The translations under genes were made by a program, and so were the position numbers. A model generated the notes under the pieces. That model did not search any database, was not told the origin of the DNA, and worked only from the letters and a program-made list of their open reading frames with translations. This document shows, piece after piece, positions 1 through 64,000 of a stretch of 64,000 nucleotides of DNA. The stretch is taken from IMG/VR virus record IMGVR_UViG_3300033145_003233, positions 310,001 to 374,000 of that record; one strand, 5' to 3'. Position 1 is the stretch's first letter, and every line of letters starts with the position of its first letter.

Positions 1-457
1 GGCAAATCATCACGTTTCGCGAAGGTGTTTCTTCTACTACTTCTTCTTCTTCTTTCTCCCATCCCCGTATCCCCGCCTTACCTGAAGCAACGCCCGCTAT
101 GATACACCACGCATTTCTCTCCCTATGTGAACCCTTTATCCATTCTTTATCAGAAGCATTGCTTGTCAAACAAGGATCTCCTTTGACATTATATTTAGCG
201 GTAAAAATGCCATTAATTCTCAACCTTTCGAATGCATGACGAAGAGAATCATTCTGACCTGGTATATCTAAATGTTTTGATAGAGAAAATAAATTAGCTT
301 GCACTCCCTCTATAACAGATATGACACAAGCTATGCCAAGACACCCCTCCCAATCTGAATCTGATAATTGAGCGTACTCCTCAATTCCACAAATAGTTTT
401 TAAAAGAGGCTCGTACCTTTTTAGTCCATTGAAATTTCTACTCATTCTTTCCCCCAT
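1..457 (-). CDS. Hypothetical protein, truncated by the left window edge
   Basis: Not in ORF track. Read by eye from ATG at 457 (MGERMSRNFNGLKRYEPLLK...), open to position 1. Confidence 0.6.
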   Translation of the reverse strand, partial: MGERMSRNFNGLKRYEPLLKTICGIEEYAQLSDSDWEGCLGIACVISVIEGVQANLFSLSKHLDIPGQNDSLRHAFERLRINGIFTAKYNVKGDPCLTSNASDKEWIKGSHRERNAWCIIAGVASGKAGIRGWEKEEEEVVEETPSRNVMIC

Positions 458-484
458 GGAAATTTAAATTTTACTATCGTTGAT

Positions 485-1393
485 CTAATCTATGGCAAGG
501 TCTACTGGCAACATCGATAGAAACTTTTCATCCCTATTGATTACCCCCGCAACCGCCTCCATATAGAGCTTCCAAACTTTCTTCACATCTGGTTTATCGC
601 GAAGAACAGATTTAGGACGCATCTCTTCTGCTTTTTTAACTACTTCATCATGAAGCACTTCAAGTTCTTCCTTAGTATATTTTCCAGCTCTAATATCCAA
701 AAGTTCTTGAGCATTAGGCCTTGGAAAAGTCATCGTTCCAGTTTCCATTAATTCTGTAAGTTGTTGAACAAGACGAATAGAGTGAGCAGCACTTTTACGA
801 CAGAAACCGTATTTTTCAATATCTGCTTTTCTCTTAGCTCCAAGTCCGGTCATAGAGGAGATACATTTCTTTTCATCTACAGAATTAAGAATGTCAATAA
901 TTTGATCTATCTTTTCTTTCTTGAGCTGCCAATGACTACGAACATCATTAATAACTTCTTTTTTACTTTTATTAAATCTAGTAGAAACCAGTTTAACAGC
1001 CATAGCCTTACGCCATTCACCTGTACTATATCCCATAATCCTACCATAGATAGCATTACTGATGATATGTTCCTTTAACTCCATAATAACTTTTCCCAGA
1101 GGAGTCACAATCTTAATATGTTCAGTAGGCGCAAAAAATAATTCTGAGCATTGAGGATCTCCCTTAAGAACAAGCCTAATAAAAGCTAAAATGCTATAAA
1201 TCTTGGTGTCCCCTTCCATTTCTTGACTATCAAATTTCTTTACCCCAATAAGATAAGGAAAGGGAGGAGCTACAAACCCTCTTAGATCGTAATCTGACGT
1301 AGGAGTGGCCATGCCATAAAGATAGCTGCCAGACTCACAAAGGAAATCTGGGTTAGCTAAAGCAATTTGTAGTAATTCTTCGTCTTTTTTCAT
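485..1393 (-). CDS. Predicted nucleotidyltransferase (Pol-beta superfamily, phage Nuc-transf/RlaP-like)
   Basis: GSYLYGMATPTSDYDLRG (GS...DxD) motif; C-terminal K.AAH.IRL...ELMETG...RPNA..LLDIRAG block. Confidence 0.8.
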   Translation of the reverse strand: MKKDEELLQIALANPDFLCESGSYLYGMATPTSDYDLRGFVAPPFPYLIGVKKFDSQEMEGDTKIYSILAFIRLVLKGDPQCSELFFAPTEHIKIVTPLGKVIMELKEHIISNAIYGRIMGYSTGEWRKAMAVKLVSTRFNKSKKEVINDVRSHWQLKKEKIDQIIDILNSVDEKKCISSMTGLGAKRKADIEKYGFCRKSAAHSIRLVQQLTELMETGTMTFPRPNAQELLDIRAGKYTKEELEVLHDEVVKKAEEMRPKSVLRDKPDVKKVWKLYMEAVAGVINRDEKFLSMLPVDLAID

Positions 1394-1409
1394 TTTCTCT
1401 ATTTTCTTT

Positions 1410-1437
1410 AGGATACACTAAAATCTTTCACTTTCAA
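1410..1437 (-). promoter_or_regulatory. Candidate sigma70-like promoter for the nucleotidyltransferase
   Basis: Minus strand TTGAAA-N16-TATCCT, 17 nt upstream of the ATG at 1393. Confidence 0.4.
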
Positions 1438-1482
1438 CTACTTTTTAAAAAAAACATTTGTCTGGAAATTTAGATTATTATC

Positions 1483-1944
1483 TTATCCAAATATCTGACC
1501 TATTTCAGGTATCTCATCATCCATGATTTCCAGGATTAAAGTCCCCTCTTCTTCTTCATAAGTATTTTCACCTGGATAAACCGTGAAAACTACTTGCGTC
1601 TTCATCTCTATCTTATTGTACTTCAATTCTACATCTCTAATAGTATTCTCTATAGTAGGAGCATCAGTTACAGCAGACGCAAAAGTAAGTTTCTTTTTAG
1701 TCATCTGAACTTTATTTATTATAGAATAAATATCTGCCATAAATATCTTATTCCTTCTTTTCCTCTTTTTCTTCTTTGTTCTTTTCTTTCTAACATTTTT
1801 TACAACCTTCTTCTTACGTCTTGTAACAGCCTTTTTCTTAGTTTTTCTTTTTACAACTTTCTTCTTTTTCTGTTTCTTTAATTTTACACTCTTTTTTTTC
1901 ACTTTGATAGTTCTTTTTTTTATTTTTTTCTTAGTTTTTTTCAC
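1483..1944 (-). CDS. Hypothetical protein with extremely Lys/Arg-rich N-terminal half and acidic C-terminus
   Basis: About 65 residues dominated by K/R; GTG start overlaps the upstream TGA (GTGA). Confidence 0.6.
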   Translation of the reverse strand: MKKTKKKIKKRTIKVKKKSVKLKKQKKKKVVKRKTKKKAVTRRKKKVVKNVRKKRTKKKKRKRRNKIFMADIYSIINKVQMTKKKLTFASAVTDAPTIENTIRDVELKYNKIEMKTQVVFTVYPGENTYEEEEGTLILEIMDDEIPEIGQIFG

Positions 1945-2195
1945 TCATACTCCCCCAGTCCTTCGCAGTTATCAGCCCTAGCAGACATTTTTTCAGCAAT
2001 TGCCATTTGATCCAATTTCTCTTTAGCAGGGCTTTTTTTCATACATACATAACCTATGCTCGACAATGACAGATATCGACATGTTTCATGTTGATGATAT
2101 ATTTTACAGACAGCATCCAGATGTGCCTTAGGAATTTTTCTACTCTCATCCAGTAGATAATCATTCAACTGATTTTGAAAATCTATATAATACAT
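1941..2195 (-). CDS. Small Cys-containing hypothetical protein
   Basis: 84 aa with 4 Cys (CK...CRY...C.K...DNC); coupled to neighbours by overlapping start and stop codons. Confidence 0.65.
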   Translation of the reverse strand: MYYIDFQNQLNDYLLDESRKIPKAHLDAVCKIYHQHETCRYLSLSSIGYVCMKKSPAKEKLDQMAIAEKMSARADNCEGLGEYE

Positions 2196-3019
2196 TATCT
2201 TTTAAAAATCTTTCTATATTGATTTCTATCCATTTTCTTAGGTTTCAACTTCTTTATAACATCTGATAATTTCTCTTTATCCCACAATCTATTATCGCTA
2301 CAATTATGAATGGGCACAGGGCAATTCTCATCTACCCATTTCATAGCCGCTTTGCACATTTTTAAAGTATATGGTTTATGATCTCTATTTTTGCCATAAA
2401 AATCAGTTTTCCTACCCTTACCATATTTGCAATCTGTTCCCAACAGAACTATATCTGAACATCCTAAGGCAACAGCTACCTGAACGGCCAACACCCCAGT
2501 ATTCCCCTTACCATGGAGAACTCCTATATTAGAACCAAATTTAAATTCAGTATCCAATACCCTAAAATTAATAAAAATTCTTCCCGGATCTCCCGTGGAA
2601 CTAGACATCTTTATAGCCTGTTGTCTTATTATATTTTTTTTGTCGCTATTCCAAACCTGCTTATCTTGCCACAACAAAACAGTAGGATCATAAATATAAA
2701 AAATTCTATTTGTGCCTATAGTGAAATATGGATTCAGCAACTTTAAATCTTCTCTAGCTATGCTTGGGGCATTACCTAGTATAAAAGCAACATGACCCTT
2801 TAACAGCCCATTCCACCCTGATAAGGATTTATATCTTATTCTATCCCCTGTTTCCCATTTGCCAAGAATCGATGAAGTAATTTTTAACTTATTTTTCTTC
2901 TTAGGTCTGGTTTTCGTTATTGGGATAATATCTCTTTTCCTGGTTTTTTTTGATTTCTTGCTTTTTCTACCTCTAGGAGATATTTTTAAATCAGATATTT
3001 TTTTCCTATTCGGGTGCAT
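2195..3019 (-). CDS. Maf/MptE-like (GT42/GT29-related) ulosonic-acid transferase with basic N-terminal extension
   Basis: FILGNAPSI...TIGTNRI...ALGCSDIVLLGTD motifs. Confidence 0.7.
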   Translation of the reverse strand: MHPNRKKISDLKISPRGRKSKKSKKTRKRDIIPITKTRPKKKNKLKITSSILGKWETGDRIRYKSLSGWNGLLKGHVAFILGNAPSIAREDLKLLNPYFTIGTNRIFYIYDPTVLLWQDKQVWNSDKKNIIRQQAIKMSSSTGDPGRIFINFRVLDTEFKFGSNIGVLHGKGNTGVLAVQVAVALGCSDIVLLGTDCKYGKGRKTDFYGKNRDHKPYTLKMCKAAMKWVDENCPVPIHNCSDNRLWDKEKLSDVIKKLKPKKMDRNQYRKIFKR

Positions 3020-3028
3020 CTTTTCCTA

Positions 3029-3997
3029 TCATATAATCTTTCTAAAATAATCTATTGTCATATCCATTCCTTCCTCAAGCTTAATATCCGGGAACCAATC
3101 AATTAGTTCAATAGCAAGCTCTATATCAGGATTCCTTCTTTGAGGATCATCTTCTGGCAAACTCCTATAAACTATCTTAGACTTACTATTCGTCATTAGA
3201 ATTATCTTATGAGCTAACTCCAGAATATTTATTTCATGAGGATTACCCAGATTAATAGGGCCAGTTATATCCTTCTTAGATTCCATTAGTTTTATCATTC
3301 CCCATACTGTATCATCCACATAACAAAAACTTCTAGTTTGTTTCCCCTCTCCATATATAGTGATATCCTCGTCCCTTAAAGATTGAACTATAAAATTACT
3401 CACTACTCTTCCATCATTAATAGACATATTAGATCCATATGTATTAAAAATTCTAGCCACTTTAATTTCTAAACCATATTGTCTATGATAATCAAAGAAC
3501 AAAGTCTCCGCACAACGCTTCCCCTCATCGTAACAAGATCTGATACCTATAGGATTAACATTCCCCCAATATGTTTCTATCTGAGGAGAGATAAGTGGAT
3601 CTCCATATATTTCGCTAGTAGATGCTTGTAAAACCTTAGCTCCTGTTTTTCTAGCAGATTCCAGAACATTAATAGTCCCCTGCACATTAGTCTTTATAGT
3701 TTTAACTGGATCATATTGATAATAAAAAGGAGAAGCAGGACAAGCAAGATTATATATCTCATCTGCCTCAATAATAAAAGGATCACATATATCGTGTCTT
3801 ATTATCTCAAAATTATCCAACCGGCATAAATGATCGATATTTCTTTTACTACCTGTAAAAAAATTATCCAGACAAATAACGTCATTTCCCTTTTCTAGCA
3901 AAATTTCGCAGAGGTGAGAACCTATAAACCCACCTCCCCCAGTCACTAAGCTTATTTTATTCATGGCCTTCATCGTCCTGTTTATCTCCCTCTCCAA
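3029..3997 (-). CDS. uxs: UDP-glucuronate decarboxylase (UDP-xylose synthase)
   Basis: [46 protein letters not shown]. True start probably near 3973. Confidence 0.92.
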
Positions 3998-4415
3998 ACA
4001 TACTTATTTTCCAATCCTTGAACTCTTCAGCCAAACAATCTGTTTTCCAGTCTAACCTCTCTTCTGGGCCAATCAAGCTACTAATAAAATTCTGAGATCT
4101 ATTTCTTATACCATTTAAACCATGAGTTAATTTTAAAAGATGTAAATCCTGATCATCTTTTCCCTGTCTAACTTTAGATTCATTATACCAAATATGAGCA
4201 TTTATCTGGGCCAATACTACAACCGCCCTTATTAAATCTCCAGAAATTTTAATGTCTTTTTCTTTTATAATATGATCTAAATCATTAACAATGTGTTTCA
4301 TCTCTTTACCATAAGTCTCTTTACGCTCAGTAATAAAAACTTCTTTTAATTGATGTATAGTTAATCTATCTATTAATTCCGAAAATGTAGGAAGAAATTT
4401 TCTAACCATCTCCAC
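3957..4415 (-). CDS. DUF6165/DUF4254-like helical protein, paralog 1
   Basis: [15 protein letters not shown]...LAQINAHIW...[10 protein letters not shown]; shared with 8059-8502 and 8484-8906. Confidence 0.6.
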
Positions 4416-4434
4416 CCTCCTTATAAATAATTTA

Positions 4435-5388
4435 TTATTTTTTTATTCTTTTATACCATTCTACTGTTTTTCTTATACCTTCTTCTAATGATGTTTGAGG
4501 ATTAAACCCCAACATTTTTATGGCCTTATCAATATTTATTGCTCTCCTGGGAATCATAGTGGGCTTAGATTTATCAAAAACGATATTAGCATTTTCATAT
4601 CCATCTATTTTCAGAATTACATCCAATGTTTTTTTAATAGTATGAGATTCACCAGATGCTAAATTAATAATATCAAAACCATCTACTTTCTCCATGGCCA
4701 GAATTAGTCCATCTACCATATCAGATATATAGGTTATATCTTTAGAATCAAGACCATCGCCCCAAACTCCTATAGGATCATGTCTCTCTACAACTCTTCT
4801 TATCAAAGCTGCTGTAGAATGTGATGTTTCCCATTCATAATCATCATATTCTCCGTACAAATTACCCACTCGTGCAACAATAGTAGTCATAGGATTTTTA
4901 ATTTTGGTAGAGTACATTTCGCACATAACTTCTGAAAACTTTTTCATAGATGCCACGCAAAAATATTTATGAAAAAATTCTCCATTATCATCCTCTTCCT
5001 TAAGGGGAAAATCTACCAATGGATAAACTGTAGTACTACTAACAAATAAAAACTTCTTCACTTTGGCATGATAAGCTGCTTCTAGCATTAAAGTGTTTAT
5101 CAGTACATTAGGAGTGACATGTGCTAATGGATTATATTCCATTACGGCTGCTCCAGACGTATTGGCGGCACACATAAAAACATAATCCTGATTTTTACAA
5201 ATCTTATTACAAAAATTCTTATCTGTCAAATCCCCCCATACAAAAGAAATATTTTCATTTTCGAATTGAGGACCTTTACGATGTAAAGTTGCCTTAACAT
5301 TAGCCCCTAGATCTACTAATCTTTTAATTAAATTTGTTCCTATAAAACCACTTCCACCAGTTACTAGTATCTTCTTACCTTTTAACAT
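4435..5388 (-). CDS. NAD-dependent epimerase/reductase (GDP-fucose-synthase-like extended SDR)
   Basis: TGGSGFIG, NLYGEYD, VWGDG; VASMK where YxxxK is expected. Confidence 0.85.
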   Translation of the reverse strand: MLKGKKILVTGGSGFIGTNLIKRLVDLGANVKATLHRKGPQFENENISFVWGDLTDKNFCNKICKNQDYVFMCAANTSGAAVMEYNPLAHVTPNVLINTLMLEAAYHAKVKKFLFVSSTTVYPLVDFPLKEEDDNGEFFHKYFCVASMKKFSEVMCEMYSTKIKNPMTTIVARVGNLYGEYDDYEWETSHSTAALIRRVVERHDPIGVWGDGLDSKDITYISDMVDGLILAMEKVDGFDIINLASGESHTIKKTLDVILKIDGYENANIVFDKSKPTMIPRRAINIDKAIKMLGFNPQTSLEEGIRKTVEWYKRIKK

Positions 5389-5400
5389 TTTAACTCCTTA

Positions 5401-5931
5401 TTAAGTTATTTCCCCTGTCATGTCTCTTTTAGACAAAATGGGATCAGATATAGGCCACCAAACATTAAAACGAGGATCATCATACTTTACTGTAAATTGA
5501 TTAGCCATACCCTTATAAATACAAGATTGCTTATAAAAGAACATTGCCTCTTCACTCATGACTACATATCCATTCCCATGTTTTGGAGGGATCAAGAGTT
5601 GTTTTTTATTTTCTCCGCTTAATACAAAAGGTTGATACTTTCCAAAATTAGAAGAATCTTTATCATAATTTAAAACATTAACATACATTCTGCCATATAA
5701 ACATGTTACTAATTTCCATGTCCTATCATCACCATGAAAGCCCCTCAAAACATGACGAGAAGACACGGCAATATTATCTTCTAAGAATTCTATTTCTTCA
5801 CCTACAGCTTCTTTTATAGCTTTTGTATAATCTATTTTATTATATAGCTCTTCATAGGTTCCCCTATGATCCTCAAAACTAGAACGATCAAATAAAAAAA
5901 CATTATCCATACTTGTAGTTTGTGCTATCAT
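5401..5931 (-). CDS. RmlC-like NDP-4-keto-6-deoxysugar 3,5-epimerase
   Basis: FEDHRG, VLRGFHGD, LLIPPKHGNG, WPISDPILSKRD. Confidence 0.9.
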   Translation of the reverse strand: MIAQTTSMDNVFLFDRSSFEDHRGTYEELYNKIDYTKAIKEAVGEEIEFLEDNIAVSSRHVLRGFHGDDRTWKLVTCLYGRMYVNVLNYDKDSSNFGKYQPFVLSGENKKQLLIPPKHGNGYVVMSEEAMFFYKQSCIYKGMANQFTVKYDDPRFNVWWPISDPILSKRDMTGEIT

Positions 5932-5933
5932 AT

Positions 5934-6929
5934 TTAAACAACCTCCTCTGCAAAATAATTCTTTCTACTTTTATATTCTTCAGAATTGTCAACAAACCAT
6001 TCCCAAGTTTTTCTCAAGCCTTCCTCTAATGATGTAGATGGTTCATAATGAATCAGTTTTTTAGCAAGAGATATATCCATTACTCTTTTAGGGAAACCTG
6101 AGGGTTTAGTAGTATCAAACTCATAATTAAAGTTTAAAAAACTTTTCAAGGTTTCTACTAATTCTCTAATAGTAACACCTCTCCCACTCCCTAGATTAAC
6201 AAATTTACTATCTGTTCCATAATATAAAGCTTGAATTATTCCTTCTGCGACATCTCTACTGTAAGCAAAATCTCTAATGGCAGAACCGTCGCCCCATATA
6301 ACAACAGGATCTTCCTTGTTATAAATTCTCTGCATAAGAGTAGGAATAACCATAGCGTTCTCAGGATCAAAGTTGTCTCCTGGTCCATAAATATTGGCTG
6401 GCCTAACAATAGCAAAATTCTTCAAACCATATTGAATGTCATAGGCTTCAATTTGTTTTTCTGCCATTCTCTTTGCCCATCCTGGAAACATATCCATAGG
6501 AGGACCATCGAGATTATTATCTTCTTTAAATACCTCTGCGCTTGAATATGCTCCCACAGAGCTAGTGTACACAATCTTTTTCACATTATTATAACGACAA
6601 GCCTCTAACACATTCGTATTCATCATAAGCAATGGAACAAAAAAGCTAGCCGGTTTTTCTTTTGTTACTTTTACAGACCCCTTAATCCCCGCGATATGAA
6701 AGACATAATCAACATCTTTAGTCCATTTCAAACATAAAACATAATCATTCAAATCACCTACTATATGATGAGCGCCTGGAACTCTTATGTTATGATCTAA
6801 AGACACAATAGAAACCTTAGCACCAGCATCTATCAATATCTTAACAACCTGTCGGCCTATTAAACCCGTTCCTCCGGTCACTAAACATTTCTTATCTCTA
6901 AAACTTTCTAAAATATCTTTCTCGATCAT
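5934..6929 (-). CDS. NAD-dependent epimerase/reductase (extended SDR)
   Basis: TGGTGLIG, RPANIYGPGDNF, IWGDGSAIRDF; PGWAK where YxxxK is expected. Confidence 0.85.
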   Translation of the reverse strand: MIEKDILESFRDKKCLVTGGTGLIGRQVVKILIDAGAKVSIVSLDHNIRVPGAHHIVGDLNDYVLCLKWTKDVDYVFHIAGIKGSVKVTKEKPASFFVPLLMMNTNVLEACRYNNVKKIVYTSSVGAYSSAEVFKEDNNLDGPPMDMFPGWAKRMAEKQIEAYDIQYGLKNFAIVRPANIYGPGDNFDPENAMVIPTLMQRIYNKEDPVVIWGDGSAIRDFAYSRDVAEGIIQALYYGTDSKFVNLGSGRGVTIRELVETLKSFLNFNYEFDTTKPSGFPKRVMDISLAKKLIHYEPSTSLEEGLRKTWEWFVDNSEEYKSRKNYFAEEVV

Positions 6930-6941
6930 ATTGATATCCTA

Positions 6942-8069
6942 CTATTTCTTTCTTACATTAACTAGAATCGGCTCTTTCCAATCAAAAGCTATAACCCATG
7001 CCCAATAACGAACTCTGCCCTCTATTAACTCATAGTCATAAAATCCTGTAGGGTCATCAATGGGAGAAACTTTAACTGGATTACATTTTTTATCTTCTTT
7101 TATTCTTTCAGACAACTCAACAGGACTAGGAGCAAATTTCATATCATTAGCTACAGCTTCTTCCACTGTCTTATATACTTTTCTATTACCTCTTCCTCCA
7201 TCATCAACTCTTATTTTTTCTGGATACACATATATTTTTTCTTTCTTAAAGACCCTGCCTATATCAGAAAAATCTTTTTCTGACATATCAAAATCAGAAG
7301 CTCTAGAATTATCTTCAATATGAGAGATATTAGTACTAGCAGGAATAGCCACTACTGAATCATTATGAGTTAACCAATTTAAAATAAGCTGAACAGAAGT
7401 TATGTCGTATTTGTCTATATATTTCTCAAAGATAATTTTTTCTTTATTATTGCCATAAAATTGTCCCTGATCTAAAGGGCTATAAGCTATCAGCGTGATA
7501 TCATTTTTGTCGCAATAAGAAAGAATTTCTTCCTCCACCCCTCTTTCAAAGAGATTATATTCAAGTTGCATAGAAACAATGTCATATTCAAAATTATTAC
7601 GAGCTTTTACAAACTCTTTAAAAGAAAAATTACTAACACCAACATGTTTAATTTTACCTTCCCTAATAAGCTTACCCATAGTCCACATAGTTTCTCCTAT
7701 GGGGATTTTATAATTCGGCCAGTGGATCTGATATAGATCTATACAATCTATACGTAATCTTTTTAAGCTTTCTTCTGCCGATTTTATAACATCATTAGAA
7801 GATAAATGCTCTGGTGACACTTTTGTAGCTATAACTATTTTATCCTTTTTATGTTGTGGAATACTTCCTATAAGTTCTTCAGCATGACCATTACCATAAG
7901 ATTCAGCAGTATCAAAAAAATTAATCCCACAATCTATGGCTTTTTCTATAGCTCTTTTACATTTTTCATCATTAGAAGTATCTGGCTCTAGATAACCGCC
8001 TATCCCCATTGACCCGAAACCAATAGAGGATATATTTATATCAGTATTGCCTAATTTTTTATATTTCAT
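6942..8069 (-). CDS. Aldo/keto reductase with C-terminal ParB/Srx-like domain
   Basis: GINFFDTAESYG, IDLYQIHWP, GVSNF, IAYSPL; tail YELIEGRVRYWAW. Confidence 0.85.
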   Translation of the reverse strand: MKYKKLGNTDINISSIGFGSMGIGGYLEPDTSNDEKCKRAIEKAIDCGINFFDTAESYGNGHAEELIGSIPQHKKDKIVIATKVSPEHLSSNDVIKSAEESLKRLRIDCIDLYQIHWPNYKIPIGETMWTMGKLIREGKIKHVGVSNFSFKEFVKARNNFEYDIVSMQLEYNLFERGVEEEILSYCDKNDITLIAYSPLDQGQFYGNNKEKIIFEKYIDKYDITSVQLILNWLTHNDSVVAIPASTNISHIEDNSRASDFDMSEKDFSDIGRVFKKEKIYVYPEKIRVDDGGRGNRKVYKTVEEAVANDMKFAPSPVELSERIKEDKKCNPVKVSPIDDPTGFYDYELIEGRVRYWAWVIAFDWKEPILVNVRKK

Positions 8070-8502
8070 TTTTTCTCACATTATTAATAATATCTAAATA
8101 CCATGCATCAGGAGATATAAATGTGGCCTTTGCCCCAGGAGTAGTAAGCTCCCCAACGCTACCCGAAATCATATTCTTGATAGAATTTTTTATACCATTA
8201 TTAAATTCCTGAGATAATATAAGCTTATCCGTATAGATATCATGATTATCTTCTAATTCCATTTCGTCCTTCAGGGACCATATATGCAGATTAGCTTGTG
8301 ACATCAAAATTATCTGTCTTATTAGCTTGGGTGTTAATTTTATATCTTTCTCATCTAACACGTAATCTATATCATGCGCTAACTTTTTTATTTCTCCCGA
8401 CCAATCAGCAGATAATAACATTTCTTTTATCTGACAAATAGATAACTTATCTATTAACTCAGCAAAAGTAAAATTAACTTTTTTTACAAGCTTATCGTCC
8501 AT
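8059..8502 (-). CDS. DUF6165/DUF4254-like helical protein, paralog 2
   Basis: FAELIDKLSICQIKE...MSQANLHIW. Confidence 0.6.
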   Translation of the reverse strand: MDDKLVKKVNFTFAELIDKLSICQIKEMLLSADWSGEIKKLAHDIDYVLDEKDIKLTPKLIRQIILMSQANLHIWSLKDEMELEDNHDIYTDKLILSQEFNNGIKNSIKNMISGSVGELTTPGAKATFISPDAWYLDIINNVRKNEI

Positions 8503-8906
8503 CCTTCTAACCCATCCACATTAATATTTGTTTTAATATCAACTGTATTCGACTCATCTACTTCCTGCATAATAATATTTTTAATTCTATTTCTAATACC
8601 ATTTAACTGATGAGACAATATGAGATGCTTCCCATAATCTTCACCAGAGCTTTTTTTCATTTTCTCTTTCTCTTTCCATATATAAAGATTAATTTGAGAC
8701 AAAATAATAATTAACCTAATAAATGTTGATGATGGTTTAATATCTCTCTTTTCTAAATCTACATTTATATCATGCATTAGATAACCAATCTCTTTTTCAA
8801 AATCATCTATCTCTGCAATATTATCAACCTCTTTAATTTGCTGTATAGACAAATTATCAATCAAATCTGAAAAAGACAAATGACATTCTCTTCTACCCAC
8901 TAACAC
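8484..8906 (-). CDS. DUF6165/DUF4254-like helical protein, paralog 3
   Basis: FSDLIDNLSIQQIKE...LSQINLYIW...LSHQLNGIRN. Confidence 0.6.
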   Translation of the reverse strand: MLVGRRECHLSFSDLIDNLSIQQIKEVDNIAEIDDFEKEIGYLMHDINVDLEKRDIKPSSTFIRLIIILSQINLYIWKEKEKMKKSSGEDYGKHLILSHQLNGIRNRIKNIIMQEVDESNTVDIKTNINVDGLEGWTISL

Positions 8907-9912
8907 ACTTCCCCACTTTTCTACTAGCTATGAATTTATTATTTTTATACCATTCCATAGTCTTTTTGATGCCTTCTTCCAAATTAACTCTAGGAACAAA
9001 AGAAAGCAAGGCCTTAGCTCTATTCGTATCAAGTATTCTTATCCTGTCACCAGAAGGCTTACTACTATCCCATTTCACTTCTATCTCTTCCGGCATCAAA
9101 TCGACAAGAGTTTCAACTAATTCTTTGATAGAAATTCCTCGTCCACTTCCTAAATTTATAGGAGTACAGGGAGGAGCATCTTTACATGCCATTAAAATTC
9201 CATCTACAACATCATCTACAAATATAAAATCTCTTTCAGCAGTCCCATCTCCTGCTATTTTCATGGGGTTCTCCCCATTTACCGCTCTACTAATTAAGGC
9301 CGGAATAACCTGTGCTGTTTCGGGATCGAAATCATCATAAGGACCATATACATTTGACAATCTTACAATCCTACCTGCGTCCCATCCATATTGAAGCATA
9401 TATGCTTCCGCTTGAGCTTCTCCGACTCTCTTAGCAATCCCGGCAAATCTATCATTAGCATGGGGAGGACCATCCCAAACTGAATCTTCGTGCCGTACTG
9501 AGAGATTGGGGTATTCACAAATACTACCAACAAACAAAAACCTTTTGACATTAGCTAATCTAGAAGCTTCCATCAAATTAGTATCAGCCATCAACAATGG
9601 AACGAAAGTACTAGCAACTTTCGATTCCCCTATTTGTGTACTCCCCTTTACACAGACTAAATTAAAAACATAATCGTAATCATGAACTAGGTCCTTACAA
9701 GCTTGGAAATCAGTTAAATCTACATATAAATTATAAACATCATATCCCTTAAAAACAGCCATAACCCTTTCCACTGAATCAATAGAAGCGACTGTTACAT
9801 ATGCCCCCATATCCATAAGCCGCTTAACTAATGGAGTTCCTATAGTTCCACTTCCTCCAGCCACTAATATATTTTTATCTTTATAAAATGAAATAAGATG
9901 TTCTGGAAACAT
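8893..9912 (-). CDS. NAD-dependent epimerase/reductase (extended SDR)
   Basis: AGGSGTIG, NVYGPYDDF, GDGTAERDF; AGIAK where YxxxK is expected. Confidence 0.85.
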   Translation of the reverse strand: MFPEHLISFYKDKNILVAGGSGTIGTPLVKRLMDMGAYVTVASIDSVERVMAVFKGYDVYNLYVDLTDFQACKDLVHDYDYVFNLVCVKGSTQIGESKVASTFVPLLMADTNLMEASRLANVKRFLFVGSICEYPNLSVRHEDSVWDGPPHANDRFAGIAKRVGEAQAEAYMLQYGWDAGRIVRLSNVYGPYDDFDPETAQVIPALISRAVNGENPMKIAGDGTAERDFIFVDDVVDGILMACKDAPPCTPINLGSGRGISIKELVETLVDLMPEEIEVKWDSSKPSGDRIRILDTNRAKALLSFVPRVNLEEGIKKTMEWYKNNKFIASRKVGKCVSG

Positions 9913-10636
9913 ATCTATATCTTTCTAATTTAATATTATTCAAACCCATCACCTCTCTTAATGCTACCGTCTCTCCTGGAGAATCCCGATCATTTAACTC
10001 GTCAAATCCCAACACGCTCCCCTTAACCAAATAAGGCTTTATAATTTCGAGACATTTTTTAGTAGGCTCATATAAATCAAAATCAAAATAAGCTAAAGAT
10101 ACAATAGTTTCTGGATGCGCCTTTAAATATTCAGCTAATTTCTTAGGGCCATCTCCCTTTAATATCTCAAATTTCTTTATATGAGAAATAGGATTGTCTT
10201 TTTCTTGTAAAGTTAAAATGTGTTCTAAATATTTTTCATAGTTGTTAGTTACATTATCTGCCCCATCAACCATCAAAGCAGATTTTCCATCTTTTTTATT
10301 AATATTTATAAAACCTTCAAAAGTATCAAAAGCTAATATCTTTCTATGTCTATTAAATGGCTCATATATACCTCTCAATGCAGCTAAAATAGATGCGTTT
10401 TGTCCCCACCGAGTACCAAATTCTATAATAATTCCATGCTTATCAATTATCTTGTTATATAAAAAATCAAAAAACAAAATACGAGAAAGATTTTTAGAAT
10501 TTAGAAATAACCCCAGATTAGATAAAATTTCATCATCAGGAAGAGGGTTCTCCTTAAAAGCAGTAAGCATTTCATTCCTAGCTTCTTCCTCTTTATCGCT
10601 ACTAAAATCTATATTTCCCAATTTTGTTTTACTCAT
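9881..10636 (-). CDS. TylF/MycF-family sugar O-methyltransferase
   Basis: IIEFGTRWG, FDTFEGF, AYFDFDLYEPT, GFDE. Confidence 0.85.
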   Translation of the reverse strand: MSKTKLGNIDFSSDKEEEARNEMLTAFKENPLPDDEILSNLGLFLNSKNLSRILFFDFLYNKIIDKHGIIIEFGTRWGQNASILAALRGIYEPFNRHRKILAFDTFEGFININKKDGKSALMVDGADNVTNNYEKYLEHILTLQEKDNPISHIKKFEILKGDGPKKLAEYLKAHPETIVSLAYFDFDLYEPTKKCLEIIKPYLVKGSVLGFDELNDRDSPGETVALREVMGLNNIKLERYRYVSRTSYFIL

Positions 10637-10637
10637 T

Positions 10638-11597
10638 TTATAATTTTTCCCAAACAGTTATAGAATAACCATCTCCCAATAGGCTTCCACATGGGACTCT
10701 CACCATTTTAATTATTTTAATTATTTTCTCTTTTTCCATCCTCATTAATTTTGTAAAGAAACCTTTCAAATAATTTCTATTATTTTCTAACTTACAAATA
10801 ATATAATCAGTCAAATTAGTGTCAGTATCATAAAACTCTAACATCGAATTGACATGTACATGTCTACTAAAAGGCTTGTCTAGTAAAAATTGTAAAAAAT
10901 CACCATATCTATTGCCTAGTTGTTCCAATGCTCCCAAAGTAAAGCTAACCCCGCCATCTTGAACTAAAAAATCATTATCAGGATAAAACATATCAAAAAT
11001 GCCACCATGAATATCATAATGAAATTTATCTCTGATAAGATTAATGATTGCTTGCGGTTGGCGGACCCAATCAACACCATAATAACTTTTTTCTGGAGCC
11101 ATCTCACAAAAAGATAACAAATTAGCACATGAGCCACAACCGAACTCGTAGATATTATCCTTGTCTTTTAAAAATGAATCAAAAACAAATGCTCTTATTA
11201 AATCTACAAAATTTTTCTCAAAATTATCATCCACTGATCTCACATAATCTCCAAACAAACGAATAGGAGAACCGCTCCTGAAATACTGAGGAGCCAAAGC
11301 AGCTTTGTCATACCCACTCTCAATAAAATTATCTTGTATTTCCCCCCAACCCTTCTCCCATTTTTCTTTTTTACCTTCACCAGATTTAGTAAAAATCTCT
11401 GCATCTATTCTTTTTATGAGTTCAAGTATTATTTTATCTCTTTCCCTCCTATCAATATGCCTATACCTAAAATCCCTATTATTAATTATATTAACACAGG
11501 ATAATGGCATCTCATTTTGATCAATATCAAAAATCATAGAGAAATCTTTAACGGTAAGATTGTGAATGTTTTCTCCCACTTTATTATTTTTCCACAA
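10638..11597 (-). CDS. Class I SAM-dependent methyltransferase
   Basis: IYEFGCGS, YYGVDW, GALEQLG. Confidence 0.75.
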   Translation of the reverse strand: MWKNNKVGENIHNLTVKDFSMIFDIDQNEMPLSCVNIINNRDFRYRHIDRRERDKIILELIKRIDAEIFTKSGEGKKEKWEKGWGEIQDNFIESGYDKAALAPQYFRSGSPIRLFGDYVRSVDDNFEKNFVDLIRAFVFDSFLKDKDNIYEFGCGSCANLLSFCEMAPEKSYYGVDWVRQPQAIINLIRDKFHYDIHGGIFDMFYPDNDFLVQDGGVSFTLGALEQLGNRYGDFLQFLLDKPFSRHVHVNSMLEFYDTDTNLTDYIICKLENNRNYLKGFFTKLMRMEKEKIIKIIKMVRVPCGSLLGDGYSITVWEKL

Positions 11598-12543
11598 AAG
11601 ATAAAATAGATTTAATTATACTATCTTTATCGAGTCCATATTCAGAACGAATCCAATTTCTGTCCCCGTATTTTTTACAAAATTCATCTGGCAAAGATAT
11701 TTTCTTTAATGGCTTATATATATTATTCTCAACCATAAGCTCACTTATTATACTTCCCAATCCACCGATACAAGAATGCTCCTCCACCACAACTACTCTT
11801 TTAGAACCTGATATTATTCTAGCTGCTTCTTTATCATTAAATGGTTTAATCCTAAATACATCTCTATAAGTAGTGAATACTCCTTCTTTATGAGTTAAAT
11901 ATTCTGCTGCTTCTATTACATCATACATGTTAGTCCCAGTAGAAAAAATTACAACATCTGGTTTCCCATAAGGACCACATATTCCAAGACTAAACGGAAC
12001 TGAGTCCTTATTTGGTTCTGGAAAAATAAAGTTATCATATTCTGGCAAGGGAGAATAATCACCCTTATCTAATCTAATATATGTTGGACCATCATTCTCA
12101 TATGCCTTCTGAGCAACATAAGAATTCATAACTGGACCTGAAGGACTATATATAGTTAAATTAGGAAGAGTTCTCATGATCGCGATATCATTAAGAGAAT
12201 GATGAGTAGGCCCATCATTACTAAACGTAAGACCAGCCCCGATACCAATAATTGTAACAGGTAAATTCATGCAACATAAGTCAATTTTTATCTGCTCAAA
12301 ACACCTTTCTGTTACAAATGGAGTGATAGTATAAACACAAACTTTTTTGCCAGCTTTGGCTAACCCAGCCGCTACACTTATCATATTCTGTTCAGCTACG
12401 CCAACATTGATAAATCTACGCCCCAGTTTTTCTTTAAACTTAGATAAACTAAATGCCCACATATCAGCAGTAAGAAAATAAAAATTATCATCATCTTTAA
12501 CTAAATCATATAATCTGTCAAAAAATGCGTCTCTAAGGTCCAT
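11584..12543 (-). CDS. Transketolase, C-terminal subunit
   Basis: INVGVAEQNM, EQIKID, GPTHH, GPTYIRL, VEEH...GGLGS. Confidence 0.9.
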   Translation of the reverse strand: MDLRDAFFDRLYDLVKDDDNFYFLTADMWAFSLSKFKEKLGRRFINVGVAEQNMISVAAGLAKAGKKVCVYTITPFVTERCFEQIKIDLCCMNLPVTIIGIGAGLTFSNDGPTHHSLNDIAIMRTLPNLTIYSPSGPVMNSYVAQKAYENDGPTYIRLDKGDYSPLPEYDNFIFPEPNKDSVPFSLGICGPYGKPDVVIFSTGTNMYDVIEAAEYLTHKEGVFTTYRDVFRIKPFNDKEAARIISGSKRVVVVEEHSCIGGLGSIISELMVENNIYKPLKKISLPDEFCKKYGDRNWIRSEYGLDKDSIIKSILSFVEK

Positions 12544-13312
12544 TTATTTCCCTCCTAGCAATTTCTAATTGTTCATCATTAGGAACTCCGTGATGCCATT
12601 TGGGAACATTCTCCATATAAGATATCCCCTTTCCCTTAACAGTATTAGCTATAATAACCAATGGTTGATATGGATTAACTTTCTTACCCTTCTTAATATA
12701 TTCAATTATCTGTTTTACATCATGGCCATTAATATTACAAACTGCCCATCCACACTGACGAAGCCGACCTCCCAAATATTGTAATGAACAAGAATCCTTC
12801 ATAAAATCAGTGGCGCAAATATTATTCTTATCTATAATTAAAATTATATTATTTAAACTGTGTTGAGCAGCAAATAAAATAGATTCCCAAACAGATCCCT
12901 CATTACATTCTCCATCCCCCATCAGAACATATATGTCCCCTTTTTCTTCATCATTTATTCTAGCCAATGCCATACCACAAGCGACACCAAGACCATGACC
13001 TAAGGACCCAGTATCAAATTCAACTCCCTTAATATTTATATCTGGATGGCCTCCCAATGGATTCCCATTTAAATAACATTCTTCATAATCCTTATCATTT
13101 ATATATCCCAAATCATGCAAAATAGGATAGAACGCCATAGAAACATGTCCTTTACTTAAAATAAATTTATCATCTTCCTCAAGAATTCCACCATAATAAA
13201 GGGCCACCAATATTTCCACACATGAAAGAGCACCTCCGACATGTCCTTTCTTAGATCTATATAATATATCTAAGATCTCATTTCTTAACCATTTACATTT
13301 ATCTTCCAGCAT
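12533..13312 (-). CDS. Transketolase, N-terminal (TPP-binding) subunit
   Basis: GHVGGALS, LSKGH, TGSLGHG, GDGECNEG...N TPP motif. Confidence 0.92.
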   Translation of the reverse strand: MLEDKCKWLRNEILDILYRSKKGHVGGALSCVEILVALYYGGILEEDDKFILSKGHVSMAFYPILHDLGYINDKDYEECYLNGNPLGGHPDINIKGVEFDTGSLGHGLGVACGMALARINDEEKGDIYVLMGDGECNEGSVWESILFAAQHSLNNIILIIDKNNICATDFMKDSCSLQYLGGRLRQCGWAVCNINGHDVKQIIEYIKKGKKVNPYQPLVIIANTVKGKGISYMENVPKWHHGVPNDEQLEIARREINGP

Positions 13313-14358
13313 TAAAATGGACCTTTAAATTTATTTTCATAATTATAAAATTCTTCACCTTCCACATTAATAGAAGATAAACCGAACATCTTTTCAACTG
13401 TTCTAATAATATCAACAGAATCAGGATAAAACTCATTTTCTAGATGTCTAGCCGTAGGACAAGGAGTGTGAGCGAAACCCATTCTTTCTATAGGGCAATC
13501 TAATAACCGGAAACAACTACTATATATTGTCGCTGCCAGTTCCGCACCAAAACCGCAGTGAACCCAGTCATAATCTGCTATTATACATTTACGAGTTTTG
13601 CTAACAGACTCAACCATTGGTTTCAAATCTACAGACGATATACACCTAGCATCTATTATCTCAACAGATATCCCGTACTTCTCTAAAACTTGAGCGGCTC
13701 TCAATGCCTCGACATTCATCCACGAGGTAGCTATAATAGTAACATCCTCTCCGTCCCTTATCTTGCTGGCCTTATCTAGGGGAACTCTAAAACTCTTTTC
13801 TTCTACTTCTCCCTCCTGGAAATATAACCACCTATGTTCCATAATCATAACCGGATTATCATCACGAATAGCTGCTATCATCATTCCCTTTACATCTCTT
13901 ACAGTTGTGGGCATCACAACTTTTAAACCTGGGATATGAGCGAAAATAGATTGCATAGTTTTAGTATGTTGACATCCCTGCCCCCAACCCCTACCTATAA
14001 TATTCCTTATTACGATAGGAATTTTCAATTTACCATCAGACATATATCTAAAACTTGATATTTGATTAATTAATTGATTCATAGCTAGAAGAGAAAAGTC
14101 AACTCTCATATGAACAAGGATAGGTCTCAACCCATTAATTGCTGCTCCAAGAGCAAACCCTGTTAGACTATCTTCAGATAAAGGAGTATCAAAACACCTA
14201 TCTTTTCCAAAAGTTTCTTGCAATCTTTCAGTTGTGCCAAAAATCTTCTTACAATCAGGAACGCCTATGCCATAAATAAAGACATTCTTATCCCTTTCCA
14301 TTTCTTGATAAATAGCCTCGTTAATTGCTTCTTTATATGTTATTTTTTTATCTCTCAT
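13312..14358 (-). CDS. 2-oxoacid/acetoin dehydrogenase E1 beta-like subunit
   Basis: FDTPLSE, GLRP, HIPGLKVVMP, EHRWLY. Confidence 0.9.
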   Translation of the reverse strand: MRDKKITYKEAINEAIYQEMERDKNVFIYGIGVPDCKKIFGTTERLQETFGKDRCFDTPLSEDSLTGFALGAAINGLRPILVHMRVDFSLLAMNQLINQISSFRYMSDGKLKIPIVIRNIIGRGWGQGCQHTKTMQSIFAHIPGLKVVMPTTVRDVKGMMIAAIRDDNPVMIMEHRWLYFQEGEVEEKSFRVPLDKASKIRDGEDVTIIATSWMNVEALRAAQVLEKYGISVEIIDARCISSVDLKPMVESVSKTRKCIIADYDWVHCGFGAELAATIYSSCFRLLDCPIERMGFAHTPCPTARHLENEFYPDSVDIIRTVEKMFGLSSINVEGEEFYNYENKFKGPF

Positions 14359-14360
14359 AA

Positions 14361-16187
14361 TTACTCAAATAAAACATTATTATAAAGTTCACTAACATCT
14401 GAAGATTCTGATACCTTAGCAAATTCCAAACTTCTATATATTTGCTCATCTATTTCTTTATTTACTTTTTCTATGTCCAAATCCGGATGATCTTTAAGCA
14501 ACAAATCTCTTGAATATTCTAAAGGATCTTCTACCTTATTCAACTCATCTCTACTACGATACCCAGCTTCCCAATCATCGCATACTCCAACATGTTCCAG
14601 ACATCTAAGATAATTAAATGACATGAAATGAGGTCGATTAGTTGCCCTTATATCTTCTACTATTTTTTTTGTATCATGATAAATATGATCAACTTTTGTA
14701 GTTTTGTAATTATGCACAGTTAACCTGAAATTATCCATAAAGTCACATATATCATCATAACCATGTCTTTCTTTTTTTGAAGTACACACAGCTAAATCAT
14801 TATCTTCATACACAAATAGAACTGGAAGTTGCCATAAAGATGCCATATTTATACTTTCCCAAAAATTCCCCTCATCAACAGCCCCGTCCCCAAAGAACAC
14901 AACCACTACTCTACCATTTTTTTTCATTTTATTAGCAAACGCTGCCCCAGTCGCTACAGAAATATTGCTAGCAACGATAGCAGATGATGACATATACCCC
15001 TCTTCAGGACAAGCTATATGCATAGAACCAGCTTTGCCTCTAGCCTCTCCAGTTTTTTTCCCATACATTTCTGCAAAAAAGCCATGAGTATCTCTTGTTT
15101 TAGCCAGATATGGAGCATGAGTGCGATATGTAGTAAAAATTTGATCGTCATCATTCAAAGCTCCTATAATTCCAACTGATATAGCTTCTTCTCCTCTCGA
15201 CATATGCATAGGAGTTTTCATTTCATCATCAAAATAATTATCTATTATTACACTCTCTGCTTTTCTAATTAAATAAATCTTTTTATACAACTCCAAACTC
15301 AAGTCCCACTTTTCACTTGTCCTGCCCTGAGAAATAGTAGTCAACTTCTTATCATTAACATATGTTGCAACTGGATCAGATCTCTTAGACCTTGCCACTA
15401 CAATGCATCTCTCCACCTGTCTTTTTGTTGCCCTAATAATTCTGTCAATTCCATATTTTTCTGAAGAATTTAATCTCCATTCACACCACAAAGAAGAAAA
15501 TAAAGCTGCATCTCGAGCTGCTAGAGATGGACTAATAGAACCATAACCTTCATTATTCTCTACTGTTCTAACTTCTTTTACATAAATAGATTGCCCGCCA
15601 GCTTCATAAAGACGCATAGCAAAATCTTCAGCATAATAACTACAAATAAAATTCTTATCAATTCCACCTAACTTGAAATATGCTTCCTTATGGAACATTA
15701 AACCAGCCCCATTAGGGAGAAAAGGACAATAATAACCCCTGCTTAAATGTTTACCACTACGCTTACCAAAAAAGAACCTACTAGGACTAGCTCTTTTACA
15801 TATCACAAATTTATCTATCTTAGGCTTATAAATATAACGACCCAATGCACCTGCTGAAAAATTATATTCATTATTACCTAATTCTATCAAATGATCATAT
15901 AAGCAATCTAATGCATTCTTATTGGGATAACTCAAATCATCACCACTATTAAAAATAAAATCTCCTCTGGCCTCCAACATTCCTATATGAAAACACTGAG
16001 CTGGTTTTACTTCGGCATAAATATATCTAAAATTTTCAGGTAGTTCAAAATCCGGTCTTATATGTCCAATAAAAATAACTTCAAATGGTATATAATTCTC
16101 TTGTAAGCCATCATAATACTCTTTCCAAAAATCTATTTTAATAGCTGGAGAAACAACACTTACTATTGGTTTTATATAAGAACACAT
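14361..16187 (-). CDS. In-frame fusion of a GT2-like glycosyltransferase (N-terminal ~295 aa) and an E1 alpha TPP subunit (C-terminal)
   Basis: N-terminal part aligns with 41560-42417; C-terminal part has PMHMSRGEEA, GSMH and FGDGAVDEG...DN. Confidence 0.8.
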   Translation of the reverse strand: MCSYIKPIVSVVSPAIKIDFWKEYYDGLQENYIPFEVIFIGHIRPDFELPENFRYIYAEVKPAQCFHIGMLEARGDFIFNSGDDLSYPNKNALDCLYDHLIELGNNEYNFSAGALGRYIYKPKIDKFVICKRASPSRFFFGKRSGKHLSRGYYCPFLPNGAGLMFHKEAYFKLGGIDKNFICSYYAEDFAMRLYEAGGQSIYVKEVRTVENNEGYGSISPSLAARDAALFSSLWCEWRLNSSEKYGIDRIIRATKRQVERCIVVARSKRSDPVATYVNDKKLTTISQGRTSEKWDLSLELYKKIYLIRKAESVIIDNYFDDEMKTPMHMSRGEEAISVGIIGALNDDDQIFTTYRTHAPYLAKTRDTHGFFAEMYGKKTGEARGKAGSMHIACPEEGYMSSSAIVASNISVATGAAFANKMKKNGRVVVVFFGDGAVDEGNFWESINMASLWQLPVLFVYEDNDLAVCTSKKERHGYDDICDFMDNFRLTVHNYKTTKVDHIYHDTKKIVEDIRATNRPHFMSFNYLRCLEHVGVCDDWEAGYRSRDELNKVEDPLEYSRDLLLKDHPDLDIEKVNKEIDEQIYRSLEFAKVSESSDVSELYNNVLFE

Positions 16188-16192
16188 AAAAA

Positions 16193-16909
16193 TTACCCTT
16201 TACCATTTTTTAAACAAGATAAAACTTCATTTATTTCCAAATTGGCTCTATAGGCTGAAACCTTATCTATTTTATAAAGTTTTTTAACCAACTGAATCTT
16301 ATCATTATCAACAATAGAAGTATTAATATATACCACTTCACGCCATTTAGGACTTTTTTTATTAATAATCCTTGCTGGCACAAAAGAACAAGCTGACAAA
16401 AAATCATGCACAACATTTAAAAGAGGGATACCCTCATAACATCTTTTAAGCCACATTTCTAAATGAATAACAATAATCTGGTTCATATAATTCTTTACAT
16501 TCTTCAAGATATCATATTCAGAACCTTGAGCATCTATCTTTAAAACATCAATACCGTGACCACTTTGTTCTATAATCTTAGCAAGGCTCTTACATTTGAC
16601 AGGCTTAGAATCAACGACTTCCATACAATCAAATTCTATACGATCATCTTTATAATATTTCATATCGGGAACAAAAAGAGAACTATTTTGCCCATCTTTA
16701 GTTATATAAAGAATCTTCTCTTTCCCATCTGAAATAGCACAATCATAATAGAAATATTTATCATCTATTACCTTATTGCTTTCAAATCTAGGATCCAAAC
16801 CGATATACTTTTCTATGTATTTGCGATATCTTTTTTTATCAAAAGGAAAAACAAATCCACCAAAAGCACCTACATCAAAATATATTAACTTACTTATTTC
16901 TTGCGTAAT
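16193..16909 (-). CDS. FkbM-family methyltransferase (ORF track starts at 16798; frame extends to a likely non-canonical start)
   Basis: LKIDAQGSEY; the in-frame upstream extension encodes motif I YFDVGAFGG. Confidence 0.75.
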   Translation of the reverse strand: MTQEISKLIYFDVGAFGGFVFPFDKKRYRKYIEKYIGLDPRFESNKVIDDKYFYYDCAISDGKEKILYITKDGQNSSLFVPDMKYYKDDRIEFDCMEVVDSKPVKCKSLAKIIEQSGHGIDVLKIDAQGSEYDILKNVKNYMNQIIVIHLEMWLKRCYEGIPLLNVVHDFLSACSFVPARIINKKSPKWREVVYINTSIVDNDKIQLVKKLYKIDKVSAYRANLEINEVLSCLKNGKG

Positions 16910-17870
16910 ATTCTCTCCAGAAATTTAAAGTATCTTTTAATGTAATATCAAAATCAATGGTAGGCTCCCATCCAGTTTCTTTTTTAAATTTATCAACACA
17001 TGGAATTTGCAATGTCACATCAGATGGCCTTAGTAAAGACTTATCAACTATAACCTTCATATTTTTCGTAGTTGACATCCCTATTAATTTATCCAACATC
17101 TCTCTAATAGTCATTGTGAAATTACCACCTATGTTATATACTTCTCCATATTTACACTCATTAACCATCATCCAGTATGCCCTCACTGTGTCCCTAACAT
17201 CAGCAAATGTCCTAACGCTATCCAAATTACCCACTTTAATAATAGGCTCTTGCAATCCAGCTTCTATCTTTGCTATCTGTTTAGCAAAAGCCGCAACTAC
17301 AAAAACATCTCCTCTTTTAGGCCCAGTATGTGTAAACATTCTTGACCTAATAGTTTTTATTCCGTAAGAAATCCAATATTGTAACCCAAGCATATCCTCC
17401 CCAACCTTAGAAACGGCGTAAGGAGAAGCAGGCTTAAGAGGACAATCTTCTTCTATAGGAATATCTTTTTCATCAACCTGTCCGTACACTTCTGAGGACG
17501 AACAAATATGAACAATAGGATCATAGTCTTCCTCTTCTTTTATAATCTTAATCGCCTCTAATAAATTACATGTCCCTATCACATTTGAATCCAATGTGGC
17601 GGCAGGAACATCAAAACTATATGGTACGTAAGACTGAGCAGCCAAATGAAAAATATATTTTGGCATAACCTTCTTAATTATACGATATAAAGAAGAAAAA
17701 TCTGTTAAATCTCCATGATGAAAAGTTACAGAATCCAGCAAATGCAAAATATTTTCTTTTGGAGATCTCCATCTAGTTAACCCATGAACCTCTACATCTG
17801 TTTCTGCTAACAAATAATCTGCTAAATGACTTCCTACAAAACCAGTTACTCCAGTAATAAATGCTTTCAT
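16890..17870 (-). CDS. gmd: GDP-mannose 4,6-dehydratase family
   Basis: TGVTGFVGSHL, HLAAQSYV..SF, SSSEVYG, SPYAVSK, GNLDSVR, LRPSDV. Confidence 0.88.
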   Translation of the reverse strand: MKAFITGVTGFVGSHLADYLLAETDVEVHGLTRWRSPKENILHLLDSVTFHHGDLTDFSSLYRIIKKVMPKYIFHLAAQSYVPYSFDVPAATLDSNVIGTCNLLEAIKIIKEEEDYDPIVHICSSSEVYGQVDEKDIPIEEDCPLKPASPYAVSKVGEDMLGLQYWISYGIKTIRSRMFTHTGPKRGDVFVVAAFAKQIAKIEAGLQEPIIKVGNLDSVRTFADVRDTVRAYWMMVNECKYGEVYNIGGNFTMTIREMLDKLIGMSTTKNMKVIVDKSLLRPSDVTLQIPCVDKFKKETGWEPTIDFDITLKDTLNFWREYYARNK

Positions 17871-17906
17871 AATTTACTCCCTAACTTTATTAAAATAAAA
17901 AATATT

Positions 17907-18623
17907 TTATTGTTCAACTTCCTTTGCCCCATAAGAGTCCCAGCATTTAACCCTTATTTTTTTCAACACTATGCCAGCACAAACCGCTGCCCTCCGATTG
18001 CCCCATAATAATTTATATCCCTTGCTCCCATCAGGAGAGACATATCCCCTTACAACATTAATAAGATTACCATCATTATTATATTCTCCCTGACAATATC
18101 CATGTTTTTTTATACTTTCTGTTAATTCTATTAATCGAGAGGCTGATTTAAGAGCCTGATTTCCTTTTTTAAGCCTCCTTGTATGAATATTATCTATATT
18201 TTTTTTAGCTATTATAAATGTTTCAATCGCCCATTTTGTCAATACATGATTATCTAAATTCTCCAATACTCCCAAACCCATCCTAAGATAATCCCTAACG
18301 AATGTTGCCCATGGAGAATTACCAATTCTAAGAACATTATCTCCATCTTCCCTCCAATATTTCAAAAAAGGATCTTGCCATTCTCGATAAGGATAATATA
18401 ATGATTCTATATCTATAACCTTTATCTTTTTAGGAATCTCTGAAAATATCTTGGCTCTTTTTTTTCTTCTGCCTATCCTGGCTAAATGCTTCGGCAGTTT
18501 TCGAATAAACCTGGCCCTATATTTAGCCCTTTTTCTTGCCCTTCTTCTTGCTTCTTTTTTTTCTTTTTCGCTATCCATTGTAATTAACTTAAAAAGTGCA
18601 TTTAAAAATAGATCTACGGACAT
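17907..18623 (-). CDS. ParB/Srx-fold protein with basic N-terminus
   Basis: ESIKKHGY...YKLLWGNRRAA; paralog of 51427-51906. Confidence 0.6.
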   Translation of the reverse strand: MSVDLFLNALFKLITMDSEKEKKEARRRARKRAKYRARFIRKLPKHLARIGRRKKRAKIFSEIPKKIKVIDIESLYYPYREWQDPFLKYWREDGDNVLRIGNSPWATFVRDYLRMGLGVLENLDNHVLTKWAIETFIIAKKNIDNIHTRRLKKGNQALKSASRLIELTESIKKHGYCQGEYNNDGNLINVVRGYVSPDGSKGYKLLWGNRRAAVCAGIVLKKIRVKCWDSYGAKEVEQ

Positions 18624-19248
18624 GATCTCTTATATTGCCTATAAATTCTATTTTTTTAGCTTTAACATTCAAAGACAGTACTTCCTGTAATTCTTCTCGA
18701 CTATTCCTTCTATGTCCTTCAAACCAGCAGGTATCTCCACAATAACGATTGATTATATTCCATAAAACATTTTTGTCCTTAACATGATGATAAATAGAGA
18801 GAGCAAATATATAATCAAATTTTTCTTCTCCCAAAACTCCTGCAATCGACTCAAAACCCTGTTTGTTTAGATCATAACTAATAAGAGATATGTCACAATT
18901 ATGTCTAGAAAAGATATTAGAAGAAGCATTTAAAAGAATAGAATTTTTATCTAGCCCGACAACACGACCAGCTCCCCTGATTTTAGCATTATGGCACATG
19001 GCCCCCAAATTACATCCTATATCTAATACTGATTTTCCCTCAAAATCATTTGGTAGCTTCATAAATTTGCATCTTGCTTCCGTATCTCTAGTCCCTTTTA
19101 TAAGTCCAATTGTTTGATAAGGCTTTTTTCGATGTTTCTTATTAGTAAGTTTTGCTGCTTTCAAAATTTCCTTTTTATCCTGATCACTTAAATCTATTTT
19201 TTTCATACTTATTACCTTTTTAATATATCGATTAATACTTCTAAGCAC
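18589..19248 (-). CDS. Class I SAM methyltransferase (CmoB/DUF1698-like)
   Basis: GKSVLDIGCNLG, VVGLD, FALSIYHH. Confidence 0.85.
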   Translation of the reverse strand: MLRSINRYIKKVISMKKIDLSDQDKKEILKAAKLTNKKHRKKPYQTIGLIKGTRDTEARCKFMKLPNDFEGKSVLDIGCNLGAMCHNAKIRGAGRVVGLDKNSILLNASSNIFSRHNCDISLISYDLNKQGFESIAGVLGEEKFDYIFALSIYHHVKDKNVLWNIINRYCGDTCWFEGHRRNSREELQEVLSLNVKAKKIEFIGNIRDHVRRSIFKCTF

Positions 19249-19896
19249 CTATAACAATTCAGATAGATTGTGAATTATCGTAATATTTTTATCTGCAAAA
19301 TAACTTCTCCAGTCATACATATTCGTGTACCCGCTAACAAAAATAAAATCCATGTTATTCTCAACCGATACTTCATAATCATATTTCGCATCACCCACAA
19401 AGATAGCTGGTTCTAAATAGCCCTCCTCTCTTATAGATGAAATTATTTCATTCTTAGTTCTTGGGCTACCATAAACTCCCTTAAAATTTTTATGCAACCC
19501 CCTAAGACGTAAAACATTATCCACTTCTTCTTGCTTCCCTCCAGAAACAACAAATATATCCTTCCCACTACCTATAACTCTCGCCAGAAACTTCAATGCC
19601 CCCTGAGTTTCCCTACAACCAGTTAATAAACGAGCACATTCTTTACCAAATTCATCTACTAACATTTGCACTGTTTTGTCATTAATATCTTCTTTTAAAA
19701 CTTCAAAAACAAATTTATTTATTTTTTCATACCTTGTAACCCCTCCCATCTCCTTATGTAGCATTACAAACTTGCGAGCTGCACACTCTCCGTATAGCAT
19801 ACCTATTCTATGAAAAGCTTTAGTTTTAACCCAATTCGAATCAATCAAAACTCCATCGCAATCAAAAAACCATGTATTATATTTTGTTAAGTCCAT
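19249..19896 (-). CDS. HAD-family phosphatase
   Basis: FDCDGV, VSG, GSPRTK, FVGDAKYD. Confidence 0.9.
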   Translation of the reverse strand: MDLTKYNTWFFDCDGVLIDSNWVKTKAFHRIGMLYGECAARKFVMLHKEMGGVTRYEKINKFVFEVLKEDINDKTVQMLVDEFGKECARLLTGCRETQGALKFLARVIGSGKDIFVVSGGKQEEVDNVLRLRGLHKNFKGVYGSPRTKNEIISSIREEGYLEPAIFVGDAKYDYEVSVENNMDFIFVSGYTNMYDWRSYFADKNITIIHNLSELL

Positions 19897-20669
19897 AATC
19901 TTTGCTGTATCCCCCTTTTCAAAAATTCTCTACATTTTTCTTCCATAAAAACAGCGTCAGTCCCCACAGCTATCATCCGATAACCTTGAATAGTAGCTTC
20001 TTTAATTTTTTCCACAGTTGGCCTCACTACATGAATACCCATAGGTATATTATGCTCTTTAGACCTTTCTTGATAAAAAGATAAAATATTCTTATAATCT
20101 TTGCTTTCAAAATCGCCTGGCTTACCGAGAGAACCAGATAAATCATATGGGCCAATAAAAGTTCCATCAATCCCCTTAACACTCAAAATAAAATCTAAAT
20201 CTACCATCGCATCAACATGCTCAATCTGAAGAATAATAGAAATCTCATTATTGGCATTTCTCACGTAATTATCAAAATCGCTTCCGTACCAATTAGCACG
20301 ACTATAACCAAAACTTCTTCTTCCAAGAGGAGGATATAAAGCCTCTCCTACCGCCTGCTCAGCCTCACTATGATTTTTTATCATCGGTATAATTAAACCC
20401 TTGGCCCCGGCGTCCAAAACTCTGTGAATCCATATATAATCATTCTTAGGAATCCTAACTATAGGAGTTATATCAAACCTTTCAATAGTTCTTATAAGAT
20501 TAGTCATGGACTCCATACCAATAACCCCATGCTCCATATCTATACAAATCCATTTAAGATTATTATTACAATTATTGGCCATTATTTCAATAATAGCAGG
20601 ATGAGGTATTTGTATCCAAGCCCCAAAACAAGCCGAATTGTTTTTCAAAGAATCTTTTAATTTATTCAA
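19887..20669 (-). CDS. HpcH/HpaI class II pyruvate aldolase
   Basis: IDMEHG, LDAGAKG, YPPLGRRSFG, QIEH, FIGPYDLS. Confidence 0.9.
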   Translation of the reverse strand: MNKLKDSLKNNSACFGAWIQIPHPAIIEIMANNCNNNLKWICIDMEHGVIGMESMTNLIRTIERFDITPIVRIPKNDYIWIHRVLDAGAKGLIIPMIKNHSEAEQAVGEALYPPLGRRSFGYSRANWYGSDFDNYVRNANNEISIILQIEHVDAMVDLDFILSVKGIDGTFIGPYDLSGSLGKPGDFESKDYKNILSFYQERSKEHNIPMGIHVVRPTVEKIKEATIQGYRMIAVGTDAVFMEEKCREFLKRGIQQRLWT

Positions 20670-21615
20670 AATCTTCCTCCGTAACTAAATTTAATGGCTC
20701 TGCTCCATTTAAAACTCTAATACAATTTTGAGCTGCCCCCAGTTCCATCAAAAATCTAGAATTTCTATCTGAAGCTCCAATATGAGCAGTAAAAAGGACA
20801 TTATCATATTCTCTCAAACCACCATCATAAGGTTCATTTTCAAATACATCTAACGCTGCACCCCCTAAATGATGATTATAAATACAACTCTCTAAATCTT
20901 TCTCATTTAATATAGGACCTCTCGATGTATTAACGATATAAGATCCCTTTTTCATACTCGACATATCGTTGAGAGTTACAAAATGATAATTTTTTTCATT
21001 CAAAGGAATATGGATAGTAACCAAATCGCTTTTTTCAAACAACTCATTTTTATTTACCCACTTAATCCCATCTATACCAGCATTCGGTTTTATATCACAA
21101 GCATATATATTTTTAGGATTAAATGGTTTTAATCTTTCTATAACTCTACTACCTATTCTTCCTACTCCCAAGACACCTATTGATAAATCTCTTATAGATG
21201 CCCCAAGAATACGATTCCATCTCTTATCTCTTACCGATTTATCAGAAATAACAATGCCCCTAAACAAGTTTATTATTTGAGCAATAGCTAGATCTGCCAC
21301 AGAATCACAAGGAGCATTAGGGGTATAGGCAACTGTAATATTATTTTTCTGACAATACGGAAAATCTATACCATCTAAACCAGATCCCACTCTTGAAATA
21401 ACTTTCAATTCTTTGAAATCCTTAATAAATTCACCTGCATATGATTCCGTTCCAGCTATAACCCCATCTATGCCGTCCAATAAATCTCTCACTTCTCCCT
21501 TTTTTATTCTTCTCCCTAGTGAATTATAAGTTATATTCCATCCTGTTTCATTAAGAAGCTTAACTGGCAAATCTCCACATAAACCAAATGGATAAGTAGC
21601 TATAAATATATTCAT
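20662..21615 (-). CDS. D-isomer-specific 2-hydroxyacid dehydrogenase (PGDH-like)
   Basis: GVGRIG, HIPL, NTSRG, LDVFENEP, AHIG. Confidence 0.9.
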   Translation of the reverse strand: MNIFIATYPFGLCGDLPVKLLNETGWNITYNSLGRRIKKGEVRDLLDGIDGVIAGTESYAGEFIKDFKELKVISRVGSGLDGIDFPYCQKNNITVAYTPNAPCDSVADLAIAQIINLFRGIVISDKSVRDKRWNRILGASIRDLSIGVLGVGRIGSRVIERLKPFNPKNIYACDIKPNAGIDGIKWVNKNELFEKSDLVTIHIPLNEKNYHFVTLNDMSSMKKGSYIVNTSRGPILNEKDLESCIYNHHLGGAALDVFENEPYDGGLREYDNVLFTAHIGASDRNSRFLMELGAAQNCIRVLNGAEPLNLVTEEDFE

Positions 21616-22376
21616 ATAGATCTATCCTCTCCCTTTATAGTAGAGCGTTTTTTTATTATTTCCACAATCCTATTTCTATCTTCTGGAGTGTCCACACTAA
21701 TGCTATCATGCTCAGTATATCTCATATGTATCTCTATGTCATTTTCTATCAATCTGTTCAACCCTATGCCCTCCATATTTTCCAATGGTGATGATTTTAA
21801 ATAGCTATATAGTTTTAACATCTCCCCAGAAAATGCATATACTCCTATTTGTTTTATTATCTTAACATCATCATTCGTTCTTTTTGTTTTCTCATCATGA
21901 TATGGTATAGAATATCTAGAAAAATATAGCGCCTTTTGATTCCTTGACACCACAACTTTGACAGCATTGCTATCATACATATCGTAAGGATCATGCACCT
22001 CAGTATAAAAATTAACAATTGAAGGAGACAAATCCACATTTAATGTTTCGGTGTTGAATAAAGGCTCATCTCCCTGAATAACAATATACCTATCCGCAAA
22101 TGTCCCGCTATCTTCCAATCTTTCAACAACTTCTGCTGCCCTGTCTAGACAATCTGTATGACTATCCTTAGTCATTATAAAAGGAATAGAAAAATCCGTA
22201 CATTTTCTAGCTATGTCTGAACTATCAGTAGCAACAAAAACTTTGTCCCATTTATCCCAGACCATAACGGAATCATAGACACGTTTTATCATTGGCATCC
22301 CCAGGATATCACACAAAGGCTTACCTGGAAAACGAGAAGACTGATAACGAGCAGGTATAATACCTATATATTTCAT
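21612..22376 (-). CDS. kdsB: CMP-Kdo synthetase-like cytidylyltransferase
   Basis: IPARYQSSRFPGKPL, IQGDEP, ALYFSR, SVDTPED. Confidence 0.85.
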   Translation of the reverse strand: MKYIGIIPARYQSSRFPGKPLCDILGMPMIKRVYDSVMVWDKWDKVFVATDSSDIARKCTDFSIPFIMTKDSHTDCLDRAAEVVERLEDSGTFADRYIVIQGDEPLFNTETLNVDLSPSIVNFYTEVHDPYDMYDSNAVKVVVSRNQKALYFSRYSIPYHDEKTKRTNDDVKIIKQIGVYAFSGEMLKLYSYLKSSPLENMEGIGLNRLIENDIEIHMRYTEHDSISVDTPEDRNRIVEIIKKRSTIKGEDRSI

Positions 22377-22379
22377 TTT

Positions 22380-23060
22380 TTACTTTACCTCCTTTAATAT
22401 TCCATTAACATAAAAACTATCAAATTTAGTTGGTGTTATAATTTTAAAATCTATCCCATATTCCCATAAAGAAAACAAACATTCATCTACTAACCTATCC
22501 TTCTCTAGACATTCTTTCCAAGTCGCATCATCAGTATACCCGTCCCCATAACAATGATGATTTTCTTCTTCTTTATCTAATTGACCTTTTGGATGCAAAG
22601 TAAAACCATCCATACCAACCACATATATATTTTCTGCCCCCATCAAATGAGCTAACATAATAGCTAAAGCACCAGCTGTCCTAAAATGACCAGATATCTT
22701 CCCATCCTTATACCCAATACTCTCTTTTCTCGCCTTTAACAATCTAAATGTATAATCAACAACATAATAATCTCCATCATAATGACGTTTTATAAGCTTC
22801 TCTGGCATACCAATACCAAATAAAAATGAAGATTTCTTATCAACACATTGACCCAAATCTCGATATCTTTGTTTATTTGTCCATAAATGATAATCAGGAG
22901 TACACAATGAAGACATATAATTTATTCCTATAGTTTTTATATTTTTCTCAATTATTAAATTAAGTATCTCATCCTTATATTTTTTTATAGATGAACCACT
23001 ACCAATAACTATAATATCTTTACCTTTTTCTATGCCCTCACACTTTTTAAATTCTATCAT
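22380..23060 (-). CDS. Maf/MptE-like (GT42/GT29-related) transferase
   Basis: IVIGSGSSI, TIGIN, MGAENIYVVGMDGF. Confidence 0.7.
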   Translation of the reverse strand: MIEFKKCEGIEKGKDIIVIGSGSSIKKYKDEILNLIIEKNIKTIGINYMSSLCTPDYHLWTNKQRYRDLGQCVDKKSSFLFGIGMPEKLIKRHYDGDYYVVDYTFRLLKARKESIGYKDGKISGHFRTAGALAIMLAHLMGAENIYVVGMDGFTLHPKGQLDKEEENHHCYGDGYTDDATWKECLEKDRLVDECLFSLWEYGIDFKIITPTKFDSFYVNGILKEVK

Positions 23061-23806
23061 TATATATTACTTCTCCTGACAAATTTATAAAAACTTATAT
23101 CATATTTATTAATTTCCTTTAACAAATCTTGAATACTTTTATCTTCCCAAGGAAACTTAATAGAGCGTTTTGAAACCCTCTTCATTACTTCACCATATTT
23201 TCTAAGTCCATAATAGTCGCATAGTCTTATTTGATCCTTGTGCCCATTATCAACATATCCTACAAAATCTATTTTTTCTTTTATATTGTATTTAGCAACT
23301 TGTAACATTTCTTCCATATCTTTATCCGTATTGTGCTCTTTGCGAGCATTCCATCCAAACATACCATGATAACCAAAATCCTTATCTGCACTATATTTCC
23401 TTGTGGCTACAGATTTAACATTTTCTTTTTTCTCCAGCCCAGATATCTGTTTAACCATCAAATTACATGCTACTTCTTTTTCCAAGCACCAATTCATAAA
23501 TCTCTTTAAATCTCTTTTATTCCTATTAAACAATTCACTTCCCCAAGAATCCTCTGATTCTATCCCATGATAAAATTGAGATATCCACCTTTGCACTGGA
23601 TCTCTAAGAAAAGTAAAATAAGAAAATTCTTCAGTATCAAATTGTTTATGCACTCCATATGGGAAATGTCCAGATATAATATCTGGAACATGTCCTTTTT
23701 TTGCGAAATATTTAAACCAAAAACTAAATTTTTGATTTTTCAAAATATAATTAATAGAGCTTCCTGATGTTTTCTGTATATGTAGAAAGATAATCACTAG
23801 TTCCAC
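23060..23806 (-). CDS. Sulfotransferase family 2 protein
   Basis: FLHIQKTSGSSI (5'-PSB) and FLRDPVQRWISQFYH (3'-PB). Confidence 0.85.
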   Translation of the reverse strand: MELVIIFLHIQKTSGSSINYILKNQKFSFWFKYFAKKGHVPDIISGHFPYGVHKQFDTEEFSYFTFLRDPVQRWISQFYHGIESEDSWGSELFNRNKRDLKRFMNWCLEKEVACNLMVKQISGLEKKENVKSVATRKYSADKDFGYHGMFGWNARKEHNTDKDMEEMLQVAKYNIKEKIDFVGYVDNGHKDQIRLCDYYGLRKYGEVMKRVSKRSIKFPWEDKSIQDLLKEINKYDISFYKFVRRSNI

Positions 23807-24459
23807 CTTCCGGTTAGGGTAAGGTGTCTCTCGTCTCTATGAATATCCATTTTTCTATTTTTAGCAAAATATTCCTTGTTAAAATCAGTTCTTTCCGTGT
23901 CCATGCCAGTTAAAAATTTTTGTTCTATAACTCCATATTTAGAAATTAAATTCATTAATTTAAAAATATTAAAAGGGGTACTATAATATTTTTTCTTACG
24001 AATATACTTTGATTCCAAATCACCATTCTTCCCCATCCTCCACATAAACAAATTAAAATAAAATTCCTTACTCACTCTAGAAACCTCTTTAATCGTCTTG
24101 CAAATATTAGGAGAATGCTCTATAACAGAACTCATATATATTATATCAAAAGATTTTTCTTTAAAAGGAAGCTCAACCATGTCCGCTTTATAAACCTTAA
24201 CATCCTTAACTTCTCTCGCCATATCTAGAAAAAAATCTGATATGTTAGCTGTACTATATGATATATAAGGAGCTTTTTCTAGGATAAGACAAGCCTCCCT
24301 CATTTCTCCCCCGCCTACTTCTAATATATTTTTTATATCCTTTCTCCTTATAATATAATTAACATATTCTTCCCTACAGGGATGATACCTATTTGTATTA
24401 ATCCATTTTACCTTACCAACCTTATAGTTGTTCCATTTTGTTGTATATTCATGTTCCAT
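23797..24459 (-). CDS. Class I SAM methyltransferase (type 11)
   Basis: ILEVGGG, LPFKEKSFD, VIEH. Confidence 0.8.
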   Translation of the reverse strand: MEHEYTTKWNNYKVGKVKWINTNRYHPCREEYVNYIIRRKDIKNILEVGGGEMREACLILEKAPYISYSTANISDFFLDMAREVKDVKVYKADMVELPFKEKSFDIIYMSSVIEHSPNICKTIKEVSRVSKEFYFNLFMWRMGKNGDLESKYIRKKKYYSTPFNIFKLMNLISKYGVIEQKFLTGMDTERTDFNKEYFAKNRKMDIHRDERHLTLTGRWN

Positions 24460-24470
24460 AATTTTATTTC

Positions 24471-25004
24471 CTATAAGCTCTTATATCTTTCGTGTACCTT
24501 GCCATAACACTGATTAGTACCTGGCATCTCATCTTCAGCCAAAATAACCCTAACACGATCAATTCCCAATGCTAATAATGCCCCTATCCTATGATGTCCC
24601 ATAAATACCTCAGGAGATTTAATAGAAATATTCTTAACATTGTACCTTGAAACCACCAATGGGATATCCAACAAAACTATATAATTATTATTATATCCAT
24701 TTCTTAAATACCCCTCCTTAATAGAATCTAACAAGTGAATCTTTCTCATAGAAAGATATTTTTTACCATTTACGATACAACTAGCAATATGATATTTCGT
24801 ATTCTCATAATTTTCTTCCATCCATTTAAGACCCCGGCTATAATACAAAGAAGCGAACTCATAGTGAGGAGAATTTAACATTGATCTATCTATAACCCCA
24901 TCCGAATTTCTTAATATCTCTTCCATATCTGGAAAATATTGCATATAGGTTTTTTTTAAATCAACTTTGCTAATATTCTTACTTCTTAACCCATATCTTT
25001 TCAT
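24471..25004 (-). CDS. ParB/Srx-fold protein
   Basis: LLDSIKEGY...EVFMGHHRIGAL. Confidence 0.6.
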   Translation of the reverse strand: MKRYGLRSKNISKVDLKKTYMQYFPDMEEILRNSDGVIDRSMLNSPHYEFASLYYSRGLKWMEENYENTKYHIASCIVNGKKYLSMRKIHLLDSIKEGYLRNGYNNNYIVLLDIPLVVSRYNVKNISIKSPEVFMGHHRIGALLALGIDRVRVILAEDEMPGTNQCYGKVHERYKSL

Positions 25005-25027
25005 ATAATTAAGTGAGTCTCTTTTTG

Positions 25028-25666
25028 CTATGATATTCTCCTTTCCCCAATAACAATAGGTTTTTGATAGTTATTCCATCTGTAAACCCTGTATATAGAA
25101 TAGGAATGTTTTTCTAATATTTCTTTCATCCCCTCTACCCCAGCTTCTTTCTGGTTCTTTTTTACAACCCTTGGGATATTACCTTGTAATACTATAAAGC
25201 GATGATTGGGAATATTCTTAATTAAATTACTAAAAACTTTTTCCTGATAAGGCCTCAAATGATACAAAACGCAAAACATCGTTACTATATTAATGGCATT
25301 AGATTCAATAATCTCCTCAGTGATATTTAATCTCTTAATTTTCGGTTTCCACTTTTTACCCCTATTCTCAATCATAAATTTTTTATAGAATTCTATATGA
25401 TCCGTATTCATATCTATTGCCAAAACATCTGCCCCCATCCTTGTCATCTCATGATCATACAATCCCATATTACATCCTATATCTAGGACAGACGGACGAT
25501 CAAAAAGAGAAAACAACTCATTCATAACTGGCTTAATCCTATTCCAGTTATATACTCCCAGCGCCTCATCTCTTTTCTTTTTAGCATTAACCTCGACACC
25601 ATCAAAATTATAATAATAGTACCAGTGTTTATCTTTTATAAAAGCTTCTATTTCTTTTTTATTCAT
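25028..25666 (-). CDS. Class I SAM methyltransferase (CmoB/DUF1698-like)
   Basis: VLDIGCNMG, VLAID, VLYHL. Confidence 0.85.
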   Translation of the reverse strand: MNKKEIEAFIKDKHWYYYYNFDGVEVNAKKKRDEALGVYNWNRIKPVMNELFSLFDRPSVLDIGCNMGLYDHEMTRMGADVLAIDMNTDHIEFYKKFMIENRGKKWKPKIKRLNITEEIIESNAINIVTMFCVLYHLRPYQEKVFSNLIKNIPNHRFIVLQGNIPRVVKKNQKEAGVEGMKEILEKHSYSIYRVYRWNNYQKPIVIGERRIS

Positions 25667-26469
25667 AATTCCAATTCTACAATTTTTTTCCTGAATTTCT
25701 CCTTCTCATTATCCTTACCAAAATAATGATCAAAATAATCCTTATGCTCTGGACAAAAGAAACGAGAGCCACCGCTCCAGTCTATGTCTAAAATATTAAT
25801 AGCTGCATTCATAGGTTTTTGATCTCCACCACCTTCATGAGATCCAAATCTAGTAGAATTATGCACACAGCATTCATACGTTAACTTAAGTACCTTTTCA
25901 TGATCCCTAGGGTGTAATAAATACAAGCCAGCAACCGCTTCTCTATCTGGTATTTTTTTACATCCATATTTCACCATAAGATGTGCCTGTGGCTCACTAC
26001 ACCATTCTTTAAGAGAATTAACATCCGTAACATCTATTTGAGACTTGGAATATTTAGACCTAGATTCTAAATCTTTTCCATGGTGGAACCACGTCTTGCT
26101 ACATTTGGTTTCAAAAAATTCTGCTGGATTTTTATACCACAGAACATCACCATCAAAATAAATCATATATTTATTTTCAACAGGTTTGGGAAAAGCCTTA
26201 TATAAAGAAGCTATCTTAAACAAAGAATATTTTCTTTTTCCCTTAGAATACTTCCAAACCACTTTGCTCAAATCCTCATTAATAAGATATATATTTTCCA
26301 ATTCTGGTAACATTCTTTTAATGCATTTTTTATCATCTTTATTATTTACTGCAAGATGAATATCTGACACCCCAACCCCAGCCTTAATCAAAGACTTAAT
26401 AGAATATTTAGTATAATTATTTAAGAAGAGCCTGCCAGAACCAGCTGTAACATAATAAAATTTACCCAT
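25663..26469 (-). CDS. GT-A fold glycosyltransferase (GT8-like)
   Basis: IYFDGDVLW DxD motif; GDQ..MN; HYFG. Confidence 0.7.
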   Translation of the reverse strand: MGKFYYVTAGSGRLFLNNYTKYSIKSLIKAGVGVSDIHLAVNNKDDKKCIKRMLPELENIYLINEDLSKVVWKYSKGKRKYSLFKIASLYKAFPKPVENKYMIYFDGDVLWYKNPAEFFETKCSKTWFHHGKDLESRSKYSKSQIDVTDVNSLKEWCSEPQAHLMVKYGCKKIPDREAVAGLYLLHPRDHEKVLKLTYECCVHNSTRFGSHEGGGDQKPMNAAINILDIDWSGGSRFFCPEHKDYFDHYFGKDNEKEKFRKKIVELEL

Positions 26470-26477
26470 TATTTACC

Positions 26478-27365
26478 CTATATTTTAATAACTATTTTTT
26501 CAGAACCATGCTTACCCATAGTAGAAGGAGTCCATCCATCAGGAATACACAAGTCCTCTATAAAAGAAAATCTTTTCTTATCTTGGTTTCTTCTTATTTT
26601 TTCTATTTTACCTTGCGGCAATATTTTCAAATAATGCTTATTAGGTGGAGGGAAATATTTACCAAATCGCTCATGCCCTCTCACATAAGCACAATCAAAT
26701 ATCATCCCAGCATTAGCCATATAACAAACTGCTCTTTTATATCCATATTTCGAACATCTCTTACCGAACCATAACTCACCATTCATCTTTCCAACATATC
26801 TATCTTTGCCGTGTCCCCAGCTAATTGCCTTAGAAGGATATGCTCCAACCTTATTATAAACAGAAACTCTAGTAAATCCATTATCACAAGGGTTCTTGTC
26901 CATCATAATGGCATAATTAAATTTAGAATTTATATTCTTTAATTTACCATGCCTATCTTTCTTCCTCTTCCACATTAAATTAGTATTTATTTGAACTACA
27001 TTATCATTTGAATTAAAAATGTTAATTACATCATCTAATAAATCATCATTCCTATATAAAAATTGAAAATCATCTTGAATCAGATTAACTATATCATATT
27101 TACATTTTTTAGCATATTCTATCGTCCAGTTCATAGCTCTATATAATTCGTTTCTTGTTCTGTCCTCAAATCTTTTTACAGTTATATTTTTATTATTTGC
27201 TATATTATTAAGATACTCTTCATACCCGTCCTCTATAGAACAATTGTCACAAATAAGAACATCTATCCTATCAAGATCATGACATTCTAAAATAGATTCT
27301 ATACAATTCTTAAGATAATAAAATCTATTACACGTAAAAATAGCAAATAATATTTTTTTATTCAA
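26478..27365 (-). CDS. GT2 glycosyltransferase
   Basis: TCNR, ICDNCS, IQDD. Confidence 0.8.
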   Translation of the reverse strand: MNKKILFAIFTCNRFYYLKNCIESILECHDLDRIDVLICDNCSIEDGYEEYLNNIANNKNITVKRFEDRTRNELYRAMNWTIEYAKKCKYDIVNLIQDDFQFLYRNDDLLDDVINIFNSNDNVVQINTNLMWKRKKDRHGKLKNINSKFNYAIMMDKNPCDNGFTRVSVYNKVGAYPSKAISWGHGKDRYVGKMNGELWFGKRCSKYGYKRAVCYMANAGMIFDCAYVRGHERFGKYFPPPNKHYLKILPQGKIEKIRRNQDKKRFSFIEDLCIPDGWTPSTMGKHGSEKIVIKI

Positions 27366-28036
27366 TTATTCTTTTCCCCAATCTAAATCCTTATTTTTGA
27401 AAAGCACATCTCCATAATGACGAAAACTTCCATCAGCATTATAATAAGCAAAAATATTTACTACCTCAAAACAAGGGGCAACTAATTCTATTAATTCAGG
27501 CAAAAGAGCCATACCCTCGTACATCTCTTTTTCATTATATTCGCAATAAAGATATCTTGTATTTTTTAATGTCTCTTTAGCTCCATTTATCATGTCCCTT
27601 TCTGAACCTTCTACATCAGACCATATAAAATCTATAACTTCTAATCCGGATTCTTTATACCAAGTGTCTAATCTAATTGTTTTAACCTTTATAGGAGAAC
27701 TATTATATTTTCTCGGTTGTAAACAAGTTGGTTTTCTCAGAGATGAAGAATCCTTATGAGATACATCCAAATAAAAATCTGCTTCCCGTCCCTATCAGAT
27801 ACTGCCATATTATAAAAAGTGCAAGAAGAGAATAGCGGACCCATCCTTTTTCTTAAACGTTTAAAAAGACCATGATGAGGTTCAAATCCAAAAACATGAG
27901 CATCTGGAGAATATTTAAAAAAACTAGCAATTTCTTTGCCCTTATTTACTCCTATATCTAGTATGATTTTTGATCTGGCTATAATAGGAAAAATTATAAA
28001 CTTCGCCCTATCTACATCAATTTTTTTTTCGTTCAT
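27366..28036 (-). pseudogene. FkbM-family methyltransferase split by a one-base frameshift
   Basis: N-half has ILDIGVNKG...GFEP; C-half has SSSL...DFIWSDVEGSE. One extra T in the T5 run (A5 on the plus strand, 27773-27777) restores KQIFYLDVSHK. Confidence 0.75.
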
Positions 28037-28037
28037 T

Positions 28038-28724
28038 TTATAATCTACCCATATGGTTATAAAAATTAGTTTTATATTTCTTATTCAACTTTCTTAAGAA
28101 ACCTCTCCTCAACTCATATTGTTGTTCCAACGTCATTTTGAAATTGCCCATGTGCTTTCTTAGCCATTTTTCTTTGCTCTTAAAATTATCTCCAGTAGCT
28201 TCTCCTCTCATACTCCAGTATTCGAGATGTTCAGAAATAGTAGAACAAGCATGTATGGCTAATAAATCATCGGTATAAACAACTTTAAACCCTAAATTTT
28301 TAGAATCTTTAGTAAAAGGTTTATCTATTTTACCAAGATGATCTATTCTAAAACCTATTTTTTTAGCATTTTTAAGATTATAAACCTTAATCCCCTTACA
28401 CCTTTTATTGCTCCATGGCTCCCATAATCTCCAACCTCTTAACGATACTTTAGACGACAATCCAGAAACACAATTATACATAAATTTTAAAGCATATGGA
28501 TTAAGCATCATGTCATCATCTACTCTTAAAAAAAAATTAGATCCACAATCTTTTAATATTTTTTCATGAGCAGAAAGCCAGTCCATATTTTCATGGACTC
28601 TTAAATTAAAATTAATGCCCTTCTGTTCCTCCACTGATTTCATACAATAGGGAAAAGTAGATCTTCCATTAGTTATAATGAAGACATCTATTATTCCATT
28701 TAAATCTATCAAATGTCTATTCAC
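28038..28724 (-). CDS. GT2-like glycosyltransferase
   Basis: FLRVDDDMML DxD motif. Confidence 0.65.
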   Translation of the reverse strand: MNRHLIDLNGIIDVFIITNGRSTFPYCMKSVEEQKGINFNLRVHENMDWLSAHEKILKDCGSNFFLRVDDDMMLNPYALKFMYNCVSGLSSKVSLRGWRLWEPWSNKRCKGIKVYNLKNAKKIGFRIDHLGKIDKPFTKDSKNLGFKVVYTDDLLAIHACSTISEHLEYWSMRGEATGDNFKSKEKWLRKHMGNFKMTLEQQYELRRGFLRKLNKKYKTNFYNHMGRL

Positions 28725-29631
28725 CTTTTAAAAATTTAATCCAATACCCTATTTTTTTACTCCAACAATGATACTCAACTACATCTTTTCTAATATTCTT
28801 ACTCATAAAACTTCTAAAATCATTATCCTTCATTATCTCTATTTTCTCGGCTATATCTTTTACATTTCTCTCGACAAACAACCCGTTTATACTATGTTTT
28901 ATTAGTTCCATACATCCTGTTATCCTCGTAGAGATAATAGGTATTCCACAAGAAGCAGCCTCGAGAACACTCAGAGAAAATCCTTCAGATGAAGAAGCAC
29001 ATATATAAGCATCTAATGTATTGTAAAAATTAGGCATCTCCTCCAGAGGAATATAAGTGTTGGTTCCCCTCATCGCTAATTTTGTTTTAACTTGAGCTTT
29101 CTGAGCAGCAGGAATAATGAACTCCGATATCCCTTTCCTCCAGTCATGTGTCTTTGTCCCTGAATAACCTACAGTAAAATCACCAGTCATGGTATCATTG
29201 GAAGGCACAAACAACGTAGTGTCAACTCCATTAGGAGTATAGTAAAGTTTTTTTAATCCTGCCTCTTTAAATAAATCATATAAATATTTAGAAACAGCAC
29301 CAACTCTTAAGAAAGTATTCAAAAGATTCACCAATTCTGTGGATGGAGTAACTATATCTGTTGGGCTAGTTTTTTTGCCGTCCCATGAATGACAAGAGTG
29401 TATCCCTACTATAGTTTTTTCTTTAGGTAAAAAATTTATTCTATCATATGTTTTAAAACCCATAACATAAAACAAATCATATTTACTATATATTTTTCTT
29501 ATATTCTTTTCATTACCCTTAATGGGATGGATATCAAGATTAAGTTTGCTATCATAATTAAATTTTAACAAATTCTTGGCGATGGTGTCAAAAGCCCAGT
29601 TAGGCTTATCTGTGAGAATGAGAACTCTCAA
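28717..29631 (-). CDS. GT4 glycosyltransferase
   Basis: PNGVD, EGFSLSVLEAASCG (EX7E). Confidence 0.9.
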   Translation of the reverse strand: MRVLILTDKPNWAFDTIAKNLLKFNYDSKLNLDIHPIKGNEKNIRKIYSKYDLFYVMGFKTYDRINFLPKEKTIVGIHSCHSWDGKKTSPTDIVTPSTELVNLLNTFLRVGAVSKYLYDLFKEAGLKKLYYTPNGVDTTLFVPSNDTMTGDFTVGYSGTKTHDWRKGISEFIIPAAQKAQVKTKLAMRGTNTYIPLEEMPNFYNTLDAYICASSSEGFSLSVLEAASCGIPIISTRITGCMELIKHSINGLFVERNVKDIAEKIEIMKDNDFRSFMSKNIRKDVVEYHCWSKKIGYWIKFLKGE

Positions 29632-29639
29632 ATTTTCCC

Positions 29640-30131
29640 CTATAAATTATAAGTTTTCAACCTGTAATCTAAATTAGCTTTTCTTATCCTTTTAGATTCT
29701 TTTTCTGAAAAAAGCTTTTCATATATAAATAGATTAACTTCGGTTTCAAGAATATTTAAATGTAATAAAATAGATAATCTATGAGATCCATCTATCCTAC
29801 ACCCATCGTCTGTAATAATAATTGAAGAGCCATTGTCAAAAGACTTATAACCATATCTTCTTATATCTTCATATCGCTTTTTGTAGTAACTTATTTTAGA
29901 AATAACTGCATTCTCCGGTTTCTTACCCTTATAATAATTCCAATACTCACTTTGTTCAAAATTAGATACATGTCCATCAAACAGGTATAATAATTCTCTA
30001 TGACGACTGCACTCATAACAGAAATCTGAGATATTAGCTTTGACAAGATTAGGATGTTTCTTAGCAAATTTGAAAGCTTTTTTCTGCCATGGAGATGAGG
30101 GCAGTCCTATTACCGGAGTTTTTATATTCAT
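29640..30131 (-). CDS. ParB/Srx-fold protein
   Basis: DIRRYGY...RIDGSHRLSIL; close paralog of 31604-32140. Confidence 0.65.
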   Translation of the reverse strand: MNIKTPVIGLPSSPWQKKAFKFAKKHPNLVKANISDFCYECSRHRELLYLFDGHVSNFEQSEYWNYYKGKKPENAVISKISYYKKRYEDIRRYGYKSFDNGSSIIITDDGCRIDGSHRLSILLHLNILETEVNLFIYEKLFSEKESKRIRKANLDYRLKTYNL

Positions 30132-31006
30132 TAAATTGCAATCCTATTAAAAAAATCTATATATTTCTTATATATTATCGACCAATCCCATTCCATTACA
30201 CTATTTCTGGCAGCGGCACTCATATAATAATATCTATTTTCTGAGATATCCTTATTATCATTTATGCAACTAATAAAAGATTTTAAATTATCTTCACAGA
30301 GAAAACCACCCACACTATCATTAACTATTTCAGCCATATTGCCAACTCGAGTAGAAATAACGGGAACACCACACGACAATGCTTCTAATCCAGGGTTAGG
30401 AGTCCCCTCAGCGGAGCTAGTTATTAAAAAGAAATCTAACGAATGATAAAAATCTTTCATTTCTTCAACATTCAACAAATCGTTATATTTAGACTTTTTA
30501 TAGGTGGCTACCTCCTTAAAAATAACTCCTGACATTTTCTTTTTCAAAGGCTTCATAATAGAGTGATAATTTTTTACTGCTCTATCCACATTACCCACCC
30601 ATCCCATAACCAATTTTTTACTCCGAGATTTATTCTTAAAAGAAAAATGATCGGTATCCACACCGCTAGGAGTGTAGCACAACCCGTTTACCTTATCTTT
30701 AAATATATTGAAAAGGATAAGACTATTAACAGACACCGCATCGAAAACCTTCAAAACCTGTAAGGTTTTTTTCATATTATTGAGACATTTATGGCTTGTA
30801 ACAGTGGCTACCTTCTTATTGTCGCAAGGTCTTTTCTTATATAACGAGAAATGAGTATAATAAACTAAATCATATTTTTCAGGACAAAATTTATCATTTA
30901 AAGAAATAACATCTATATAATACTCTTTAATATATCTCTTCAATATATGCATAATATTATACAAGCACCATCCCTGCTTATCTGTGACACATAATAATTT
31001 CTTCAT
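30131..31006 (-). CDS. GT4 glycosyltransferase
   Basis: PSGVD, EGTPNPGLEALSCG. Confidence 0.9.
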   Translation of the reverse strand: MKKLLCVTDKQGWCLYNIMHILKRYIKEYYIDVISLNDKFCPEKYDLVYYTHFSLYKKRPCDNKKVATVTSHKCLNNMKKTLQVLKVFDAVSVNSLILFNIFKDKVNGLCYTPSGVDTDHFSFKNKSRSKKLVMGWVGNVDRAVKNYHSIMKPLKKKMSGVIFKEVATYKKSKYNDLLNVEEMKDFYHSLDFFLITSSAEGTPNPGLEALSCGVPVISTRVGNMAEIVNDSVGGFLCEDNLKSFISCINDNKDISENRYYYMSAAARNSVMEWDWSIIYKKYIDFFNRIAI

Positions 31007-31548
31007 TAGTCGATATCTTTCCTAAATAACATAACAATATTACATTTAGATGGAGTTTTGCAGAACTTGCCGCAGAAAATAAGATTATCATATCTAAATA
31101 AATGCCTCAACTGCTCAATAGGAATATATTGTTTATGATGCTTATTACGCAAACATAACTTCTTATTCTCAGGAACAGTAATACAGATAATTCCATTAAT
31201 TTTAACAACCCTTCTTATCTCATCTACTGCTTTCAATATGTCTTTATCATCAAGATGTTCCAACGTCTCAGAACAAATAAAAACATCAGCATAGCAATCA
31301 TCACACGGAAGGTCACAAATACTAGAGATGGCGGCAGTGACACCCCTCTCAACAGCCGCTGAAACACATCCCTTCGATATATCATAACCAGTAACATCTA
31401 AATCAGCGGAACTTAAAATATGAGAACCGTATCCGTCTCCACAAGCACAATCTATTACCTTTGAACCAGCGTTCACCCCATATCTCAAAAGATGTTTAAG
31501 TATGTATTCATATCTTTTATTCCTGGGCTTAGCCATCCCGAACTCCAT
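31006..31548 (-). CDS. Class I SAM methyltransferase
   Basis: VIDCACGDGYG, ETLEHL. Confidence 0.88.
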   Translation of the reverse strand: MEFGMAKPRNKRYEYILKHLLRYGVNAGSKVIDCACGDGYGSHILSSADLDVTGYDISKGCVSAAVERGVTAAISSICDLPCDDCYADVFICSETLEHLDDKDILKAVDEIRRVVKINGIICITVPENKKLCLRNKHHKQYIPIEQLRHLFRYDNLIFCGKFCKTPSKCNIVMLFRKDID

Positions 31549-31603
31549 AATATCTAATAACGATACTCTTTATTATTTTGAATTTTTATTTTTTTACTTT
31601 TTT

Positions 31604-32140
31604 CTATCTTACTTTTTTCTCCAAATTTCTTCTATGTCTTTTATTCCTTCCTTCTATTCGTGAAGATTCTATATCAGAAAATAACCTTTTATACTTAAAA
31701 ACGCTCATATAAATTTCTAATATATTTAGATGCTTTAGAATAGATAACCTGTGCCCTCCATCTACAAGAATCCCGTCTTCTGTAATAATAATTGAAGATC
31801 CATGCTTATGCCTATGTCTGAAATTTTTCCCACTTTCAATTCTTTTTTTTATACCACAATATAATTTTATAAATTTTTCTATTTTTTCTGAAATGATATA
31901 GTTTCCCAATCCTCGTTCTTTAAAATATGTCCAATATTCAGTATCCTTAAAATATTTTTCTTTTTTATCGAATAATGACAACAATTCTTTATGACGACTA
32001 CACTCAAAGCAGAGATCAAGTATATTTAACTTAACGAAATTACGTTTTTCCCTTTTTCTAACAAACCTAATAACATCCGCATACCAAGGACGTATTTTTT
32101 CATATAAAATAGGAATAACAATATACCTTACATTAGCCAT
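31604..32140 (-). CDS. ParB/Srx-fold protein
   Basis: ILVDGGHRLSIL; paralog of 29640-30131. Confidence 0.65.
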   Translation of the reverse strand: MANVRYIVIPILYEKIRPWYADVIRFVRKREKRNFVKLNILDLCFECSRHKELLSLFDKKEKYFKDTEYWTYFKERGLGNYIISEKIEKFIKLYCGIKKRIESGKNFRHRHKHGSSIIITEDGILVDGGHRLSILKHLNILEIYMSVFKYKRLFSDIESSRIEGRNKRHRRNLEKKVR

Positions 32141-32873
32141 CCCAAACTCCTAGATAATTAGCTAACAAAGATTTCTTGTTATAAACATACATCCTAAGCT
32201 TAAAACGATTTTTCTTAACCTCTCTGATTAAATTAACAATATCTTTCGCGGTTTGGTGTTGAGAATTCATATCCTTATTTTTTTCTTTGACAGAATATCT
32301 GGTCTCATTATCATCTAGCCAAAAATATCTTGAATCATATAGATCGAAACCCACAAAGATTATCTTCTTATATCTCATCCAAACAGCAAAATGTAGAGCA
32401 TTAGTCAAAGTATTTTTACCATGATATATACCTCTTTCAAAAATACTCTTTTTTCTCCACAATCCCACACCAGGATTGTTGCCCCTTAACTTCTTATCTT
32501 TAACAACAATGTATTGACTTTTAAACTTTTCCCTATTATCTTTTAAAGAATAATCATAAGCATGAGGAGAATGTTCTGATAAATCATGAAGGATCAAACA
32601 ACTATCTTTATAACTACAATTCATTATGCTATAAAAATTATCTATGTTTTCTTCTCCATGTACCCTCTTTTTTATATTCGCTTGTTCTCTCACTAGGTAG
32701 TAAGTGGTAGGAATATCAGAGAAACAAAACCAATTAAATGAACAAGAATCATAACAGGACAACCTTTCAAATTCATGTTCTTTTAATTTATTTATAGACG
32801 ATCCGCATCCATAAATAATAATAGTTTTTGATTTTTTAAACTCTTTTAATTTATTTTCGTTTATTAAAGGCAT
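32133..32873 (-). CDS. Maf/GT42/GT29-like transferase
   Basis: IIYGCGSSIN, SFNW, YKKIIFVGFDLY. Confidence 0.6.
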   Translation of the reverse strand: MPLINENKLKEFKKSKTIIIYGCGSSINKLKEHEFERLSCYDSCSFNWFCFSDIPTTYYLVREQANIKKRVHGEENIDNFYSIMNCSYKDSCLILHDLSEHSPHAYDYSLKDNREKFKSQYIVVKDKKLRGNNPGVGLWRKKSIFERGIYHGKNTLTNALHFAVWMRYKKIIFVGFDLYDSRYFWLDDNETRYSVKEKNKDMNSQHQTAKDIVNLIREVKKNRFKLRMYVYNKKSLLANYLGVWDG

Positions 32874-33660
32874 CTTTCATTCTCTGCACATATTTTAACC
32901 TACTTTTTCTCATTTTTTCTCTAGTTTTTTCTGAAGGCTTTCTACCCTTATTAGCCTCTGAAATTTTTCTCTTAACTGCTTCTGATCTTGGCCCCCTCTT
33001 AACTCCAGACAGCTTTTCACTCATTTTCTTTTTAGCTTCATCAGTATGCTTATGACCCTTGTGAAAACTAGTCCCTATTTTAGCTTTACTCATCTTTGTT
33101 CTAGATTCCTTACTAACTGAGTGCCCCATCAAAGATCTACTAATCTTCTTTTTTGTCATAGAGGAATGTTTTTTATTATGAGATTGTTTGTCTATATTAT
33201 ATCCAATTTGTCTATCATACGATCTAAAACTGTTTAAATAAAAATCTTCTCTCAATCTTAAAATATTTACATTTACCAGCTCTATGATGAAAAAAGAAAA
33301 ATTATTCTCTCCATACTTTAAAAAAGCATTTTGCAAATGAGGATTAGGATGGTTGTGATTTTTTAATAAAGATATATGACTTTTTTTTCTTTGCCCATAA
33401 TCAACGGTGCTGCCGATATATAGCTTAGAATTAATGATATTTTTTATCCCATAAACACATGATATTCTGCCATAAGGCTCATCAAAAACTCCAGTAATTA
33501 ATATATTTTCTATTTTTTCCAAAGAATATCTTCGATGCCCACCTGATGTGATCAAATCAGCTTTCAACCTACCAGTTTTATGCCACTCAGATATAGTGCG
33601 AGAACTTACTCCGAACATTTTAGCCAAATCACCTGATCTTATCATATCCCCTTTATTCAT
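32851..33660 (-). CDS. Free-standing GIY-YIG homing endonuclease with N-terminal MerR-type HTH and NUMOD3 repeats
   Basis: AKMFGVSSRTI..W...T.GGHRRY; VYGIKN....KLYIGS; LQNAF.KYG..NF; repeated HS/HT..xK.K.S motifs. Confidence 0.88.
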   Translation of the reverse strand: MNKGDMIRSGDLAKMFGVSSRTISEWHKTGRLKADLITSGGHRRYSLEKIENILITGVFDEPYGRISCVYGIKNIINSKLYIGSTVDYGQRKKSHISLLKNHNHPNPHLQNAFLKYGENNFSFFIIELVNVNILRLREDFYLNSFRSYDRQIGYNIDKQSHNKKHSSMTKKKISRSLMGHSVSKESRTKMSKAKIGTSFHKGHKHTDEAKKKMSEKLSGVKRGPRSEAVKRKISEANKGRKPSEKTREKMRKSRLKYVQRMKDAFNKRK

Positions 33661-33791
33661 AATATTTTCTTATATTTTACTTTTTTTTATTAACTCCTTG
33701 TTATTATTTAAATTTAAATTAATTCCTATTTCTCTAAAATTTAACTAATTTAATATAATATCATCACAGAAAAATAATATGATATGGACAT

Positions 33792-33834
33792 AAAAAAAAA
33801 CATATCATTATTGAAACTTTTCAATAATGATATG
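33792..33834 (-). terminator. Intrinsic terminator
   Basis: Perfect inverted repeat CATATCATTATTGAAA-CT-TTTCAATAATGATATG (33801-33834) followed by T9 on the minus strand. Confidence 0.7.
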
Positions 33835-33873
33835 TTAAAGCCAAACTCTTAAATATTTTAAACACTTATCCCA

Positions 33874-34593
33874 TTAATGTTCCCATCCTTTTATATGATG
33901 ATCTTGTCTTAATGTGTCAAAAACTTCCGGAAATAATTTAGCACATATCCCACCCATCTTCTCAAAATTATTCATTAAGACACGTTCTCTAGGATTGCCC
34001 CCATTATACTTTATAAAATCAGGAATAATAGATGATCGTATCAAAGCAGGATTGAAACCCGCGTGATAATTACATTTAGATAAACGATATCCTTCAAATG
34101 TTTCTTCTTTTTCATATCTTATCTTCTCTCCCGTAATTATATTCTTCTTCTTATCCTTTTTTTTATTCAATCTTATGTAACACACACCCCTATTATTATC
34201 CATATAGTTCTCTAGTGCACTGAATGGAATACGCTTAGTACAAGGAAAATCATTTTGTAGATTAAGAACGAAATCATAACCCATATTCATTCCTTCCATC
34301 CATGCCTTAGTAGAAGCTCTGAATATGCCCTCATTTGTTTTGTTTTTTATGATTCTATAGCCATGCTCTTCAAGGAAACCCACTGTTCCATCTTCTGAGC
34401 CATTGTCAACAAACAAAAAGTCCAATTCTTTTCCGTTATGTTTGTATAATGTATTAAGGGTATGCCGGGTTTTTTTAAGCCTATTCCATGTCAGAATGAC
34501 AATTAAAGTCCTATTCACATTAACCCCATCTTCCTTTTTGATATTTCCTGTAATCTTTTTCGCATTCTTGGATTTCCAATCCCCTCTCTTCAT
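33874..34593 (-). CDS. GT2 glycosyltransferase
   Basis: LTWNR, VDNGSEDGT, LQND. True start probably GTG at 34518. Confidence 0.85.
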   Translation of the reverse strand: MKRGDWKSKNAKKITGNIKKEDGVNVNRTLIVILTWNRLKKTRHTLNTLYKHNGKELDFLFVDNGSEDGTVGFLEEHGYRIIKNKTNEGIFRASTKAWMEGMNMGYDFVLNLQNDFPCTKRIPFSALENYMDNNRGVCYIRLNKKKDKKKNIITGEKIRYEKEETFEGYRLSKCNYHAGFNPALIRSSIIPDFIKYNGGNPRERVLMNNFEKMGGICAKLFPEVFDTLRQDHHIKGWEH

Positions 34594-35311
34594 TCATTCT
34601 CTCATAGATATTTAAAAATTCCCTTATCTCTGCAAATTCATTAGGAAGAAGAGCAAATTTATTATCTCTACCTGGAAGGCCATGATCTATCGTGAAATGT
34701 TTTTCTATAACAGTAGCCCCGTAACAAATAGCTACAATGGCATCATACACTCCAGACAAATGTCCACTATAGCCAACCCTATCTGTTAATGTTTGTAAAA
34801 ATCTAAATTTATTAAAATTAATACTATCATAATCACAAGGATAGGAAGAGACACAATGTAACAACGTAACATTAGAGTATTCCGCCCATTTGAGATATTC
34901 ATCTGGATAGGAAGCTCCAGTAGACAAATAAACTTCTTCAAATTCATCCACAGATTTTCTCATTAGCTCATAATCATATGCTTCTGGACTAGGTATTTTA
35001 ATCTCATTTGTGAATTTTTTTATTAAATCTATATCATCCACACAGAAACAAGAAGTCAGAAATTTAATGCCTATCTGATCACAAAAATCTTTTACTATTT
35101 GATGTTTCTTTTCAGTTAACTCGGCTTTCTCGTAAATTTTTCTCCTGCCATCCTCATCCCACGGACCTTTTCTTAATCTTTCTACCTTCCATGTTTGAAA
35201 TTTAGCATAATCTGCTCCAGCTTCCTTAGCAGCATGAATCATTTTCTTAGCTATCTCCATATCACCCATATGATTCCAGCCTAGTTCAGCTATTAATTTA
35301 ACTTTTTTCAT
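34520..35311 (-). CDS. neuB: NeuB-family ulosonic acid synthase, short form lacking the SAF/antifreeze domain
   Basis: IAELGWNHMGD, KFQ, KIPS, LHCVSSYP, IEKHFT. Confidence 0.88.
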   Translation of the reverse strand: MKKVKLIAELGWNHMGDMEIAKKMIHAAKEAGADYAKFQTWKVERLRKGPWDEDGRRKIYEKAELTEKKHQIVKDFCDQIGIKFLTSCFCVDDIDLIKKFTNEIKIPSPEAYDYELMRKSVDEFEEVYLSTGASYPDEYLKWAEYSNVTLLHCVSSYPCDYDSINFNKFRFLQTLTDRVGYSGHLSGVYDAIVAICYGATVIEKHFTIDHGLPGRDNKFALLPNEFAEIREFLNIYERMNEERGLEIQECEKDYRKYQKGRWG

Positions 35312-35322
35312 ATTTTCTCCCT

Positions 35323-36018
35323 TTAGTTCCTAATTTTTTCTTTAAATTTATTTATAGCATCGCCCAGCAAAGGATAAAATACTTCTTTCCTTTGTTTCTT
35401 ACTCAATGTTCTATGTCCCTTAGGATAATGAGACAGTAGCTCCCTTTCTGTGGTATAATGGTATCTCCCAATTTTTCTTGCTAATTCTGATATCCACCTA
35501 TCAACATTGGGAACGGGAGCTACACACCCAAGAACATCACACCACTCTCTAGTAACTATATTAATACCACATATTTGTTTATATCCCTTTCCATTATCCA
35601 TCGGAACAGCTATATTGAATATATTATCTTTATACATCTTCTTATCTAAAATTTTCAGAATAGATCTTCTCCAATCTCCACGAATTATTCTACAGTCAGG
35701 ACCTATGGCCCATATTAATTCACCTGATGAAATACCATATAGATTATTATAAGCTATGTGATTAGATAATATCCTATTAAGAGGTGGATAAATAAGTATC
35801 TTATATTTAAAAATACTATTGTCTAAAATTTTGAAATATTTCTCTATATCAGTATGATCATCTGTTTTAAGAAGTATCTCAACATCATCAAATGTATTAG
35901 ATGAAGATAATAGGGTATCGCACATCAACTCAAATTGATTGTAGTCCTTACAAGAAACCAGCAGGCTTACTCTAACACCTGTATAGGGATCAGCTATTAT
36001 TTCTTTTATATTTTCCAC
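35323..36018 (-). CDS. GT2-like glycosyltransferase
   Basis: GT-A-like pattern (EILLKTD.., SGELIW, IVTREW, VDRW); divergent. Confidence 0.55.
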   Translation of the reverse strand: MENIKEIIADPYTGVRVSLLVSCKDYNQFELMCDTLLSSSNTFDDVEILLKTDDHTDIEKYFKILDNSIFKYKILIYPPLNRILSNHIAYNNLYGISSGELIWAIGPDCRIIRGDWRRSILKILDKKMYKDNIFNIAVPMDNGKGYKQICGINIVTREWCDVLGCVAPVPNVDRWISELARKIGRYHYTTERELLSHYPKGHRTLSKKQRKEVFYPLLGDAINKFKEKIRN

Positions 36019-36020
36019 CT

Positions 36021-36626
36021 TTAACTTCCTTTTCTCCTTCTTCGTAAAAGTCTTATAATATAATTTCTATTCCCCTTACTTCTTTTTTTATACATATAAT
36101 TATATTTCGGATCTAACACCCTGTAATCATGAACCCATTTCCGCTTTTCCCCCTTCATAGTCCCCACAGAAGTTTCTCTTAAAAGAATATATTCTGGTTT
36201 CCATTTATCTCTTAATGCATCTAGAACAAAAGAAGCACAATTGGGAGGCAAATGCATTAAATGATCAGAAGAAATAAATAAATCAACCTTATGAGTTTCT
36301 TTTCCAAACAAGAGAAAAGTATCTTTTTCTATAAAGACAATCTTCTCTTTCAAAATATCTTCCATATAACGAAAACATTCTTTTTTTACAAGGTCATTCC
36401 CGAAATATTGCATGTTATAACCAGTTTTTTCTATACAAGATAAGTTTCTTCCGCAACCGCACCCAGCTTCAAATATTTTCATACCATTAGATAAAATTTT
36501 ATTCTTCTTGAGAATACTCACTAATTCCAATGAATTTTTTTTCAATTTTTTCGACATGGATATATGCTTTTGATAATTCTTTTTTAAATTTTGTTTAAGC
36601 CAGTTATTTAAAATCTTTTTTTTCAT
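36021..36626 (-). CDS. Class I SAM methyltransferase
   Basis: IFEAGCGCGRNL, GND, LMHL. Confidence 0.8.
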   Translation of the reverse strand: MKKKILNNWLKQNLKKNYQKHISMSKKLKKNSLELVSILKKNKILSNGMKIFEAGCGCGRNLSCIEKTGYNMQYFGNDLVKKECFRYMEDILKEKIVFIEKDTFLLFGKETHKVDLFISSDHLMHLPPNCASFVLDALRDKWKPEYILLRETSVGTMKGEKRKWVHDYRVLDPKYNYMYKKRSKGNRNYIIRLLRRRRKGS

Positions 36627-36644
36627 TATCTTTGATCCGTTTTT

Positions 36645-37331
36645 CTAAAGTTTTTTATTTTTCCAAATTTCATTTATATTGTGTGTCTTTACCACACAGC
36701 GAAATCCCATCTTTTTGAGAAAAGGCGCGATCTTCTTCGAAGAGTCAAAATAACTATTTTTCTCAAAATGAATATATCTCACATAAGGCAACACATCCCT
36801 ACTATCCTCGAGAATATCAATCTCCCTACCCTCAACATCTATCTTTATAAGATCGATATTAGTTATACTACGTGTTTTAACAAAATCTGCTAACCTGATT
36901 ACCTTACAAGTTATTTCCTTGCTCAATTTCTTCTTCCCGACTTTAATAGTATATAAACCATTATTCCCCTCGCGCTTGCGGCCAGGAGGTATCCCCATAA
37001 TTACATCTCCCTCCTTACTATCAAAACCTAAATTAAAAGGCTCAATAAATTTTTCAAAATTATTAAGTTTTATGTTTTTAACAAGAATTTCATAATTAAC
37101 TGGAACGGGTTCAAAAGCATATATCTTTATATTATTACTCCTAAATCTTTTAGCAAACAATAAAGAATATACCCCAATAAAGGCCCCTATATCCAAAACC
37201 ATGCTGGTGCTTTTGCCCGTAATCTTCCTTATACTCCTCATTTCTTTCTCAGTCTTCCATAAGGTGCGGTTAAGAGGATGCTGAACTAATTTTATTTTAC
37301 TTCTTTTCAATCTCTCCCCCACGAACTTCAT
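36645..37331 (-). CDS. FkbM-family methyltransferase
   Basis: LDIGAFIG, YAFEP, IKIDVEGRE. Confidence 0.9.
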   Translation of the reverse strand: MKFVGERLKRSKIKLVQHPLNRTLWKTEKEMRSIRKITGKSTSMVLDIGAFIGVYSLLFAKRFRSNNIKIYAFEPVPVNYEILVKNIKLNNFEKFIEPFNLGFDSKEGDVIMGIPPGRKREGNNGLYTIKVGKKKLSKEITCKVIRLADFVKTRSITNIDLIKIDVEGREIDILEDSRDVLPYVRYIHFEKNSYFDSSKKIAPFLKKMGFRCVVKTHNINEIWKNKKL

Positions 37332-38010
37332 TGCTCAAAAGCAATCTAGCGCATTCTAAATCTATAGGCTCATCTATATTTATACTTCGCTCTTCCGACA
37401 TAATATATGGCCTAATCAAACCACTCAATCTAATCCCAGTTTCTAGTAATCTATCCATAGAAGTAATATAAATAGATCCATTTCTAACATATGCAAATGG
37501 AGTTAAATCTTGCCTTCTAGTTTCGGGGGTTTCTGGGAAAAAGTCATAAAGCTGGTCTCCTTGTATAAACTTCACTCTAGATGGGTGATGATCCCATATC
37601 CTAACAACCGAGACTACAGAATCAGCATCAGTAGAATCTATTTTTTCGATACAACCATCAATATCTTCAACTGTTTTTAATGGATTAGTACACATTATTT
37701 CAACAATATAATAATATTCTTCGTCAAGGCTCTTGACCAATTCAATAATAGCATCAGAAGATTTGGCAGTGTCAGAAGCATATTTTTTACCCCGATAAAA
37801 ATACCAAACACCCAACTCTAAACAAACATTAATTATTTCCTGATCATCAGTAGAAACAATATATGTATCTATATACTTACTTTTTTTAACTTCATCAGTT
37901 GTATACTGTAATAACGGTTTTCCACCGATATCAGCTATATTTTTTTTCTTTATTTTAGTAGAGCCACCCCTGGCCAAAGTAATAGCAATTACTTTTTTAC
38001 CATTAATCAT
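37297..38010 (-). CDS. neuA: CMP-N-acylneuraminate synthetase
   Basis: ARGGSTKIKKKN, VSTD, TNPL, NGSIY, SINIDEPID. Confidence 0.9.
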   Translation of the reverse strand: MINGKKVIAITLARGGSTKIKKKNIADIGGKPLLQYTTDEVKKSKYIDTYIVSTDDQEIINVCLELGVWYFYRGKKYASDTAKSSDAIIELVKSLDEEYYYIVEIMCTNPLKTVEDIDGCIEKIDSTDADSVVSVVRIWDHHPSRVKFIQGDQLYDFFPETPETRRQDLTPFAYVRNGSIYITSMDRLLETGIRLSGLIRPYIMSEERSINIDEPIDLECARLLLSNEVRGGEIEKK

Positions 38011-38977
38011 TTTTATCCCCTATGTACTTTTTTAATTTATCTATAGAATTAAGATAAGCTATTTCCTGTGCTTCTTTAGTCATACCTGCTATGTGGGGGC
38101 TAATAATGATATTCAAACCATTATTCATAGCATCTATTAATGGACTATCCTTTATATCATCACTTAACTCATTAGATATTACATCGGTAGCATAACCCAT
38201 TAATTTCCGATTTCTGATGGCATCTATAACCTCTACCTCATTAACCACATCCCCCCTAGACGTATTAACCAAATAAGGAATCTTCTTCATTTTGGATATC
38301 GCATTTTTATTTATCATATGATATGTTTCTTGGTTTAGATGAACATGCAAAACTATTACATCTGATTTTTCTAACAACTCATCTAGTTCCACTTTAACAT
38401 ACCCACTCACATCCTTATACGGATCTGTAATTAATATTTCTTTAAAGAATGGAGAACAAAATCTAGCATAATGCTCTCCCAATCTACCATATCCTATTAT
38501 ACCAACTGTGAGATGATCTAATTGTCTTCCTATATATTTTTCATAATCCCACTCATATTTATGAACTCCCATAATTGCACTAGGAAGATTCCTGATAAGA
38601 GACAACATCAAAGTAAATGCCATCTCTGCGGTAGAAGTTATTTTTTTTATTATGTCATAATCTTTAGTTAAGGATAATACAACCATGTTATTATTTCTAC
38701 AATATGCCATATCTATATGATTTGTTCCCGTAGAAGCAGTACTAATTATTTTTACAGAACTACCACATAATAACTCTTTATCAATTCTAAAAGTTTGCTT
38801 GTTAGGATTGGTAAAAATAATATTTATATTCTCTGATAGTAGTCTATCTCTAAGAGATGATTTATCTATATCCGGAAAATAATAGGTTTCTCCACATTTT
38901 CCTAGTTTGTCAGATGCTCCATCAATATGCTTAATAGGTGTAATGCAAATTATTTTTTCATTCATTATGTGCCCCAT
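38003..38977 (-). CDS. D-isomer-specific 2-hydroxyacid dehydrogenase
   Basis: GYGRLG, NTSRG, YATDV, SPHIAG. Confidence 0.88.
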   Translation of the reverse strand: MGHIMNEKIICITPIKHIDGASDKLGKCGETYYFPDIDKSSLRDRLLSENINIIFTNPNKQTFRIDKELLCGSSVKIISTASTGTNHIDMAYCRNNNMVVLSLTKDYDIIKKITSTAEMAFTLMLSLIRNLPSAIMGVHKYEWDYEKYIGRQLDHLTVGIIGYGRLGEHYARFCSPFFKEILITDPYKDVSGYVKVELDELLEKSDVIVLHVHLNQETYHMINKNAISKMKKIPYLVNTSRGDVVNEVEVIDAIRNRKLMGYATDVISNELSDDIKDSPLIDAMNNGLNIIISPHIAGMTKEAQEIAYLNSIDKLKKYIGDKND

Positions 38978-38984
38978 TAAATCA

Positions 38985-39002
38985 CGATATATCTATATAT
39001 CG
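38985..39002. promoter_or_regulatory. Palindrome in the only divergent intergenic gap
   Basis: CGATATAT-CT-ATATATCG lies between the divergent starts at 38977 and 39026. Confidence 0.45.
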
Positions 39003-39025
39003 ACAAATATTCAAGAGGCCTTTAA

Positions 39026-39940
39026 ATGAGAAGAAAGTTTTTATATATAACTAGAAGCAGCAAAAAAGCTAGCATAACATCTATCTTCTTACAGGTACTA
39101 GATAATCTCAGTAAATGTGAAAAAGAGAATTTAATCCCTATTGTCAGTCTTAAAAATACTAATTTATTATGTTATGATTCTAGATATGGAGACAACTTAT
39201 GGGAATACTACTTTGAACCAGTATCTCCTTTCTCAGATGAGATTTTAAGCGAAAAAGATAAAAAAAACAAAAAAATTAGATCATCATTCATGTCAAAACC
39301 ACAACATTTAAATTATCTTCTAGGAATAGCAGGAAAAGAACACTCTTATACATCAAAATTTAAAAATAGAGTTCCACCTGAATTTGATCTTTCCCACAGA
39401 AACCATTTTAAAAAAATAATAGACAAATATATAAAAATAAAACCATACATTTTAGAAGAAGAAAATGATTTCTATAATAAATACATGAAAAATAAAAAAA
39501 TCACCGGAGTATTTGTTAGAGGAACTAACAAGTTTAATAAAAAATCTGGAGGAACAACTTTTAAAAAAAGAAAAAAATTAACGATAAAAGACTATATGAT
39601 TACATGCAAAGAAGAAATGAATAGAACCGGAACAGATTACATATATTTAGCATCAGATAGCCATGAATCTGTGGAAATATTCAAAAAAGAATTCAATAAT
39701 AATCTTATATATCAAAAAAATAACATAAGATACAAATATCATTCTTCTGATATAGATCCTCCTTGGGGAGATCCTGATTTTGGACCAATGAAAGGAAAAA
39801 CCAAAGGAGATTTGGGCAAAGAAAATATAATAGAAACCCTATGTTTGTCAAAATGCAAATCACTAATTCATACAGAAACTAATATAGCAATTGCAGCTAT
39901 GCTATATAATCCTAATCTTGAAAATAAATTTATATCATAA
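39026..39940 (+). CDS. NodZ/GT23-like fucosyltransferase-fold glycosyltransferase
   Basis: NLWEYYFEP, GVFVRGTNK, IYLASDS, LSKCKSLI...TN. Confidence 0.75.
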   Translation: MRRKFLYITRSSKKASITSIFLQVLDNLSKCEKENLIPIVSLKNTNLLCYDSRYGDNLWEYYFEPVSPFSDEILSEKDKKNKKIRSSFMSKPQHLNYLLGIAGKEHSYTSKFKNRVPPEFDLSHRNHFKKIIDKYIKIKPYILEEENDFYNKYMKNKKITGVFVRGTNKFNKKSGGTTFKKRKKLTIKDYMITCKEEMNRTGTDYIYLASDSHESVEIFKKEFNNNLIYQKNNIRYKYHSSDIDPPWGDPDFGPMKGKTKGDLGKENIIETLCLSKCKSLIHTETNIAIAAMLYNPNLENKFIS

Positions 39941-39953
39941 TAAAGGAGATCTC

Positions 39954-40553
39954 ATGAAAAATCAACTATTGAAAAATTTATTAAACCTATCAAAAATAGA
40001 GAGTGATATAAATGAGCACTTACCCCTCATGACCATTCTTTGCACATTAATGAAGCCTAAAACCATAGTAGAATTAGGAGTTAGAGCAGGAGTGTCAACT
40101 CAAGCCTTCTTAGCTTACGTAGAAGCAAACAATGATTCAAGACTATACAGCTATGACATTAGAGACGTTTGTTCAGAAAGCTATTATAAAAATTGTGGAA
40201 TACTAGAAAGATTTCCGAAAGCTAAAAATTTTGATTTCTGGAATTTCGAAATAGGGGACAGCCTGAAGGTCCATAATAAATGGGAAGATAATTCTATAGA
40301 TATCTTATTTATAGACACTAAACACAAACCAGAACAACTAAGACTAGAGCTAGAATCATGGCATAAAAAAGTAAAATCTAATGGCATAATAATTATGCAT
40401 GATGTCGTCCTGAAAAAAGCAAAATTAAAAATAGGAATAACCCAATTTCAAGAAAAACATCCTTCTTTTAAATATATGGAATGTGATTATAATTATGGGT
40501 TAGGAATATTATATCAACCTATTGAATGGATAGAAACTCTTCTAAAAAATTAA
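39954..40553 (+). CDS. Class I SAM methyltransferase (Methyltransf_24-like)
   Basis: VELGVRAGVST, LFIDT.H, MHD. AAGGAG RBS precedes the ATG at 39954 (ORF track starts at 39891). Confidence 0.85.
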   Translation: MKNQLLKNLLNLSKIESDINEHLPLMTILCTLMKPKTIVELGVRAGVSTQAFLAYVEANNDSRLYSYDIRDVCSESYYKNCGILERFPKAKNFDFWNFEIGDSLKVHNKWEDNSIDILFIDTKHKPEQLRLELESWHKKVKSNGIIIMHDVVLKKAKLKIGITQFQEKHPSFKYMECDYNYGLGILYQPIEWIETLLKN

Positions 40554-41560
40554 ATATCAAAAACCTTATAAGGTCCTTTCTTAGCATAATCATATTTATA
40601 AAACTCATATAAAAGAGTTCCTTTATACTTTTTTTTAACCTTCTCAAAAGTCTTTGGATATTGATGATCCCACCCCCATATCTTAATCCATTCTTTAGGA
40701 CCATGTCCAGAAGCACTATGATACTTGTTTTTCCCTTTCTTAACTGGCTTAACAGAGAGATATGGCAAATCAAATTTTCTTTTAGAGTCTGGCCTGTGCT
40801 CTACATAAAAATCTGGCAATACCAAATTATACACATTATGCAATAAAAATTGAAGAGAAATATCATCCCACGATTTAAAATAATAAAATGGACGATTTTT
40901 GTCAATGTGCTCCCTATAAGTCTTAACATTTATACCTTGACAAAAGAAATTAGCCTCTGAACATGCAAATGGTTTAGAAAATAATTCTTTAGAAATAGGA
41001 TGTAATATCCTACTTTTAACTTTATATCCACAATAATATAAATCTCCTGGCCCCACAGATTCTAAATGAGATCTCGTCAGAACACCCAGAGGCTTCTTGC
41101 CTTCTTCAAACTCTTTAAAAATCTCATCAAATTGATTATCATGTTTAAACATATTTTGAGCCAATGCATTAAAAGTCAGCAATCCAAACTTAGATAATTT
41201 GTCTTGTGATACTAATTCATTAAGTCTATAAAAGAAATCTTTTTGAATGGGCCAACAATCATGTTGAAACCAAACTAAATACTTAATGTCTTCTCCAAAA
41301 AAACGAATAGCAGTGTCGATATTATGATGCATACCAGGCTCTTCTCTATCCATGTAGGTCATATTTTTATATTTATCACATATCTTTCTACCTTTATTCT
41401 TTTCTTCCTCAGTAGAATCCTCATCTATATTTAAAATTTTGATATTATTAATATCACAATCAACAAGAGTTTTTCTAGCCCATACAGCGTCCATATAATC
41501 ATAATTATTCCTACTTGTCATTACTATAGCTATACTTGGCTTATCCCAATTATTATTCAT
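40550..41560 (-). CDS. GT2-like glycosyltransferase
   Basis: TSRNN, IDEDS, FQHD, WDD. Confidence 0.7.
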   Translation of the reverse strand: MNNNWDKPSIAIVMTSRNNYDYMDAVWARKTLVDCDINNIKILNIDEDSTEEEKNKGRKICDKYKNMTYMDREEPGMHHNIDTAIRFFGEDIKYLVWFQHDCWPIQKDFFYRLNELVSQDKLSKFGLLTFNALAQNMFKHDNQFDEIFKEFEEGKKPLGVLTRSHLESVGPGDLYYCGYKVKSRILHPISKELFSKPFACSEANFFCQGINVKTYREHIDKNRPFYYFKSWDDISLQFLLHNVYNLVLPDFYVEHRPDSKRKFDLPYLSVKPVKKGKNKYHSASGHGPKEWIKIWGWDHQYPKTFEKVKKKYKGTLLYEFYKYDYAKKGPYKVFDI

Positions 41561-42417
41561 TATCTATCCCATTTACCAAATACACTACCTTGAGATATCG
41601 TTAAAATATCTTTATCATCAAATGGCTCAAATTCTTTTTGCCTATTCTTCGGTATATATCCTCTTCTATTGTATACATAAAAAGGATCTCCACTTTGCTT
41701 AAGCTCTACTTTATTCTTGTATTTTTTTGTTCCTATTCTTTTTATAAATTTATCTTTATTCCAATAACACCACCACAATTCATGGAAATATTTTTTATCT
41801 ATACGCCCCGTGACACTGCTCAATTCTGTATGGTCCTTATTTTTATCAGGACATTCATAAAATTTGTCCCTACTAAGAACACATTTTCCCCCTATTTCCA
41901 GAATCCTCATCATAAGGTCCCAATGATGAACCAAAGATATAAAATTCCTATCCAATCCTCCCATTTTTTTATATAGTTCATTCGTCAAGAAAAAATCCAT
42001 TGGCAATTCCTGATTAGGCTGAGCGTTACCTGTCCACAATCTACATGTTCTTCTTTGTGTATCCCTTCCAAAATAATGCAAACCACCTACAATTATTTTA
42101 TCTGTAGAAAACTTCTCAACTTGTTTCTTATGAAAAGCTAACATACTATCATAATAACCATCTTCATGATAACAGTCATCTGATACCATAGCCACATATT
42201 TTCCACTACAGTTCCTTGCAGCTATCTCAAAACATTGAGATGGTTTTACTTCACTATAAATAAACTTGAAATTTAAAGGCAATTTATAAGATGGATACTT
42301 GTCTCCAACAAAAACCAATTCAATAGACACTTTGTTTTTCATAAAACTTTTATATATCTTTTTCCACATATCTGGTCTAACAGCAGAAGAAAAAAGACTT
42401 ATATCATATTCGCTCAT
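41560..42417 (-). CDS. GT2-like glycosyltransferase
   Basis: VSDD, GGLDRNF; paralog of the N-half of 14361-16187. Confidence 0.7.
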   Translation of the reverse strand: MSEYDISLFSSAVRPDMWKKIYKSFMKNKVSIELVFVGDKYPSYKLPLNFKFIYSEVKPSQCFEIAARNCSGKYVAMVSDDCYHEDGYYDSMLAFHKKQVEKFSTDKIIVGGLHYFGRDTQRRTCRLWTGNAQPNQELPMDFFLTNELYKKMGGLDRNFISLVHHWDLMMRILEIGGKCVLSRDKFYECPDKNKDHTELSSVTGRIDKKYFHELWWCYWNKDKFIKRIGTKKYKNKVELKQSGDPFYVYNRRGYIPKNRQKEFEPFDDKDILTISQGSVFGKWDR

Positions 42418-42437
42418 GCACTCGCTCCTTATAAAAA

Positions 42438-42977
42438 TTATTTAATAGCTTCCACATTAAGATGCATTAACTTACCATTCTCTTTATCCATATGTGGCAA
42501 ATAAGCCTGGCTAAAATCATCTATATGAGAATGTTCTGTTTCTCTCCAGTCATATCTATGAATGTTTTTAAAACCCATTTCTTCTAGGTCTCTTTTTAAG
42601 CTATCAAAATCCCAGCACATGTGATGAAAATTTTGATCGTAATCTTGGCCTCCATATAAGAGACCTATAAGAGAATCTATGACATTATTATGATTATAAT
42701 AATGATCTACAATAGCCTCAAAATCAGGAACACCCAATCTTAATATCCCTCCCGGCTTTAATAGCTCATACCACCTCCTAAGAACGTTCTTGTATTCCCA
42801 TCTTGAAAAATGCTCCAGTACCGAACAGCTATAAATAACATCAACCGTAGAGAGCTTAAACGACCTAAGATATTTTATGTTATCAACTTTATTAACACTA
42901 TCCATATATCTAATATCTATATTAATATATCCATCAATATGCTTCTCTCCGCAACCCAAATGTAATTTTAAAGACAT
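42438..42977 (-). CDS. Class I SAM methyltransferase (type 11)
   Basis: KLHLGCG, VLEH, LKPGG.LR..VPD. Confidence 0.88.
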   Translation of the reverse strand: MSLKLHLGCGEKHIDGYINIDIRYMDSVNKVDNIKYLRSFKLSTVDVIYSCSVLEHFSRWEYKNVLRRWYELLKPGGILRLGVPDFEAIVDHYYNHNNVIDSLIGLLYGGQDYDQNFHHMCWDFDSLKRDLEEMGFKNIHRYDWRETEHSHIDDFSQAYLPHMDKENGKLMHLNVEAIK

Positions 42978-44122
42978 GTGATCTCTCCATCTAAAATTTT
43001 ATTTATGTAATCTATATATATATCAGAAGAATTATATTCTACTCCACCAGCAATCGTGTCAGCGATAAAATCTAAATCTCTACCTTTATCTTCTTGCTTT
43101 TTAAAAGACACTCTCATCTTTTTAGCATTAGGGCGCATTAGCCCTGAAAAATTACCAAAATTACCATTCATACCAAACTTACTTAAAACAACTGTTGGGA
43201 CACCTAGCTGAATTGGCTTAAACGTTAAAGTAGATGGAGCACTTATAACACAACATGAATCTGCCATAAGTTTATTATCATCTTCACAAACACTCATAAA
43301 TTTAACTATACTTTTATATTTCTTTAAAGATTTTCTCAATGATAAATCTTCATAATACAATCTATATTTCTCTTTTATAAGAATCGGACAATTATATTCT
43401 TCACTCAACTTAGCTAATTTTAATTCTTTAAATGTTTCTATAGTAAATGGTTTTTGCCAAGATGTTTGCCCCCCCTGTGGTGGCCGTTTAGTAAAATTAA
43501 CAATTAACAAAATATGATCTTTATTTCTTGGATAATCTTTTAATTTATCACTCGCTGGAAGACCAGCAGGCAACAATCTATCAGCGTTACCGACATATTT
43601 TCGATCAATCTTACATAATTTTCTTTTCTCCTTTTCCCCGAAAACAAAAGAAAAATCATATAATCTTCCCACCCTTTTAAGAGCCTTATACCTCAAATAA
43701 TCTTTATTACCATGAGGGCAAGCAAGATAAGGTATATTTTGTTCAGCGAAATGACGATAGATTGGTCCCAATCCCATTCTTTTCCAATGAGTATTATTAT
43801 CGATCATAACCAAATCATAATAATTACGCTTAAACACATTATCTAAATTCTCACGAAACTTAATATAAGTCTTTACATTAACCTCTTTATCGCTAACAAC
43901 CTTAGGAGCATGCATAGTTTTTATACCCAGACTATCACACCACTTATAAAACTTCTGTCTTGGATCAAGCTCCCATTTGCCCTTCCATGCAGTATACTTA
44001 GACATCTGAAATAAATTTAAGACATCTATATTATGTATTTTGCTTAATTTAGGAAAAATAGGATAAACTATATTTCCTGTTCCATAAGCTGTCGTCATAA
44101 ATAGAATATTTTTTCTTTCCAT
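42968..44122 (-). CDS. GT-B fold protein (TagB/TagF- or sialyltransferase-like)
   Basis: PHG, FVFG, GLP.SD, VISAPST....IQLGVP. Confidence 0.5.
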   Translation of the reverse strand: MERKNILFMTTAYGTGNIVYPIFPKLSKIHNIDVLNLFQMSKYTAWKGKWELDPRQKFYKWCDSLGIKTMHAPKVVSDKEVNVKTYIKFRENLDNVFKRNYYDLVMIDNNTHWKRMGLGPIYRHFAEQNIPYLACPHGNKDYLRYKALKRVGRLYDFSFVFGEKEKRKLCKIDRKYVGNADRLLPAGLPASDKLKDYPRNKDHILLIVNFTKRPPQGGQTSWQKPFTIETFKELKLAKLSEEYNCPILIKEKYRLYYEDLSLRKSLKKYKSIVKFMSVCEDDNKLMADSCCVISAPSTLTFKPIQLGVPTVVLSKFGMNGNFGNFSGLMRPNAKKMRVSFKKQEDKGRDLDFIADTIAGGVEYNSSDIYIDYINKILDGEITCL

Positions 44123-44137
44123 GTCCTTACCTATATA

Positions 44138-44959
44138 TTATCTACGTGGTATTTTTTTTAAAATACATTCTTCACAAATATCTACAGCAGCTTTTTTACT
44201 TTTTTCAATATCCCCATCTGTTCTAAGATATTCTTCATAATCTAAATAGTTATCAATAAGCTCTCTATTTTTCTGCACCGAGTGCCAATTTATATGAACT
44301 TTCCTACCAAAACTTTCTAAAGAATAAGATTCACAACCCTTAATTAAATCATTTCTTATAAAAAATAAATCTGTGCCCTTAACAACATGAACAAGAGTAT
44401 ATCCGAATTGATTTCCCACCATCTTCAGAGCCTTTAAAGATGCTCCATACATCCTTCTTTTCTGAGGCCCTTTTAATTCAGAAACTACTAACTTAGTATC
44501 ATTTGATATGGTTATTGCCCTATCTATCGGAAAATGAGCATTATACTCAACAGATGCAACCATTGGGCTATATTTCGACAAAACACCCCTAAATAGCCAC
44601 AAGTCTATAGAATCAACATCAATACTAAGATACTCAAATTCTTTTGGAACTTCATAGGATTTAAAAATATCACATATATTTTCTTCTGTTAAAAAATGTT
44701 TGTATAAATTAATTTCAGGATTTTCATAATCTCCGTCTAACAACAAACATTCCCAACCCTTATTCTTAACCAAATTTGCGACATTTGACCCAGAGCCACC
44801 CTTTAAAGAAGATGAGTTAAATCCAAATTCAATACAAAAGGGCGGACTATTCTTTGTTGATATATTATTAAAAATATAATCAAGAACTCCATCCTGTCCT
44901 AACTGAGAATATTTTTTTTTCTCATGTCTTCCTATTTTCAACATCCATTTCTTATTCAT
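44138..44959 (-). CDS. FkbM-related methyltransferase
   Basis: YSQLGQDG, EFG, LSIDVDS.D, VEYN, YGASL.A. Confidence 0.75.
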   Translation of the reverse strand: MNKKWMLKIGRHEKKKYSQLGQDGVLDYIFNNISTKNSPPFCIEFGFNSSSLKGGSGSNVANLVKNKGWECLLLDGDYENPEINLYKHFLTEENICDIFKSYEVPKEFEYLSIDVDSIDLWLFRGVLSKYSPMVASVEYNAHFPIDRAITISNDTKLVVSELKGPQKRRMYGASLKALKMVGNQFGYTLVHVVKGTDLFFIRNDLIKGCESYSLESFGRKVHINWHSVQKNRELIDNYLDYEEYLRTDGDIEKSKKAAVDICEECILKKIPRR

Positions 44960-45002
44960 TTGCCACCTTAACTCTAATAAAATATTTTTCTCATGTAATT
45001 AT

Positions 45003-45680
45003 CTATATCCTTATAATATGCAAATTTTCTTTCGACTTAATAGTGTTACAACAAGTGTACAAATGAAAATTTATATCTTTTTCAGTTTTGCATAAAAGTT
45101 TAAAAAATTCTATCATCTCGGCAGTTCTACCTCTATTTTTTGAAGCACTGACTTGAAATCTTTCTCTAGCAAAATAGGAAGAACAATAAAAATCAAGTCC
45201 AATGATATGTATGTTTTTAGGCTCAAAGGATGCTGCTAAATCAACCCCAAATAAACCAGTGGTTGGATACGCCCCTGGACTTTCAGAGACCTTCCTCTTA
45301 GATCTAAAACGATTATTCCTGCTCTTAAAAGCCGAAGGAAGGGGATGAACCTTTAACCATCTATTCTTCTTCCTATTCCTTTTAAATTTATGAGCTTTTC
45401 TCTGACTTAAAGTAGGGTCCATAGCAACCTGCATATCTATTATATTATATTTCTCGCATACTAATGGATTTGTCTTAAAGATAATTCCCCCTGTTACCTG
45501 AATCAGCTTACTTTTTTTAAGATGCTTACCTATTATTTTCAAAGACTCCTCATGTTGCCCCACCAAAAAAGAATAAGTAAAATGTTTTTTGTATTCACCT
45601 ATTTTGCCCAAAGAAGCTCCTCGGCAAATCACACCTATCTTATCAAGACCGCTAGCATTACCGCACTGATATATTGGCAT
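45003..45680 (-). CDS. GT29/GT42-like (sialyltransferase-like) transferase
   Basis: VICRGASL, YPTTGL, IHIIGLDFY. Likely start ATG 45680 (ORF track 45779). Confidence 0.6.
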   Translation of the reverse strand: MPIYQCGNASGLDKIGVICRGASLGKIGEYKKHFTYSFLVGQHEESLKIIGKHLKKSKLIQVTGGIIFKTNPLVCEKYNIIDMQVAMDPTLSQRKAHKFKRNRKKNRWLKVHPLPSAFKSRNNRFRSKRKVSESPGAYPTTGLFGVDLAASFEPKNIHIIGLDFYCSSYFARERFQVSASKNRGRTAEMIEFFKLLCKTEKDINFHLYTCCNTIKSKENLHIIRI

Positions 45681-45696
45681 CTTTATACTAATTATA

Positions 45697-46395
45697 CTAA
45701 ATCCTCCACGTAGTAGATTTCCTAGATATTCCGCCAATCCCTGCCGTTGCCTTCCATTCTCTTCCAATATCCTGAACAATACTAGGGGCGTGAGCTTTAC
45801 GTTTCATAAATGAATTTGTAAATAAATATGCATTTGTTCGAGATAATTTAAGTTCCTTATTAATTTTTATTCTTGCCCTGCTTTTAGGCATCTTCATACT
45901 CTGTTCTGGATTTTTATTTGAAGAAATAAAATGAGATATTTTTAAAAACTTACTTTTGAATAAGGACGGAGCTAATAATATCCTATCATTCTTGCCCTCT
46001 CTACCCCCTCCGATATTACGCAATCTGACGCATACAATAGTAGGATCGGTAGCATACACATCAATTAATTCATCTACATTAACCTGAGTTAAAAGTTTCC
46101 AATCCTCCTCCAAATGAAAAACATATGGAGTTTTAAAATTATTGCCCCAACACCATTTAAGAGCCTGAGCGAAATTGGGCTTTTTATTAACATGATGTAC
46201 AACCTTACCAAAAAAACTTTTAGAAATCTCAATACTTTTCTCGATACTACCCATCTTCTTGTAACAATCCAGATTTAAGAATAAAGTTGATTTAGAGAAA
46301 TCCACCCCTTTAAATTTTTCAGCAAAACTGCTATAGGTAATAGCTAATAAATCAGACATACAACAAGATGTGGTTGTAAAAGTAATTGGCAGCAA
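45697..46395 (-). CDS. GT2-like glycosyltransferase
   Basis: YVFHLEEDW, PSL, DIGREW. Confidence 0.7.
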   Translation of the reverse strand: MLPITFTTTSCCMSDLLAITYSSFAEKFKGVDFSKSTLFLNLDCYKKMGSIEKSIEISKSFFGKVVHHVNKKPNFAQALKWCWGNNFKTPYVFHLEEDWKLLTQVNVDELIDVYATDPTIVCVRLRNIGGGREGKNDRILLAPSLFKSKFLKISHFISSNKNPEQSMKMPKSRARIKINKELKLSRTNAYLFTNSFMKRKAHAPSIVQDIGREWKATAGIGGISRKSTTWRI

Positions 46396-46399
46396 TCTC

Positions 46400-47353
46400 T
46401 TATCCTATCTTGTTATTTTTTAATGTAATTAATATAACATTTTTTTCTCTATAAATGACATCATAATCTTTAATATCATATTTCTCTATATCCTCCATAT
46501 CTCTACACAAGATAATATCATAAGAATATTCATGCGGCATATCCCTACTAAAATATATGTTATCTTTATTATAATATTTCTTTATCTCATCTGATATTTT
46601 TAATTTATAAGATGAAGGAGTGATACCATAAATAGACTTACAATGATCAGATAAATTTACATCTAAATATCCATTATCATCTATAAGATTTAATATATTT
46701 CTATTTCTTATGATTGCTAAAAATTCCTTATCTACTAAAAGATCATTACTATCAAACTCTCCTCTCAATCCAAGATCTGCAATATTATATCTAAATTCTC
46801 CTTTAATTTTTCCACTGATCACTCCTTTTATAAATAAATTATTAATTTTTCTCCTGAATAATAATTTATCTATAATTTCAGCAGGCATGCCAACAAAATG
46901 TCTTGAAGATACGCTCCTATCCCTGTGGGGATGATTCCATATACTATCATCTTCAGTGGGAATAACATGAGCACTCATATGAGAATGACCTAGTACATAT
47001 GCGGCAGGAAGTCTTGTCTGCCCACCCGCTGGATAATAAAAACCTGTTTTTTTCTGATAAGAAAAACGAACATTTTTCAATATCTGACCCTCGTGAAAGC
47101 CTGTCTTCCATGCAAATTTTGTAGTCTTTACTGGGGTATCTTTAATTGCCTTAAACCACTTCATTAAATATTTATGGGTATAAGTTTTTTTCCTATTTCC
47201 TTTTCTACCGTGATCTACCCTTCGCCACAAATCAGCAGCGTCAACATCATTAGTCATTAATATATATATTTTAAATGCCGCAGCATCTTTATAGTCATAA
47301 CAAATTCTATTTAAAGGAACATTGGCGACTGGATAGCTTTCTGGACGAGGCAT
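46400..47353 (-). CDS. Hypothetical protein with ParB/Srx-like segment and degenerate methyltransferase-like C-terminus
   Basis: YYPAGGQTRL..AYVLG; C-terminal RNILNL...GY...L...CKSIYGI...YDIIL. Confidence 0.45.
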   Translation of the reverse strand: MPRPESYPVANVPLNRICYDYKDAAAFKIYILMTNDVDAADLWRRVDHGRKGNRKKTYTHKYLMKWFKAIKDTPVKTTKFAWKTGFHEGQILKNVRFSYQKKTGFYYPAGGQTRLPAAYVLGHSHMSAHVIPTEDDSIWNHPHRDRSVSSRHFVGMPAEIIDKLLFRRKINNLFIKGVISGKIKGEFRYNIADLGLRGEFDSNDLLVDKEFLAIIRNRNILNLIDDNGYLDVNLSDHCKSIYGITPSSYKLKISDEIKKYYNKDNIYFSRDMPHEYSYDIILCRDMEDIEKYDIKDYDVIYREKNVILITLKNNKIG

Positions 47354-47368
47354 GGTATTCTTTTCTCC

Positions 47369-48007
47369 TTATAAAATTTCCATATTAAAAATTACGGACT
47401 GTTTATGAACATTACAATACTTCACTTCAGTTTCTTTAAGTTTTCTTAAAAACTTATCTTGCTGCGATTGATATTTTCTATTTATTAAAACACCAGAATA
47501 TATCCCTAAAGATTTATACATCATAATGATATAATCATCTTTGTTTATGGCTTGTATATCATATTCATAATGATGGTCTTCCGCATCATGAAATACTACG
47601 AAATCAAAATATTTATATAAATTCACAAGAGCTATATTCCTCAATCCCCTGAAATTATCTATAAATAGAAAATCTATTTTATTATTATTTATAATATCAA
47701 TATAGTAATTTACATATTCTGTTTTGATCAATTCTGAAATATTTTTACACCTTGTCCCCTTTGTTATCCCCTCAATTTTATGAAGGATAAGTTCATTGCC
47801 ACCAATAAAATCTATAGAGCCGCTCAATTTCTCAAACCACTCTTCATCATTCTCTACGCTGATACATTTCATATCCTTATCATGAAAATATTTGGTACTA
47901 AATCTACCCGCTCCAAGTTCTAAAACCGATTCAGGAGAGAATACCTCACAAATAGCCCTAACAACAGGACGATGAGAACCAAATTTAAATCTTTTTAATT
48001 TAGGCAT
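47369..48007 (-). CDS. Class I SAM methyltransferase-like protein
   Basis: VLELGAGRFST, SVENDEEW, LFID, VFHDAE. Confidence 0.75.
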   Translation of the reverse strand: MPKLKRFKFGSHRPVVRAICEVFSPESVLELGAGRFSTKYFHDKDMKCISVENDEEWFEKLSGSIDFIGGNELILHKIEGITKGTRCKNISELIKTEYVNYYIDIINNNKIDFLFIDNFRGLRNIALVNLYKYFDFVVFHDAEDHHYEYDIQAINKDDYIIMMYKSLGIYSGVLINRKYQSQQDKFLRKLKETEVKYCNVHKQSVIFNMEIL

Positions 48008-49457
48008 AAAAATTAATATTTATCTTTCTATCTGATATGTCTAATTTGTTTATATTAAAATCGGCATAAATTGAATCATCTGTGTAATGTGTGGTAGAGA
48101 CTTCTTCAATAACGCAACCCTCATTACTTTTAAAAGAATGATTAACACCTCTTGGTATCAAAATAGGCAATCCTCGTCTCATGCTAATCATAGTTCCATC
48201 TTTCTGAAGATCACAATCTCCAAACAACAATTCAAAAGATTCTTCCTTCCTTAAATGTCTATGAGAAGGATGGGACTGACCACCCAAAACAACAATAATT
48301 TTCTTACAATATTCTCTATTAATTTTAGAAACTATCAGAACCCCTACATCAAAAAAATTCTCAATTCCATAATGACAAGATAATTCCACCTGATCTTTTT
48401 CAGATAAAGCCACATTTGCACTATCAAGCAATTCTCTAGTTTCCCTCTTAATCCTATCAATGATAGTATTATGAGAATAAGATTTAAAAAAAGATTCCAC
48501 CAATTTAGAATCTGACTTTATATTAACTAATGTTATTTTACCCAAACACTCATACACCATAGAAGCATCCATCTGATCTTCTTGAATAGGCATAGATAAA
48601 TAAATATCATTTTCTCTTAGAATTTCGCCCTTCTTTATATCTCTTTTAGCATATAAGCCTCTTTTTAATTTCTTCAGGGTCTTTACTTCTTCATCGGATT
48701 TACCCCTATAAGCTGCTTCAAAGATAGATATTTCAGCTAATAAAGATCTAATATCATCAGGACAACAAGAATAGGCATTTAAATCAGCCGCAAACCCCAC
48801 ATGTTTTTCAATTATAGAACATCCCATAGCCATAGCATATAAAACCATAGATTTATCTCTGGGACTTTCATGAGTAGAGAATCCTATCTCTATATCAGGG
48901 AATTCCTGTTTCAGAATATTAATCTTACTCAAATTAGCGTGACTAGTCATGGTAGGATATTCTCCCACACAATGTAAAAAAGCAAAATCTCTATTCTTGC
49001 TTTTAAATATATTATATACTTTTTTCAGAGTTTTAAGACTCGCCCCACCAGTAGATATAATAATCTTTTTATTAATTTCGCAAATATCTTTTAATAACAA
49101 CCAATCATCTATAGAACAACTAGCGACCTTAACAACTTCGATATCTAAATCACTTAGCCATTTAATAGATTTATTATCAAATGGGGTAGCTACAGTTTTA
49201 AGCCCCTTGAGCCTCACATAATCTGATAGTTCAGCAAATTCTTTTTTAGACAATTTAGTTTCTTTAAATCTTTTCACATATTTTAAATCAGAATTTATAA
49301 AATCCTTATGTATAAATGAAGATAATTGTCTGAACTGAAACTTAATACCAGCATTAATACCATAATCTTGAGCTATTTGCGAAAATTGGTCTATAATCAT
49401 TTTAGCATGATTAATGTCCCCCATATGATTATTGGCCATTTCAAATATATAAAACAT
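48000..49457 (-). CDS. NeuB/SpsE-family synthase with SAF domain and C-terminal cupin (D-lyxose-isomerase-like) domain
   Basis: FEMANNHMGD, KFQ, TPFD, LHCVGEYP, EKH; YCKK...QSHPSHRH..KEESF...HSF...EEVST. Confidence 0.88.
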   Translation of the reverse strand: MFYIFEMANNHMGDINHAKMIIDQFSQIAQDYGINAGIKFQFRQLSSFIHKDFINSDLKYVKRFKETKLSKKEFAELSDYVRLKGLKTVATPFDNKSIKWLSDLDIEVVKVASCSIDDWLLLKDICEINKKIIISTGGASLKTLKKVYNIFKSKNRDFAFLHCVGEYPTMTSHANLSKINILKQEFPDIEIGFSTHESPRDKSMVLYAMAMGCSIIEKHVGFAADLNAYSCCPDDIRSLLAEISIFEAAYRGKSDEEVKTLKKLKRGLYAKRDIKKGEILRENDIYLSMPIQEDQMDASMVYECLGKITLVNIKSDSKLVESFFKSYSHNTIIDRIKRETRELLDSANVALSEKDQVELSCHYGIENFFDVGVLIVSKINREYCKKIIVVLGGQSHPSHRHLRKEESFELLFGDCDLQKDGTMISMRRGLPILIPRGVNHSFKSNEGCVIEEVSTTHYTDDSIYADFNINKLDISDRKININFYA

Positions 49458-49472
49458 AATTTCACCTAATAC

Positions 49473-50132
49473 TTATTGTTTTAATTCCGCAACAGATGGA
49501 AGCTCTCCATAACTATCAAAAGAATAATTAAGATTATCTAAATCCCATTTATAAAATTCTTTTATAATATTTTTTTCATCATCTCCGTACTGATCTTTAT
49601 AACCCCTAGTATCAACAGGAAGATTGCATCGAGGAATATGCACATCTATTCCTCTCTCCTTCAATATGTTTCCTAACTCTTTCTCAAACATTTCAAACCT
49701 ATATAATCTATACCTTTTATCCATCTTATCTATAGATGTTTTCATAGATTGAAAATGAGGATTCTCTACAAATAAAAACCTAAATAATTCTCCTTTTAAA
49801 AATTCACCGAACTTCATAGTTCTTACAATAGGGTATTTGTTCCAATTCAGAAAATATCTATATGAACTAAAAACTCTATCATAAGGATTTCTCATAAAAG
49901 CGATAAAAATATATTCACTTGTGTCCTTAGGCTTACGACGCATCTCTGGTTTGTATTCTGTAATAATACGCCTATATTCAGAATGCCCATGTGACGGATC
50001 TGAAGTTATCGGTATTCCTCCCAGCAAATGAGGATAATCAAGAGCAAAAGCCAACCTATAGATAGAAGATGTCCCTGTCTTATGAATATGACAAAAAGCT
50101 AACCTACATTTCCTAATATATATTTTTTTCAC
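49473..50132 (-). CDS. Sulfotransferase family 2 protein
   Basis: FCHIHKTGTSSI, RNPYDRVFSSY, YKWD...LNYSF. Confidence 0.85.
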   Translation of the reverse strand: MKKIYIRKCRLAFCHIHKTGTSSIYRLAFALDYPHLLGGIPITSDPSHGHSEYRRIITEYKPEMRRKPKDTSEYIFIAFMRNPYDRVFSSYRYFLNWNKYPIVRTMKFGEFLKGELFRFLFVENPHFQSMKTSIDKMDKRYRLYRFEMFEKELGNILKERGIDVHIPRCNLPVDTRGYKDQYGDDEKNIIKEFYKWDLDNLNYSFDSYGELPSVAELKQ

Positions 50133-50811
50133 GTTTGTAATAAGATTCTAATAATTTAAATTGCCATTCATAATCTATATCTAAAGATTCTTCTTCTTTA
50201 ACCTCAAACATAACTGGATCATTCGGCTTCTTAAAAGTTCCCAACCATATATTATTTTCTATTGACTTAATGCTACTAGCCCCAATACAATGAGCAGCCT
50301 CGTATAGAGGTTCTACCAACTTAGTATTAGTGAACTCTGTCTCTGATGACCAGCTATTAAGCATAATCCCCTCTTTGTCCATAAAGAAATTTTTCTTTTT
50401 AATGACAGAAAATAATCCGTCTTGTTCATTTTCTAAATAAGTTTTTACAAACTCTTCAACAGTATTAACAGTTAAAAAAGGGCAACATGCGTTTATCATA
50501 ACTGCATATTTATAACGATCTTTAGCAAATTCGTACCACTCAAATAAACTTTTCAAATTATATTCTTCATTTATGGATTTATGGCTCCTCTTAAAAATAT
50601 TTAGAATATATTTTTCCCCCAGCTCAATTAACTTTTTATCTCCCACGCAAAGATAAAAATTGTCCTTTGGAATCAATTCTGAAGATAGAATTTTATTGAT
50701 AGCTATATCCATTAAAGTAGTCTCAGCAAAAGGTCTAAGCATCTTATTAGGAACTCTTTCTGAATTCAACCTAGCTTGGATAAAGAAAAAAACATCATTA
50801 ATATCTTTCAT
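50113..50811 (-). CDS. CMP-ulosonate synthetase (NeuA-like cytidylyltransferase)
   Basis: QARLNSERVPNKM, CPFL, SLDIDYEWQF. GGGAGG RBS precedes the ATG at 50811 (ORF track 50862). Confidence 0.85.
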   Translation of the reverse strand: MKDINDVFFFIQARLNSERVPNKMLRPFAETTLMDIAINKILSSELIPKDNFYLCVGDKKLIELGEKYILNIFKRSHKSINEEYNLKSLFEWYEFAKDRYKYAVMINACCPFLTVNTVEEFVKTYLENEQDGLFSVIKKKNFFMDKEGIMLNSWSSETEFTNTKLVEPLYEAAHCIGASSIKSIENNIWLGTFKKPNDPVMFEVKEEESLDIDYEWQFKLLESYYKREKNIY

Positions 50812-50815
50812 AATA

Positions 50816-51427
50816 TTATCCCCTCCCAAATAAAAAAATATGCTGAATTGCATCTCTATCAAAAGTAGTGACTATCTTATTATTTTCACATTTTTTCGTA
50901 GAAAAGCCAATCTCACTGCATATATCTAGCATATTTTTAACAGAAAATCCTTTATTATGGAAATCATGCTGGCTATCAAGATCTATATCTTCAACAGTAG
51001 TAAGAAATAAACCACCACCCGGCTTTAAATTGCGATAACATGAATTAAGAAACCCCTCATAATTATCCAAATGTTCAATAGTTTCAATAGAGCATATAAA
51101 ATTGACATTACCCAGCAAAATATCATTATTTAAATCAAAGTTTATAAAACTCCTATTTAAAGCAGTATATTTATCTCGAGCAAAATCAATAGCATCTTTA
51201 GATATGTCCATACCGACATACGTATTCTTTTTAAAAATAAGAGAGCCATACCCGCAGCCACAAGCGACATCAAGAACCATACCCCTTTGAGGGGCGAATT
51301 CAGAAGCTTCATTATATCTATCAAGATGTCTGATTGTATTCATCTCATTAAAATTTGATATCTTCTTCACATCATCATAGAATATACGTTCAAGAGTTAA
51401 AAATCTTTTATCTTTATATATTTTCAT
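50816..51427 (-). CDS. Class I SAM methyltransferase
   Basis: HLDRY, VLDVACGCGYG, ETIEHL, LKPGG. Confidence 0.9.
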   Translation of the reverse strand: MKIYKDKRFLTLERIFYDDVKKISNFNEMNTIRHLDRYNEASEFAPQRGMVLDVACGCGYGSLIFKKNTYVGMDISKDAIDFARDKYTALNRSFINFDLNNDILLGNVNFICSIETIEHLDNYEGFLNSCYRNLKPGGGLFLTTVEDIDLDSQHDFHNKGFSVKNMLDICSEIGFSTKKCENNKIVTTFDRDAIQHIFLFGRG

Positions 51428-51906
51428 TATGTTAATTTAATCCTAACTTTTTTAATACCCAATGCACAACAAACTGCCGCCCTATGTTTCCTACTTTTCA
51501 ATACATATGATTTTTTATCTGGAGAATATTTATCATGATTTGAAGTTTTATAAGCCCTTATCAAATGCCTCGTCTTATCATATTTCCCCTCACAATAACC
51601 ATGTTCCTTTATAGACTCCACCATTCTTATCACTCTATTAGCAGCATTATATTTGTGTCTGTCATCTTTCACTGTTTCAGCATCAGAATATCTATCATAT
51701 TCATATTGTATAAATATATGAGAGTCCAAATTATCCAGAATATCTTTACCATGCTTAAGATAGTCTTCTGCGAAGATGGCAAGAGGATGATTTCCCATCC
51801 ATAAATAATTACCATCTTTTCTCCAGTACTTTTTGTAATAAGATTTTAAATCAGGCTTATAAGGGAAGAACAACAAGTCTATAGGTATCGTTATAATAGA
51901 TGGCAT
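51427..51906 (-). CDS. ParB/Srx-fold protein
   Basis: ESIKEHGY...YVLKSRKHRAAVC; paralog of 17907-18623. Confidence 0.55.
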   Translation of the reverse strand: MPSIITIPIDLLFFPYKPDLKSYYKKYWRKDGNYLWMGNHPLAIFAEDYLKHGKDILDNLDSHIFIQYEYDRYSDAETVKDDRHKYNAANRVIRMVESIKEHGYCEGKYDKTRHLIRAYKTSNHDKYSPDKKSYVLKSRKHRAAVCCALGIKKVRIKLT

Positions 51907-51907
51907 A

Positions 51908-52819
51908 TTATATCTCCAAAACTTTATAAAAAAAATCCAGATAGTTCCTAGCTATATATCCGATATCCAATCCAGGAGCTTTAGGGTATATAGGATTGTC
52001 ATTCATTGACAATAGGGCTTTAGCAATAGCATCTACATCTAATATCGGAGGCTTATACAAAAAAACTGGTGAGAAATCCCACTGAACATCTTTTATGGCA
52101 ATACCTCCCAACCTTCCTATCTCTCCCGAACCTCCGGAATCGGAATAAAGCACGGGACAACCAGCTACCAAAGATTCTACCATAGCATTAGGGCACCAAT
52201 CCAGCCATGACAAATGAATAGTAGCAATAGCATGAGATAAATGCTTTTTTATTTTATCCTGAGATATCCACCCTAGATATTTAATATTGGGATGGTTTAT
52301 TCTTTCATTCTTATCTATATCTCCGGCTATATACAGAAAAGAATCCAGCCCATTTTCTAATGCTCTAATAAAACCATCACATATATTATTTAATCTTTTG
52401 TGAGGCCTCCATCGACAATAAGAAAAAAAATAATTATGCACATCTCTTTTAAGGAATTCCCTGGGATCAGCACCATTATGAAGACAAGTATTATATTTTT
52501 TAACCTTCAAGAATTTTTCATATGCCTTTTTACAAAATACTCCCTGATAGATTATAGCATCGCTTTTCCCTATATATCTAAGGATCTTTTTATTTTTCTT
52601 CTCATATGATTGAGCCTTATTTAATATCAGGCCATCAACCCTCATTATTATTTTCTTAGCCCTTAATTTACTTATTTTTCTACCTATATGCAATAATACA
52701 TCAGCATCGTTGTCCACTATTTTTATACCTATATGTCTCAATTCAGTTGACAACCTATTAAGAAATTTATGCTTACCAGAATCCGTTCTTCTTATATCTT
52801 CTGAAAAACACAATCTCAT
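51908..52819 (-). CDS. GT4 glycosyltransferase
   Basis: RVDG, HNG, WRPHKRL, DWCPNAMVESL.AG.P. Confidence 0.85.
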   Translation of the reverse strand: MRLCFSEDIRRTDSGKHKFLNRLSTELRHIGIKIVDNDADVLLHIGRKISKLRAKKIIMRVDGLILNKAQSYEKKNKKILRYIGKSDAIIYQGVFCKKAYEKFLKVKKYNTCLHNGADPREFLKRDVHNYFFSYCRWRPHKRLNNICDGFIRALENGLDSFLYIAGDIDKNERINHPNIKYLGWISQDKIKKHLSHAIATIHLSWLDWCPNAMVESLVAGCPVLYSDSGGSGEIGRLGGIAIKDVQWDFSPVFLYKPPILDVDAIAKALLSMNDNPIYPKAPGLDIGYIARNYLDFFYKVLEI

Positions 52820-53628
52820 TAAATTCTCATATTCTTTATCATTCTCTGTATGCAGTCATTTTTAGAATTCTTTTTATAATAAGAAAAAACTTCTCTCCAT
52901 TTCTTCTTATGAGTACTTTTTAAATACTTAGCACAATCCATAGCTTTAACCAAATAACCTTGCTTAGAACTAGGACAATGCTTTTCCATTTGCTTAAGAG
53001 TTCTTAGGACATAAGATAATGCCGCATCATGTTCTCCCAACCGAGCAAAATATTTAAAACACCAGAAAAAAGGAGTAAACATTTGTTTAAGGCTATTACA
53101 TTTATAAGCCTCTTCAGCAGACTTTAAATAACATCGTTCCATCTCTATTTTCTTATCATCTTCCGAATTTAAAAAAGCCTCGTCCCCCAATCTATGAGCT
53201 TCCATCTCATAAAAGAGACACAAACCATAATATTTTTTCTGTTCTTTAAATTTATCTTTCAAAGCCAACATAAATTTACGAGAAAGATCCCAATCTATAT
53301 CTTCTCCCTGCATCCTCTGTAAGTCTTGCTCTGACCTTAATATCCCCTGTTTCTCAAATTGCCCATATATATATCTAATACAAGCAGCATAACCAACATG
53401 ATTGTTAGGTGGCTCATAAGGATATCTCTCGCTAAGAACATCAACAATGATTTTAAATTGCACCTCATCTAATTTAGGCAAAGCAAAATATACATCTTTT
53501 CCTGGCCGGCCCAAATATTCCCCACCATTAAATGCTCCCTCCATGTTTCCTGGCCCTTTAGGAACTTTTGCCAATATTTTTTTTGAGCACAATTCAACCA
53601 AATTATCAAAACTTAATTTGTATTCCAT
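52819..53628 (-). CDS. Hypothetical alpha-helical protein
   Basis: 269 aa coupled ORF with no recognisable motif; C-half looks TPR-like. Confidence 0.6.
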   Translation of the reverse strand: MEYKLSFDNLVELCSKKILAKVPKGPGNMEGAFNGGEYLGRPGKDVYFALPKLDEVQFKIIVDVLSERYPYEPPNNHVGYAACIRYIYGQFEKQGILRSEQDLQRMQGEDIDWDLSRKFMLALKDKFKEQKKYYGLCLFYEMEAHRLGDEAFLNSEDDKKIEMERCYLKSAEEAYKCNSLKQMFTPFFWCFKYFARLGEHDAALSYVLRTLKQMEKHCPSSKQGYLVKAMDCAKYLKSTHKKKWREVFSYYKKNSKNDCIQRMIKNMRI

Positions 53629-54125
53629 TATTCCACCTTATCAAAAATAGCGAACCACGTTCCCTTCCCTCTATGATCTCTTCCCTTATAATTAGTATAG
53701 TCCCTTCCAACTTTATCCTTAACTGCCTGAATCAACTTCGCCTCTCTGCCCCTATCAGAATCATCAAATAACATAATAACATTTGTGTTAAACAAGTCCA
53801 TAAATTCTGACATTTTCTTCCTACCAACCTTAGTTCCATCAACTTTTCTTGGTGGGCCATCTACCAATAATAAATCATAATGCTTAGGCAACTTCTTGCG
53901 TAGAGCTTTTACATCGTACCATCCATCTTTTATTGACGCATATATATATGTAGAATTATATTTATTCATCCACCTTTTATCATGTTCTACCGAAAACATC
54001 TTATATTTTTCAGCCAACCTAGCTGTTCCCTTACCGCTGCCTAATTCTAGAATAGTACTACCTTCAGGTAAATTATCATGAATCCATTCATGTATTTCAT
54101 CACACATTAGAAACCCTTTTCCCAT
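53628..54125 (-). CDS. Class I SAM methyltransferase-like protein
   Basis: ILELGSGKGT, SVEHD, LLLVDGP, FDD. Confidence 0.8.
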   Translation of the reverse strand: MGKGFLMCDEIHEWIHDNLPEGSTILELGSGKGTARLAEKYKMFSVEHDKRWMNKYNSTYIYASIKDGWYDVKALRKKLPKHYDLLLVDGPPRKVDGTKVGRKKMSEFMDLFNTNVIMLFDDSDRGREAKLIQAVKDKVGRDYTNYKGRDHRGKGTWFAIFDKVE

Positions 54126-54143
54126 CTTCCTTCCCCCTTTCTT

Positions 54144-55151
54144 TTATAATTTAGTTAAAAAACGAGACAATTCCTCATATGCCACATAGGAATATTTCTT
54201 ATGGCCTTCTATCTTATTAATAATAGAGGCCAGTCTTTTAGATGTCCTTTTAAAACCATATTTACTCATATAATCTCGCCTAATAGAATCTCCATTAAAC
54301 TCTTTATCTTTCATCTCCAAAAGAGATGTTTTTATTTCATTATAATAATATTCTTCATTATCATTTATATCATCTAATGAAGATGGAGAATCAAAAAACA
54401 ACCCATTTGTCTCATTAATATATTTCCACCCTCCCCAGATATTCTTATTCATCAGAACGGGTTTGCCCCTTAACAATGTTTCGGGTATAGTTCTTGGACT
54501 AGCATCCCGAGTATTGGGAAATAAAACGAATTTGCATTTCTGCATTAATCTAGTAATTTCTTTTTGACTTTTTACACCTCTTTTTATTACCAGATTATCA
54601 CAATCCTTTAACTCCTCTCTTACTATATGTGCCTGACCAGAGCTAGATTCTTTTAACTCCTTACTATAATTAGGCCTAGGAAACACATGATAATAATCTA
54701 AGACTATTCCCCTCATCCCTAGTTCATCAGCTACTCTAGAAATCATTGGCAAAGCATGATATCCCTTACACCTAATTCCCTGAACACTGTCAATAGTAAA
54801 ACAAAAAAAATCATATTCATATTTTTTCCGATCTTCACAAACCCTTATATCTCCCATCCATTCGTTATCGCAAAAATCAGATTCAGAAAAAAGATATAAA
54901 TCTCTATCTGTAGGAAATATTTTAGTTTCATCAAAAGGATGGCAAATAGCTTTTATATTTTTAGACCATCCCCTAGTCTTGTACTTAAATACAAAATTAC
55001 ACACTATGCAAATAGAATTAGAATTTAATTTTCTATCTTGTTCTTCCTTCCACTTGAGCTTTCTCATCACCATATTAGGAATCTTAACCAATTTTTTTCC
55101 CTTTTTGGTTATAGCCATCAACTTCTTATATACAGATGGTTTTATGTTCAT
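54144..55151 (-). CDS. GT4-like (GT-B) glycosyltransferase
   Basis: FPNTRDASPRTIPETL..GKPVL, ETNGLFF. Confidence 0.7.
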   Translation of the reverse strand: MNIKPSVYKKLMAITKKGKKLVKIPNMVMRKLKWKEEQDRKLNSNSICIVCNFVFKYKTRGWSKNIKAICHPFDETKIFPTDRDLYLFSESDFCDNEWMGDIRVCEDRKKYEYDFFCFTIDSVQGIRCKGYHALPMISRVADELGMRGIVLDYYHVFPRPNYSKELKESSSGQAHIVREELKDCDNLVIKRGVKSQKEITRLMQKCKFVLFPNTRDASPRTIPETLLRGKPVLMNKNIWGGWKYINETNGLFFDSPSSLDDINDNEEYYYNEIKTSLLEMKDKEFNGDSIRRDYMSKYGFKRTSKRLASIINKIEGHKKYSYVAYEELSRFLTKL

Positions 55152-55154
55152 GTA

Positions 55155-55895
55155 TTAATATCTTTCCATAAAAGTATCATAAGTATATTTCTTACCCTTA
55201 TCCATAACTGTCTTACTATGATCTAAAATGAGATTATGGGCAACAGCATAATCAATAAATTGTCTTCTATAGCACTTCCCATCTTTATAAAAATTAGTTC
55301 TCTCAATAACATTATCTTTCACACAATACGATCTCATGTTATGGCTTGTTTTGTTTCTTACTGCCCGCCTAGTCGTTTTTGCTCCCCTTCTTTCGTAGTC
55401 CCAAGCATCTAAACCAGGTTGTAAAGTCAATTCAAAATATTTCCTCCTCCATAATGATGGCTGCAAAGAAATATGATAACGATATCTAGTAGAGATAGGG
55501 AATATATCTTTCTTTTCCGATCCACTATCAGGCATTACTTTGTGCTTAGTATTGGACAATCTTAAAAACCCCATATCTGAATGAGATTCAAAATAATTAA
55601 AATAATGCTCCCACCTATTAATATCATTTTTATCTGTAAAAATATGATCATCACAACATACTAAAAAAATATCTTCTTCTACATATTTTAACGCATGTAA
55701 CATATTAGAGCTAAACTGTAGATCTTTCTTTAATCTTATTATCTGACAGTTATCTCCCAAATCAATTTCTCCCTTATAATCCGTTACAATATAAAACTTA
55801 TCAAAGAAACCAAATCTATTAGCCTCATTATAAAATGCGGGAATAACCTCAAAAAGAAAAGCCGGAGTTTGAACTAAAATAACTCTTTTACTCAT
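55155..55895 (-). CDS. GT-A-like glycosyltransferase
   Basis: VCCDD, FLRL, SLQPSLWR, W.YE. Likely start ATG 55895 (ORF track 55928). Confidence 0.6.
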   Translation of the reverse strand: MSKRVILVQTPAFLFEVIPAFYNEANRFGFFDKFYIVTDYKGEIDLGDNCQIIRLKKDLQFSSNMLHALKYVEEDIFLVCCDDHIFTDKNDINRWEHYFNYFESHSDMGFLRLSNTKHKVMPDSGSEKKDIFPISTRYRYHISLQPSLWRRKYFELTLQPGLDAWDYERRGAKTTRRAVRNKTSHNMRSYCVKDNVIERTNFYKDGKCYRRQFIDYAVAHNLILDHSKTVMDKGKKYTYDTFMERY

Positions 55896-56244
55896 GTATA
55901 CCAAACCCCCCAACGCTATCTCTAACAATATCTTTAGAATCTAACTCAACCCAATAAACCTCATAAGCTACACTATCTTTAAGCACAGTAAACTTATGAT
56001 ATTCACCAGGAGAGACTATGCAAGATTGACCTGCTTTCAAAATGGTTTTATCAACTAAATTATAATCATTCTTCCATATGCTTATCCTAATTTCCCCCTT
56101 TTCCAAAAAAAACATATTGAATTTATGATCGTGTTTGTGTTTAGAACAATGATGATTCTTCTTTCCCTCTATTCTGTGAATCTCAACATTATTCTTATCA
56201 AATATTTTAGAGGTACTCCCCCAAATTTTTCCACTTATATCCAT
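55888..56244 (-). CDS. Cupin-domain protein (sugar isomerase-like)
   Basis: KIWG, CSKH.H..K.N.F, PGEYHKF, EVY, DIVR. Confidence 0.8.
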   Translation of the reverse strand: MDISGKIWGSTSKIFDKNNVEIHRIEGKKNHHCSKHKHDHKFNMFFLEKGEIRISIWKNDYNLVDKTILKAGQSCIVSPGEYHKFTVLKDSVAYEVYWVELDSKDIVRDSVGGFGIHE

Positions 56245-56253
56245 CTCTCCCTC

Positions 56254-56994
56254 CTATCTCAAAAATTCGACTCCAGATAAATCTGTTTTCCTCTTCTCTA
56301 TTAAAGATAAAACTTTTCTTTGTAATTGTTTATTAATCTTTAATTTTTCCTTAGATCTATGCATTTGCCTTTTATGCCTACGATACATACTAACATATTT
56401 ATCGACATATCCGATTTTAAATCTATGATTGAATACTCTTGCCCACATTTCCCTATCGCTTTTGCTTCTTAAAGATTCATCATACAAACCTATCTTCCGA
56501 TGAATATCTTTTTTAAGCATAACGCTTTGAGCGTGTACTAGTTTATAACATGAAGCATCTTTTTTGCCATTTAGCCATTTCTGCCAAAGCCTCGATTCTT
56601 TTGTTTTAATACTATCCTCTCTAACACTAAAATCAAGAACTGGGCCATGAACAAAATCAAAACCTTGTTTAATCTTCTCATATCTTAGGGCTATACCATT
56701 TTCTGTAGTCATATCATCAGCGTCCAACATCACTAAAATATCAGCACTAGCCATATTTATACCGACATTCTTAGCATGAGAATAGCCACAGTTTTTACGA
56801 AGTTTAATATATTTAACTCTATCTGATATGTATTTTTTTATATTTGGATAAGGATTATCAATAGAATTATCATCAACTATAATCATCTCTGAATTTTTAA
56901 AATTTTGCTTGAGGAAAGATTCAATACAATCAACGATATAGTCTCTGTAATTATACAATGTTGTTATAACTGAAATTTCATACGTAATACCCAT
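56254..56994 (-). CDS. GT2 glycosyltransferase
   Basis: VDDNS, AKNVG, LDADD, GLYDE, DREMWAR. Confidence 0.9.
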   Translation of the reverse strand: MGITYEISVITTLYNYRDYIVDCIESFLKQNFKNSEMIIVDDNSIDNPYPNIKKYISDRVKYIKLRKNCGYSHAKNVGINMASADILVMLDADDMTTENGIALRYEKIKQGFDFVHGPVLDFSVREDSIKTKESRLWQKWLNGKKDASCYKLVHAQSVMLKKDIHRKIGLYDESLRSKSDREMWARVFNHRFKIGYVDKYVSMYRRHKRQMHRSKEKLKINKQLQRKVLSLIEKRKTDLSGVEFLR

Positions 56995-56995
56995 T

Positions 56996-57934
56996 CTATA
57001 TTTCGCTTCTCAACACGCTAACATATTTTTTAACCACATATTTAATATCTAAATCAGAACGATCTGATCGTTTCCCATTATCTTTGCTAATAAGTTTATG
57101 AATACCCTTAGCTACTATACTTGGATTAATATTGTCCTTACATCTAATGGTTAAAGGATGAAAATCCCACTTATCAATATCTAAAATAACACCATCATCT
57201 TTCACAATTTCCCTAGTCCCGCCTAGATTAGTATATAATATCCTCAAACCACATGATAGCCCTTCTATAATAGAGTTAGGGCATGAATCTATTTGTGTCA
57301 AATGTATTTGATACGAACATGCTTTAAAAACAGATATAACTCTCTCGAAAGTACATTCCCCTAGGAAATGTATTCTTTTATTTTCTTTATATCGTTCTAT
57401 TTTATTATCAACCTTAGAATGACCACCTATTATATATAAATGATTCTTAACAGATGCTTTTAAAAAACCCTTGATCATAGAAAAAGGTCTTTTGTTCTTC
57501 CTCCATATAGCGCATGCCACAAACGAGCCAGGAGGAATTTCCTTATCTGGTTGTATATTCTTAATACTATCTAAATCAATTCCATTATGAATAACGGTAT
57601 CGGGCTTTTTGATATTCATGACTCCCTTACACATTTTTCTAGAGAAATCAGATTGATAAATTACATATTTAGATTTATTAATAGAATTTTTATATACCTC
57701 ATTCATCTTTTCATGATCCCCACCATGATAACATCCATCCACCCTTATAATAATAGGTTTATTATGAGATACCTGATGGCGCAAAAAACACAACTCTCCA
57801 TCAAATTCTTTTGTTGGATCATGTACTATTTCTATATCTTCATCAGCAGCATATTTGAGAAAAGCATCAACTAATCTCTGACGAAAAATTTTAGGACCAC
57901 CGCTAAACTTTTTCATAATTACTAATATTTTCAT
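56996..57934 (-). CDS. GT4 glycosyltransferase
   Basis: RVDG, YQS.FS, IHNG, DSCPNSIIEGL; paralog of 51908-52819. Confidence 0.85.
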   Translation of the reverse strand: MKILVIMKKFSGGPKIFRQRLVDAFLKYAADEDIEIVHDPTKEFDGELCFLRHQVSHNKPIIIRVDGCYHGGDHEKMNEVYKNSINKSKYVIYQSDFSRKMCKGVMNIKKPDTVIHNGIDLDSIKNIQPDKEIPPGSFVACAIWRKNKRPFSMIKGFLKASVKNHLYIIGGHSKVDNKIERYKENKRIHFLGECTFERVISVFKACSYQIHLTQIDSCPNSIIEGLSCGLRILYTNLGGTREIVKDDGVILDIDKWDFHPLTIRCKDNINPSIVAKGIHKLISKDNGKRSDRSDLDIKYVVKKYVSVLRSEI

Positions 57935-58596
57935 TGATCTTCCTTAACTATCTGTTCCCAGATACTCTTACTAAATTCAGATTTACCCTTGACCAAACAA
58001 CATGAACGTAATTTTTTCTTATTAAATGGATGAAAATATGCACTATCATTGTTTTCACTTAAAAATTCATCAACTACTTTTTTAATCCCGTACCATTTTT
58101 TATCCCCATAATCGTGAAAGAATACAACTCCACCCTCAGTCATTAAGGGCCAAAAAGAATCAAATGAAATTTGAGCAGGTTCATATAAATCTGTATCTAT
58201 ATGAAGCATCATAATAGACAACTCTTTATTTTCTTCCACAAAAAGAGGAACTGTTTTTAAAATATCTCCTCTAATCATGGTACATAAATGTATAACCCCA
58301 TTTTTAGTCAAGCTCTCTAAACAATCATCATAAGTGTCAGAAGCATTTTCAATCCTCTCTTTAAATTTCTCTGGATTTGTGAAAGGAGTAAGATCTATTT
58401 TAGAAAAATGAGGAAAGCCATGCCACGTATCAAACAAATAACCTTTAATATACAAACTAGTAGCCATAATGACCGAAGCCGTTCCCTGTTTCACTCCACA
58501 CTCCACAAAACTAACATCTTCTCTATTTCCCACATATTTAAAAAGTATTTGAGAGATTCTCTTTATAAAAAGACGATGCCACTGTTTTTTTGTCAT
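57931..58596 (-). CDS. TylF/MycF-family O-methyltransferase
   Basis: VECGV, FDTWHGF, LHIDTDLYE, FHDY. Confidence 0.88.
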   Translation of the reverse strand: MTKKQWHRLFIKRISQILFKYVGNREDVSFVECGVKQGTASVIMATSLYIKGYLFDTWHGFPHFSKIDLTPFTNPEKFKERIENASDTYDDCLESLTKNGVIHLCTMIRGDILKTVPLFVEENKELSIMMLHIDTDLYEPAQISFDSFWPLMTEGGVVFFHDYGDKKWYGIKKVVDEFLSENNDSAYFHPFNKKKLRSCCLVKGKSEFSKSIWEQIVKEDQ

Positions 58597-59354
58597 ATCT
58601 CACCTTCTATTATTGGATAAGGTTTTAAATTGTATTTTTCTCTTCTCACAATAGCTTCTTGAACCAATCTCTTCCATGTTACCTTAGTGCTCTCTTTAGA
58701 CACTATGCTTCTTTTAACGCCTTGTCTATACCTATAGCAAATTCTATTAATAAACATACCATTTCCAAGTTCTTCTAATCTATATCCCATATATTTATCA
58801 ACAGCGCACCTTAATCCTTTAGGCAACAAGTGTTTTAAATCATTACAACGCCGAGAAAAAGTTCTCCAATGAGAATAAACATGTTTTCTTCTCTCCCCAG
58901 AATCCAGCATAGACCCCCACTTAGTAGGCATTCTACAAAAACCCACCTTTATATCTTTCATATTAACATTGCAAATCTTGAATTGAGTATAGATCCACGC
59001 TATATCTTTGTATTTATTATATTTTCTCATGATATATTCTACAGCATCATTTACTAACATATCGTCAGCATCTAATACCCCCATAAAATCTCCAGTTGCA
59101 TTATTAATTGCCACCCTATAAGAACTACTACAATGCATCCTTTTCTTATTTGTTATATGTTTAAATGAAATATCTGAATCATTAAATTTGCCCATTAATT
59201 TTTGTATGATGTTATTAGTATTATCTCCCGAGCGGTCATCTACAAATACAACCTCTAGAGGCCTATATTCCTGCTTCAAAATAGATTGGCCCCATTCATG
59301 CAAATATTTTTCCTTATTAAAACTAGATGTTACAATAGTAAATTTAGATTCCAA
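58593..59354 (-). CDS. GT2 glycosyltransferase
   Basis: VDDRSGD, LDADD; duplicate of the C-terminal domain of 59355-61244. Confidence 0.9.
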   Translation of the reverse strand: MESKFTIVTSSFNKEKYLHEWGQSILKQEYRPLEVVFVDDRSGDNTNNIIQKLMGKFNDSDISFKHITNKKRMHCSSSYRVAINNATGDFMGVLDADDMLVNDAVEYIMRKYNKYKDIAWIYTQFKICNVNMKDIKVGFCRMPTKWGSMLDSGERRKHVYSHWRTFSRRCNDLKHLLPKGLRCAVDKYMGYRLEELGNGMFINRICYRYRQGVKRSIVSKESTKVTWKRLVQEAIVRREKYNLKPYPIIEGEI

Positions 59355-61244
59355 TTAAAAATCCTTGCATATATCAATCTTAAATGGAGATAAACTATAT
59401 CTCTTCCTTCTATGTGTAGCTTCATCCATAATGCTATGCCAAACTTTTATTGCTTCTTTAGTAGATGACACTGAATTAGGAGACCCTACTGGATGTTGAC
59501 GATACTTATAACACACTCTATTCACGAACATGCCAGGTCCAAATTCTTCTAATCTATACCCCATAAATTTATCAACCCCGCATTTTAATTTTCTATTAAA
59601 TAATTTACGAGGTTTTTCTATTTTATAATTAAATGTTCTCCAGTGACCAAAACCATGAACTCTTTTTTTACCGATATCGAGTAAACAATCTGACCCAGAC
59701 GGAGCAGAACAAAATCCTTTTCTTTTCTTATTCATCTTCATATCACATATTTGAAATTGGGTATATATCCATGCAACATCAGGATACTTATTATATAATT
59801 TCATTATAAATTCCACCGAATCATCTACCAAAGCATCATCAGCATCCACCACCCCAAAAAAAGAACCAGTAGCCGAATTAAACAAATTATGATATGATGC
59901 TCCACAATATAATCGTTGTGGACTTTTAACTAATTTAAATTCTATATCATTTTTAGAAAAATCTTCTTGCATTGTCTTTATTAATTGAGAAGTGCCATCA
60001 TTGGAACAATCATCAGCAAATACCACTTCTAGAGGTCTATATTTTTGTTTAAGAATAGAATGATGCCAATCCATTAAATAAGGAACCTTATTAAAACTTG
60101 ATGTCAAAATGCTAAATTTATCATTATCTCTTTTCGTTTTTACGCTTGCTATGGATGGTTTCTCATCTATTATCTTCACTGGAGCATAATCATCTTTAAT
60201 GCCGCATAATTTATTAATGACACTAATATAGCCTCTAGCCATATATTTAGCATCCAGCTGTTCTTTAAAATATTCTTTCGTACTTATCTTAAGCCTCTCC
60301 AACTTATCAGGATTTTTTATTAAATTAGATAATATCTTTTTGGCTCTTTTTCTATCACTAAAAATATATCCATTAACTCCATGTTTTATGATTTCTTTAT
60401 TGCCATAATTATCGCTACAAACAACAGGAATACCACACGCCATAGCTTCCAAGATTGCCATACTAATACCTTCATCCCTGTTTGTCTCATAAAGAAAAAT
60501 GTCCCAATCTTTCATCATAGCAACTTTTGTTTTAAAATCATTAACTCCTCCCAACATTTGTACTTCATTTTTTCCCCGCTTAGTCATATTCCTAGAACGT
60601 CTATGCCCAGATACTTTATCTCCTATATAATGATGAATCAACCGGCATGGTAAATCAACCTCCGCACACCATTTCAGCCATCCGTCAGAATGCTTCCAGC
60701 TACATACCCTATTGATCCTACCAGTAAGCAAAGCTCCCTTCTTATTCATCCCCCTTGGAGTTATAGGCTCATATCTTTCTTGATTCACCCCATTGTAGAT
60801 AAAACAATGTTTAAGATGAGGATACCATTTACCAAGTTGACGATTCATATTATCGCTTACACCTATCATCAAATCTAATTCCCTCAATCTACCCCATGAA
60901 GTTGTTTTAAATAAAGTATGGTTTATAGCTATAACCTTAGCTTTAGTCCCTTTTTTTATTTGCCTTACAAGATTAACACTAGAATTGGCTAGTTTATGAT
61001 ATAATACAACAGCATTTTTATATTCAGCTATTGTATTTACTATCTTTCTTTCATCTTTCATCCTAACACACGGAACGGCAGAGGTAGAAACAAATAAACT
61101 ATTATAATATCTCTCCGTAGTATAAATAACTATTTGTTTGTGTTCAGGATGGTATTTTTTAATGGCATAATAAAGCTCAAACAACATACTCTGTGCTCCT
61201 CCCACCCCCATGTTGTCAATAATATGAAAAATACAAAAAGACAT
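59355..61244 (-). CDS. Bifunctional GT4-GT2 glycosyltransferase
   Basis: GGAQ, YNGV, EGISMAILEAMACG; then DDCSNDGT, VDADD. Confidence 0.9.
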   Translation of the reverse strand: MSFCIFHIIDNMGVGGAQSMLFELYYAIKKYHPEHKQIVIYTTERYYNSLFVSTSAVPCVRMKDERKIVNTIAEYKNAVVLYHKLANSSVNLVRQIKKGTKAKVIAINHTLFKTTSWGRLRELDLMIGVSDNMNRQLGKWYPHLKHCFIYNGVNQERYEPITPRGMNKKGALLTGRINRVCSWKHSDGWLKWCAEVDLPCRLIHHYIGDKVSGHRRSRNMTKRGKNEVQMLGGVNDFKTKVAMMKDWDIFLYETNRDEGISMAILEAMACGIPVVCSDNYGNKEIIKHGVNGYIFSDRKRAKKILSNLIKNPDKLERLKISTKEYFKEQLDAKYMARGYISVINKLCGIKDDYAPVKIIDEKPSIASVKTKRDNDKFSILTSSFNKVPYLMDWHHSILKQKYRPLEVVFADDCSNDGTSQLIKTMQEDFSKNDIEFKLVKSPQRLYCGASYHNLFNSATGSFFGVVDADDALVDDSVEFIMKLYNKYPDVAWIYTQFQICDMKMNKKRKGFCSAPSGSDCLLDIGKKRVHGFGHWRTFNYKIEKPRKLFNRKLKCGVDKFMGYRLEEFGPGMFVNRVCYKYRQHPVGSPNSVSSTKEAIKVWHSIMDEATHRRKRYSLSPFKIDICKDF

Positions 61245-61867
61245 TATGCTGCTCCATAAATAATTTTATTACCTTTTATTATATTATCTTTCGCCCACAA
61301 TGGCTGAAGATTATTTAAAGACCAACAATATTTAAATTCTACGTCATCAGTGCTTTTATATTTAAAAAATGATTTAGGGATGATATGATCAATATGCCAT
61401 TCTATTGAATTATTCCAAGACATCCCTGGCTGAAATAATTTTTCTAAATGTTCTTTTAAATCCTGAAGAGTATAACCAACAAGGAATTCCCAATGTCTAC
61501 CATTTTTAGATATGCCATTAAAATTAAGAGAATTTCTAATCCCTTTAGATATGTTCTCATTTAATCTAATTATAGGATCTTTCCTTCTCTTTGCCCAATA
61601 TTTTCTATACCATTTTGACCTACAATCTGCAATCTCTGGTCTAGATTGATATTTTCTTTTTTGAGCCATTATTTGATCTTTGTTATCTATAGCATATTTT
61701 TTTTGTTGTTCTTTAACTTTTTCTTTATTTTTTTCATAATATTCTTTCCTTTGTTCTTTAATTTTTTCTTTATTTTCTATATAATATTTCTTTCTTCTTC
61801 TCTTTATCTTTTCTTTATTTTTTTCATAATAATCTTTTTTATATTGCCTTACTTCATCTGTTCTCAT
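61244..61867 (-). CDS. HNH/EndoVII-like free-standing endonuclease with N-terminal YYEKNKEKI-type repeats
   Basis: GMSWNN..EWHIDHIIP...NLQPLW..DN..K. Confidence 0.85.
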   Translation of the reverse strand: MRTDEVRQYKKDYYEKNKEKIKRRRKKYYIENKEKIKEQRKEYYEKNKEKVKEQQKKYAIDNKDQIMAQKRKYQSRPEIADCRSKWYRKYWAKRRKDPIIRLNENISKGIRNSLNFNGISKNGRHWEFLVGYTLQDLKEHLEKLFQPGMSWNNSIEWHIDHIIPKSFFKYKSTDDVEFKYCWSLNNLQPLWAKDNIIKGNKIIYGAA

Positions 61868-62009
61868 TTTTATCCCCTCTATTCTTCTGATCTAAATATT
61901 GATCTAAGACTTGTCTTATCAAAGAAGAAGCAGATGTTTGAATTCTTTTAGCTTCTTTCTTAAAAAACCGTTTTTGTCTTTTTGTAAAATAAATTTGAGT
62001 TCTTATCAT
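61854..62009 (-). CDS. Ribbon-helix-helix (CopG-like) DNA-binding protein, 51 aa
   Basis: Not in ORF track. MIRTQIYFTKRQKRFFKKEAKRIQTSASSLIRQVLDQYLDQKNRGDKNENR*; AGGTG RBS; stop overlaps the HNH start. Confidence 0.75.
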   Translation of the reverse strand: MIRTQIYFTKRQKRFFKKEAKRIQTSASSLIRQVLDQYLDQKNRGDKNENR

Positions 62010-62021
62010 TTTAACACCTAT

Positions 62022-62043
62022 ATACATATATCATACATATATC
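62022..62043. repeat. Perfect 11-bp tandem direct repeat (candidate RHH operator)
   Basis: ATACATATATC twice, directly upstream of the RHH gene RBS. Confidence 0.55.
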
Positions 62044-62134
62044 ATATATTTCCAAGTATGCGCAAAAAACTCCTTTATTTCATTAAAAGAATAAAGCAAG
62101 AAATGATTAAAATTTCACTATTTAGAAGAATATT

Positions 62135-63154
62135 TTATCTATTGCTCAAATATTGTTGTTCAATCCAAACATATGTCTTCTCCATCCCCTCTTCTAAAGA
62201 AATTGATGGTTCCCAATTCAAGACTTGTCTAATAAAATTATTATCACTATTCCTACCCCTAACCCCCTCTGGAGCATTCAGGTCATAAATTTTCTCAACC
62301 TTAATATTAGCAATATCCTCAACAAGTGATACCAATCTATTAATAGAAACAAGTTGACTAGAACCAAGATTAATAGGAGTAGCTATTAATTTGTCACAAT
62401 GCATAATCATATCAATACCATTTAGACAATCTTCTATATATGTGAAAGTGCGTGTTTGTAACCCATCTCCCCATATAACTATTTTATGATTACTTGTAGC
62501 TTTAGCATCTATAACCTTGCGACAAATAGCAGCTGGAGCTTTTTCTCTTCCTCCTTTCCACGTTTCGAAAGGTCCATAAATATTATGAAAACGAGCAACA
62601 AAAGTTTTCATCTTGCGCTCGACCCAATATTCTTTACAAAACATTTCCGATATTAACTTTTCCCAGCCATAACCTCGTTCTGCCATCGCTGGATACGCAT
62701 CAGATTCTTTTAATGCAGTACTATCAGAATCACCTTGTAAAGAAATATTGTAAGCACATGCTGATGAAGAAAAAAAATAACGATTGACTCCGGCCTTGTA
62801 TGCCGCTTCAATCATATGTGTATTAATTAAAATGCTTCGAAGACAATCAACCCTGAATTTCTGAATAAAACCTATCCCCCCCATATCAGCAGCTAGATTA
62901 TATACTTCTACCGCTCCCTCACATACCCTAGCACAATTGTCCTTCTCTGTTAAATCTAGGCATAAAGATTCAACACCCTCTACTCTCTGATGCCATTCAG
63001 AAAGCGGTTTTTTATCCACAGCACGAATTCTAAAAAAACCTAGATTGCTGAAATACTTAACTAAAGAGCCTCCGATAAATCCACCCGCTCCGGTAATGAC
63101 AATCAAATCTTCCTTATCAAGCACATCAATAGCTTGCTTGTTTTCCCCCACCAT
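62135..63154 (-). CDS. GDP-mannose 3',5'-epimerase
   Basis: TGAGGFIG, NLAADMGG.GFI, SSACAY, YGWEKL, GGREKAPAAICRK, PEGVRGRNSDN. Confidence 0.88.
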   Translation of the reverse strand: MVGENKQAIDVLDKEDLIVITGAGGFIGGSLVKYFSNLGFFRIRAVDKKPLSEWHQRVEGVESLCLDLTEKDNCARVCEGAVEVYNLAADMGGIGFIQKFRVDCLRSILINTHMIEAAYKAGVNRYFFSSSACAYNISLQGDSDSTALKESDAYPAMAERGYGWEKLISEMFCKEYWVERKMKTFVARFHNIYGPFETWKGGREKAPAAICRKVIDAKATSNHKIVIWGDGLQTRTFTYIEDCLNGIDMIMHCDKLIATPINLGSSQLVSINRLVSLVEDIANIKVEKIYDLNAPEGVRGRNSDNNFIRQVLNWEPSISLEEGMEKTYVWIEQQYLSNR

Positions 63155-63175
63155 AATAACTCCCCCTTGAAAAAA

Positions 63176-63910
63176 TCATACCCCTTTATAAACGTTCTTC
63201 ACATATTTAGACAATATAAGATACGCCATAGTTAAGTTATCGGAATTAAAAACAAAATCTTCATACTTATAAGACGGTGACACTCTTAATAAATGACATG
63301 GAATAGTTGGCCTCACCAAATCCTCTGATATAAATTTACCAATCATTTCCATCTCTTCTTCTATCTTATCGTCAGAAAAATATAATGGGATGCTAATCTC
63401 TATATGAGGATTGGCAAAACGAATAGCCCAGTTATTACAAGCTTGTCGTATTCTATCTTTAATTACATAATGCTTAACACCAGCAATAGAATAAAATGAT
63501 TCCTCAGATCCCTTCCAATCTATATTAATAGCATCAGCTACCAAACAAATATATCTCCATGGCCTTTCCTCGACATAAGCATTAGTCTTTATAATAAACT
63601 TAAGATCATTCTTATGACATTCTTCTCCTAGTTCTATCAAAAATTCATAATGAATGGTAGGTTCATTAAATGTCATGCAAATACTATCACAATCGCTCTG
63701 TTTAGCCATAGTAACCAGCTGTAAGGGATCATAATGAAAAGACTTAACCTGCAAATCTTGCTGACTAATCTGCCAATTTTCACAATTATGAACTATGAAG
63801 CCATTAGCAACATAATTTTCATATCCTGGGACATTAAAATTATATACCTTCTGCTTCTTTTTTAATCTTTTAATAGATTTTATTTTTTTATATTCTAAAT
63901 TATCATCCAT
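63176..63910 (-). CDS. C-terminal intein fragment (IntC, 42 aa) fused to the C-extein of an AmmeMemoRadiSam/PflA-like radical SAM enzyme
   Basis: VYNFNV...NYVANGFIVHN/C (blocks F and G), then CENWQISQ, TFNEP, TNAY, NIDWKG. Confidence 0.85.
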   Translation of the reverse strand: MDDNLEYKKIKSIKRLKKKQKVYNFNVPGYENYVANGFIVHNCENWQISQQDLQVKSFHYDPLQLVTMAKQSDCDSICMTFNEPTIHYEFLIELGEECHKNDLKFIIKTNAYVEERPWRYICLVADAINIDWKGSEESFYSIAGVKHYVIKDRIRQACNNWAIRFANPHIEISIPLYFSDDKIEEEMEMIGKFISEDLVRPTIPCHLLRVSPSYKYEDFVFNSDNLTMAYLILSKYVKNVYKGV

Positions 63911-64000
63911 AATATCATTGCACTGTCTTTCTCAGAATTACATGACTCTTATCTCACTTAATTTTAAAATGGATTGATTCTTTTATATATATGATTCGAA

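What the first reader, a model, noticed from the sequence alone, without database searches (positions are those of the whole stretch)
6942..51906. Seven ParB/Srx-fold domains without an HTH, repeatedly placed beside methyltransferases in a glycan locus
Seen: a (SI..GY)...G.(H/R)R signature in 17907-18623 (WGNRR), 24471-25004 (MGHHR), 29640-30131 (DGSHR), 31604-32140 (DGGHR), 46400-47353 (GGQTR), 51427-51906 (SRKHR) and the tail of the AKR (EGRVR). None has a ParB HTH, and no ParA is in the window. Four sit directly next to class I methyltransferases (18589; 25028 and 23797; 31006; 50816), one appears fused to a decayed methyltransferase domain and one lies between two GT4 genes. Known: the ParB/Srx fold binds CTP or ATP and includes small-molecule kinases (SerK, SbnI). 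Inference: this may be an unrecognised glycan-tailoring enzyme class, for example a kinase paired with a methyltransferase to cap chains with methyl-phosphate (functionally like WbdD), or a CTP-handling partner of the CMP-sugar pathways. Best candidate for an undescribed system here.
Basis: partly seen in the sequence, partly recalled or inferred. Interest (0 to 1): 0.85.

Follow-up and report, generated by a model that had tools for sequence, protein, structure and literature searches.

The report
ParB-like helper proteins in viral glycan island
Five small genes in a giant, virus-like sugar-building gene island form an unannotated branch of the ParB/sulfiredoxin nucleotide-binding fold. They sit beside, and elsewhere are fused to, glycosyltransferases and methyltransferases, so they probably act as partner modules of sugar-tailoring enzymes, though their chemistry is untested.

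Summary
Five of the seven proposed domains (17907-18623, 24471-25004, 29640-30131, 31604-32140, 51427-51906) are paralogues of one family. Subfamily profiles link them (hhalign 83-99.9%). Two AlphaFold2 models (pLDDT 95 and 89) hit almost only ParB/Srx structures. The aldo-keto reductase (AKR) tail is ParB_N-like by predicted-structure neighbours. The 46400-47353 N-terminus is only tentative.

Pfam, NCBIfam and PHROGs do not detect the family. It has about 378 clusters among 1.84 billion representatives. One Arg in a G-[H/S]-H-R motif is invariant. There is no HTH and no ParA.

The window lies on a 548-kb IMG/VR viral contig with prokaryote-style genes, probably a huge phage. Its ≥64-kb glycan island has no membrane proteins.

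Four of the five members touch a class I methyltransferase (p≈0.003). Across 28 related loci the link to GT4 glycosyltransferases is stronger (17/44 vs 8.0 expected). The methyltransferase link there depends on subfamily.

The same module is fused elsewhere to a GT4, to class I methyltransferases and to a B12-radical-SAM enzyme.

Best reading: a portable nucleotide-binding partner or activator of glycan-tailoring enzymes. A glycan kinase remains a live rival. It is a new variant of a known fold.

The parts
51427..51906 (-). F-type member (159 aa). ParB/Srx core with a ~60-80-aa helical insert between strand 1 and the SIK..GY helix. Motif S-R-K-H-R. Placed between a GT4 and a class I methyltransferase, with 1-nt spacing or overlap.
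   Evidence: AF2 pLDDT 94.9. Foldseek top 50 all ParB/Srx. 29 homologues at 53-86% identity. A GT4 lies upstream in about 10 orthologous loci.
17907..18623 (-). A-type member (238 aa) with a Lys/Arg-rich N-terminal extension of ~60 aa. Motif W-G-N-R-R. Its start overlaps the 3' end of the upstream methyltransferase by 35 nt.
   Evidence: 37% identity to F. hhalign F-A 99.9%. A methyltransferase of one clade is directly upstream in 4 of that clade's 5 loci.
24471..25004 (-). B-type member (177 aa). Motif M-G-H-H-R. Flanked on both sides by class I methyltransferases.
   Evidence: hhalign B-F 97.2% and B-C 96.9%. B-type relatives P0070, P0073 and P0074 exist, and the B12-rSAM fusion P0100 carries a B-type domain (32% identity, 1.9e-19).
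29640..30131 (-). C-type member (163 aa). Motif D-G-S-H-R, a conserved C-Y-E-C..R-H segment and a C-terminal helix. Lies between two GT4 genes.
   Evidence: AF2 pLDDT 89.2. Foldseek top hit pNOB8 ParB-N, probability 0.99. Homologues P0002-P0010.
31604..32140 (-). D, a C-type paralogue (178 aa). Motif D-G-G-H-R. Lies between an MptE/Maf-like gene and a class I methyltransferase.
   Evidence: 44% identity to C. Family profile E 2e-31. Neighbours.
46400..47353 (-). E (317 aa). Possible ParB/Srx-like N-terminal domain (about residues 1-150, G-G-Q-T-R) plus a Rossmann, methyltransferase-like C-terminal half. The glycine-rich SAM motif is replaced by a conserved D-N-G-Y. Not a member of the five-gene family.
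   Evidence: Atlas structure and feature neighbours. Four homologues conserve A-G-G-x-[ST]-R and D-N-G-Y-L. No profile support.
6945..7247 (-). C-terminal ~100 residues of the aldo-keto reductase 6942-8069. ParB_N-like domain (E-G-R-V-R). A separate branch from the five-gene family.
   Evidence: Atlas structure search: TM 0.66-0.71 to ParB_N clusters, and TM 0.86 to a 52-member AKR cluster that is mostly viral. Pfam sees only Aldo_ket_red at residues 16-270.
18589..19248 (-). Class I SAM methyltransferase, the conserved upstream partner of the A-type member.
   Evidence: Pfam Methyltransf_23/9/31/12/25. Partner clade in the tree.
25028..25666 (-). Class I SAM methyltransferase upstream of B.
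   Evidence: Pfam. Members of its clade lie next to, or one or two genes from, family members in four other loci.
23797..24459 (-). Class I SAM methyltransferase downstream of B.
   Evidence: Pfam Methyltransf_11/25.
31006..31548 (-). Class I SAM methyltransferase downstream of D.
   Evidence: Pfam Methyltransf_23/31/11/12/25.
50816..51427 (-). Class I SAM methyltransferase downstream of F, with a 1-nt overlap.
   Evidence: Pfam. Only generic small-molecule methyltransferase hits in the PDB.
51908..52819 (-). GT4 glycosyltransferase upstream of F. This is the conserved neighbour of F-type orthologues.
   Evidence: Pfam Glycos_transf_1. Synteny.
28717..31006 (-). GT4 - C-type member - GT4 block.
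   Evidence: Pfam Glycos_transf_1 / Glyco_trans_1_4 on both flanking genes.

Best explanation
SHOWN. A, B, C, D and F are paralogues of one unannotated family of the ParB/Srx (ParB N-terminal domain) superfamily.
- They are about 160 residues long.
- A helical subdomain is inserted after the first strand.
- There is no HTH and no dimerisation domain.
- The phosphate-binding Arg of the G-x-x-R motif (here G-[H/S]-H-R) is invariant.
- The family lives in large, membrane-protein-free glycan-building islands of huge virus-like contigs.
- It is a portable module. It occurs stand-alone, tightly coupled to GT4 glycosyltransferases and class I methyltransferases. Elsewhere it is fused to a GT4, to class I methyltransferases or to a B12-radical-SAM enzyme.

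INFERRED (most likely mechanism). Each paralogue is the cognate partner of one tailoring enzyme. It binds a nucleotide at the conserved Arg/His site. That nucleotide could be ATP or CTP, or the nucleotide handle of a CMP- or NDP-sugar. The variable helical insert docks to the partner or the acceptor. In this way the module activates the glycosyl- or methyl-transfer step or gives it specificity. The acceptor would be cytoplasmic, probably a virion protein.

This resembles the HTH-less phage ParB-like proteins that activate cognate 5mYOX dioxygenases. Its distribution resembles the stand-alone-or-fused RRE recognition domains of RiPP pathways.
For: - Fold.
- One family.
- Family-wide invariants: Arg 151/151, His 145, Gly 144, plus an S-I-K..G-Y helix.
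- Same island type in every locus examined, including the more distant members P0057, P0060 and P0074.
- Up to four or five paralogues per locus (window, L041, L045).
- Adjacency enrichment: GT4 17/44 vs 8.0 expected (p=0.0002). Methyltransferase 13/44 vs 7.1 (p=0.011). Window alone 4/5 (p=0.0026).
- Partner methyltransferase clades are conserved for the A and B types.
- Overlapping or abutting reading frames with partners.
- Fusions: P0106 is a full GT4 plus the module, P0138, P0185 and P0186 are the module plus a class I methyltransferase, and P0100 is B12-binding plus radical SAM plus the module.
- The modules of P0106 and P0138 are 47% identical (1.8e-43), so one subfamily is joined to either enzyme class.
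- Precedent for ParB-fold proteins as cognate-specific enzyme activators, with nucleotide-site mutations tolerated: PMC13229309.
- Precedent for ATP binding by ParB-fold-methyltransferase fusions: PMC12704722.
Against: - No interaction, nucleotide binding or activity was tested. Co-folding could not be run.
- Adjacent loci share ancestry, so the permutation p-values overstate independence.
- Outside the window the methyltransferase adjacency is not significant (p=0.14).
- Some members sit next to NeuB, CMP-sugar synthetase or unknown genes instead.
- Strong conservation of polar and aromatic residues in the insert, and of the His-Arg pair, fits a true enzyme just as well.
- Each fusion rests on a single short metagenomic contig.
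- Foldseek E-values are weak (0.02-2). The fold call rests on the consistency of the hits.
Confidence: 0.4

Rival explanations
1. Glycan or sugar kinase. The module transfers phosphate from ATP or ADP to a sugar hydroxyl or carboxylate, as SerK and SbnI do to serine and Srx does to a sulfinate. The neighbouring methyltransferase or GT4 then acts on or next to that phosphate, for example to make methyl-phosphate.
For: - ParB/Srx enzymes with phosphotransfer chemistry (SerK, SbnI, Srx) are among the structural hits.
- The His-Arg pair is invariant.
- The insert carries many conserved polar and aromatic residues.
- Fusions to methyltransferases resemble the kinase-methyltransferase logic of WbdD. 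That comparison is from my own knowledge, not tested here.
- ParB-fold-methyltransferase fusions bind ATP (PMC12704722).
Against: - Up to four or five paralogues per locus would mean an unusually phosphorylated product.
- The proteins lack the second domain of SerK and SbnI, whose PDB chains are 232-254 residues against ~160 here.
- No conserved Glu or Gln was evident after strand 1, by eye in the alignments.
- Fusion to a GT4 and to a B12-radical-SAM enzyme is not explained by methyl-phosphate capping.
- There is no export machinery for a capped polymer.
Confidence: 0.3
2. DNA-directed role. The island hypermodifies viral DNA with glycans, and the ParB-like proteins load or activate DNA-modifying enzymes, or act as ParB-like nucleases.
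For: - Phage DNA-hypermodification clusters often combine ParB homologues, glycosyltransferases, O-methyltransferases and kinases (PMC13229309).
- ParB-fold-methyltransferase fusions are enriched in phages and were interpreted as DNA methyltransferases (PMC12704722).
- A-type members carry a Lys/Arg-rich tail.
- The pathway is cytoplasmic.
Against: - No Tet_JBP/5mYOX, hydroxymethylase or DNA-methyltransferase Pfam family is recorded for the called genes of the window.
- The neighbours are nonulosonic-acid synthases, CMP-sugar synthetases, sulfotransferases and Maf/MptE-like genes, which typify protein or surface glycans.
- The adjacent methyltransferases resemble small-molecule enzymes.
- The modules have no DNA-binding domain.
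Confidence: 0.1
3. No functional coupling. The modules are independent small proteins, and their placement beside methyltransferases and GT4 genes reflects inherited synteny and the high density of such genes in the island.
For: Methyltransferases and GT4 genes make up about 8% each of island genes. The non-window methyltransferase adjacency gives p=0.14. Many loci are orthologous.
Against: Independent fusions to GT4, class I methyltransferase and radical-SAM enzymes. Conserved partner clades. Reading-frame overlaps.
Confidence: 0.1

Closest known systems
ParB N-terminal domain / ParB-Srx superfamily (Pfam PF02195, ParB-CTPase fold)
   Same: Same core fold. An S-I..G helix is followed by a strand-strand-helix unit carrying G-x-x-R, with the Arg invariant.
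   Different: Not detected by PF02195: 0 of 142 members reach threshold and one has a sub-threshold E of 4e-4. A large helical insert follows strand 1. The motif is G-[H/S]-H-R, not G-E-R-R. There is no HTH, no C-terminal dimerisation domain and no ParA.
ParB-CTPase-fold fusions to class I SAM methyltransferases (Methyltransf_23, phage-enriched; Kaljevic et al. 2025, PMC12704722)
   Same: The pairing of a ParB fold with a class I methyltransferase. The fused proteins P0138, P0185 and P0186 are hit by this family's profile. E may be a decayed fusion of this kind.
   Different: Here the module is mostly stand-alone, multi-copy, and also paired or fused with GT4 and radical-SAM enzymes inside glycan islands. 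That survey used PF02195 at its gathering threshold, which does not detect this family.
5mYOX-associated phage ParB-like activators (PMC13229309)
   Same: Phage-encoded ParB-like proteins without a DNA-binding domain, acting as cognate-specific partners that switch on a tailoring enzyme.
   Different: Those keep a canonical nucleotide-binding domain plus a C-terminal dimerisation domain, and they act with DNA dioxygenases. No 5mYOX is seen here, and the partners are glycan enzymes.
Free serine kinases SerK and SbnI
   Same: HTH-less ParB/Srx enzymes that act on small molecules. They are among the structural hits, aligning 60-75 columns at rmsd 2-4 Å.
   Different: They are two-domain proteins (PDB chains 232-254 residues). 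There is no sequence similarity and no serine or cysteine pathway context.
Sulfiredoxin
   Same: A minimal ParB/Srx core with a x-H-R motif. It gives the top Foldseek hits for F.
   Different: The catalytic Cys of the Srx motif is replaced by Lys, Ser, His or Asn in this family (that Srx carries a Cys there is from my own knowledge; the replacements are). There is no peroxiredoxin context.
WbdD (O-antigen chain terminator, kinase plus methyltransferase)
   Same: Functional analogy only: a nucleotide-using module coupled to a methyltransferase in glycan tailoring (from my own knowledge).
   Different: The WbdD kinase has a protein-kinase-like fold and acts on an ABC-exported polymer (my own knowledge). 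No export system is present here.
RRE domains of RiPP pathways (analogy only)
   Same: A small module found stand-alone or fused to radical-SAM enzymes, methyltransferases and other tailoring enzymes of one pathway (my own knowledge).
   Different: Unrelated fold and substrate class. The analogy concerns distribution only.

Membership tests
ParB/Srx superfamily (fold level) | Core fold with a helix-strand-strand-helix unit around G-x-x-R | tested here: met
   The AF2 models of F and C hit Srx, ParB, Noc, KorB, SerK, SbnI, PadC, Osa and pNOB8 ParB-N. This covers all top 50 hits for F and the top 32 for C.
ParB/Srx superfamily (fold level) | Conserved phosphate-binding Arg of the P-motif | tested here: met
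   Arg present in 151/151 aligned members. The preceding His is present in 145 and the Gly in 144.
Pfam ParB_N (PF02195) | Match to the family HMM at its gathering score | tested here: not met
   No hit for A-F at E≤1. Of 142 family members, only one has a sub-threshold hit (20.8 bits against a cut-off of 26.3).
Canonical ParB (CTP-dependent DNA clamp) | HTH DNA-binding domain and C-terminal dimerisation domain | tested here: not met
   The models end at the core (F) or with one extra helix (C). No HTH_ParB or ParB_C Pfam hits.
Canonical ParB (CTP-dependent DNA clamp) | G-E-R-R-x-R-A box II and a ParA partner | tested here: not met
   The motif is G-[H/S]-H-R. No ParA-type family is recorded for the called genes of the window.
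Canonical ParB (CTP-dependent DNA clamp) | CTP binding and hydrolysis | not testable with these tools
   Needs nucleotide-binding assays.
SerK/SbnI free serine kinases | Two-domain architecture, with the substrate bound between the ParB-like domain and a C-terminal domain | tested here: not met
   Members are ~160 residues with a single domain. The SerK, SbnI and 1vk1 PDB chains are 232-254 residues.
SerK/SbnI free serine kinases | Catalytic acidic residue near strand 1 | tested here: inconclusive
   No conserved Glu or Gln was seen after strand 1, by eye, in the alignments. No residue-level structural alignment was available.
Sulfiredoxin | Catalytic Cys immediately before His-Arg | tested here: not met
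   That position is His (79), Ser (37), Lys (12) or Asn (9) across the family.
ParB-fold-class I methyltransferase fusions | ParB-like domain and an intact SAM-binding Rossmann domain in one chain | tested here: inconclusive
   This applies only to E. Atlas neighbours are such fusions (cosine 0.77-0.87) and methyltransferases (TM 0.41-0.48). The glycine-rich motif is replaced by D-N-G-Y. No Pfam hit. A-D and F are stand-alone.
5mYOX-associated ParB activators | Neighbouring Tet/JBP-type dioxygenase and a C-terminal dimerisation domain | tested here: not met
   No Tet_JBP family is recorded in the window or its flanks. No C-terminal domain in the models.

The most novel reading that the evidence does not exclude
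The family is a new class of glycan-pathway component on the ParB/Srx fold. It could be a true sugar or glycan phosphotransferase. It could instead be an RRE-like, nucleotide-dependent recruitment and activation module that giant phages attach to glycosyltransferases, SAM methyltransferases and radical-SAM enzymes to build complex virion glycans.
Probability: 0.35. Interest if true: 0.85.

Novelty: new variant of a known kind. Interest (0 to 1): 0.62.

Why it matters
The ParB/Srx fold is currently being re-evaluated as a general nucleotide-binding switch used beyond chromosome segregation. The 2025 survey of that fold searched with the Pfam model at its gathering threshold, which does not detect this family.

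A multi-copy, HTH-less branch wired to glycosyltransferases and methyltransferases would extend the fold into glycobiology. It would give a handle on how huge phages assemble very complex glycans. Here the island exceeds 64 kb and has several nonulosonic-acid pathways, sulfotransferases and at least 11 methyltransferases.

It also offers small, well-folding proteins with obvious partners. These could be used to test whether ParB-like modules act generally as enzyme activators. The 2026 work on thymine dioxygenases raised that question but did not settle the mechanism.

Tried and rejected
- Pfam, NCBIfam and PHROGs scans of the candidates found nothing relevant.
- Sequence and profile searches of the PDB gave only a marginal ParB nuclease hit (5k5a, E=1) for the C family.
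- Two scans of GTDB species-representative genomes, with the F and C family patterns, found no relative.
- tblastn of F and C against deposited phage genomes found no match.
- tblastn of the flanking topoisomerase and the AKR against the phage collection returned only unannotated hits that did not place the virus.
- hhalign of the E family and the AKR tail against the five-gene family gave no support, so they are not filed as members.
- PDB searches with two partner methyltransferases matched only generic class I SAM enzymes, so the substrate is not inferable.
- Pfam on ten neighbouring unknown proteins gave nothing except a weak MptE-like hit.
- The contexts of the GT4 and radical-SAM fusions could not be read because their contigs are only 1.9 and 2.9 kb.
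- Foldseek against the viral structure library failed because the models were no longer available.
- No tRNA or Rfam element was found in the window or its flanks.
- A eukaryotic giant virus was considered as host genome. This is judged unlikely because Shine-Dalgarno tetramers peak at -20 to -5 and genes overlap by 1-4 nt.

Full report
WHERE THE WINDOW COMES FROM

The window is positions 310001-374000 of JGI contig Ga0366840_1000004 (547,943 bp). The same contig is listed in IMG/VR as UViG_3300033145_003233.

Nearly all genes are on the minus strand, and G+C is about 32%.

The DNA flanking the island has many small ORFs with no Pfam hit. It also has HNH and endonuclease VII genes, inteins, peptide deformylase, DUF1257, NADAR and a type IA topoisomerase.

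Shine-Dalgarno tetramers pile up at -20 to -5 before start codons: 57 occurrences, against 3-11 per 8-nt bin further upstream. Many genes overlap by 1-4 nt.

I therefore read the contig as a huge phage or another prokaryotic virus-like element. No capsid or terminase gene was seen, so this is an inference.

THE ISLAND

Precomputed Pfam calls and my local profiles show at least 64 kb of sugar-pathway genes:
- three NeuB genes, plus one more in the flank
- four CTP_transf_3 (CMP-sugar synthetase) genes
- 2-hydroxyacid dehydrogenases, an HpcH aldolase and a HAD hydrolase
- epimerases/dehydratases and split transketolase/E1-like genes
- two sulfotransferases
- GT2 and GT4 glycosyltransferases
- two Maf/MptE-like genes
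- at least 11 methyltransferases of several types

None of the 82 predicted proteins has more than one hydrophobic window. No flippase, polymerase, ABC exporter or initiating phosphoglycosyltransferase family is recorded. The product is therefore probably built on a soluble cytoplasmic acceptor. A virion protein is the natural guess, and this is an inference.

CHECKING THE OBSERVATION

Pfam and NCBIfam see nothing ParB-like in any of the seven candidates.

BLASTP pairs A with F (37% identity, 1e-30) and C with D (44%, 1e-39). B is weakly similar to A and F.

I collected homologues of F (29 proteins) and C (9 proteins) and aligned them.

AlphaFold2 gave confident models. F has pLDDT 94.9 and pTM 0.89. 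C has pLDDT 89.2 and pTM 0.81.

Foldseek against the PDB returned, for F, only ParB/Srx-superfamily proteins among the 50 listed hits. These include sulfiredoxin, SbnI, ParB, Noc, KorB, SerK and its Pyrococcus homologue, PadC, Osa and Atu1540. About 70 residues align at 2-4 Å, and probabilities reach 0.97.

For C, the pNOB8 ParB N-domain leads (probability 0.99, E 0.025) and the same set follows.

The E-values are weak. The argument rests on the unanimity of the hits and on motif conservation.

Independent subfamily alignments link all five proteins:
- F-A 99.9%
- F-B 97.2% (3.6e-11)
- B-C 96.9% (1.7e-10)
- F-C 83% (8.7e-6)

A joint alignment lines them up over their full length, with one invariant residue, the Arg of G-x-x-R.

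A profile built from 155 family sequences finds exactly these five genes in the window.

THE OTHER TWO CANDIDATES

The aldo-keto reductase 6942-8069 carries about 100 extra C-terminal residues. The Atlas predicted model of this tail matches nine listed ParB_N clusters at TM 0.66-0.71. It also matches a 52-member, mostly viral AKR cluster at TM 0.86. It is a ParB_N-like domain of a different branch. Profiles do not connect it to the five-gene family.

For 46400-47353, the N-terminal 150 residues have Atlas structural neighbours that are a 'ParB/Sulfiredoxin' cluster and the N-termini of X-methyltransferase fusions, at TM 0.53-0.60. The model itself is mediocre.

Its C-terminal half looks methyltransferase-like, but the glycine-rich SAM motif is replaced by a conserved D-N-G-Y. 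Profile comparisons give nothing.

I treat this protein as a plausible, unproven, decayed ParB-like-methyltransferase fusion.

ANATOMY OF THE FAMILY

In F the elements run in this order:
- strand 3-8
- a helical subdomain at 18-80
- the long S-I-K..G-Y helix at 84-102
- strands 116-121 and 133-138
- the helix that starts at the K-H-R motif, 140-149
- the final strand 153-158

C has the same plan plus a C-terminal helix.

Across 155 sequences the consensus is F..L-Y.S-I-K..G-Y, then a strand, then G-Y-E...G-[H/S]-H-R.A...L-G...V. Arg is present in 151/151 aligned sequences, His in 145 and Gly in 144.

The insert is conserved within subfamilies but differs between them.

A-type members add a Lys/Arg-rich N-terminal tail of 60-90 residues.

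HOW WIDESPREAD IT IS

An exhaustive profile search of 1.84 billion representative proteins found 378 clusters at E≤1e-3 and 57 at E≤1e-10. Most are stand-alone proteins of 150-240 residues.

Only one of 142 members scanned gets even a sub-threshold ParB_N hit.

Pattern scans of GTDB representative genomes and tblastn against deposited phages found nothing.

Relatives come from marine and other aquatic metagenomes and from six IMG/VR contigs of 164-548 kb.

GENE CONTEXT

Every locus I could read is the same kind of island. This includes loci for three more distant members. Several loci carry two to four or five paralogues.

I ran a permutation test over 28 non-redundant loci, with 44 family members among 490 genes:
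- A GT4 is an immediate neighbour 17 times, against 8.0 expected (p=0.0002).
- A class I methyltransferase is an immediate neighbour 13 times, against 7.1 expected (p=0.011).
- In the window alone the methyltransferase count is 4 of 5 (p=0.0026).
- Outside the window it is 9 of 39, against 6.2 expected (p=0.14).

These loci are related, so the p-values are optimistic.

A tree of the methyltransferases shows the link is subfamily-specific:
- The A-type partner clade is directly upstream of the module in 4 of its 5 loci.
- B-type members keep MT-MT-B or MT-B-MT arrangements.
- F-type orthologues keep a GT4 upstream. Several of them have an unknown gene of ~374 aa plus a 178-aa methyltransferase downstream.

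Reading frames usually overlap or abut.

FUSIONS

Among the longer hits:
- P0106 is a complete GT4 followed by the module.
- P0138, P0185 and P0186 are the module followed by a class I methyltransferase.
- P0100 is a B12-binding domain plus radical SAM followed by a B-type module.

The modules of P0106 and P0138 are 47% identical (1.8e-43). One subfamily is therefore joined to either a glycosyltransferase or a methyltransferase.

A stand-alone homologue of the P0100 enzyme part (about 26% identity over ~400 residues, E 8e-27), presumably also a B12-radical-SAM enzyme, lies in one island (L041) close to a stand-alone module.

Each fusion is known from one short contig, so assembly-level confirmation is desirable.

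INTERPRETATION

Shown:
- an unannotated ParB/Srx-fold family
- a retained phosphate-binding Arg/His
- no DNA-binding domain
- multiple copies per island
- physical linkage to three mechanistically unrelated tailoring enzyme classes, sometimes by fusion

Inferred: the module is a portable partner of these enzymes.

Two papers give the nearest experimental frame. Kaljevic et al. 2025 (PMC12704722) surveyed the ParB-CTPase fold. They found fusions to Methyltransf_23 enriched in phages and showed ATP binding by bacterial SAM-methyltransferase fusions. Their search used PF02195 at its gathering threshold, which this family does not reach.

The 2026 study of phage thymine dioxygenases (PMC13229309) showed that ParB-like proteins lacking a DNA-binding domain act as cognate-specific activators of a partner enzyme, and that nucleotide-site mutations were tolerated.

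By analogy, I favour a nucleotide-binding activator or specificity subunit (confidence about 0.4).

It fits the His-Arg site and the enzyme-like conservation. It explains the GT4 and radical-SAM fusions less well, as well as the four or five copies per locus and the absence of the SerK/SbnI second domain.

A DNA-hypermodification role is possible for a phage. However, there is no 5mYOX, no hydroxymethylase, no DNA-type methyltransferase and no DNA-binding domain, and the sugar pathways are those of protein or surface glycans (about 0.1).

Pure synteny without function is contradicted by the fusions (about 0.1).

VERDICT

This is a ParB/Srx-fold family tied to glycan tailoring that has been overlooked. 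The proposed chemistry is unproven. The methyltransferase link is one of at least two partner types. The host genome is viral.

This is a new variant of a known kind, and it is of moderate to high interest.

Noticed in passing
window 1-64000 and flanks (L029, L030): The window lies on a 548-kb IMG/VR viral contig with prokaryote-style gene organisation. It carries a one-strand sugar-pathway island of at least 64 kb with no multi-pass membrane protein and no Wzx, Wzy, ABC or initiating transferase. A glycan island of this size in a virus-like genome is remarkable in itself.
   Followed up: partly
window 17907-18623 (N-terminal ~60 residues); L025:1309-2061; L025:2063-2674; L028:9881-10501: A-type members carry a strongly Lys/Arg-rich N-terminal extension of 40-90 residues that is absent from the other subfamilies. 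It could bind nucleic acid or an acidic (sulfated, nonulosonate-rich) glycan.
   Followed up: no
window 6942-8069: This is an aldo-keto reductase fused to a C-terminal ParB_N-like domain. The Atlas holds a 52-member cluster of such ~367-aa proteins, mostly viral, that Pfam labels only as Aldo_ket_red.
   Followed up: partly
window 42438-44122; L006:2531-4188; L009, L011, L012, L015, L018: A conserved pair is present: an unknown protein of ~374-384 aa followed by a 178-aa class I methyltransferase. In other loci this pair directly follows the F-type module. In the window it sits about 7 kb away from F. The larger protein has no Pfam match.
   Followed up: partly
window 32851-33660: A gene with MerR, GIY-YIG and NUMOD3 hits, resembling a homing endonuclease, lies inside the glycan island next to the MptE-like gene and module D.
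   Followed up: no
window 63176-63910; L030:6916-7488: ORFs with intein-splicing/Hint hits lie at the upstream edge of the island, with several HNH/endonuclease VII genes nearby.
   Followed up: no
window 10638-16187: Four or five consecutive genes encode split transketolase/E1-type thiamine-diphosphate enzymes (E1_dh, Transket_pyr, Transketolase_N). This suggests a branched-chain or two-carbon-extended sugar is made here.
   Followed up: no
window 39026-40553 (+ strand): Two genes on the opposite strand interrupt the otherwise unidirectional island. One is an unknown 304-aa protein and the other is a Methyltransf_24 protein.
   Followed up: no
window 29640-30131 and homologues (alignment A4): C-type members have an invariant C-Y-E-C..R-H segment plus a nearly invariant Cys in D-G-C. 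This is a possible metal site that the other subfamilies lack.
   Followed up: no
L041:3834-5294: A stand-alone homologue of the enzyme part of the fusion protein P0100, presumably a B12-radical-SAM enzyme, sits in a related island close to a stand-alone module (L041:2671-3156). This mirrors the fused arrangement.
   Followed up: partly
window GT4 genes 28717-29631, 30131-31006, 51908-52819: The GT4 genes next to the modules are short (291-304 aa), and only the C-terminal Glycos_transf_1 half is recognised by Pfam. The fused GT4 in P0106 has both halves.
   Followed up: no

What the first reader, a model, noticed from the sequence alone, without database searches (positions are those of the whole stretch)
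19249..23060. KdsB without KdsA: aldolase, dehydrogenase, HAD and Maf-like cassette for an unknown keto-acid sugar
Seen: contiguous Maf-like transferase, kdsB-like gene, 2-hydroxyacid dehydrogenase, HpcH aldolase and HAD phosphatase, with no kdsA or kdsD. Known: HpcH aldolases condense pyruvate with aldehydes to give 3-deoxy-2-keto acids, and KdsB activates such acids with CTP. Inference: a pyruvate-aldolase route to a non-Kdo CMP-ulosonic or ulosaric acid, transferred by the adjacent Maf-like enzyme.
Basis: partly seen in the sequence, partly recalled or inferred. Interest (0 to 1): 0.65.

Follow-up and report, generated by a model that had tools for sequence, protein, structure and literature searches.

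The report
Aldolase-fed CMP-ulosonic acid phage cassette
Inside a roughly 76-kb sugar-building island of a 548-kb virus sits a conserved gene unit (a diverged KdsB-type activating enzyme, a dehydrogenase and a pyruvate aldolase, here joined by a phosphatase and a Maf-like transferase) that most likely makes and attaches an acidic keto-sugar other than Kdo by a route I found described in no paper.

Summary
The five genes are real, sit at the stated coordinates and are tightly packed on the minus strand. The whole 547,943-bp genome, an IMG/VR virus record, has no KdsA and no KdsD. It is a triad of KdsB-like, D-2-hydroxyacid dehydrogenase and HpcH aldolase, found in 9 of 13 distinct loci that carry this KdsB subfamily. 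These are mostly huge-virus contigs, plus one planctomycete genome. No HpcH aldolase lies beside any of 147 other KdsB genes. The HAD phosphatase is unique to this genome. The Maf-like gene recurs in about half of the loci.

The KdsB-like protein keeps every catalytic residue. It forms a separate clade (support 100) with invariant changes at positions that other KdsBs hold almost invariant: E210 to G, Q211 to L, SGT to DCL, and a new Arg. The planctomycete also keeps an ordinary KdsB and a KdsA-sized gene. The 226-aa Maf-like protein models as a stand-alone Maf catalytic domain (Z 16).

Best reading: a pyruvate-aldolase route to a CMP-ulosonic or CMP-ulosaric acid that is not Kdo. The sugar's identity and the dehydrogenase's role remain inferred. 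I rate it a new variant of a known kind, of moderately high interest.

The parts
22380..23060 (-). 226-aa stand-alone Maf/MptE-like domain, the putative transferase for the CMP-activated sugar acid
   Evidence: Pfam MptE-like scores 25 bits, below the cut-off. The family is rare: 235 representatives among 1.84 billion. The AF2 model has pLDDT 95.3. The best structural match is the central domain of the Maf glycosyltransferase 5mu5 (Z 16.0, 190 residues aligned). MptE and SteA follow at Z 12.4, and the sialyltransferases (CstII and others) at Z 9-12. Homologs lie near the KdsB-like gene in L098, L100, L104, L006, L013 and L014/L017.
21612..22376 (-). KdsB-family cytidylyltransferase of a diverged, mostly viral subfamily, the putative CMP-ulosonate synthetase
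   Evidence: See for family assignment. The catalytic R10, R15, K19, Q98, D100, R157, Y185, R213 and D235 are kept. The changes E210G, Q211L, H181Q, N96I/V and SGT to DCL, plus a new invariant Arg166, are present in 29 of 29 subfamily members or nearly so. The clade has support 100 and a stem of 0.71.
20662..21615 (-). NAD-type D-2-hydroxyacid dehydrogenase, overlapping both neighbouring genes; its substrate is unknown
   Evidence: 2-Hacid_dh_C scores 150 bits. The catalytic Arg, Glu and His, the GxGxxG motif and the Asp are kept, but the Arg-Ser motif of the phosphoglycerate dehydrogenases is not. Orthologs at 42-66% identity sit in triads elsewhere.
19887..20669 (-). HpcH/HpaI class II (metal-dependent) pyruvate aldolase, the putative ulosonate synthase and the only HpcH gene in the genome
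   Evidence: HpcH_HpaI scores 87 bits. The best equivalog models (HpaI 159, GarL 129-135, RhmA 125 bits) all fall far below their cut-offs. The residues matching YfaU H49, R74, E153 and D179 are kept. It is a single copy.
19249..19896 (-). HAD-IA phosphatase, an accessory specific to this genome
   Evidence: HAD_2 scores 38 bits. The DxD and GDxxxD motifs are present. No homolog occurs in any related locus.
23060..23806 (-). Sulfotransferase-like gene directly upstream, a possible tailoring enzyme
   Evidence: Sulfotransfer_2 scores 32.7 bits. A homolog (39% identity) follows the dehydrogenase in L099, and a Sulfotransfer_2 gene lies in L015.
17907..19248 (-). SAM methyltransferase (18589-19248) and a 238-aa protein of unknown function (17907-18623), conserved neighbours of the module
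   Evidence: Homologs lie together in L097 and L098 (72-76% and 48-60% identity), with a weak one in L013. The 238-aa protein has no family; only a faint ParB_N-like resemblance was seen.

Best explanation
The unit is a biosynthetic module for a CMP-activated 2-keto (ulosonic or ulosaric) sugar acid that is not Kdo. A class II pyruvate aldolase, not a PEP-dependent KdsA or NeuB synthase, forms the carbon skeleton. The proposed steps follow, with their status marked. (1) The HpcH aldolase condenses pyruvate, or another 2-oxo acid such as hydroxypyruvate, with an aldehyde to give a 4-hydroxy-2-oxo acid. This is inferred from the family, the intact catalytic residues and the synteny. (2) The D-2-hydroxyacid dehydrogenase supplies or trims a 2-oxo/2-hydroxy acid partner, for example D-glycerate to hydroxypyruvate or tartronate semialdehyde. 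Its involvement rests on synteny; the exact reaction is a guess. (3) In this genome a HAD phosphatase removes a phosphate from a precursor or from the product. This is inferred, and the step is not general. (4) The diverged KdsB-type enzyme joins the anomeric hydroxyl of the acid to CMP using CTP. The catalytic machinery is shown to be intact; the substrate is inferred to differ from Kdo. (5) The stand-alone Maf-like domain transfers the acid to an unknown acceptor. The fold is shown; the activity is inferred. The module is one of four CMP-sugar-acid modules in a roughly 76-kb glycan island of a 548-kb virus, which presumably decorates virion or infected-cell surface molecules.
For: Synteny: KdsB-like, dehydrogenase and aldolase are contiguous, often with overlapping stop and start codons, in the window, L006, L008, L013 and the L101 group. 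The same three genes occur in rearranged form in L098, L099 and L100. Specificity: an HpcH aldolase lies within about 6-8 kb in 9 of 13 distinct loci of this KdsB subfamily, and in 0 of 79 genomic plus 0 of 68 other viral KdsB loci. Divergence: the subfamily is a clade with support 100. It has invariant replacements at positions that are 93-98% conserved in 147 other KdsBs, while all catalytic residues are kept. Paralogy: the planctomycete genome that carries the triad also holds pieces of an ordinary KdsB (SGT, RH..GIY and LEQLR motifs) and a KdsA-sized DAHP_synth_1 gene. Book-keeping: this genome has 4 cytidylyltransferases, 3 NeuB and 1 HpcH. Each NeuB lies 1-6 kb from a PseF-like cytidylyltransferase, which leaves the KdsB-like gene paired with the aldolase. 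No KdsA or KdsD occurs here or in five related viral records. The aldolase, dehydrogenase and HAD all keep their catalytic residues. The Maf-like fold is clear, and Maf enzymes are reported to accept CMP-Kdo as donor (bioRxiv 10.1101/2020.06.03.131540). An independent parallel exists: in Clostridia, Akkermansia and Psychromonas, a KdsB gene sits next to a fusion of an HMGL-like (pyruvate-lyase fold) domain with this same MptE-like domain, in three of the seven loci with a HAD homolog alongside.
Against: No chemistry was tested. The protein still passes NCBI's KdsB subfamily cut-off. Close relatives of the KdsB-like gene (59-78% identity) occur without an aldolase in L014/L017, L102 and L104, and in the 73%-complete 350-kb record G006. 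The one-synthase-per-transferase count holds only in G000 and G008. That E210, Q211 and H181 contact Kdo is my recollection of the E. coli KdsB structures; I could not read the source paper. Only Q98, Y185, D100 and D235 were confirmed from papers. Bacterial relatives of the aldolase at about 50% identity pair with a 2-hydroxyacid dehydrogenase in catabolic settings without KdsB. The dehydrogenase has no assigned reaction. The fusion of the MptE-like domain to a lyase-fold domain leaves open that this domain is biosynthetic and not a transferase.
Confidence: 0.55

Rival explanations
1. The enzyme is an ordinary CMP-Kdo synthetase. Kdo would come from a Gram-negative host, or from the aldolase acting as a Kdo aldolase in reverse (D-arabinose plus pyruvate), which would be a KdsA-independent route to the known sugar.
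For: The protein passes the KdsB subfamily model and barely passes the kdsB equivalog model. All of its best PDB hits are KdsB. It occurs without an aldolase in several relatives. Maf enzymes can transfer Kdo.
Against: E210 is Gly in 29 of 29 members, against Glu in 98% of 147 other KdsBs. Further invariant changes are present. The subfamily is a separate clade. It coexists with an ordinary KdsB and a KdsA-sized gene in one bacterium. The dehydrogenase would be left without a role.
Confidence: 0.2
2. The dehydrogenase and aldolase do not feed the KdsB-like enzyme. They would make a separate building block, for example a hydroxy-acid substituent such as glycerate or a 2,4-dihydroxy acid, or they would break down host sugar acids as an auxiliary metabolic pair.
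For: Bacterial homologs of the aldolase pair with a 2-hydroxyacid dehydrogenase beside alginate lyase, heparinase, GntR or transporter genes, with no KdsB. A second 2-hydroxyacid dehydrogenase is coupled to a PseF-like cytidylyltransferase near a NeuB gene (window 37297-38977), so such dehydrogenases accompany CMP-sugar modules that already have their own synthase.
Against: The aldolase is adjacent only to this KdsB subfamily (9 of 13 loci against 0 of 147). The genes are translationally coupled inside a glycan island. The triad dehydrogenase is only about 30% identical to the catabolic ones.
Confidence: 0.12
3. The 226-aa MptE-like protein is not the transferase. It would be a nucleotide-dependent biosynthetic enzyme (kinase or pyrophosphokinase-like, as MptE is) acting on a precursor.
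For: The MptE pyrophosphokinase and SteA match at Z 12.4, and thiamine pyrophosphokinases at Z 7.4-8.2. In seven cellular genomes the same domain is fused to an HMGL-like lyase-fold domain, that is, to a putative synthase and not to an acceptor-binding domain.
Against: The Maf catalytic domain is the best match by a clear margin (Z 16.0 over 190 residues), and several sialyltransferase families follow. About eight such small paralogs accompany four cytidylyltransferases in this genome, as expected for CMP-sugar transferases.
Confidence: 0.2

Closest known systems
Kdo pathway of Gram-negative bacteria (KdsD, KdsA, KdsC, KdsB, then WaaA/KpsS/KpsC)
   Same: The cytidylyltransferase belongs to the KdsB family and keeps the full catalytic set. 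A phosphatase is present in this genome. The product would be a CMP-linked 2-keto acid sugar.
   Different: There is no KdsD and no PEP-dependent KdsA anywhere in the genome. The phosphatase is HAD-IA, not KdsC type. A class II pyruvate aldolase and a 2-hydroxyacid dehydrogenase stand in their place. The sugar-side residues of the KdsB-like enzyme are changed. No GT30, GT99 or GT107 Kdo transferase was recognised.
Nonulosonic acid modules (NeuB/PseI/LegI synthase with NeuA/PseF/LegF) and Maf flagellin glycosyltransferases
   Same: The logic is the same: synthase, then CMP activation, then a Maf-type transferase. Three such NeuB plus PseF-like modules lie in the same island. The fold of the 226-aa protein matches the Maf catalytic domain.
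   Different: The synthase is an aldolase that uses pyruvate, not a PEP-dependent NeuB. The activating enzyme is of KdsB type, not NeuA/PseF type. The Maf-like protein lacks the N- and C-terminal domains of the roughly 600-aa Mafs. The genome has no flagellin.
Catabolic HpcH-family aldolases (HpaI, GarL/DDG aldolase, YfaU/RhmA)
   Same: Same fold and catalytic residues, with E about 1e-31 to each.
   Different: Scores are far below every equivalog cut-off. The gene lies in a glycan-biosynthesis operon coupled to a cytidylyltransferase, which implies the synthetic direction.
KdsB plus HMGL-like::MptE-like fusion cassette, in three loci with a HAD homolog, seen here in Clostridia, Akkermansia and Psychromonas genomes (uncharacterised as far as I could find)
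   Same: It combines a KdsB-family gene, a metal-dependent pyruvate-lyase-fold enzyme and the same MptE-like domain, with a HAD homolog in three of the seven loci and no nearby KdsA.
   Different: The lyase fold is different (DRE-TIM/HMGL instead of HpcH). The MptE-like domain is fused instead of free. There is no dehydrogenase. The KdsB in that cassette keeps E210.

Membership tests
KdsB (CMP-Kdo synthetase, EC 2.7.7.38) | Sequence membership by curated models | tested here: met
   NF003952 scores 238 bits against a cut-off of 193. TIGR00466 scores 159.1 against 155.2, a borderline pass. NF009905 scores 233, below its cut-off of 255. All PDB hits are KdsB.
KdsB (CMP-Kdo synthetase, EC 2.7.7.38) | Catalytic and CTP-binding residues (E. 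coli R10, R15, K19, Q98, D100, D235) | tested here: met
   These residues are invariant in all 29 subfamily members. Their roles were taken from PMC2901514 and PMC12199768.
KdsB (CMP-Kdo synthetase, EC 2.7.7.38) | Residues of the sugar-binding domain that are near-invariant in KdsBs (E210, Q211, H181, N96, S74-G75-T76, G218) | tested here: not met
   E210 is G, Q211 is L, H181 is Q, N96 is I or V, SGT is DCL and G218 is D, each in 97-100% of the subfamily. In 147 other KdsBs, E210 is 98% conserved and G75 98%. That these residues contact Kdo is recalled from memory, not verified.
KdsB (CMP-Kdo synthetase, EC 2.7.7.38) | Pathway partners KdsA and KdsD that supply Kdo | tested here: not met
   No DAHP_synth_1 and no SIS domain occur in the 548-kb genome. 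No KdsA occurs in five related viral records. A host could supply them.
KdsB (CMP-Kdo synthetase, EC 2.7.7.38) | Activity on Kdo | not testable with these tools
   This needs an enzyme assay.
HpcH/HpaI class II aldolases | Pfam membership, with metal ligands and catalytic Arg and His | tested here: met
   PF03328 scores 87 bits against a cut-off of 25. The residues matching YfaU H49, R74, E153 and D179 are conserved.
HpcH/HpaI class II aldolases | Equivalence to a characterised member (HpaI, GarL, RhmA) | tested here: not met
   The scores of 159, 129-135 and 125 bits fall well below cut-offs of 369-441.
D-isomer-specific 2-hydroxyacid dehydrogenases | Both Pfam domains, the catalytic Arg-Glu-His and the NAD fold | tested here: met
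   The two domains score 150 and 63 bits. The motifs are kept in the alignment to 1wwk, 2cuk and 6bii.
3-phosphoglycerate dehydrogenase (SerA type) | Equivalog score and the Arg-Ser substrate motif | tested here: not met
   TIGR01327 scores 181 against a cut-off of 454. The query has Gly-Thr where 1wwk has Arg-Ser. The role of that motif is recalled from memory.
Maf flagellin glycosyltransferases / MptE-like (PF01973) | Pfam gathering score | tested here: not met
   25.0 bits against a cut-off of 34.6.
Maf flagellin glycosyltransferases / MptE-like (PF01973) | Fold of the central catalytic domain | tested here: met
   Z 16.0, rmsd 3.2 over 190 residues to 5mu5 residues 261-510. The next family scores Z 12.4.
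Maf flagellin glycosyltransferases / MptE-like (PF01973) | Full Maf architecture and a flagellin acceptor | tested here: not met
   The protein is 226 aa, the catalytic domain only. The genome has no Flagellin_N.
HAD-IA phosphatases | Motifs I to IV | tested here: met
   The DxD motif lies at residues 12-14 and the GDxxxD motif near the C-terminus. HAD_2 scores 38 bits. No equivalog model reached its cut-off.

The most novel reading that the evidence does not exclude
The module makes a CMP-activated 3-deoxy-2-ulosaric (dicarboxylic) acid, or another aldolase-derived keto acid that has never been seen in nucleotide-activated form. An example would be a Dha-like heptulosaric acid, or a hexulosaric acid built from pyruvate plus a glycerate-derived aldehyde. 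Three hints point this way. The nearest aldolases, GarL and HpaI, handle dicarboxylic substrates. Bacterial aldolase plus dehydrogenase pairs recall the garL/garR logic. The KdsB-like enzyme loses the residues I recall as binding the Kdo diol tail and gains an invariant Arg166 in an inserted loop. If true, this would be the first pyruvate-aldolase-dependent route to a CMP-sugar and the first activating enzyme for an ulosaric acid. It would be spread mainly by huge phages.
Probability: 0.15. Interest if true: 0.85.

Novelty: new variant of a known kind. Interest (0 to 1): 0.62.

Why it matters
All known CMP-activated sugar acids (Kdo, sialic, legionaminic and pseudaminic acids) are built by PEP-dependent synthases. 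A conserved pairing of a KdsB paralog with a class II pyruvate aldolase would add a second way of making such sugars, and probably a new sugar. It also gives a concrete gene set for testing where unusual keto-acid sugars come from, such as ulosaric acids, whose activated donors are unknown. Finally, it shows that huge viruses carry and spread large, modular glycan toolkits. This genome has four CMP-sugar-acid modules, many methyltransferases, sulfotransferases and about eight Maf-like domains. These presumably remodel virion or host surfaces.

Tried and rejected
- **Phosphoglycerate dehydrogenase route.** I considered 3-phosphoglycerate to phosphohydroxypyruvate, followed by the HAD. The equivalog score is far below its cut-off, the Arg-Ser motif of 1wwk is Gly-Thr here, and the HAD is not conserved. 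I kept only the looser idea of an unphosphorylated 2-oxo/2-hydroxy acid.
- **One synthase per cytidylyltransferase as a general rule.** It holds in G000 and G008 but not in G006, G007 or G010, which are incomplete records. I use it only as supporting book-keeping for this genome.
- **Literature.** Searches combining KdsB, HpcH, 2-hydroxyacid dehydrogenase, Kdo aldolase, glycan clusters or huge phages found no description of this pairing.
- **The E. coli KdsB structure paper.** It is not held, so the contact roles of E210, Q211 and H181 rest on memory.
- **Sequencing runs.** None was listed for the region, so read laying was not used and there is no evidence on expression or habitat.
- **Virus hallmarks.** Terminase_6N and Terminase_6C were not found. 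Eight large ORFs gave only collagen-like tail-fibre PHROG hits and one glycosyltransferase hit. The viral nature therefore rests on the IMG/VR and CheckV labels, 29 tRNAs, homing-endonuclease and Hint-domain genes, and phage-like relatives.
- **The 238-aa conserved neighbour (17907-18623).** It has no family, only three close homologs, and only a faint ParB_N-like resemblance. It is left as unknown.
- **Other points.** No alternative genetic code was needed; TAA, TAG and TGA all serve as stops.

Full report
**Where the finding lies**

The window is bases 310,001-374,000 of a single 547,943-bp IMG/VR virus record that CheckV rates as 100% complete. The record has 33.6% G+C, and nearly all of its genes from about 100 kb onward lie on the minus strand. 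It uses the standard stop codons and carries 29 tRNA genes. I could not confirm a terminase with two Pfam models. Eight large ORFs gave only collagen-like tail-fibre matches. The viral label therefore rests on IMG/VR and CheckV, and on phage-like features:
- a GIY-YIG/NUMOD3 endonuclease;
- a Hint-domain ORF and an Apyc1-like gene;
- relatives whose flanks carry topoisomerase and nucleoside deoxyribosyltransferase genes among many small ORFs.

**The observation**

Five minus-strand ORFs occupy 19249-23060 exactly as described. In transcription order they are:
- 22380-23060, an MptE/Maf-like protein of 226 aa. Pfam gives 25 bits, below the gathering score.
- 21612-22376, a CTP_transf_3 protein of KdsB type.
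- 20662-21615, a D-2-hydroxyacid dehydrogenase.
- 19887-20669, an HpcH/HpaI aldolase.
- 19249-19896, a HAD-IA hydrolase.

Neighbouring genes abut or overlap by 1-10 bp. The KdsB assignment is firm at family level. NF003952 scores 238 bits against a cut-off of 193, TIGR00466 scores 159.1 against 155.2, and the 13 best PDB matches are all KdsB. The genome has no DAHP_synth_1 (KdsA) and no SIS domain (KdsD).

**Surroundings**

The cassette sits in a glycan-biosynthesis island that runs from about window position 2,195 to at least genome position 388,151, roughly 76 kb. The island holds:
- many SAM methyltransferases and GT1, GT2 and GT4 glycosyltransferases;
- two sulfotransferase-like genes;
- several NDP-sugar dehydratase or epimerase genes;
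- a pyruvate-dehydrogenase-E1-like alpha/beta pair and a split transketolase.

The genome has four CTP_transf_3 genes, three NeuB-type synthases and one HpcH aldolase. The other three cytidylyltransferases are PseF-like, and each lies 1-6 kb from a NeuB gene. That leaves the only KdsB-type enzyme paired with the only aldolase. About eight weak MptE-like small ORFs are scattered through the genome. One scores over the Pfam cut-off and lies one gene away from the fourth cytidylyltransferase.

**Synteny**

The KdsB-like protein belongs to a tightly conserved subfamily: more than 100 clusters share 60-80% identity. Among one genome each of 185,579 species, only one close relative appeared, on a phage-like contig binned as a Woesearchaeota MAG. 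The other 79 best hits were ordinary KdsBs at 32-43% identity. In viral contigs the subfamily occurs in records of 34-351 kb.

Across 13 distinct loci the neighbours are as follows:
- An HpcH aldolase lies within the 6-8 kb flank in 9 loci. It is contiguous as KdsB-dehydrogenase-aldolase in the window, L006, L008, L013 and the L101 group. It is rearranged in L098, L099 and L100. In the marine contig L015 it is a divergent copy (31% identity) directly downstream of the KdsB-like gene, with no orthologous dehydrogenase.
- An orthologous dehydrogenase is present in 9 loci.
- A strong homolog of the Maf-like protein is present in 7 loci.
- A homolog of the HAD is present in none.

None of 79 genomic and 68 other viral KdsB loci has such an aldolase nearby. 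One triad (L013) lies in a planctomycete contig next to rml genes, ribosomal protein L25, Pth and Prs, so the unit is not purely viral.

Some evidence cuts the other way. L014/L017, L102 and L104 have the KdsB-like gene without an aldolase. The 350-kb record G006 (73% complete) has the KdsB-like gene and the dehydrogenase, but no HpcH in the sequence held. Bacterial relatives of the aldolase at about 50% identity pair with a different 2-hydroxyacid dehydrogenase (about 30% identical) in catabolic contexts without KdsB.

**Is the substrate Kdo?**

I aligned 29 subfamily members with 147 other KdsBs. All catalytic and CTP-binding residues are kept (E. coli R10, R15, K19, Q98, D100, R157, Y185, R213, D235). 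Sixteen positions are fixed in the subfamily and rare elsewhere. The most notable are:
- E210 to G, where Glu is found in 98% of the others;
- Q211 to L;
- S74-G75-T76 to D-C-L, where Gly is 98% and Thr 97% in the others;
- G218 to D;
- an invariant Arg166 in a loop that most KdsBs lack.

Two further positions differ from most other KdsBs but fall outside those sixteen: H181 is Q, and N96 is I or V.

The subfamily is one clade with SH-aLRT support 100 on a stem of 0.71 substitutions per site.

The planctomycete genome with the triad also contains, at contig ends, pieces of an ordinary KdsB with the SGT, RH..GIY and LEQLR motifs. It also has two DAHP_synth_1 genes, one of KdsA size. A diverged paralog beside a housekeeping Kdo pathway argues for a different substrate.

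One caveat applies. Papers I could read confirm roles for Q98, Y185, D100 and D235 and place N96 in the substrate pocket. That E210, Q211 and H181 bind the Kdo hydroxyls is my recollection only, because the structure paper is not held.

**The other enzymes**

- The aldolase keeps the His, Arg, Glu and Asp residues of YfaU, GarL and HpaI. It reaches no equivalog cut-off.
- The dehydrogenase keeps the Arg-Glu-His triad and an NAD-type fold. It lacks the Arg-Ser motif seen in the phosphoglycerate dehydrogenase 1wwk. I therefore dropped 3-phosphoglycerate as its substrate.
- The HAD has intact motifs and is not of KdsC type.
- The Maf-like protein belongs to a rare family: 235 representatives at E of 0.001 or better among 1.84 billion. 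Its AlphaFold model (pLDDT 95.3) matches the central catalytic domain of the Maf glycosyltransferase 5mu5 best (Z 16.0, 190 residues). MptE and SteA follow at Z 12.4, CstII at 11.9 and animal sialyltransferases at 9-10.
- Maf enzymes have been reported to transfer Kdo from CMP-Kdo to flagellin (bioRxiv 10.1101/2020.06.03.131540). A Maf-type domain using a KdsB-made donor therefore has precedent.

**An independent parallel**

In seven cellular genomes a KdsB homolog lies beside a 526-545-aa fusion protein. The genomes are five Clostridia, one Akkermansia and one Psychromonas. The fusion joins an N-terminal HMGL-like domain to a C-terminal domain that matches the phage MptE-like family over nearly its full length. 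Pfam confirmed the HMGL-like domain, a metal-dependent pyruvate or acyl-CoA lyase fold, only in L029; the other six were tied to it by sequence similarity. In three of the seven loci a HAD homolog follows. The DAHP_synth_1 genes of those genomes are 346-363-aa frames, and none lies beside the KdsB locus. This again joins a KdsB-type enzyme to a pyruvate-lyase fold and to this domain without a nearby KdsA. It also raises the possibility that the MptE-like domain is biosynthetic and not a transferase.

**Verdict**

The most likely reading (about 0.55) is a module for a CMP-activated keto-acid sugar other than Kdo, whose carbon chain is made by a class II pyruvate aldolase. Status of the evidence:
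- Shown: the genes, their intact catalytic residues, the specific and recurrent linkage, the diverged sugar side of the KdsB-like enzyme, and the Maf-like fold.
- Inferred: the direction of the aldolase reaction, the role of the dehydrogenase, the role of the HAD, and the transferase activity.
- Unknown: the sugar and the acceptor.

The rivals are ordinary CMP-Kdo synthesis (0.2) and an unrelated role for the dehydrogenase and aldolase (0.12). A further rival, a biosynthetic role for the MptE-like protein (0.2), concerns that one part only. I found no paper describing this pairing and rate it a new variant of a known kind.

Noticed in passing
window 2195-64000 and on to genome position 388,151 (L186:1-14154): A glycan island of roughly 76 kb in a 548-kb virus. 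It holds 3 NeuB-type synthases, 4 cytidylyltransferases, about 8 small MptE/Maf-like ORFs, well over a dozen methyltransferases, GT1/GT2/GT4 genes and two sulfotransferase-like genes (23060-23806, 49473-50132).
   Followed up: partly
window 37297-38977 (also L015:15554-17142): A second pairing of a 2-hydroxyacid dehydrogenase (38003-38977) overlapping a PseF-like cytidylyltransferase (37297-38010), 2 kb from a short NeuB (34520-35311). The pair is conserved (49% and 67% identity) in marine Tara contigs that also carry a GT29-like sialyltransferase, PIG-L, a sulfotransferase and a radical SAM/SPASM gene. The role of the dehydrogenase in a NeuB module is unexplained.
   Followed up: partly
L024, L029, L046, L049, L053, L086, L096 (cellular genomes; e.g. 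L029:4731-8860): A KdsB homolog lies beside a 526-545-aa fusion of an HMGL-like lyase-fold domain (Pfam-confirmed only in L029) with an MptE-like domain. A HAD homolog follows in three loci, and in three a further MptE-like protein lies upstream (fused to a Glyphos_transf N-terminus in L029). The genomes are Clostridia, Akkermansia and Psychromonas, and no KdsA lies nearby. I found no description of this cassette.
   Followed up: partly
window 11584-16187: A pyruvate-dehydrogenase-E1-like alpha subunit carries an extra N-terminal region of about 290 aa with a faint GT2-like match (14361-16187, 608 aa). With it are an E1 beta (13312-14358) and a split transketolase (12533-13312, 11584-12543), next to a GDP-mannose/dTDP-glucose 4,6-dehydratase-like gene (16890-17870). 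This looks like two-carbon branching of a keto-sugar. The dehydratase and E1 genes are syntenic in L097.
   Followed up: no
window 48000-49457: A NeuB-SAF protein with a C-terminal cupin domain (485 aa), an unusual architecture.
   Followed up: no
window 32851-33660: A MerR-HTH / GIY-YIG / NUMOD3 homing-endonuclease-like gene lies inside the glycan island, followed by a gap of about 210 bp.
   Followed up: no
window 27366-28036: The 134-aa ORF 27366-27770 matches only the C-terminal half (profile positions 89-164) of the FkbM methyltransferase domain. It overlaps a 99-aa ORF (27737-28036) upstream. This may be a frameshifted or split gene.
   Followed up: no
window 39026-40553: Two plus-strand genes form the only inversion in the otherwise one-directional island: a 304-aa protein without a family and a Methyltransf_24 protein.
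   Followed up: no
L186:2423-3614 and L186:9948-10778 (genome 376,423-384,778): A Hint/intein-like ORF, a peptide deformylase and a metallo-beta-lactamase-fold protein with a sub-threshold match to the anti-Pycsar protein Apyc1.
   Followed up: no
genome 171,686-183,550; genome 486,468-501,887: A cluster of 27 of the 29 tRNA genes. A single 5,139-aa ORF lies among other very large ORFs (439-502 kb) that have no PHROG match.
   Followed up: no
L098:8801-9730, L100:9695-12739, L006:9403-10326, L097:1254-2822: Radical SAM genes (some B12-binding, some SPASM) repeatedly sit inside or next to the KdsB-dehydrogenase-aldolase unit in related loci. None was seen next to it in this window.
   Followed up: no

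Follow-up and report, generated by a model that had tools for sequence, protein, structure and literature searches.

The window analysed here is a 64,000-nt stretch of a 548-kb IMG/VR contig, on which we designated the locus of interest L001. At the very end of this window, a gene on the minus strand encodes a C-terminal split-intein half (IntC) followed by the core of a radical SAM enzyme (the C-half). Its parts, and the sequence immediately upstream, are arranged as follows:

63910 to 63176, minus strand: open reading frame (ORF) of the C-half, 244 aa plus stop.
63785–63910, minus strand: IntC, 42 codons including the initiator Met, with His-Asn as its last residues.
63782–63784, minus strand: TGT codon of Cys+1, the predicted splice-junction nucleophile and third Cys of a CxxxCxxC [4Fe-4S] motif.
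63179–63781, minus strand: remaining C-extein, 201 residues, a radical SAM core with an NEP motif and TIM-barrel strands.
63176–63178, minus strand: stop codon of the C-half.
63911–63963, minus strand: 53-nt spacer before the IntC start, as read from the sequence, lacking a strong Shine-Dalgarno.
63964–64000, minus strand: 3' end of a cargo gene, with its stop at 63964–63966 and its last 12 codons at 63967–64000.

The initial annotation had read this frame as 42 intein residues starting at the ATG at 63910 and followed by the Cys+1 of CENWQISQ, and the minus-strand ORF agrees. IntC residues 1–42 (MDDNLEYKKIKSIKRL...VYNFNVPGYENYVANGFIVHN) run into the junction as ...FIVHN/C, where residue 43 of the C-half is the Cys of CENWQISQ and brings the C-extein to 202 residues. 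The IntC-type size and motifs proposed at that stage are borne out by matches above cut-off to Pfam PF14890 (Intein_splicing, positions 116–155 of 155; 36.6 bits, cut-off 35.8) and TIGR01443 (intein_Cterm; 32.6 bits, cut-off 15.6), and residues 41–241 of the C-half match positions 84–282 of TIGR04337 (E 1.6e-21). In the 90 nt 5' of IntC (63911–64000), in-frame TAA, TAA and TGA codons are found and the other two frames are stopped as well, so that no single frameshift joins an upstream half, as had been argued. The weakness of the ribosome-binding site had also been remarked upon: nothing obvious lies upstream of the C-half, the sole candidate being GAGAAAG, 16–23 nt before the ATG. IntC has a net charge of +5, with +6 in its first 22 residues. 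The C-half match is not due to chance: the source contig carries its complementary half, and many independent assemblies repeat the arrangement.

This N-half had been expected outside the window. With L001 coordinates mapped onto the window base for base, it is found 2.5 kb upstream of the C-half on the same strand:

L001:6916–7488, plus strand: N-half gene, encoding the N-extein and the N-terminal intein half (IntN), then TAA TAA.
L001:8859–9947: cargo gene inside the element, encoding a secreted repeat protein of 353/362 aa, with its stop at window 63964–63966.
L001:10001–10735, plus strand: C-half gene in L001 numbering.

The N-half of 190 aa consists of a 92-aa N-extein and a 98-residue IntN. 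The N-extein matches TIGR04337 at positions 7–86 (E 3e-26), complementary to the coverage by the C-half (positions 84–282), and ends in ...GCSLKCVF, directly followed by the first IntN residue (Cys93 of the N-half, or Cys1). IntN matches TIGR01445 (intein_Nterm; 29.3 bits, cut-off 24.5), has TPEHP as its block B (T159 and H162 of the N-half), and carries a net charge of -13. The gene has a Shine-Dalgarno-like stretch (AAGAGGGAAAGAG) and overlaps def. With TAA TAA after IntN and an ATG before IntC, each half forms a translation unit of its own. Four or five other ORFs, some on the opposite strand, intervene in L001, so stoichiometric co-expression of the halves is not guaranteed. Pfam and NCBIfam are uninformative for the gap ORFs of 82 aa and 353/362 aa, and give weak ribbon-helix-helix matches only for the one of 49 aa.

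The break had been placed inside a CxxxCxxC motif with Cys+1 as the third ligand, and the relatives bear this out. Intein-less relatives (L003, P0015) have CxxxCxxC-EN..SQ at the junction, and a contiguous-intein relative reads CNMTCAF/C...HN/CENS (slashes mark intein boundaries), its mini-intein sitting in a syntenic phage locus. Together, the two kinds of relative fix the junction; the N-extein therefore supplies two cluster ligands, and Cys+1 is the third. The motif is whole only once the halves are joined (CSLKCVF + CENW). As for the enzyme itself, profile searches match the C-extein core to PflA-type activases, and P0020, the contiguous relative, gives an AlphaFold2 model that matches PflA 3cb8 (E 2e-7) and 3can. 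We rejected membership of the AmmeMemoRadiSam equivalog on the TIGR04337 scores, which are 92.1 and 76.6 bits for the halves and 164.6 and 169.6 for the intein-less relatives, all short of the 220 bits set as the curated threshold. The host enzyme lacks the last ~70 profile positions, and no AMMECR1 or Memo partner gene occurs among the called genes within 10 kb either side. Of the AmmeMemoRadiSam-type host first suggested, the similarity stands and the family membership does not: by these profiles, the host is a PflA/AmmeMemoRadiSam-like radical SAM enzyme below the AmmeMemoRadiSam family cut-off.

Relatives in metagenomes form about 21 clusters for the C-half and about 30 for the N-half, split and at 45–65% identity (45–59% for the C-extein). 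A single contiguous form was found against the about 21 C-half clusters in the same length window. Wherever both halves could be placed (10/10 loci), they are split and share a strand, in N-to-C order and 0.3–4 kb apart; both ORFs are intact in every locus examined, and L006–L017 are arranged like L001. No fewer than 10 independent contigs, drawn from different projects, show this architecture. Cyanobacterial genes of the SPL family (L102, L104, L105) contain a split intein of the same family, and this SPL-type version also occurs in a cyanobacterial genome. The C-half residues H41, N42 and C43 and the VYNF block are invariant among 16 relatives, as are the Cys1, T159 and H162 columns among 16 N-halves. 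Block F has Asn in 16/16 aligned C-halves, in place of the Asp (VYD/VFD) of the aligned solved inteins 6rpp and 4o1r. A pN of 0.13 against a pS of 0.63 (pN/pS about 0.2, uncorrected) indicates that IntC is under strong purifying selection. The P0020 model also matches the intein structures 2lwy, 4o1r and 6qaz (E 5e-7 to 2e-5), but its IntC segment has a pLDDT of 23–33 (AlphaFold2), too low to corroborate a HINT fold of the joined halves.

Megablast with the window end gave no match in the GenBank phage collection, and single-sequence scans of IMG/VR returned nothing beyond the source contig and a single intein-less relative (on a 351-kb viral contig); further matches from an alignment-based viral scan were short IntC-like modules only. 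A scan of genome contigs yielded 72 loci, all of them IntC-like modules within long ORFs and mostly from DPANN archaea. We set these aside as contiguous inteins in other hosts, and the same scan found the split PflA-like gene in no cellular genome.

Between the halves, where an intervening endonuclease gene had been named as a possibility, the strand opposite to the intein encodes a probable HNH homing endonuclease. Its ORF of 250–296 aa is found in the gap of 7/9 related phage-type loci, and in SPL-type loci as well; L007:4324–5190, minus strand, is an intact example. Within the motif H-H...N...H...H, variation is absent at H168, N184 and H193 and rare at H167 and H197 (48 aligned sequences). 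Matches to Pfam HNH_2 (15–16 bits, cut-off 21) and NUMOD1 are weak. Foldseek relates the model to phage HNH endonucleases among viral models (E 5e-5 to 1e-3); against the PDB it gives weak HNH matches only, with no significant whole-chain match and no structural relative of the helical tail. The gene product is a candidate HNH (beta-beta-alpha-Me) homing endonuclease with predicted nuclease activity. A 207-aa HNH-like protein elsewhere in the window has no detectable kinship with it beyond the motif.

The last ~95 codons of this gene (its 3' third, ~290 nt) run antisense through the whole IntN-coding region. In this frame relation, each wobble base of IntN falls at the second position of an endonuclease codon, and if both strands encode selected domains, neither gene should drift or be deleted cleanly without harming the other. 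We give roughly even chances to an interlocked dual-coding unit, in which IntN and a folded helical HNH tail are both under purifying selection, combined with possible redox- or Fe-S-gated splicing. The competing reading, in which the tail is non-functional and the open frame and low IntN pS stem from RNA structure, antisense regulation or recent spread, is one we take seriously, while leaning against it. The antisense frame contains no stops where about 5 are expected (P about 0.001, with 0.0004–0.01 per locus), and it is open in every locus across 40–60% protein divergence and two host gene families, which argues against a dispensable tail; in the GC-richer L102 the same test gives P = 0.07, which suits one. 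In L011, L013 and the contiguous L103, the rest of the HNH gene has been lost yet the frame is open, as recent loss predicts, and distant HNH relatives stop soon past the HNH motif. The last two conserved His of that motif are, however, encoded antisense to the IntN tail. Synonymous divergence also speaks for a coding tail: pS, at ~0.8 in the N-extein, drops to 0.15–0.39 inside IntN, a three-fold depression, and stands at 0.25 in IntN against a near-saturated 0.63 in IntC, although both belong to the same mobile unit. AlphaFold2 assigns the antisense-encoded tail a pLDDT of 92–98, a value that favours a folded domain but that Leu-rich helices readily reach.

The locus as a whole is probably a functional 'fractured' radical SAM gene of a huge phage, with a split intein at the third cluster Cys and an HNH homing element. 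A mobile intein would occupy the codon position of this cysteine, and the gene would be made as two proteins. Acidic IntN and basic IntC would associate through their opposite charges into a HINT domain, and class-1 trans-splicing would then proceed via a Cys1 thioester, trans-thioesterification to Cys+1 and Asn cyclisation. Splicing would yield an enzyme of ~294 aa (~34 kDa) in which CSLKCVFCENW is intact and whose [4Fe-4S]/SAM site would form only then; as the break lies inside the cluster-binding motif, enzyme activity should depend absolutely on splicing. The HNH endonuclease encoded between the halves would let the element spread or persist. The Cys-7/Cys-3/Cys1/Cys+1 cluster could gate splicing through redox state or Fe-S binding, in which case the oxygen-sensitive enzyme would be assembled under reducing conditions only. 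Such a gene would be a clean natural system in which to study conditional enzyme assembly, possibly under redox control.

Trans-splicing of the two halves is what we infer from their residues, and an improbable alternative is that the enzyme reassembles without it, the intein halves serving as a high-affinity dimerisation module of a non-covalent heterodimer. Fractured genes without inteins can be functional, as in the intein-less split NrdA of phage Aeh1 (PMC2677866), and the Asn that replaces Asp in block F would fit this alternative. Yet Cys1, TxxH, the penultimate His, the terminal Asn and Cys+1 are strictly conserved, all of them needless for docking, and a ~140-residue HINT domain would remain within the cluster-binding loop. 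We likewise give little credence to decay, by which a once-contiguous intein gained a stop and insertions and left the ORFs as remnants of a dead radical SAM gene. The gap here, enlarged to 2.5 kb and holding unrelated cargo genes, the frameshifted endonuclease gene of this contig and the one known contiguous relative could be read that way. However, the split form is the rule, at about 21 C-half clusters to 1 contiguous form, and is kept over 45–65% sequence divergence; neither the catalytic residues of the intein nor the radical SAM motifs vary, every locus has both ORFs unbroken, and the uncorrected IntC pN/pS is about 0.2. We regard an artefact as very remote, whether through contig chimerism, a frameshift introduced by sequencing or a recoded stop masking one ORF, even for a metagenome assembly and even though stop-codon recoding is known from some huge phages: the architecture is shared by at least 10 independent contigs, plus a cyanobacterial genome for the SPL-type version, the halves lie 2.5 kb apart with opposite-strand genes between them, the stop after IntN is TAA TAA here and TGA, TAG or TAA in other loci, and recoding is rejected on that TAA TAA and on normal stop usage in the window's long ORFs (TAA 60, TAG 19, TGA 6), which fits the standard code.

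The functional fractured gene that we favour has known counterparts. Those described from marine phage metagenomes carry split inteins such as gp41-1, NrdJ-1, IMPDH-1 and NrdA-2 in eight DNA-metabolism enzyme types, and their endonucleases, GIY-YIG or Vsr-like, are encoded on the same strand and overlap the IntC start by 6–69 bp (Dassa et al. 2009, PMC2677866). As in those genes, an enzyme's coding sequence is interrupted in situ at a catalytic motif, with half order and strand kept, and the pairing of an acidic IntN with a basic IntC is found likewise in NrdJ-1, IMPDH-1 and NrdA-2. Of the solved inteins, the naturally split NrdJ-1 comes closest (8ubs, E 4e-7), and the alignment reaches the same, homologous break point. 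With more than 20 related NrdJ-1-like split inteins of 98+42 residues, a Cys+1 junction and natural diversity, the family could be a resource for protein engineering. Unlike the genes of Dassa et al., the host is a radical SAM enzyme, extra cargo genes have gathered in the gap of this contig, and the endonuclease is of the HNH type, encoded on the opposite strand over ~290 nt antisense to all of IntN. We term the element a variant of the fractured gene because its endonuclease gene lies on the opposite strand, over IntN rather than the IntC start. The cyanobacterial DnaE split intein, hosted by DNA polymerase III alpha, has its halves far apart in the genome and no associated endonuclease; the intein described here resembles it as a naturally split class-1 intein with Cys1, Cys+1 and charge-complementary halves. 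With this locus, the hosts of natural split inteins, so far almost all DNA-metabolism enzymes, gain a metabolic iron-sulfur enzyme.

The initial annotation knew of no split intein in this host family, and our literature search found no description of one in a radical SAM enzyme. The novelty lies in the split form and in the subfamily of the host; contiguous inteins, probably at this same radical SAM position, are already known from Pyrococcus abyssi (Pab) MoaA and the SplB/Rv2578c family. In the contiguous, archaeal Pab MoaA intein, a native Cys-3/Cys1 disulfide controls splicing (PMC3922620). Its host belongs to another radical SAM family and has Cys at -3 and 1; the N-half here has the same pair plus Cys-7. 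Given the general CxxxCxxC motif, the Pab MoaA insertion point would be the same as here, directly before the third cluster Cys. By analogy, redox control may be hypothesised for this split intein too. Among the SplB inteins, 48 have been catalogued (Novikova et al. 2015, PMC4760082), with the actinobacterial SplB/Rv2578c family covered by NCBIfam NF038136. Here again the host is a radical SAM (spore-photoproduct-lyase-like) enzyme, whereas the inteins are contiguous. NF038136 is colinear across the extein-intein junction of our N-halves, at 14–22 bits and far under its cut-off of 700, which suggests the same insertion site.

The intein endonucleases reported so far from the antisense strand are LAGLIDADG or Vsr-like and occur in contiguous inteins (Gorbalenya 1998; a survey of actinobacteriophages, bioRxiv 10.1101/2025.01.02.630785). 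These share with our loci a homing ORF opposite to the intein; the difference is that an HNH endonuclease is paired here with a split intein, and that the overlap covers the IntN splicing domain rather than just a linker or endonuclease region. If true, the overlap would be a long conserved case of two folded domains encoded on opposite strands, and it hints at how an endonuclease gene and an intein become mutually dependent. Since gene callers annotate one of two overlapping ORFs, such elements are probably under-reported. In L001 itself, the HNH gene is present but an A9 run (L001 7609–7617) divides it between two frames; the element is therefore probably immobile in this contig, with the intein kept.

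Very probably, the C-half gene (IntC and C-extein) at the window end and an N-half gene (N-extein and IntN) just beyond it form a fractured radical SAM gene with a naturally split intein, a member of a conserved family that, judging by its sequence, is most likely active in trans-splicing. The two halves lie as follows (L001 is the window's source contig with 10 kb on each side; window position equals 73911 minus L001 position, a mapping checked base for base):

Window ATG 63910 to stop 63176–63178, minus strand: C-half ORF, 244 aa
L001:6916–7488, same strand as the C-half and 2.5 kb upstream of it: N-half, a 190-aa protein

The source is contig Ga0366840_1000004 (547,943 bp) of JGI sample 3300033145, a viral genome in IMG/VR. 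Residues 1–42 of the C-half correspond to positions 116–155 of 155 in the Pfam intein splicing domain PF14890 (36.6 bits; cut-off 35.8) and also match TIGR01443 (32.6 bits; cut-off 15.6). The Cys at residue 43 begins CENWQISQ, and residues 41–241 align to TIGR04337, the AmmeMemoRadiSam radical SAM model, starting at its position 84 (E 1.6e-21). In the 90 nt 5′ of the ATG, the ORF's own frame has three stops, and both remaining frames are interrupted as well; one stop ends an unrelated upstream gene, whose final codons are at 63967–64000. The initial annotation was thus accurate in describing an IntC-type segment followed by Cys+1, with stops in all frames upstream. It had also predicted an N-extein ending in CxxxCxx, followed by an IntN (Cys1, TxxH) and a stop, beyond position 64000, and this is what L001:6916–7488 encodes. 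Residues 14–93 of the N-half match TIGR04337 positions 7–86 (E 3e-26), meeting the C-half on the profile at positions 86 and 84, and residues 93–166 match TIGR01445, intein_Nterm (29.3 bits; cut-off 24.5). Its sequence runs from GGYGCSLKCVF into the intein start CLPTGTLISTP, continues through TPEHPVMTK and ends with DDEVLCDKTCL and TAA TAA. The N-half ATG is preceded by a purine-rich AAGAGGGAAAGAG, and the gene overlaps the 3′ end of a peptide deformylase gene.

The splice junction is defined by relatives. Two of these are intein-less, with CNLNCEWC-ENNTISQ on a 351-kb viral contig (L003) and CQLSCKFC-ENHKLSQ in protein P0015, while the 416-aa protein P0020 carries the intein uninterrupted, reading CNMTCAF before CLPKD, then DDEVLC-V-DNNLEFKKIK, and VVHN before CENSAYSQ. 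Its locus is syntenic with L001 (NADAR, cREC_REC, NeuB, DUF1257 and peptide deformylase upstream). Together, these forms place the insertion site after the second cluster cysteine and before the third: in the N-half, intein Cys1 stands where the third Cys would be, the true third ligand is the +1 Cys of the C-extein, and the split point follows EVLC. Splicing would yield a product of ~294 aa (92 + 202 residues), near the 281–283 aa of intein-less forms.

Word-indexed searches retrieved about 21 other C-half clusters (232–258 aa, 45–59% identical) and about 30 N-half clusters (about 170–211 aa), several pairs of which sit on contigs of equal length; within the same length window, only one contiguous form was found. 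Both halves occur in nine further metagenome loci (L006, L007, L009, L010, L011, L013, L014, L016 and L017), in all of which they are co-stranded, in N-to-C order and separated by 0.3–4 kb. Among aligned halves, Cys1, Thr-x-x-His, His-Asn and Cys+1 are invariant. The standout deviation is in block F, where the Asp of aligned solved inteins (VYD/VFD) is replaced by Asn in 16 of 16 aligned C-halves. The nearest solved intein is NrdJ-1 (8ubs/9omb; E 4e-7), with an alignment extending through TP(D/E)HPV.TK.R..V.A..LT.DDE as far as the break. IntN and IntC carry net charges of -13 and +5, a polarity shared with NrdJ-1, IMPDH-1 and NrdA-2 (Dassa et al., PMC2677866).

Misassembly or decay of a contiguous intein, which the initial annotation had named as what would overturn its reading, is contradicted by the recurrence of split loci and by the constraint on IntC (pN 0.13 vs pS 0.63), as well as by the invariant catalytic residues, the charges and the NrdJ-1 match. 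The same body of evidence rules out stop-codon recoding, as do the tandem TAA at the end of IntN and the stop usage of the window's long ORFs (TAA 60, TAG 19, TGA 6). The split-intein interpretation is therefore supported by a complementary N-half, a junction defined by relatives and a conserved family.

The host is a PflA/AmmeMemoRadiSam-like radical SAM enzyme. This label reflects that intein-less relatives score 165–170 bits against TIGR04337, under its cut-off of 220 and lacking the final ~70 profile positions, that no AMMECR1 or Memo genes lie within 10 kb of the locus, and that the structure modeled for the contiguous relative is similar to pyruvate formate-lyase activase 3cb8 (E 2e-7) and 3can (TM 0.80). 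Glycyl-radical activase models rank far below TIGR04337 for the intein-less relatives.

An endonuclease gene between the halves had been anticipated as a possibility, and a 250–296-aa ORF with an invariant H-H...N...H...H motif indeed occupies the gap on the opposite strand in seven of nine related phage-type loci. Its Pfam matches are weak (HNH_2, 15–16 bits; NUMOD1); in BFVD, its AlphaFold2 model (mean pLDDT 91.9) hits numerous HNH endonucleases of phages (E 5e-5 to 1e-3). The gap of L001 and its counterparts contain:

L001:7563–8228 (222 aa) and 7202–7672 (157 aa), minus strand: HNH gene in two overlapping frames, a single ORF in relatives (7202–8228 lies outside the window, equivalent to 2.5–0.9 kb past its end)
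L001:8228–8377 (minus strand), L006:6918–7076, L007:5190–5333, L009:982–1119 and L010:751–897: small ORF before the HNH gene
L001:8859–9947 (last codons at window 63967–64000): secreted repeat protein, 353/362 aa

The L001 HNH gene breaks at nine consecutive A (minus strand; L001 7609–7617), and removing one A would restore the reading of the relatives; this may be either a genuine frameshift that inactivates the gene or an assembly error in the homopolymer. The conserved small ORF (46–53 aa), which as a rule directly abuts the HNH gene upstream in phage-type loci and is absent from compact SPL-type loci (those with a spore-photoproduct-lyase-family host gene), may regulate the endonuclease; the L001 copy has weak ribbon-helix-helix matches (ParG, E 0.002). 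Besides an 82-aa ORF, the L001 gap holds the repeat protein, which has a signal-peptide-like N-terminus, repeated YDKNNNKIY-type motifs and no family match. A terminator-like hairpin (L001 8752–8768) and a near-consensus promoter-like site (8795–8823) lie just 5′ of its gene and the C-half gene directly downstream, a layout that may allow the C-half to share its transcript. Gap cargo varies by locus, with an IrrE/M78 peptidase-like ORF at L011:7774–8235 and a MerR-family regulator at L014:9622–10017, and the space between the halves seems to be an insertion hotspot.

The most unusual aspect of the element is its putative dual-coding overlap. At all loci examined, the HNH ORF spans the whole IntN-coding region in antisense and stops no more than a few codons from where the intein starts; the codons for the last two conserved His of its motif (NRFYHIELHR) lie opposite those of the IntN tail EDDEVLCDKTCL. 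When synonymous IntN codons were resampled from each locus's own codon usage, about five antisense stops were expected and none was seen besides the terminal one (P = 0.0004–0.01 per AT-rich locus; 0.01–0.07 at contiguous and SPL-type loci), for loci that share ancestry. In AT-rich loci, the same frame contains 5–8 stops per ~90 codons of N-extein and 20–29 per ~240 codons of C-half. Synonymous divergence, about 0.8 in the N-extein, drops to 0.15–0.39 within IntN, and median pS is 0.25 in IntN, 0.63 in IntC and 0.74 in the C-extein. Recent transfer alone is insufficient for this gap, as IntC shares the mobile unit with IntN; since each IntN third position is an HNH codon second position, the low IntN pS points to purifying selection on the HNH tail. 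A caveat to a maintained overlap is that the antisense frame is still open where the remaining HNH gene is lost (L011, L013, L103). In an exhaustive HMMER search, roughly 30 closest HNH relatives mostly match through the tail, and about 950 more distant proteins match only as far as the HNH motif, ending shortly beyond. The tail (residues ~200–289) is modeled by AlphaFold2 as seven helices (pLDDT 92–98, though helical Leu-rich segments readily score high), and a PDB search found no structural relative for it.

IntN halves 51–60% identical to the present one also occur joined to the N-terminal portion of proteins of the spore-photoproduct-lyase family (PF20903/TIGR03886), as in the cyanobacterium Nodosilinea:

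L102:10001–10627: N-half, ending GCAMACAY then CVVSGTLISTP
L102:11210–12091: C-half, starting MPSYKKITSIKRIQATTKVHNFHVPGHESYVANGIVTHN then CYVARR
L102:10362–11180, minus strand: unannotated 272-aa HNH ORF, filling the gap and antisense over IntN

This arrangement, repeated at L104, L105 and L017/L106, indicates that the element targets one shared CxxxCxxC position in two radical SAM families; the minimal element is IntN, inverted HNH and IntC. Public gene calls list one of the two antisense-overlapping ORFs, omitting the HNH ORF at L102:10362–11180 and the N-half at L104 (2516–3127, minus strand), so elements of this type are likely under-annotated. IntC-like modules of this sequence type (VY.F.VP.YE.Y.ANG..VHN) also occur, sometimes two or three together, inside long ORFs (about 800–1570 aa; L030–L101, e.g. 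L039:1–4701 and L035:6284–10258) of many DPANN archaea (Woese-, Pace-, Nano- and Iainarchaeota) and a few CPR bacteria; they appear to be contiguous inteins of other host proteins.

Fractured genes, in which the gap of a split intein holds a free-standing gene for an endonuclease, have been described for eight types of DNA-metabolism enzymes, and HNH genes were predicted by the authors as possible equivalents of their endonucleases (PMC2677866). Those endonucleases are GIY-YIG or Vsr-like, co-oriented and overlap the IntC start by 6–69 bp, whereas here an inverted HNH gene overlaps IntN. Contiguous inteins are also established in radical SAM proteins, with 48 in SplB of Actinobacteria (PMC4760082), a family modeled by NCBIfam NF038136. 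LAGLIDADG and Vsr-like endonucleases antisense inside contiguous inteins are on record (bioRxiv 10.1101/2025.01.02.630785). Our search of the literature, which covers part of the journals, turned up neither a split intein described from a radical SAM enzyme nor an HNH gene antisense over an intein splicing domain. The principle is already established; novelty lies in the host class and in an HNH gene that is both inverted and overlapping. In the contiguous intein of P. abyssi MoaA, another radical SAM protein, a native Cys-3/Cys1 disulfide controls splicing (PMC3922620); because of the Cys-3/Cys1 arrangement, we hypothesize that assembly of this oxygen-sensitive enzyme might be redox-gated.

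The C-half gene heads an almost gapless block (window 1–63175) that has 86 ORFs of 120 aa or longer, 78 of them on the minus strand. ORFs sampled there encode NeuB with SAF and cupin domains, NAD-dependent epimerases/dehydratases, an aldo-keto reductase, E1 dehydrogenase and transketolase-like subunits, glycosyltransferases (families 1 and 2) and a TylF-like methyltransferase; together they mark it as a block of sugar and nonulosonic-acid biosynthesis and glycosylation genes, unusually large for a virus. At the syntenic contiguous-intein locus (L103:1–1002), Tad5-like and Apyc1-like (anti-Pycsar) proteins are encoded upstream, supporting a phage origin of this group of contigs. One gene downstream of the C-half, at window 61244–62027 (minus strand), lies a second pair of small ORF and nuclease. 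Its 57-aa ORF is ribbon-helix-helix-like by eye. The 207-aa protein encoded after it has no Pfam family at E ≤ 0.001 and combines lysine-rich YY..NKEKIK repeats with a motif at its C-terminus, H-x-DH...N...N, that typifies HNH nucleases; outside this motif it shows no detectable relationship to the intein-linked HNH.
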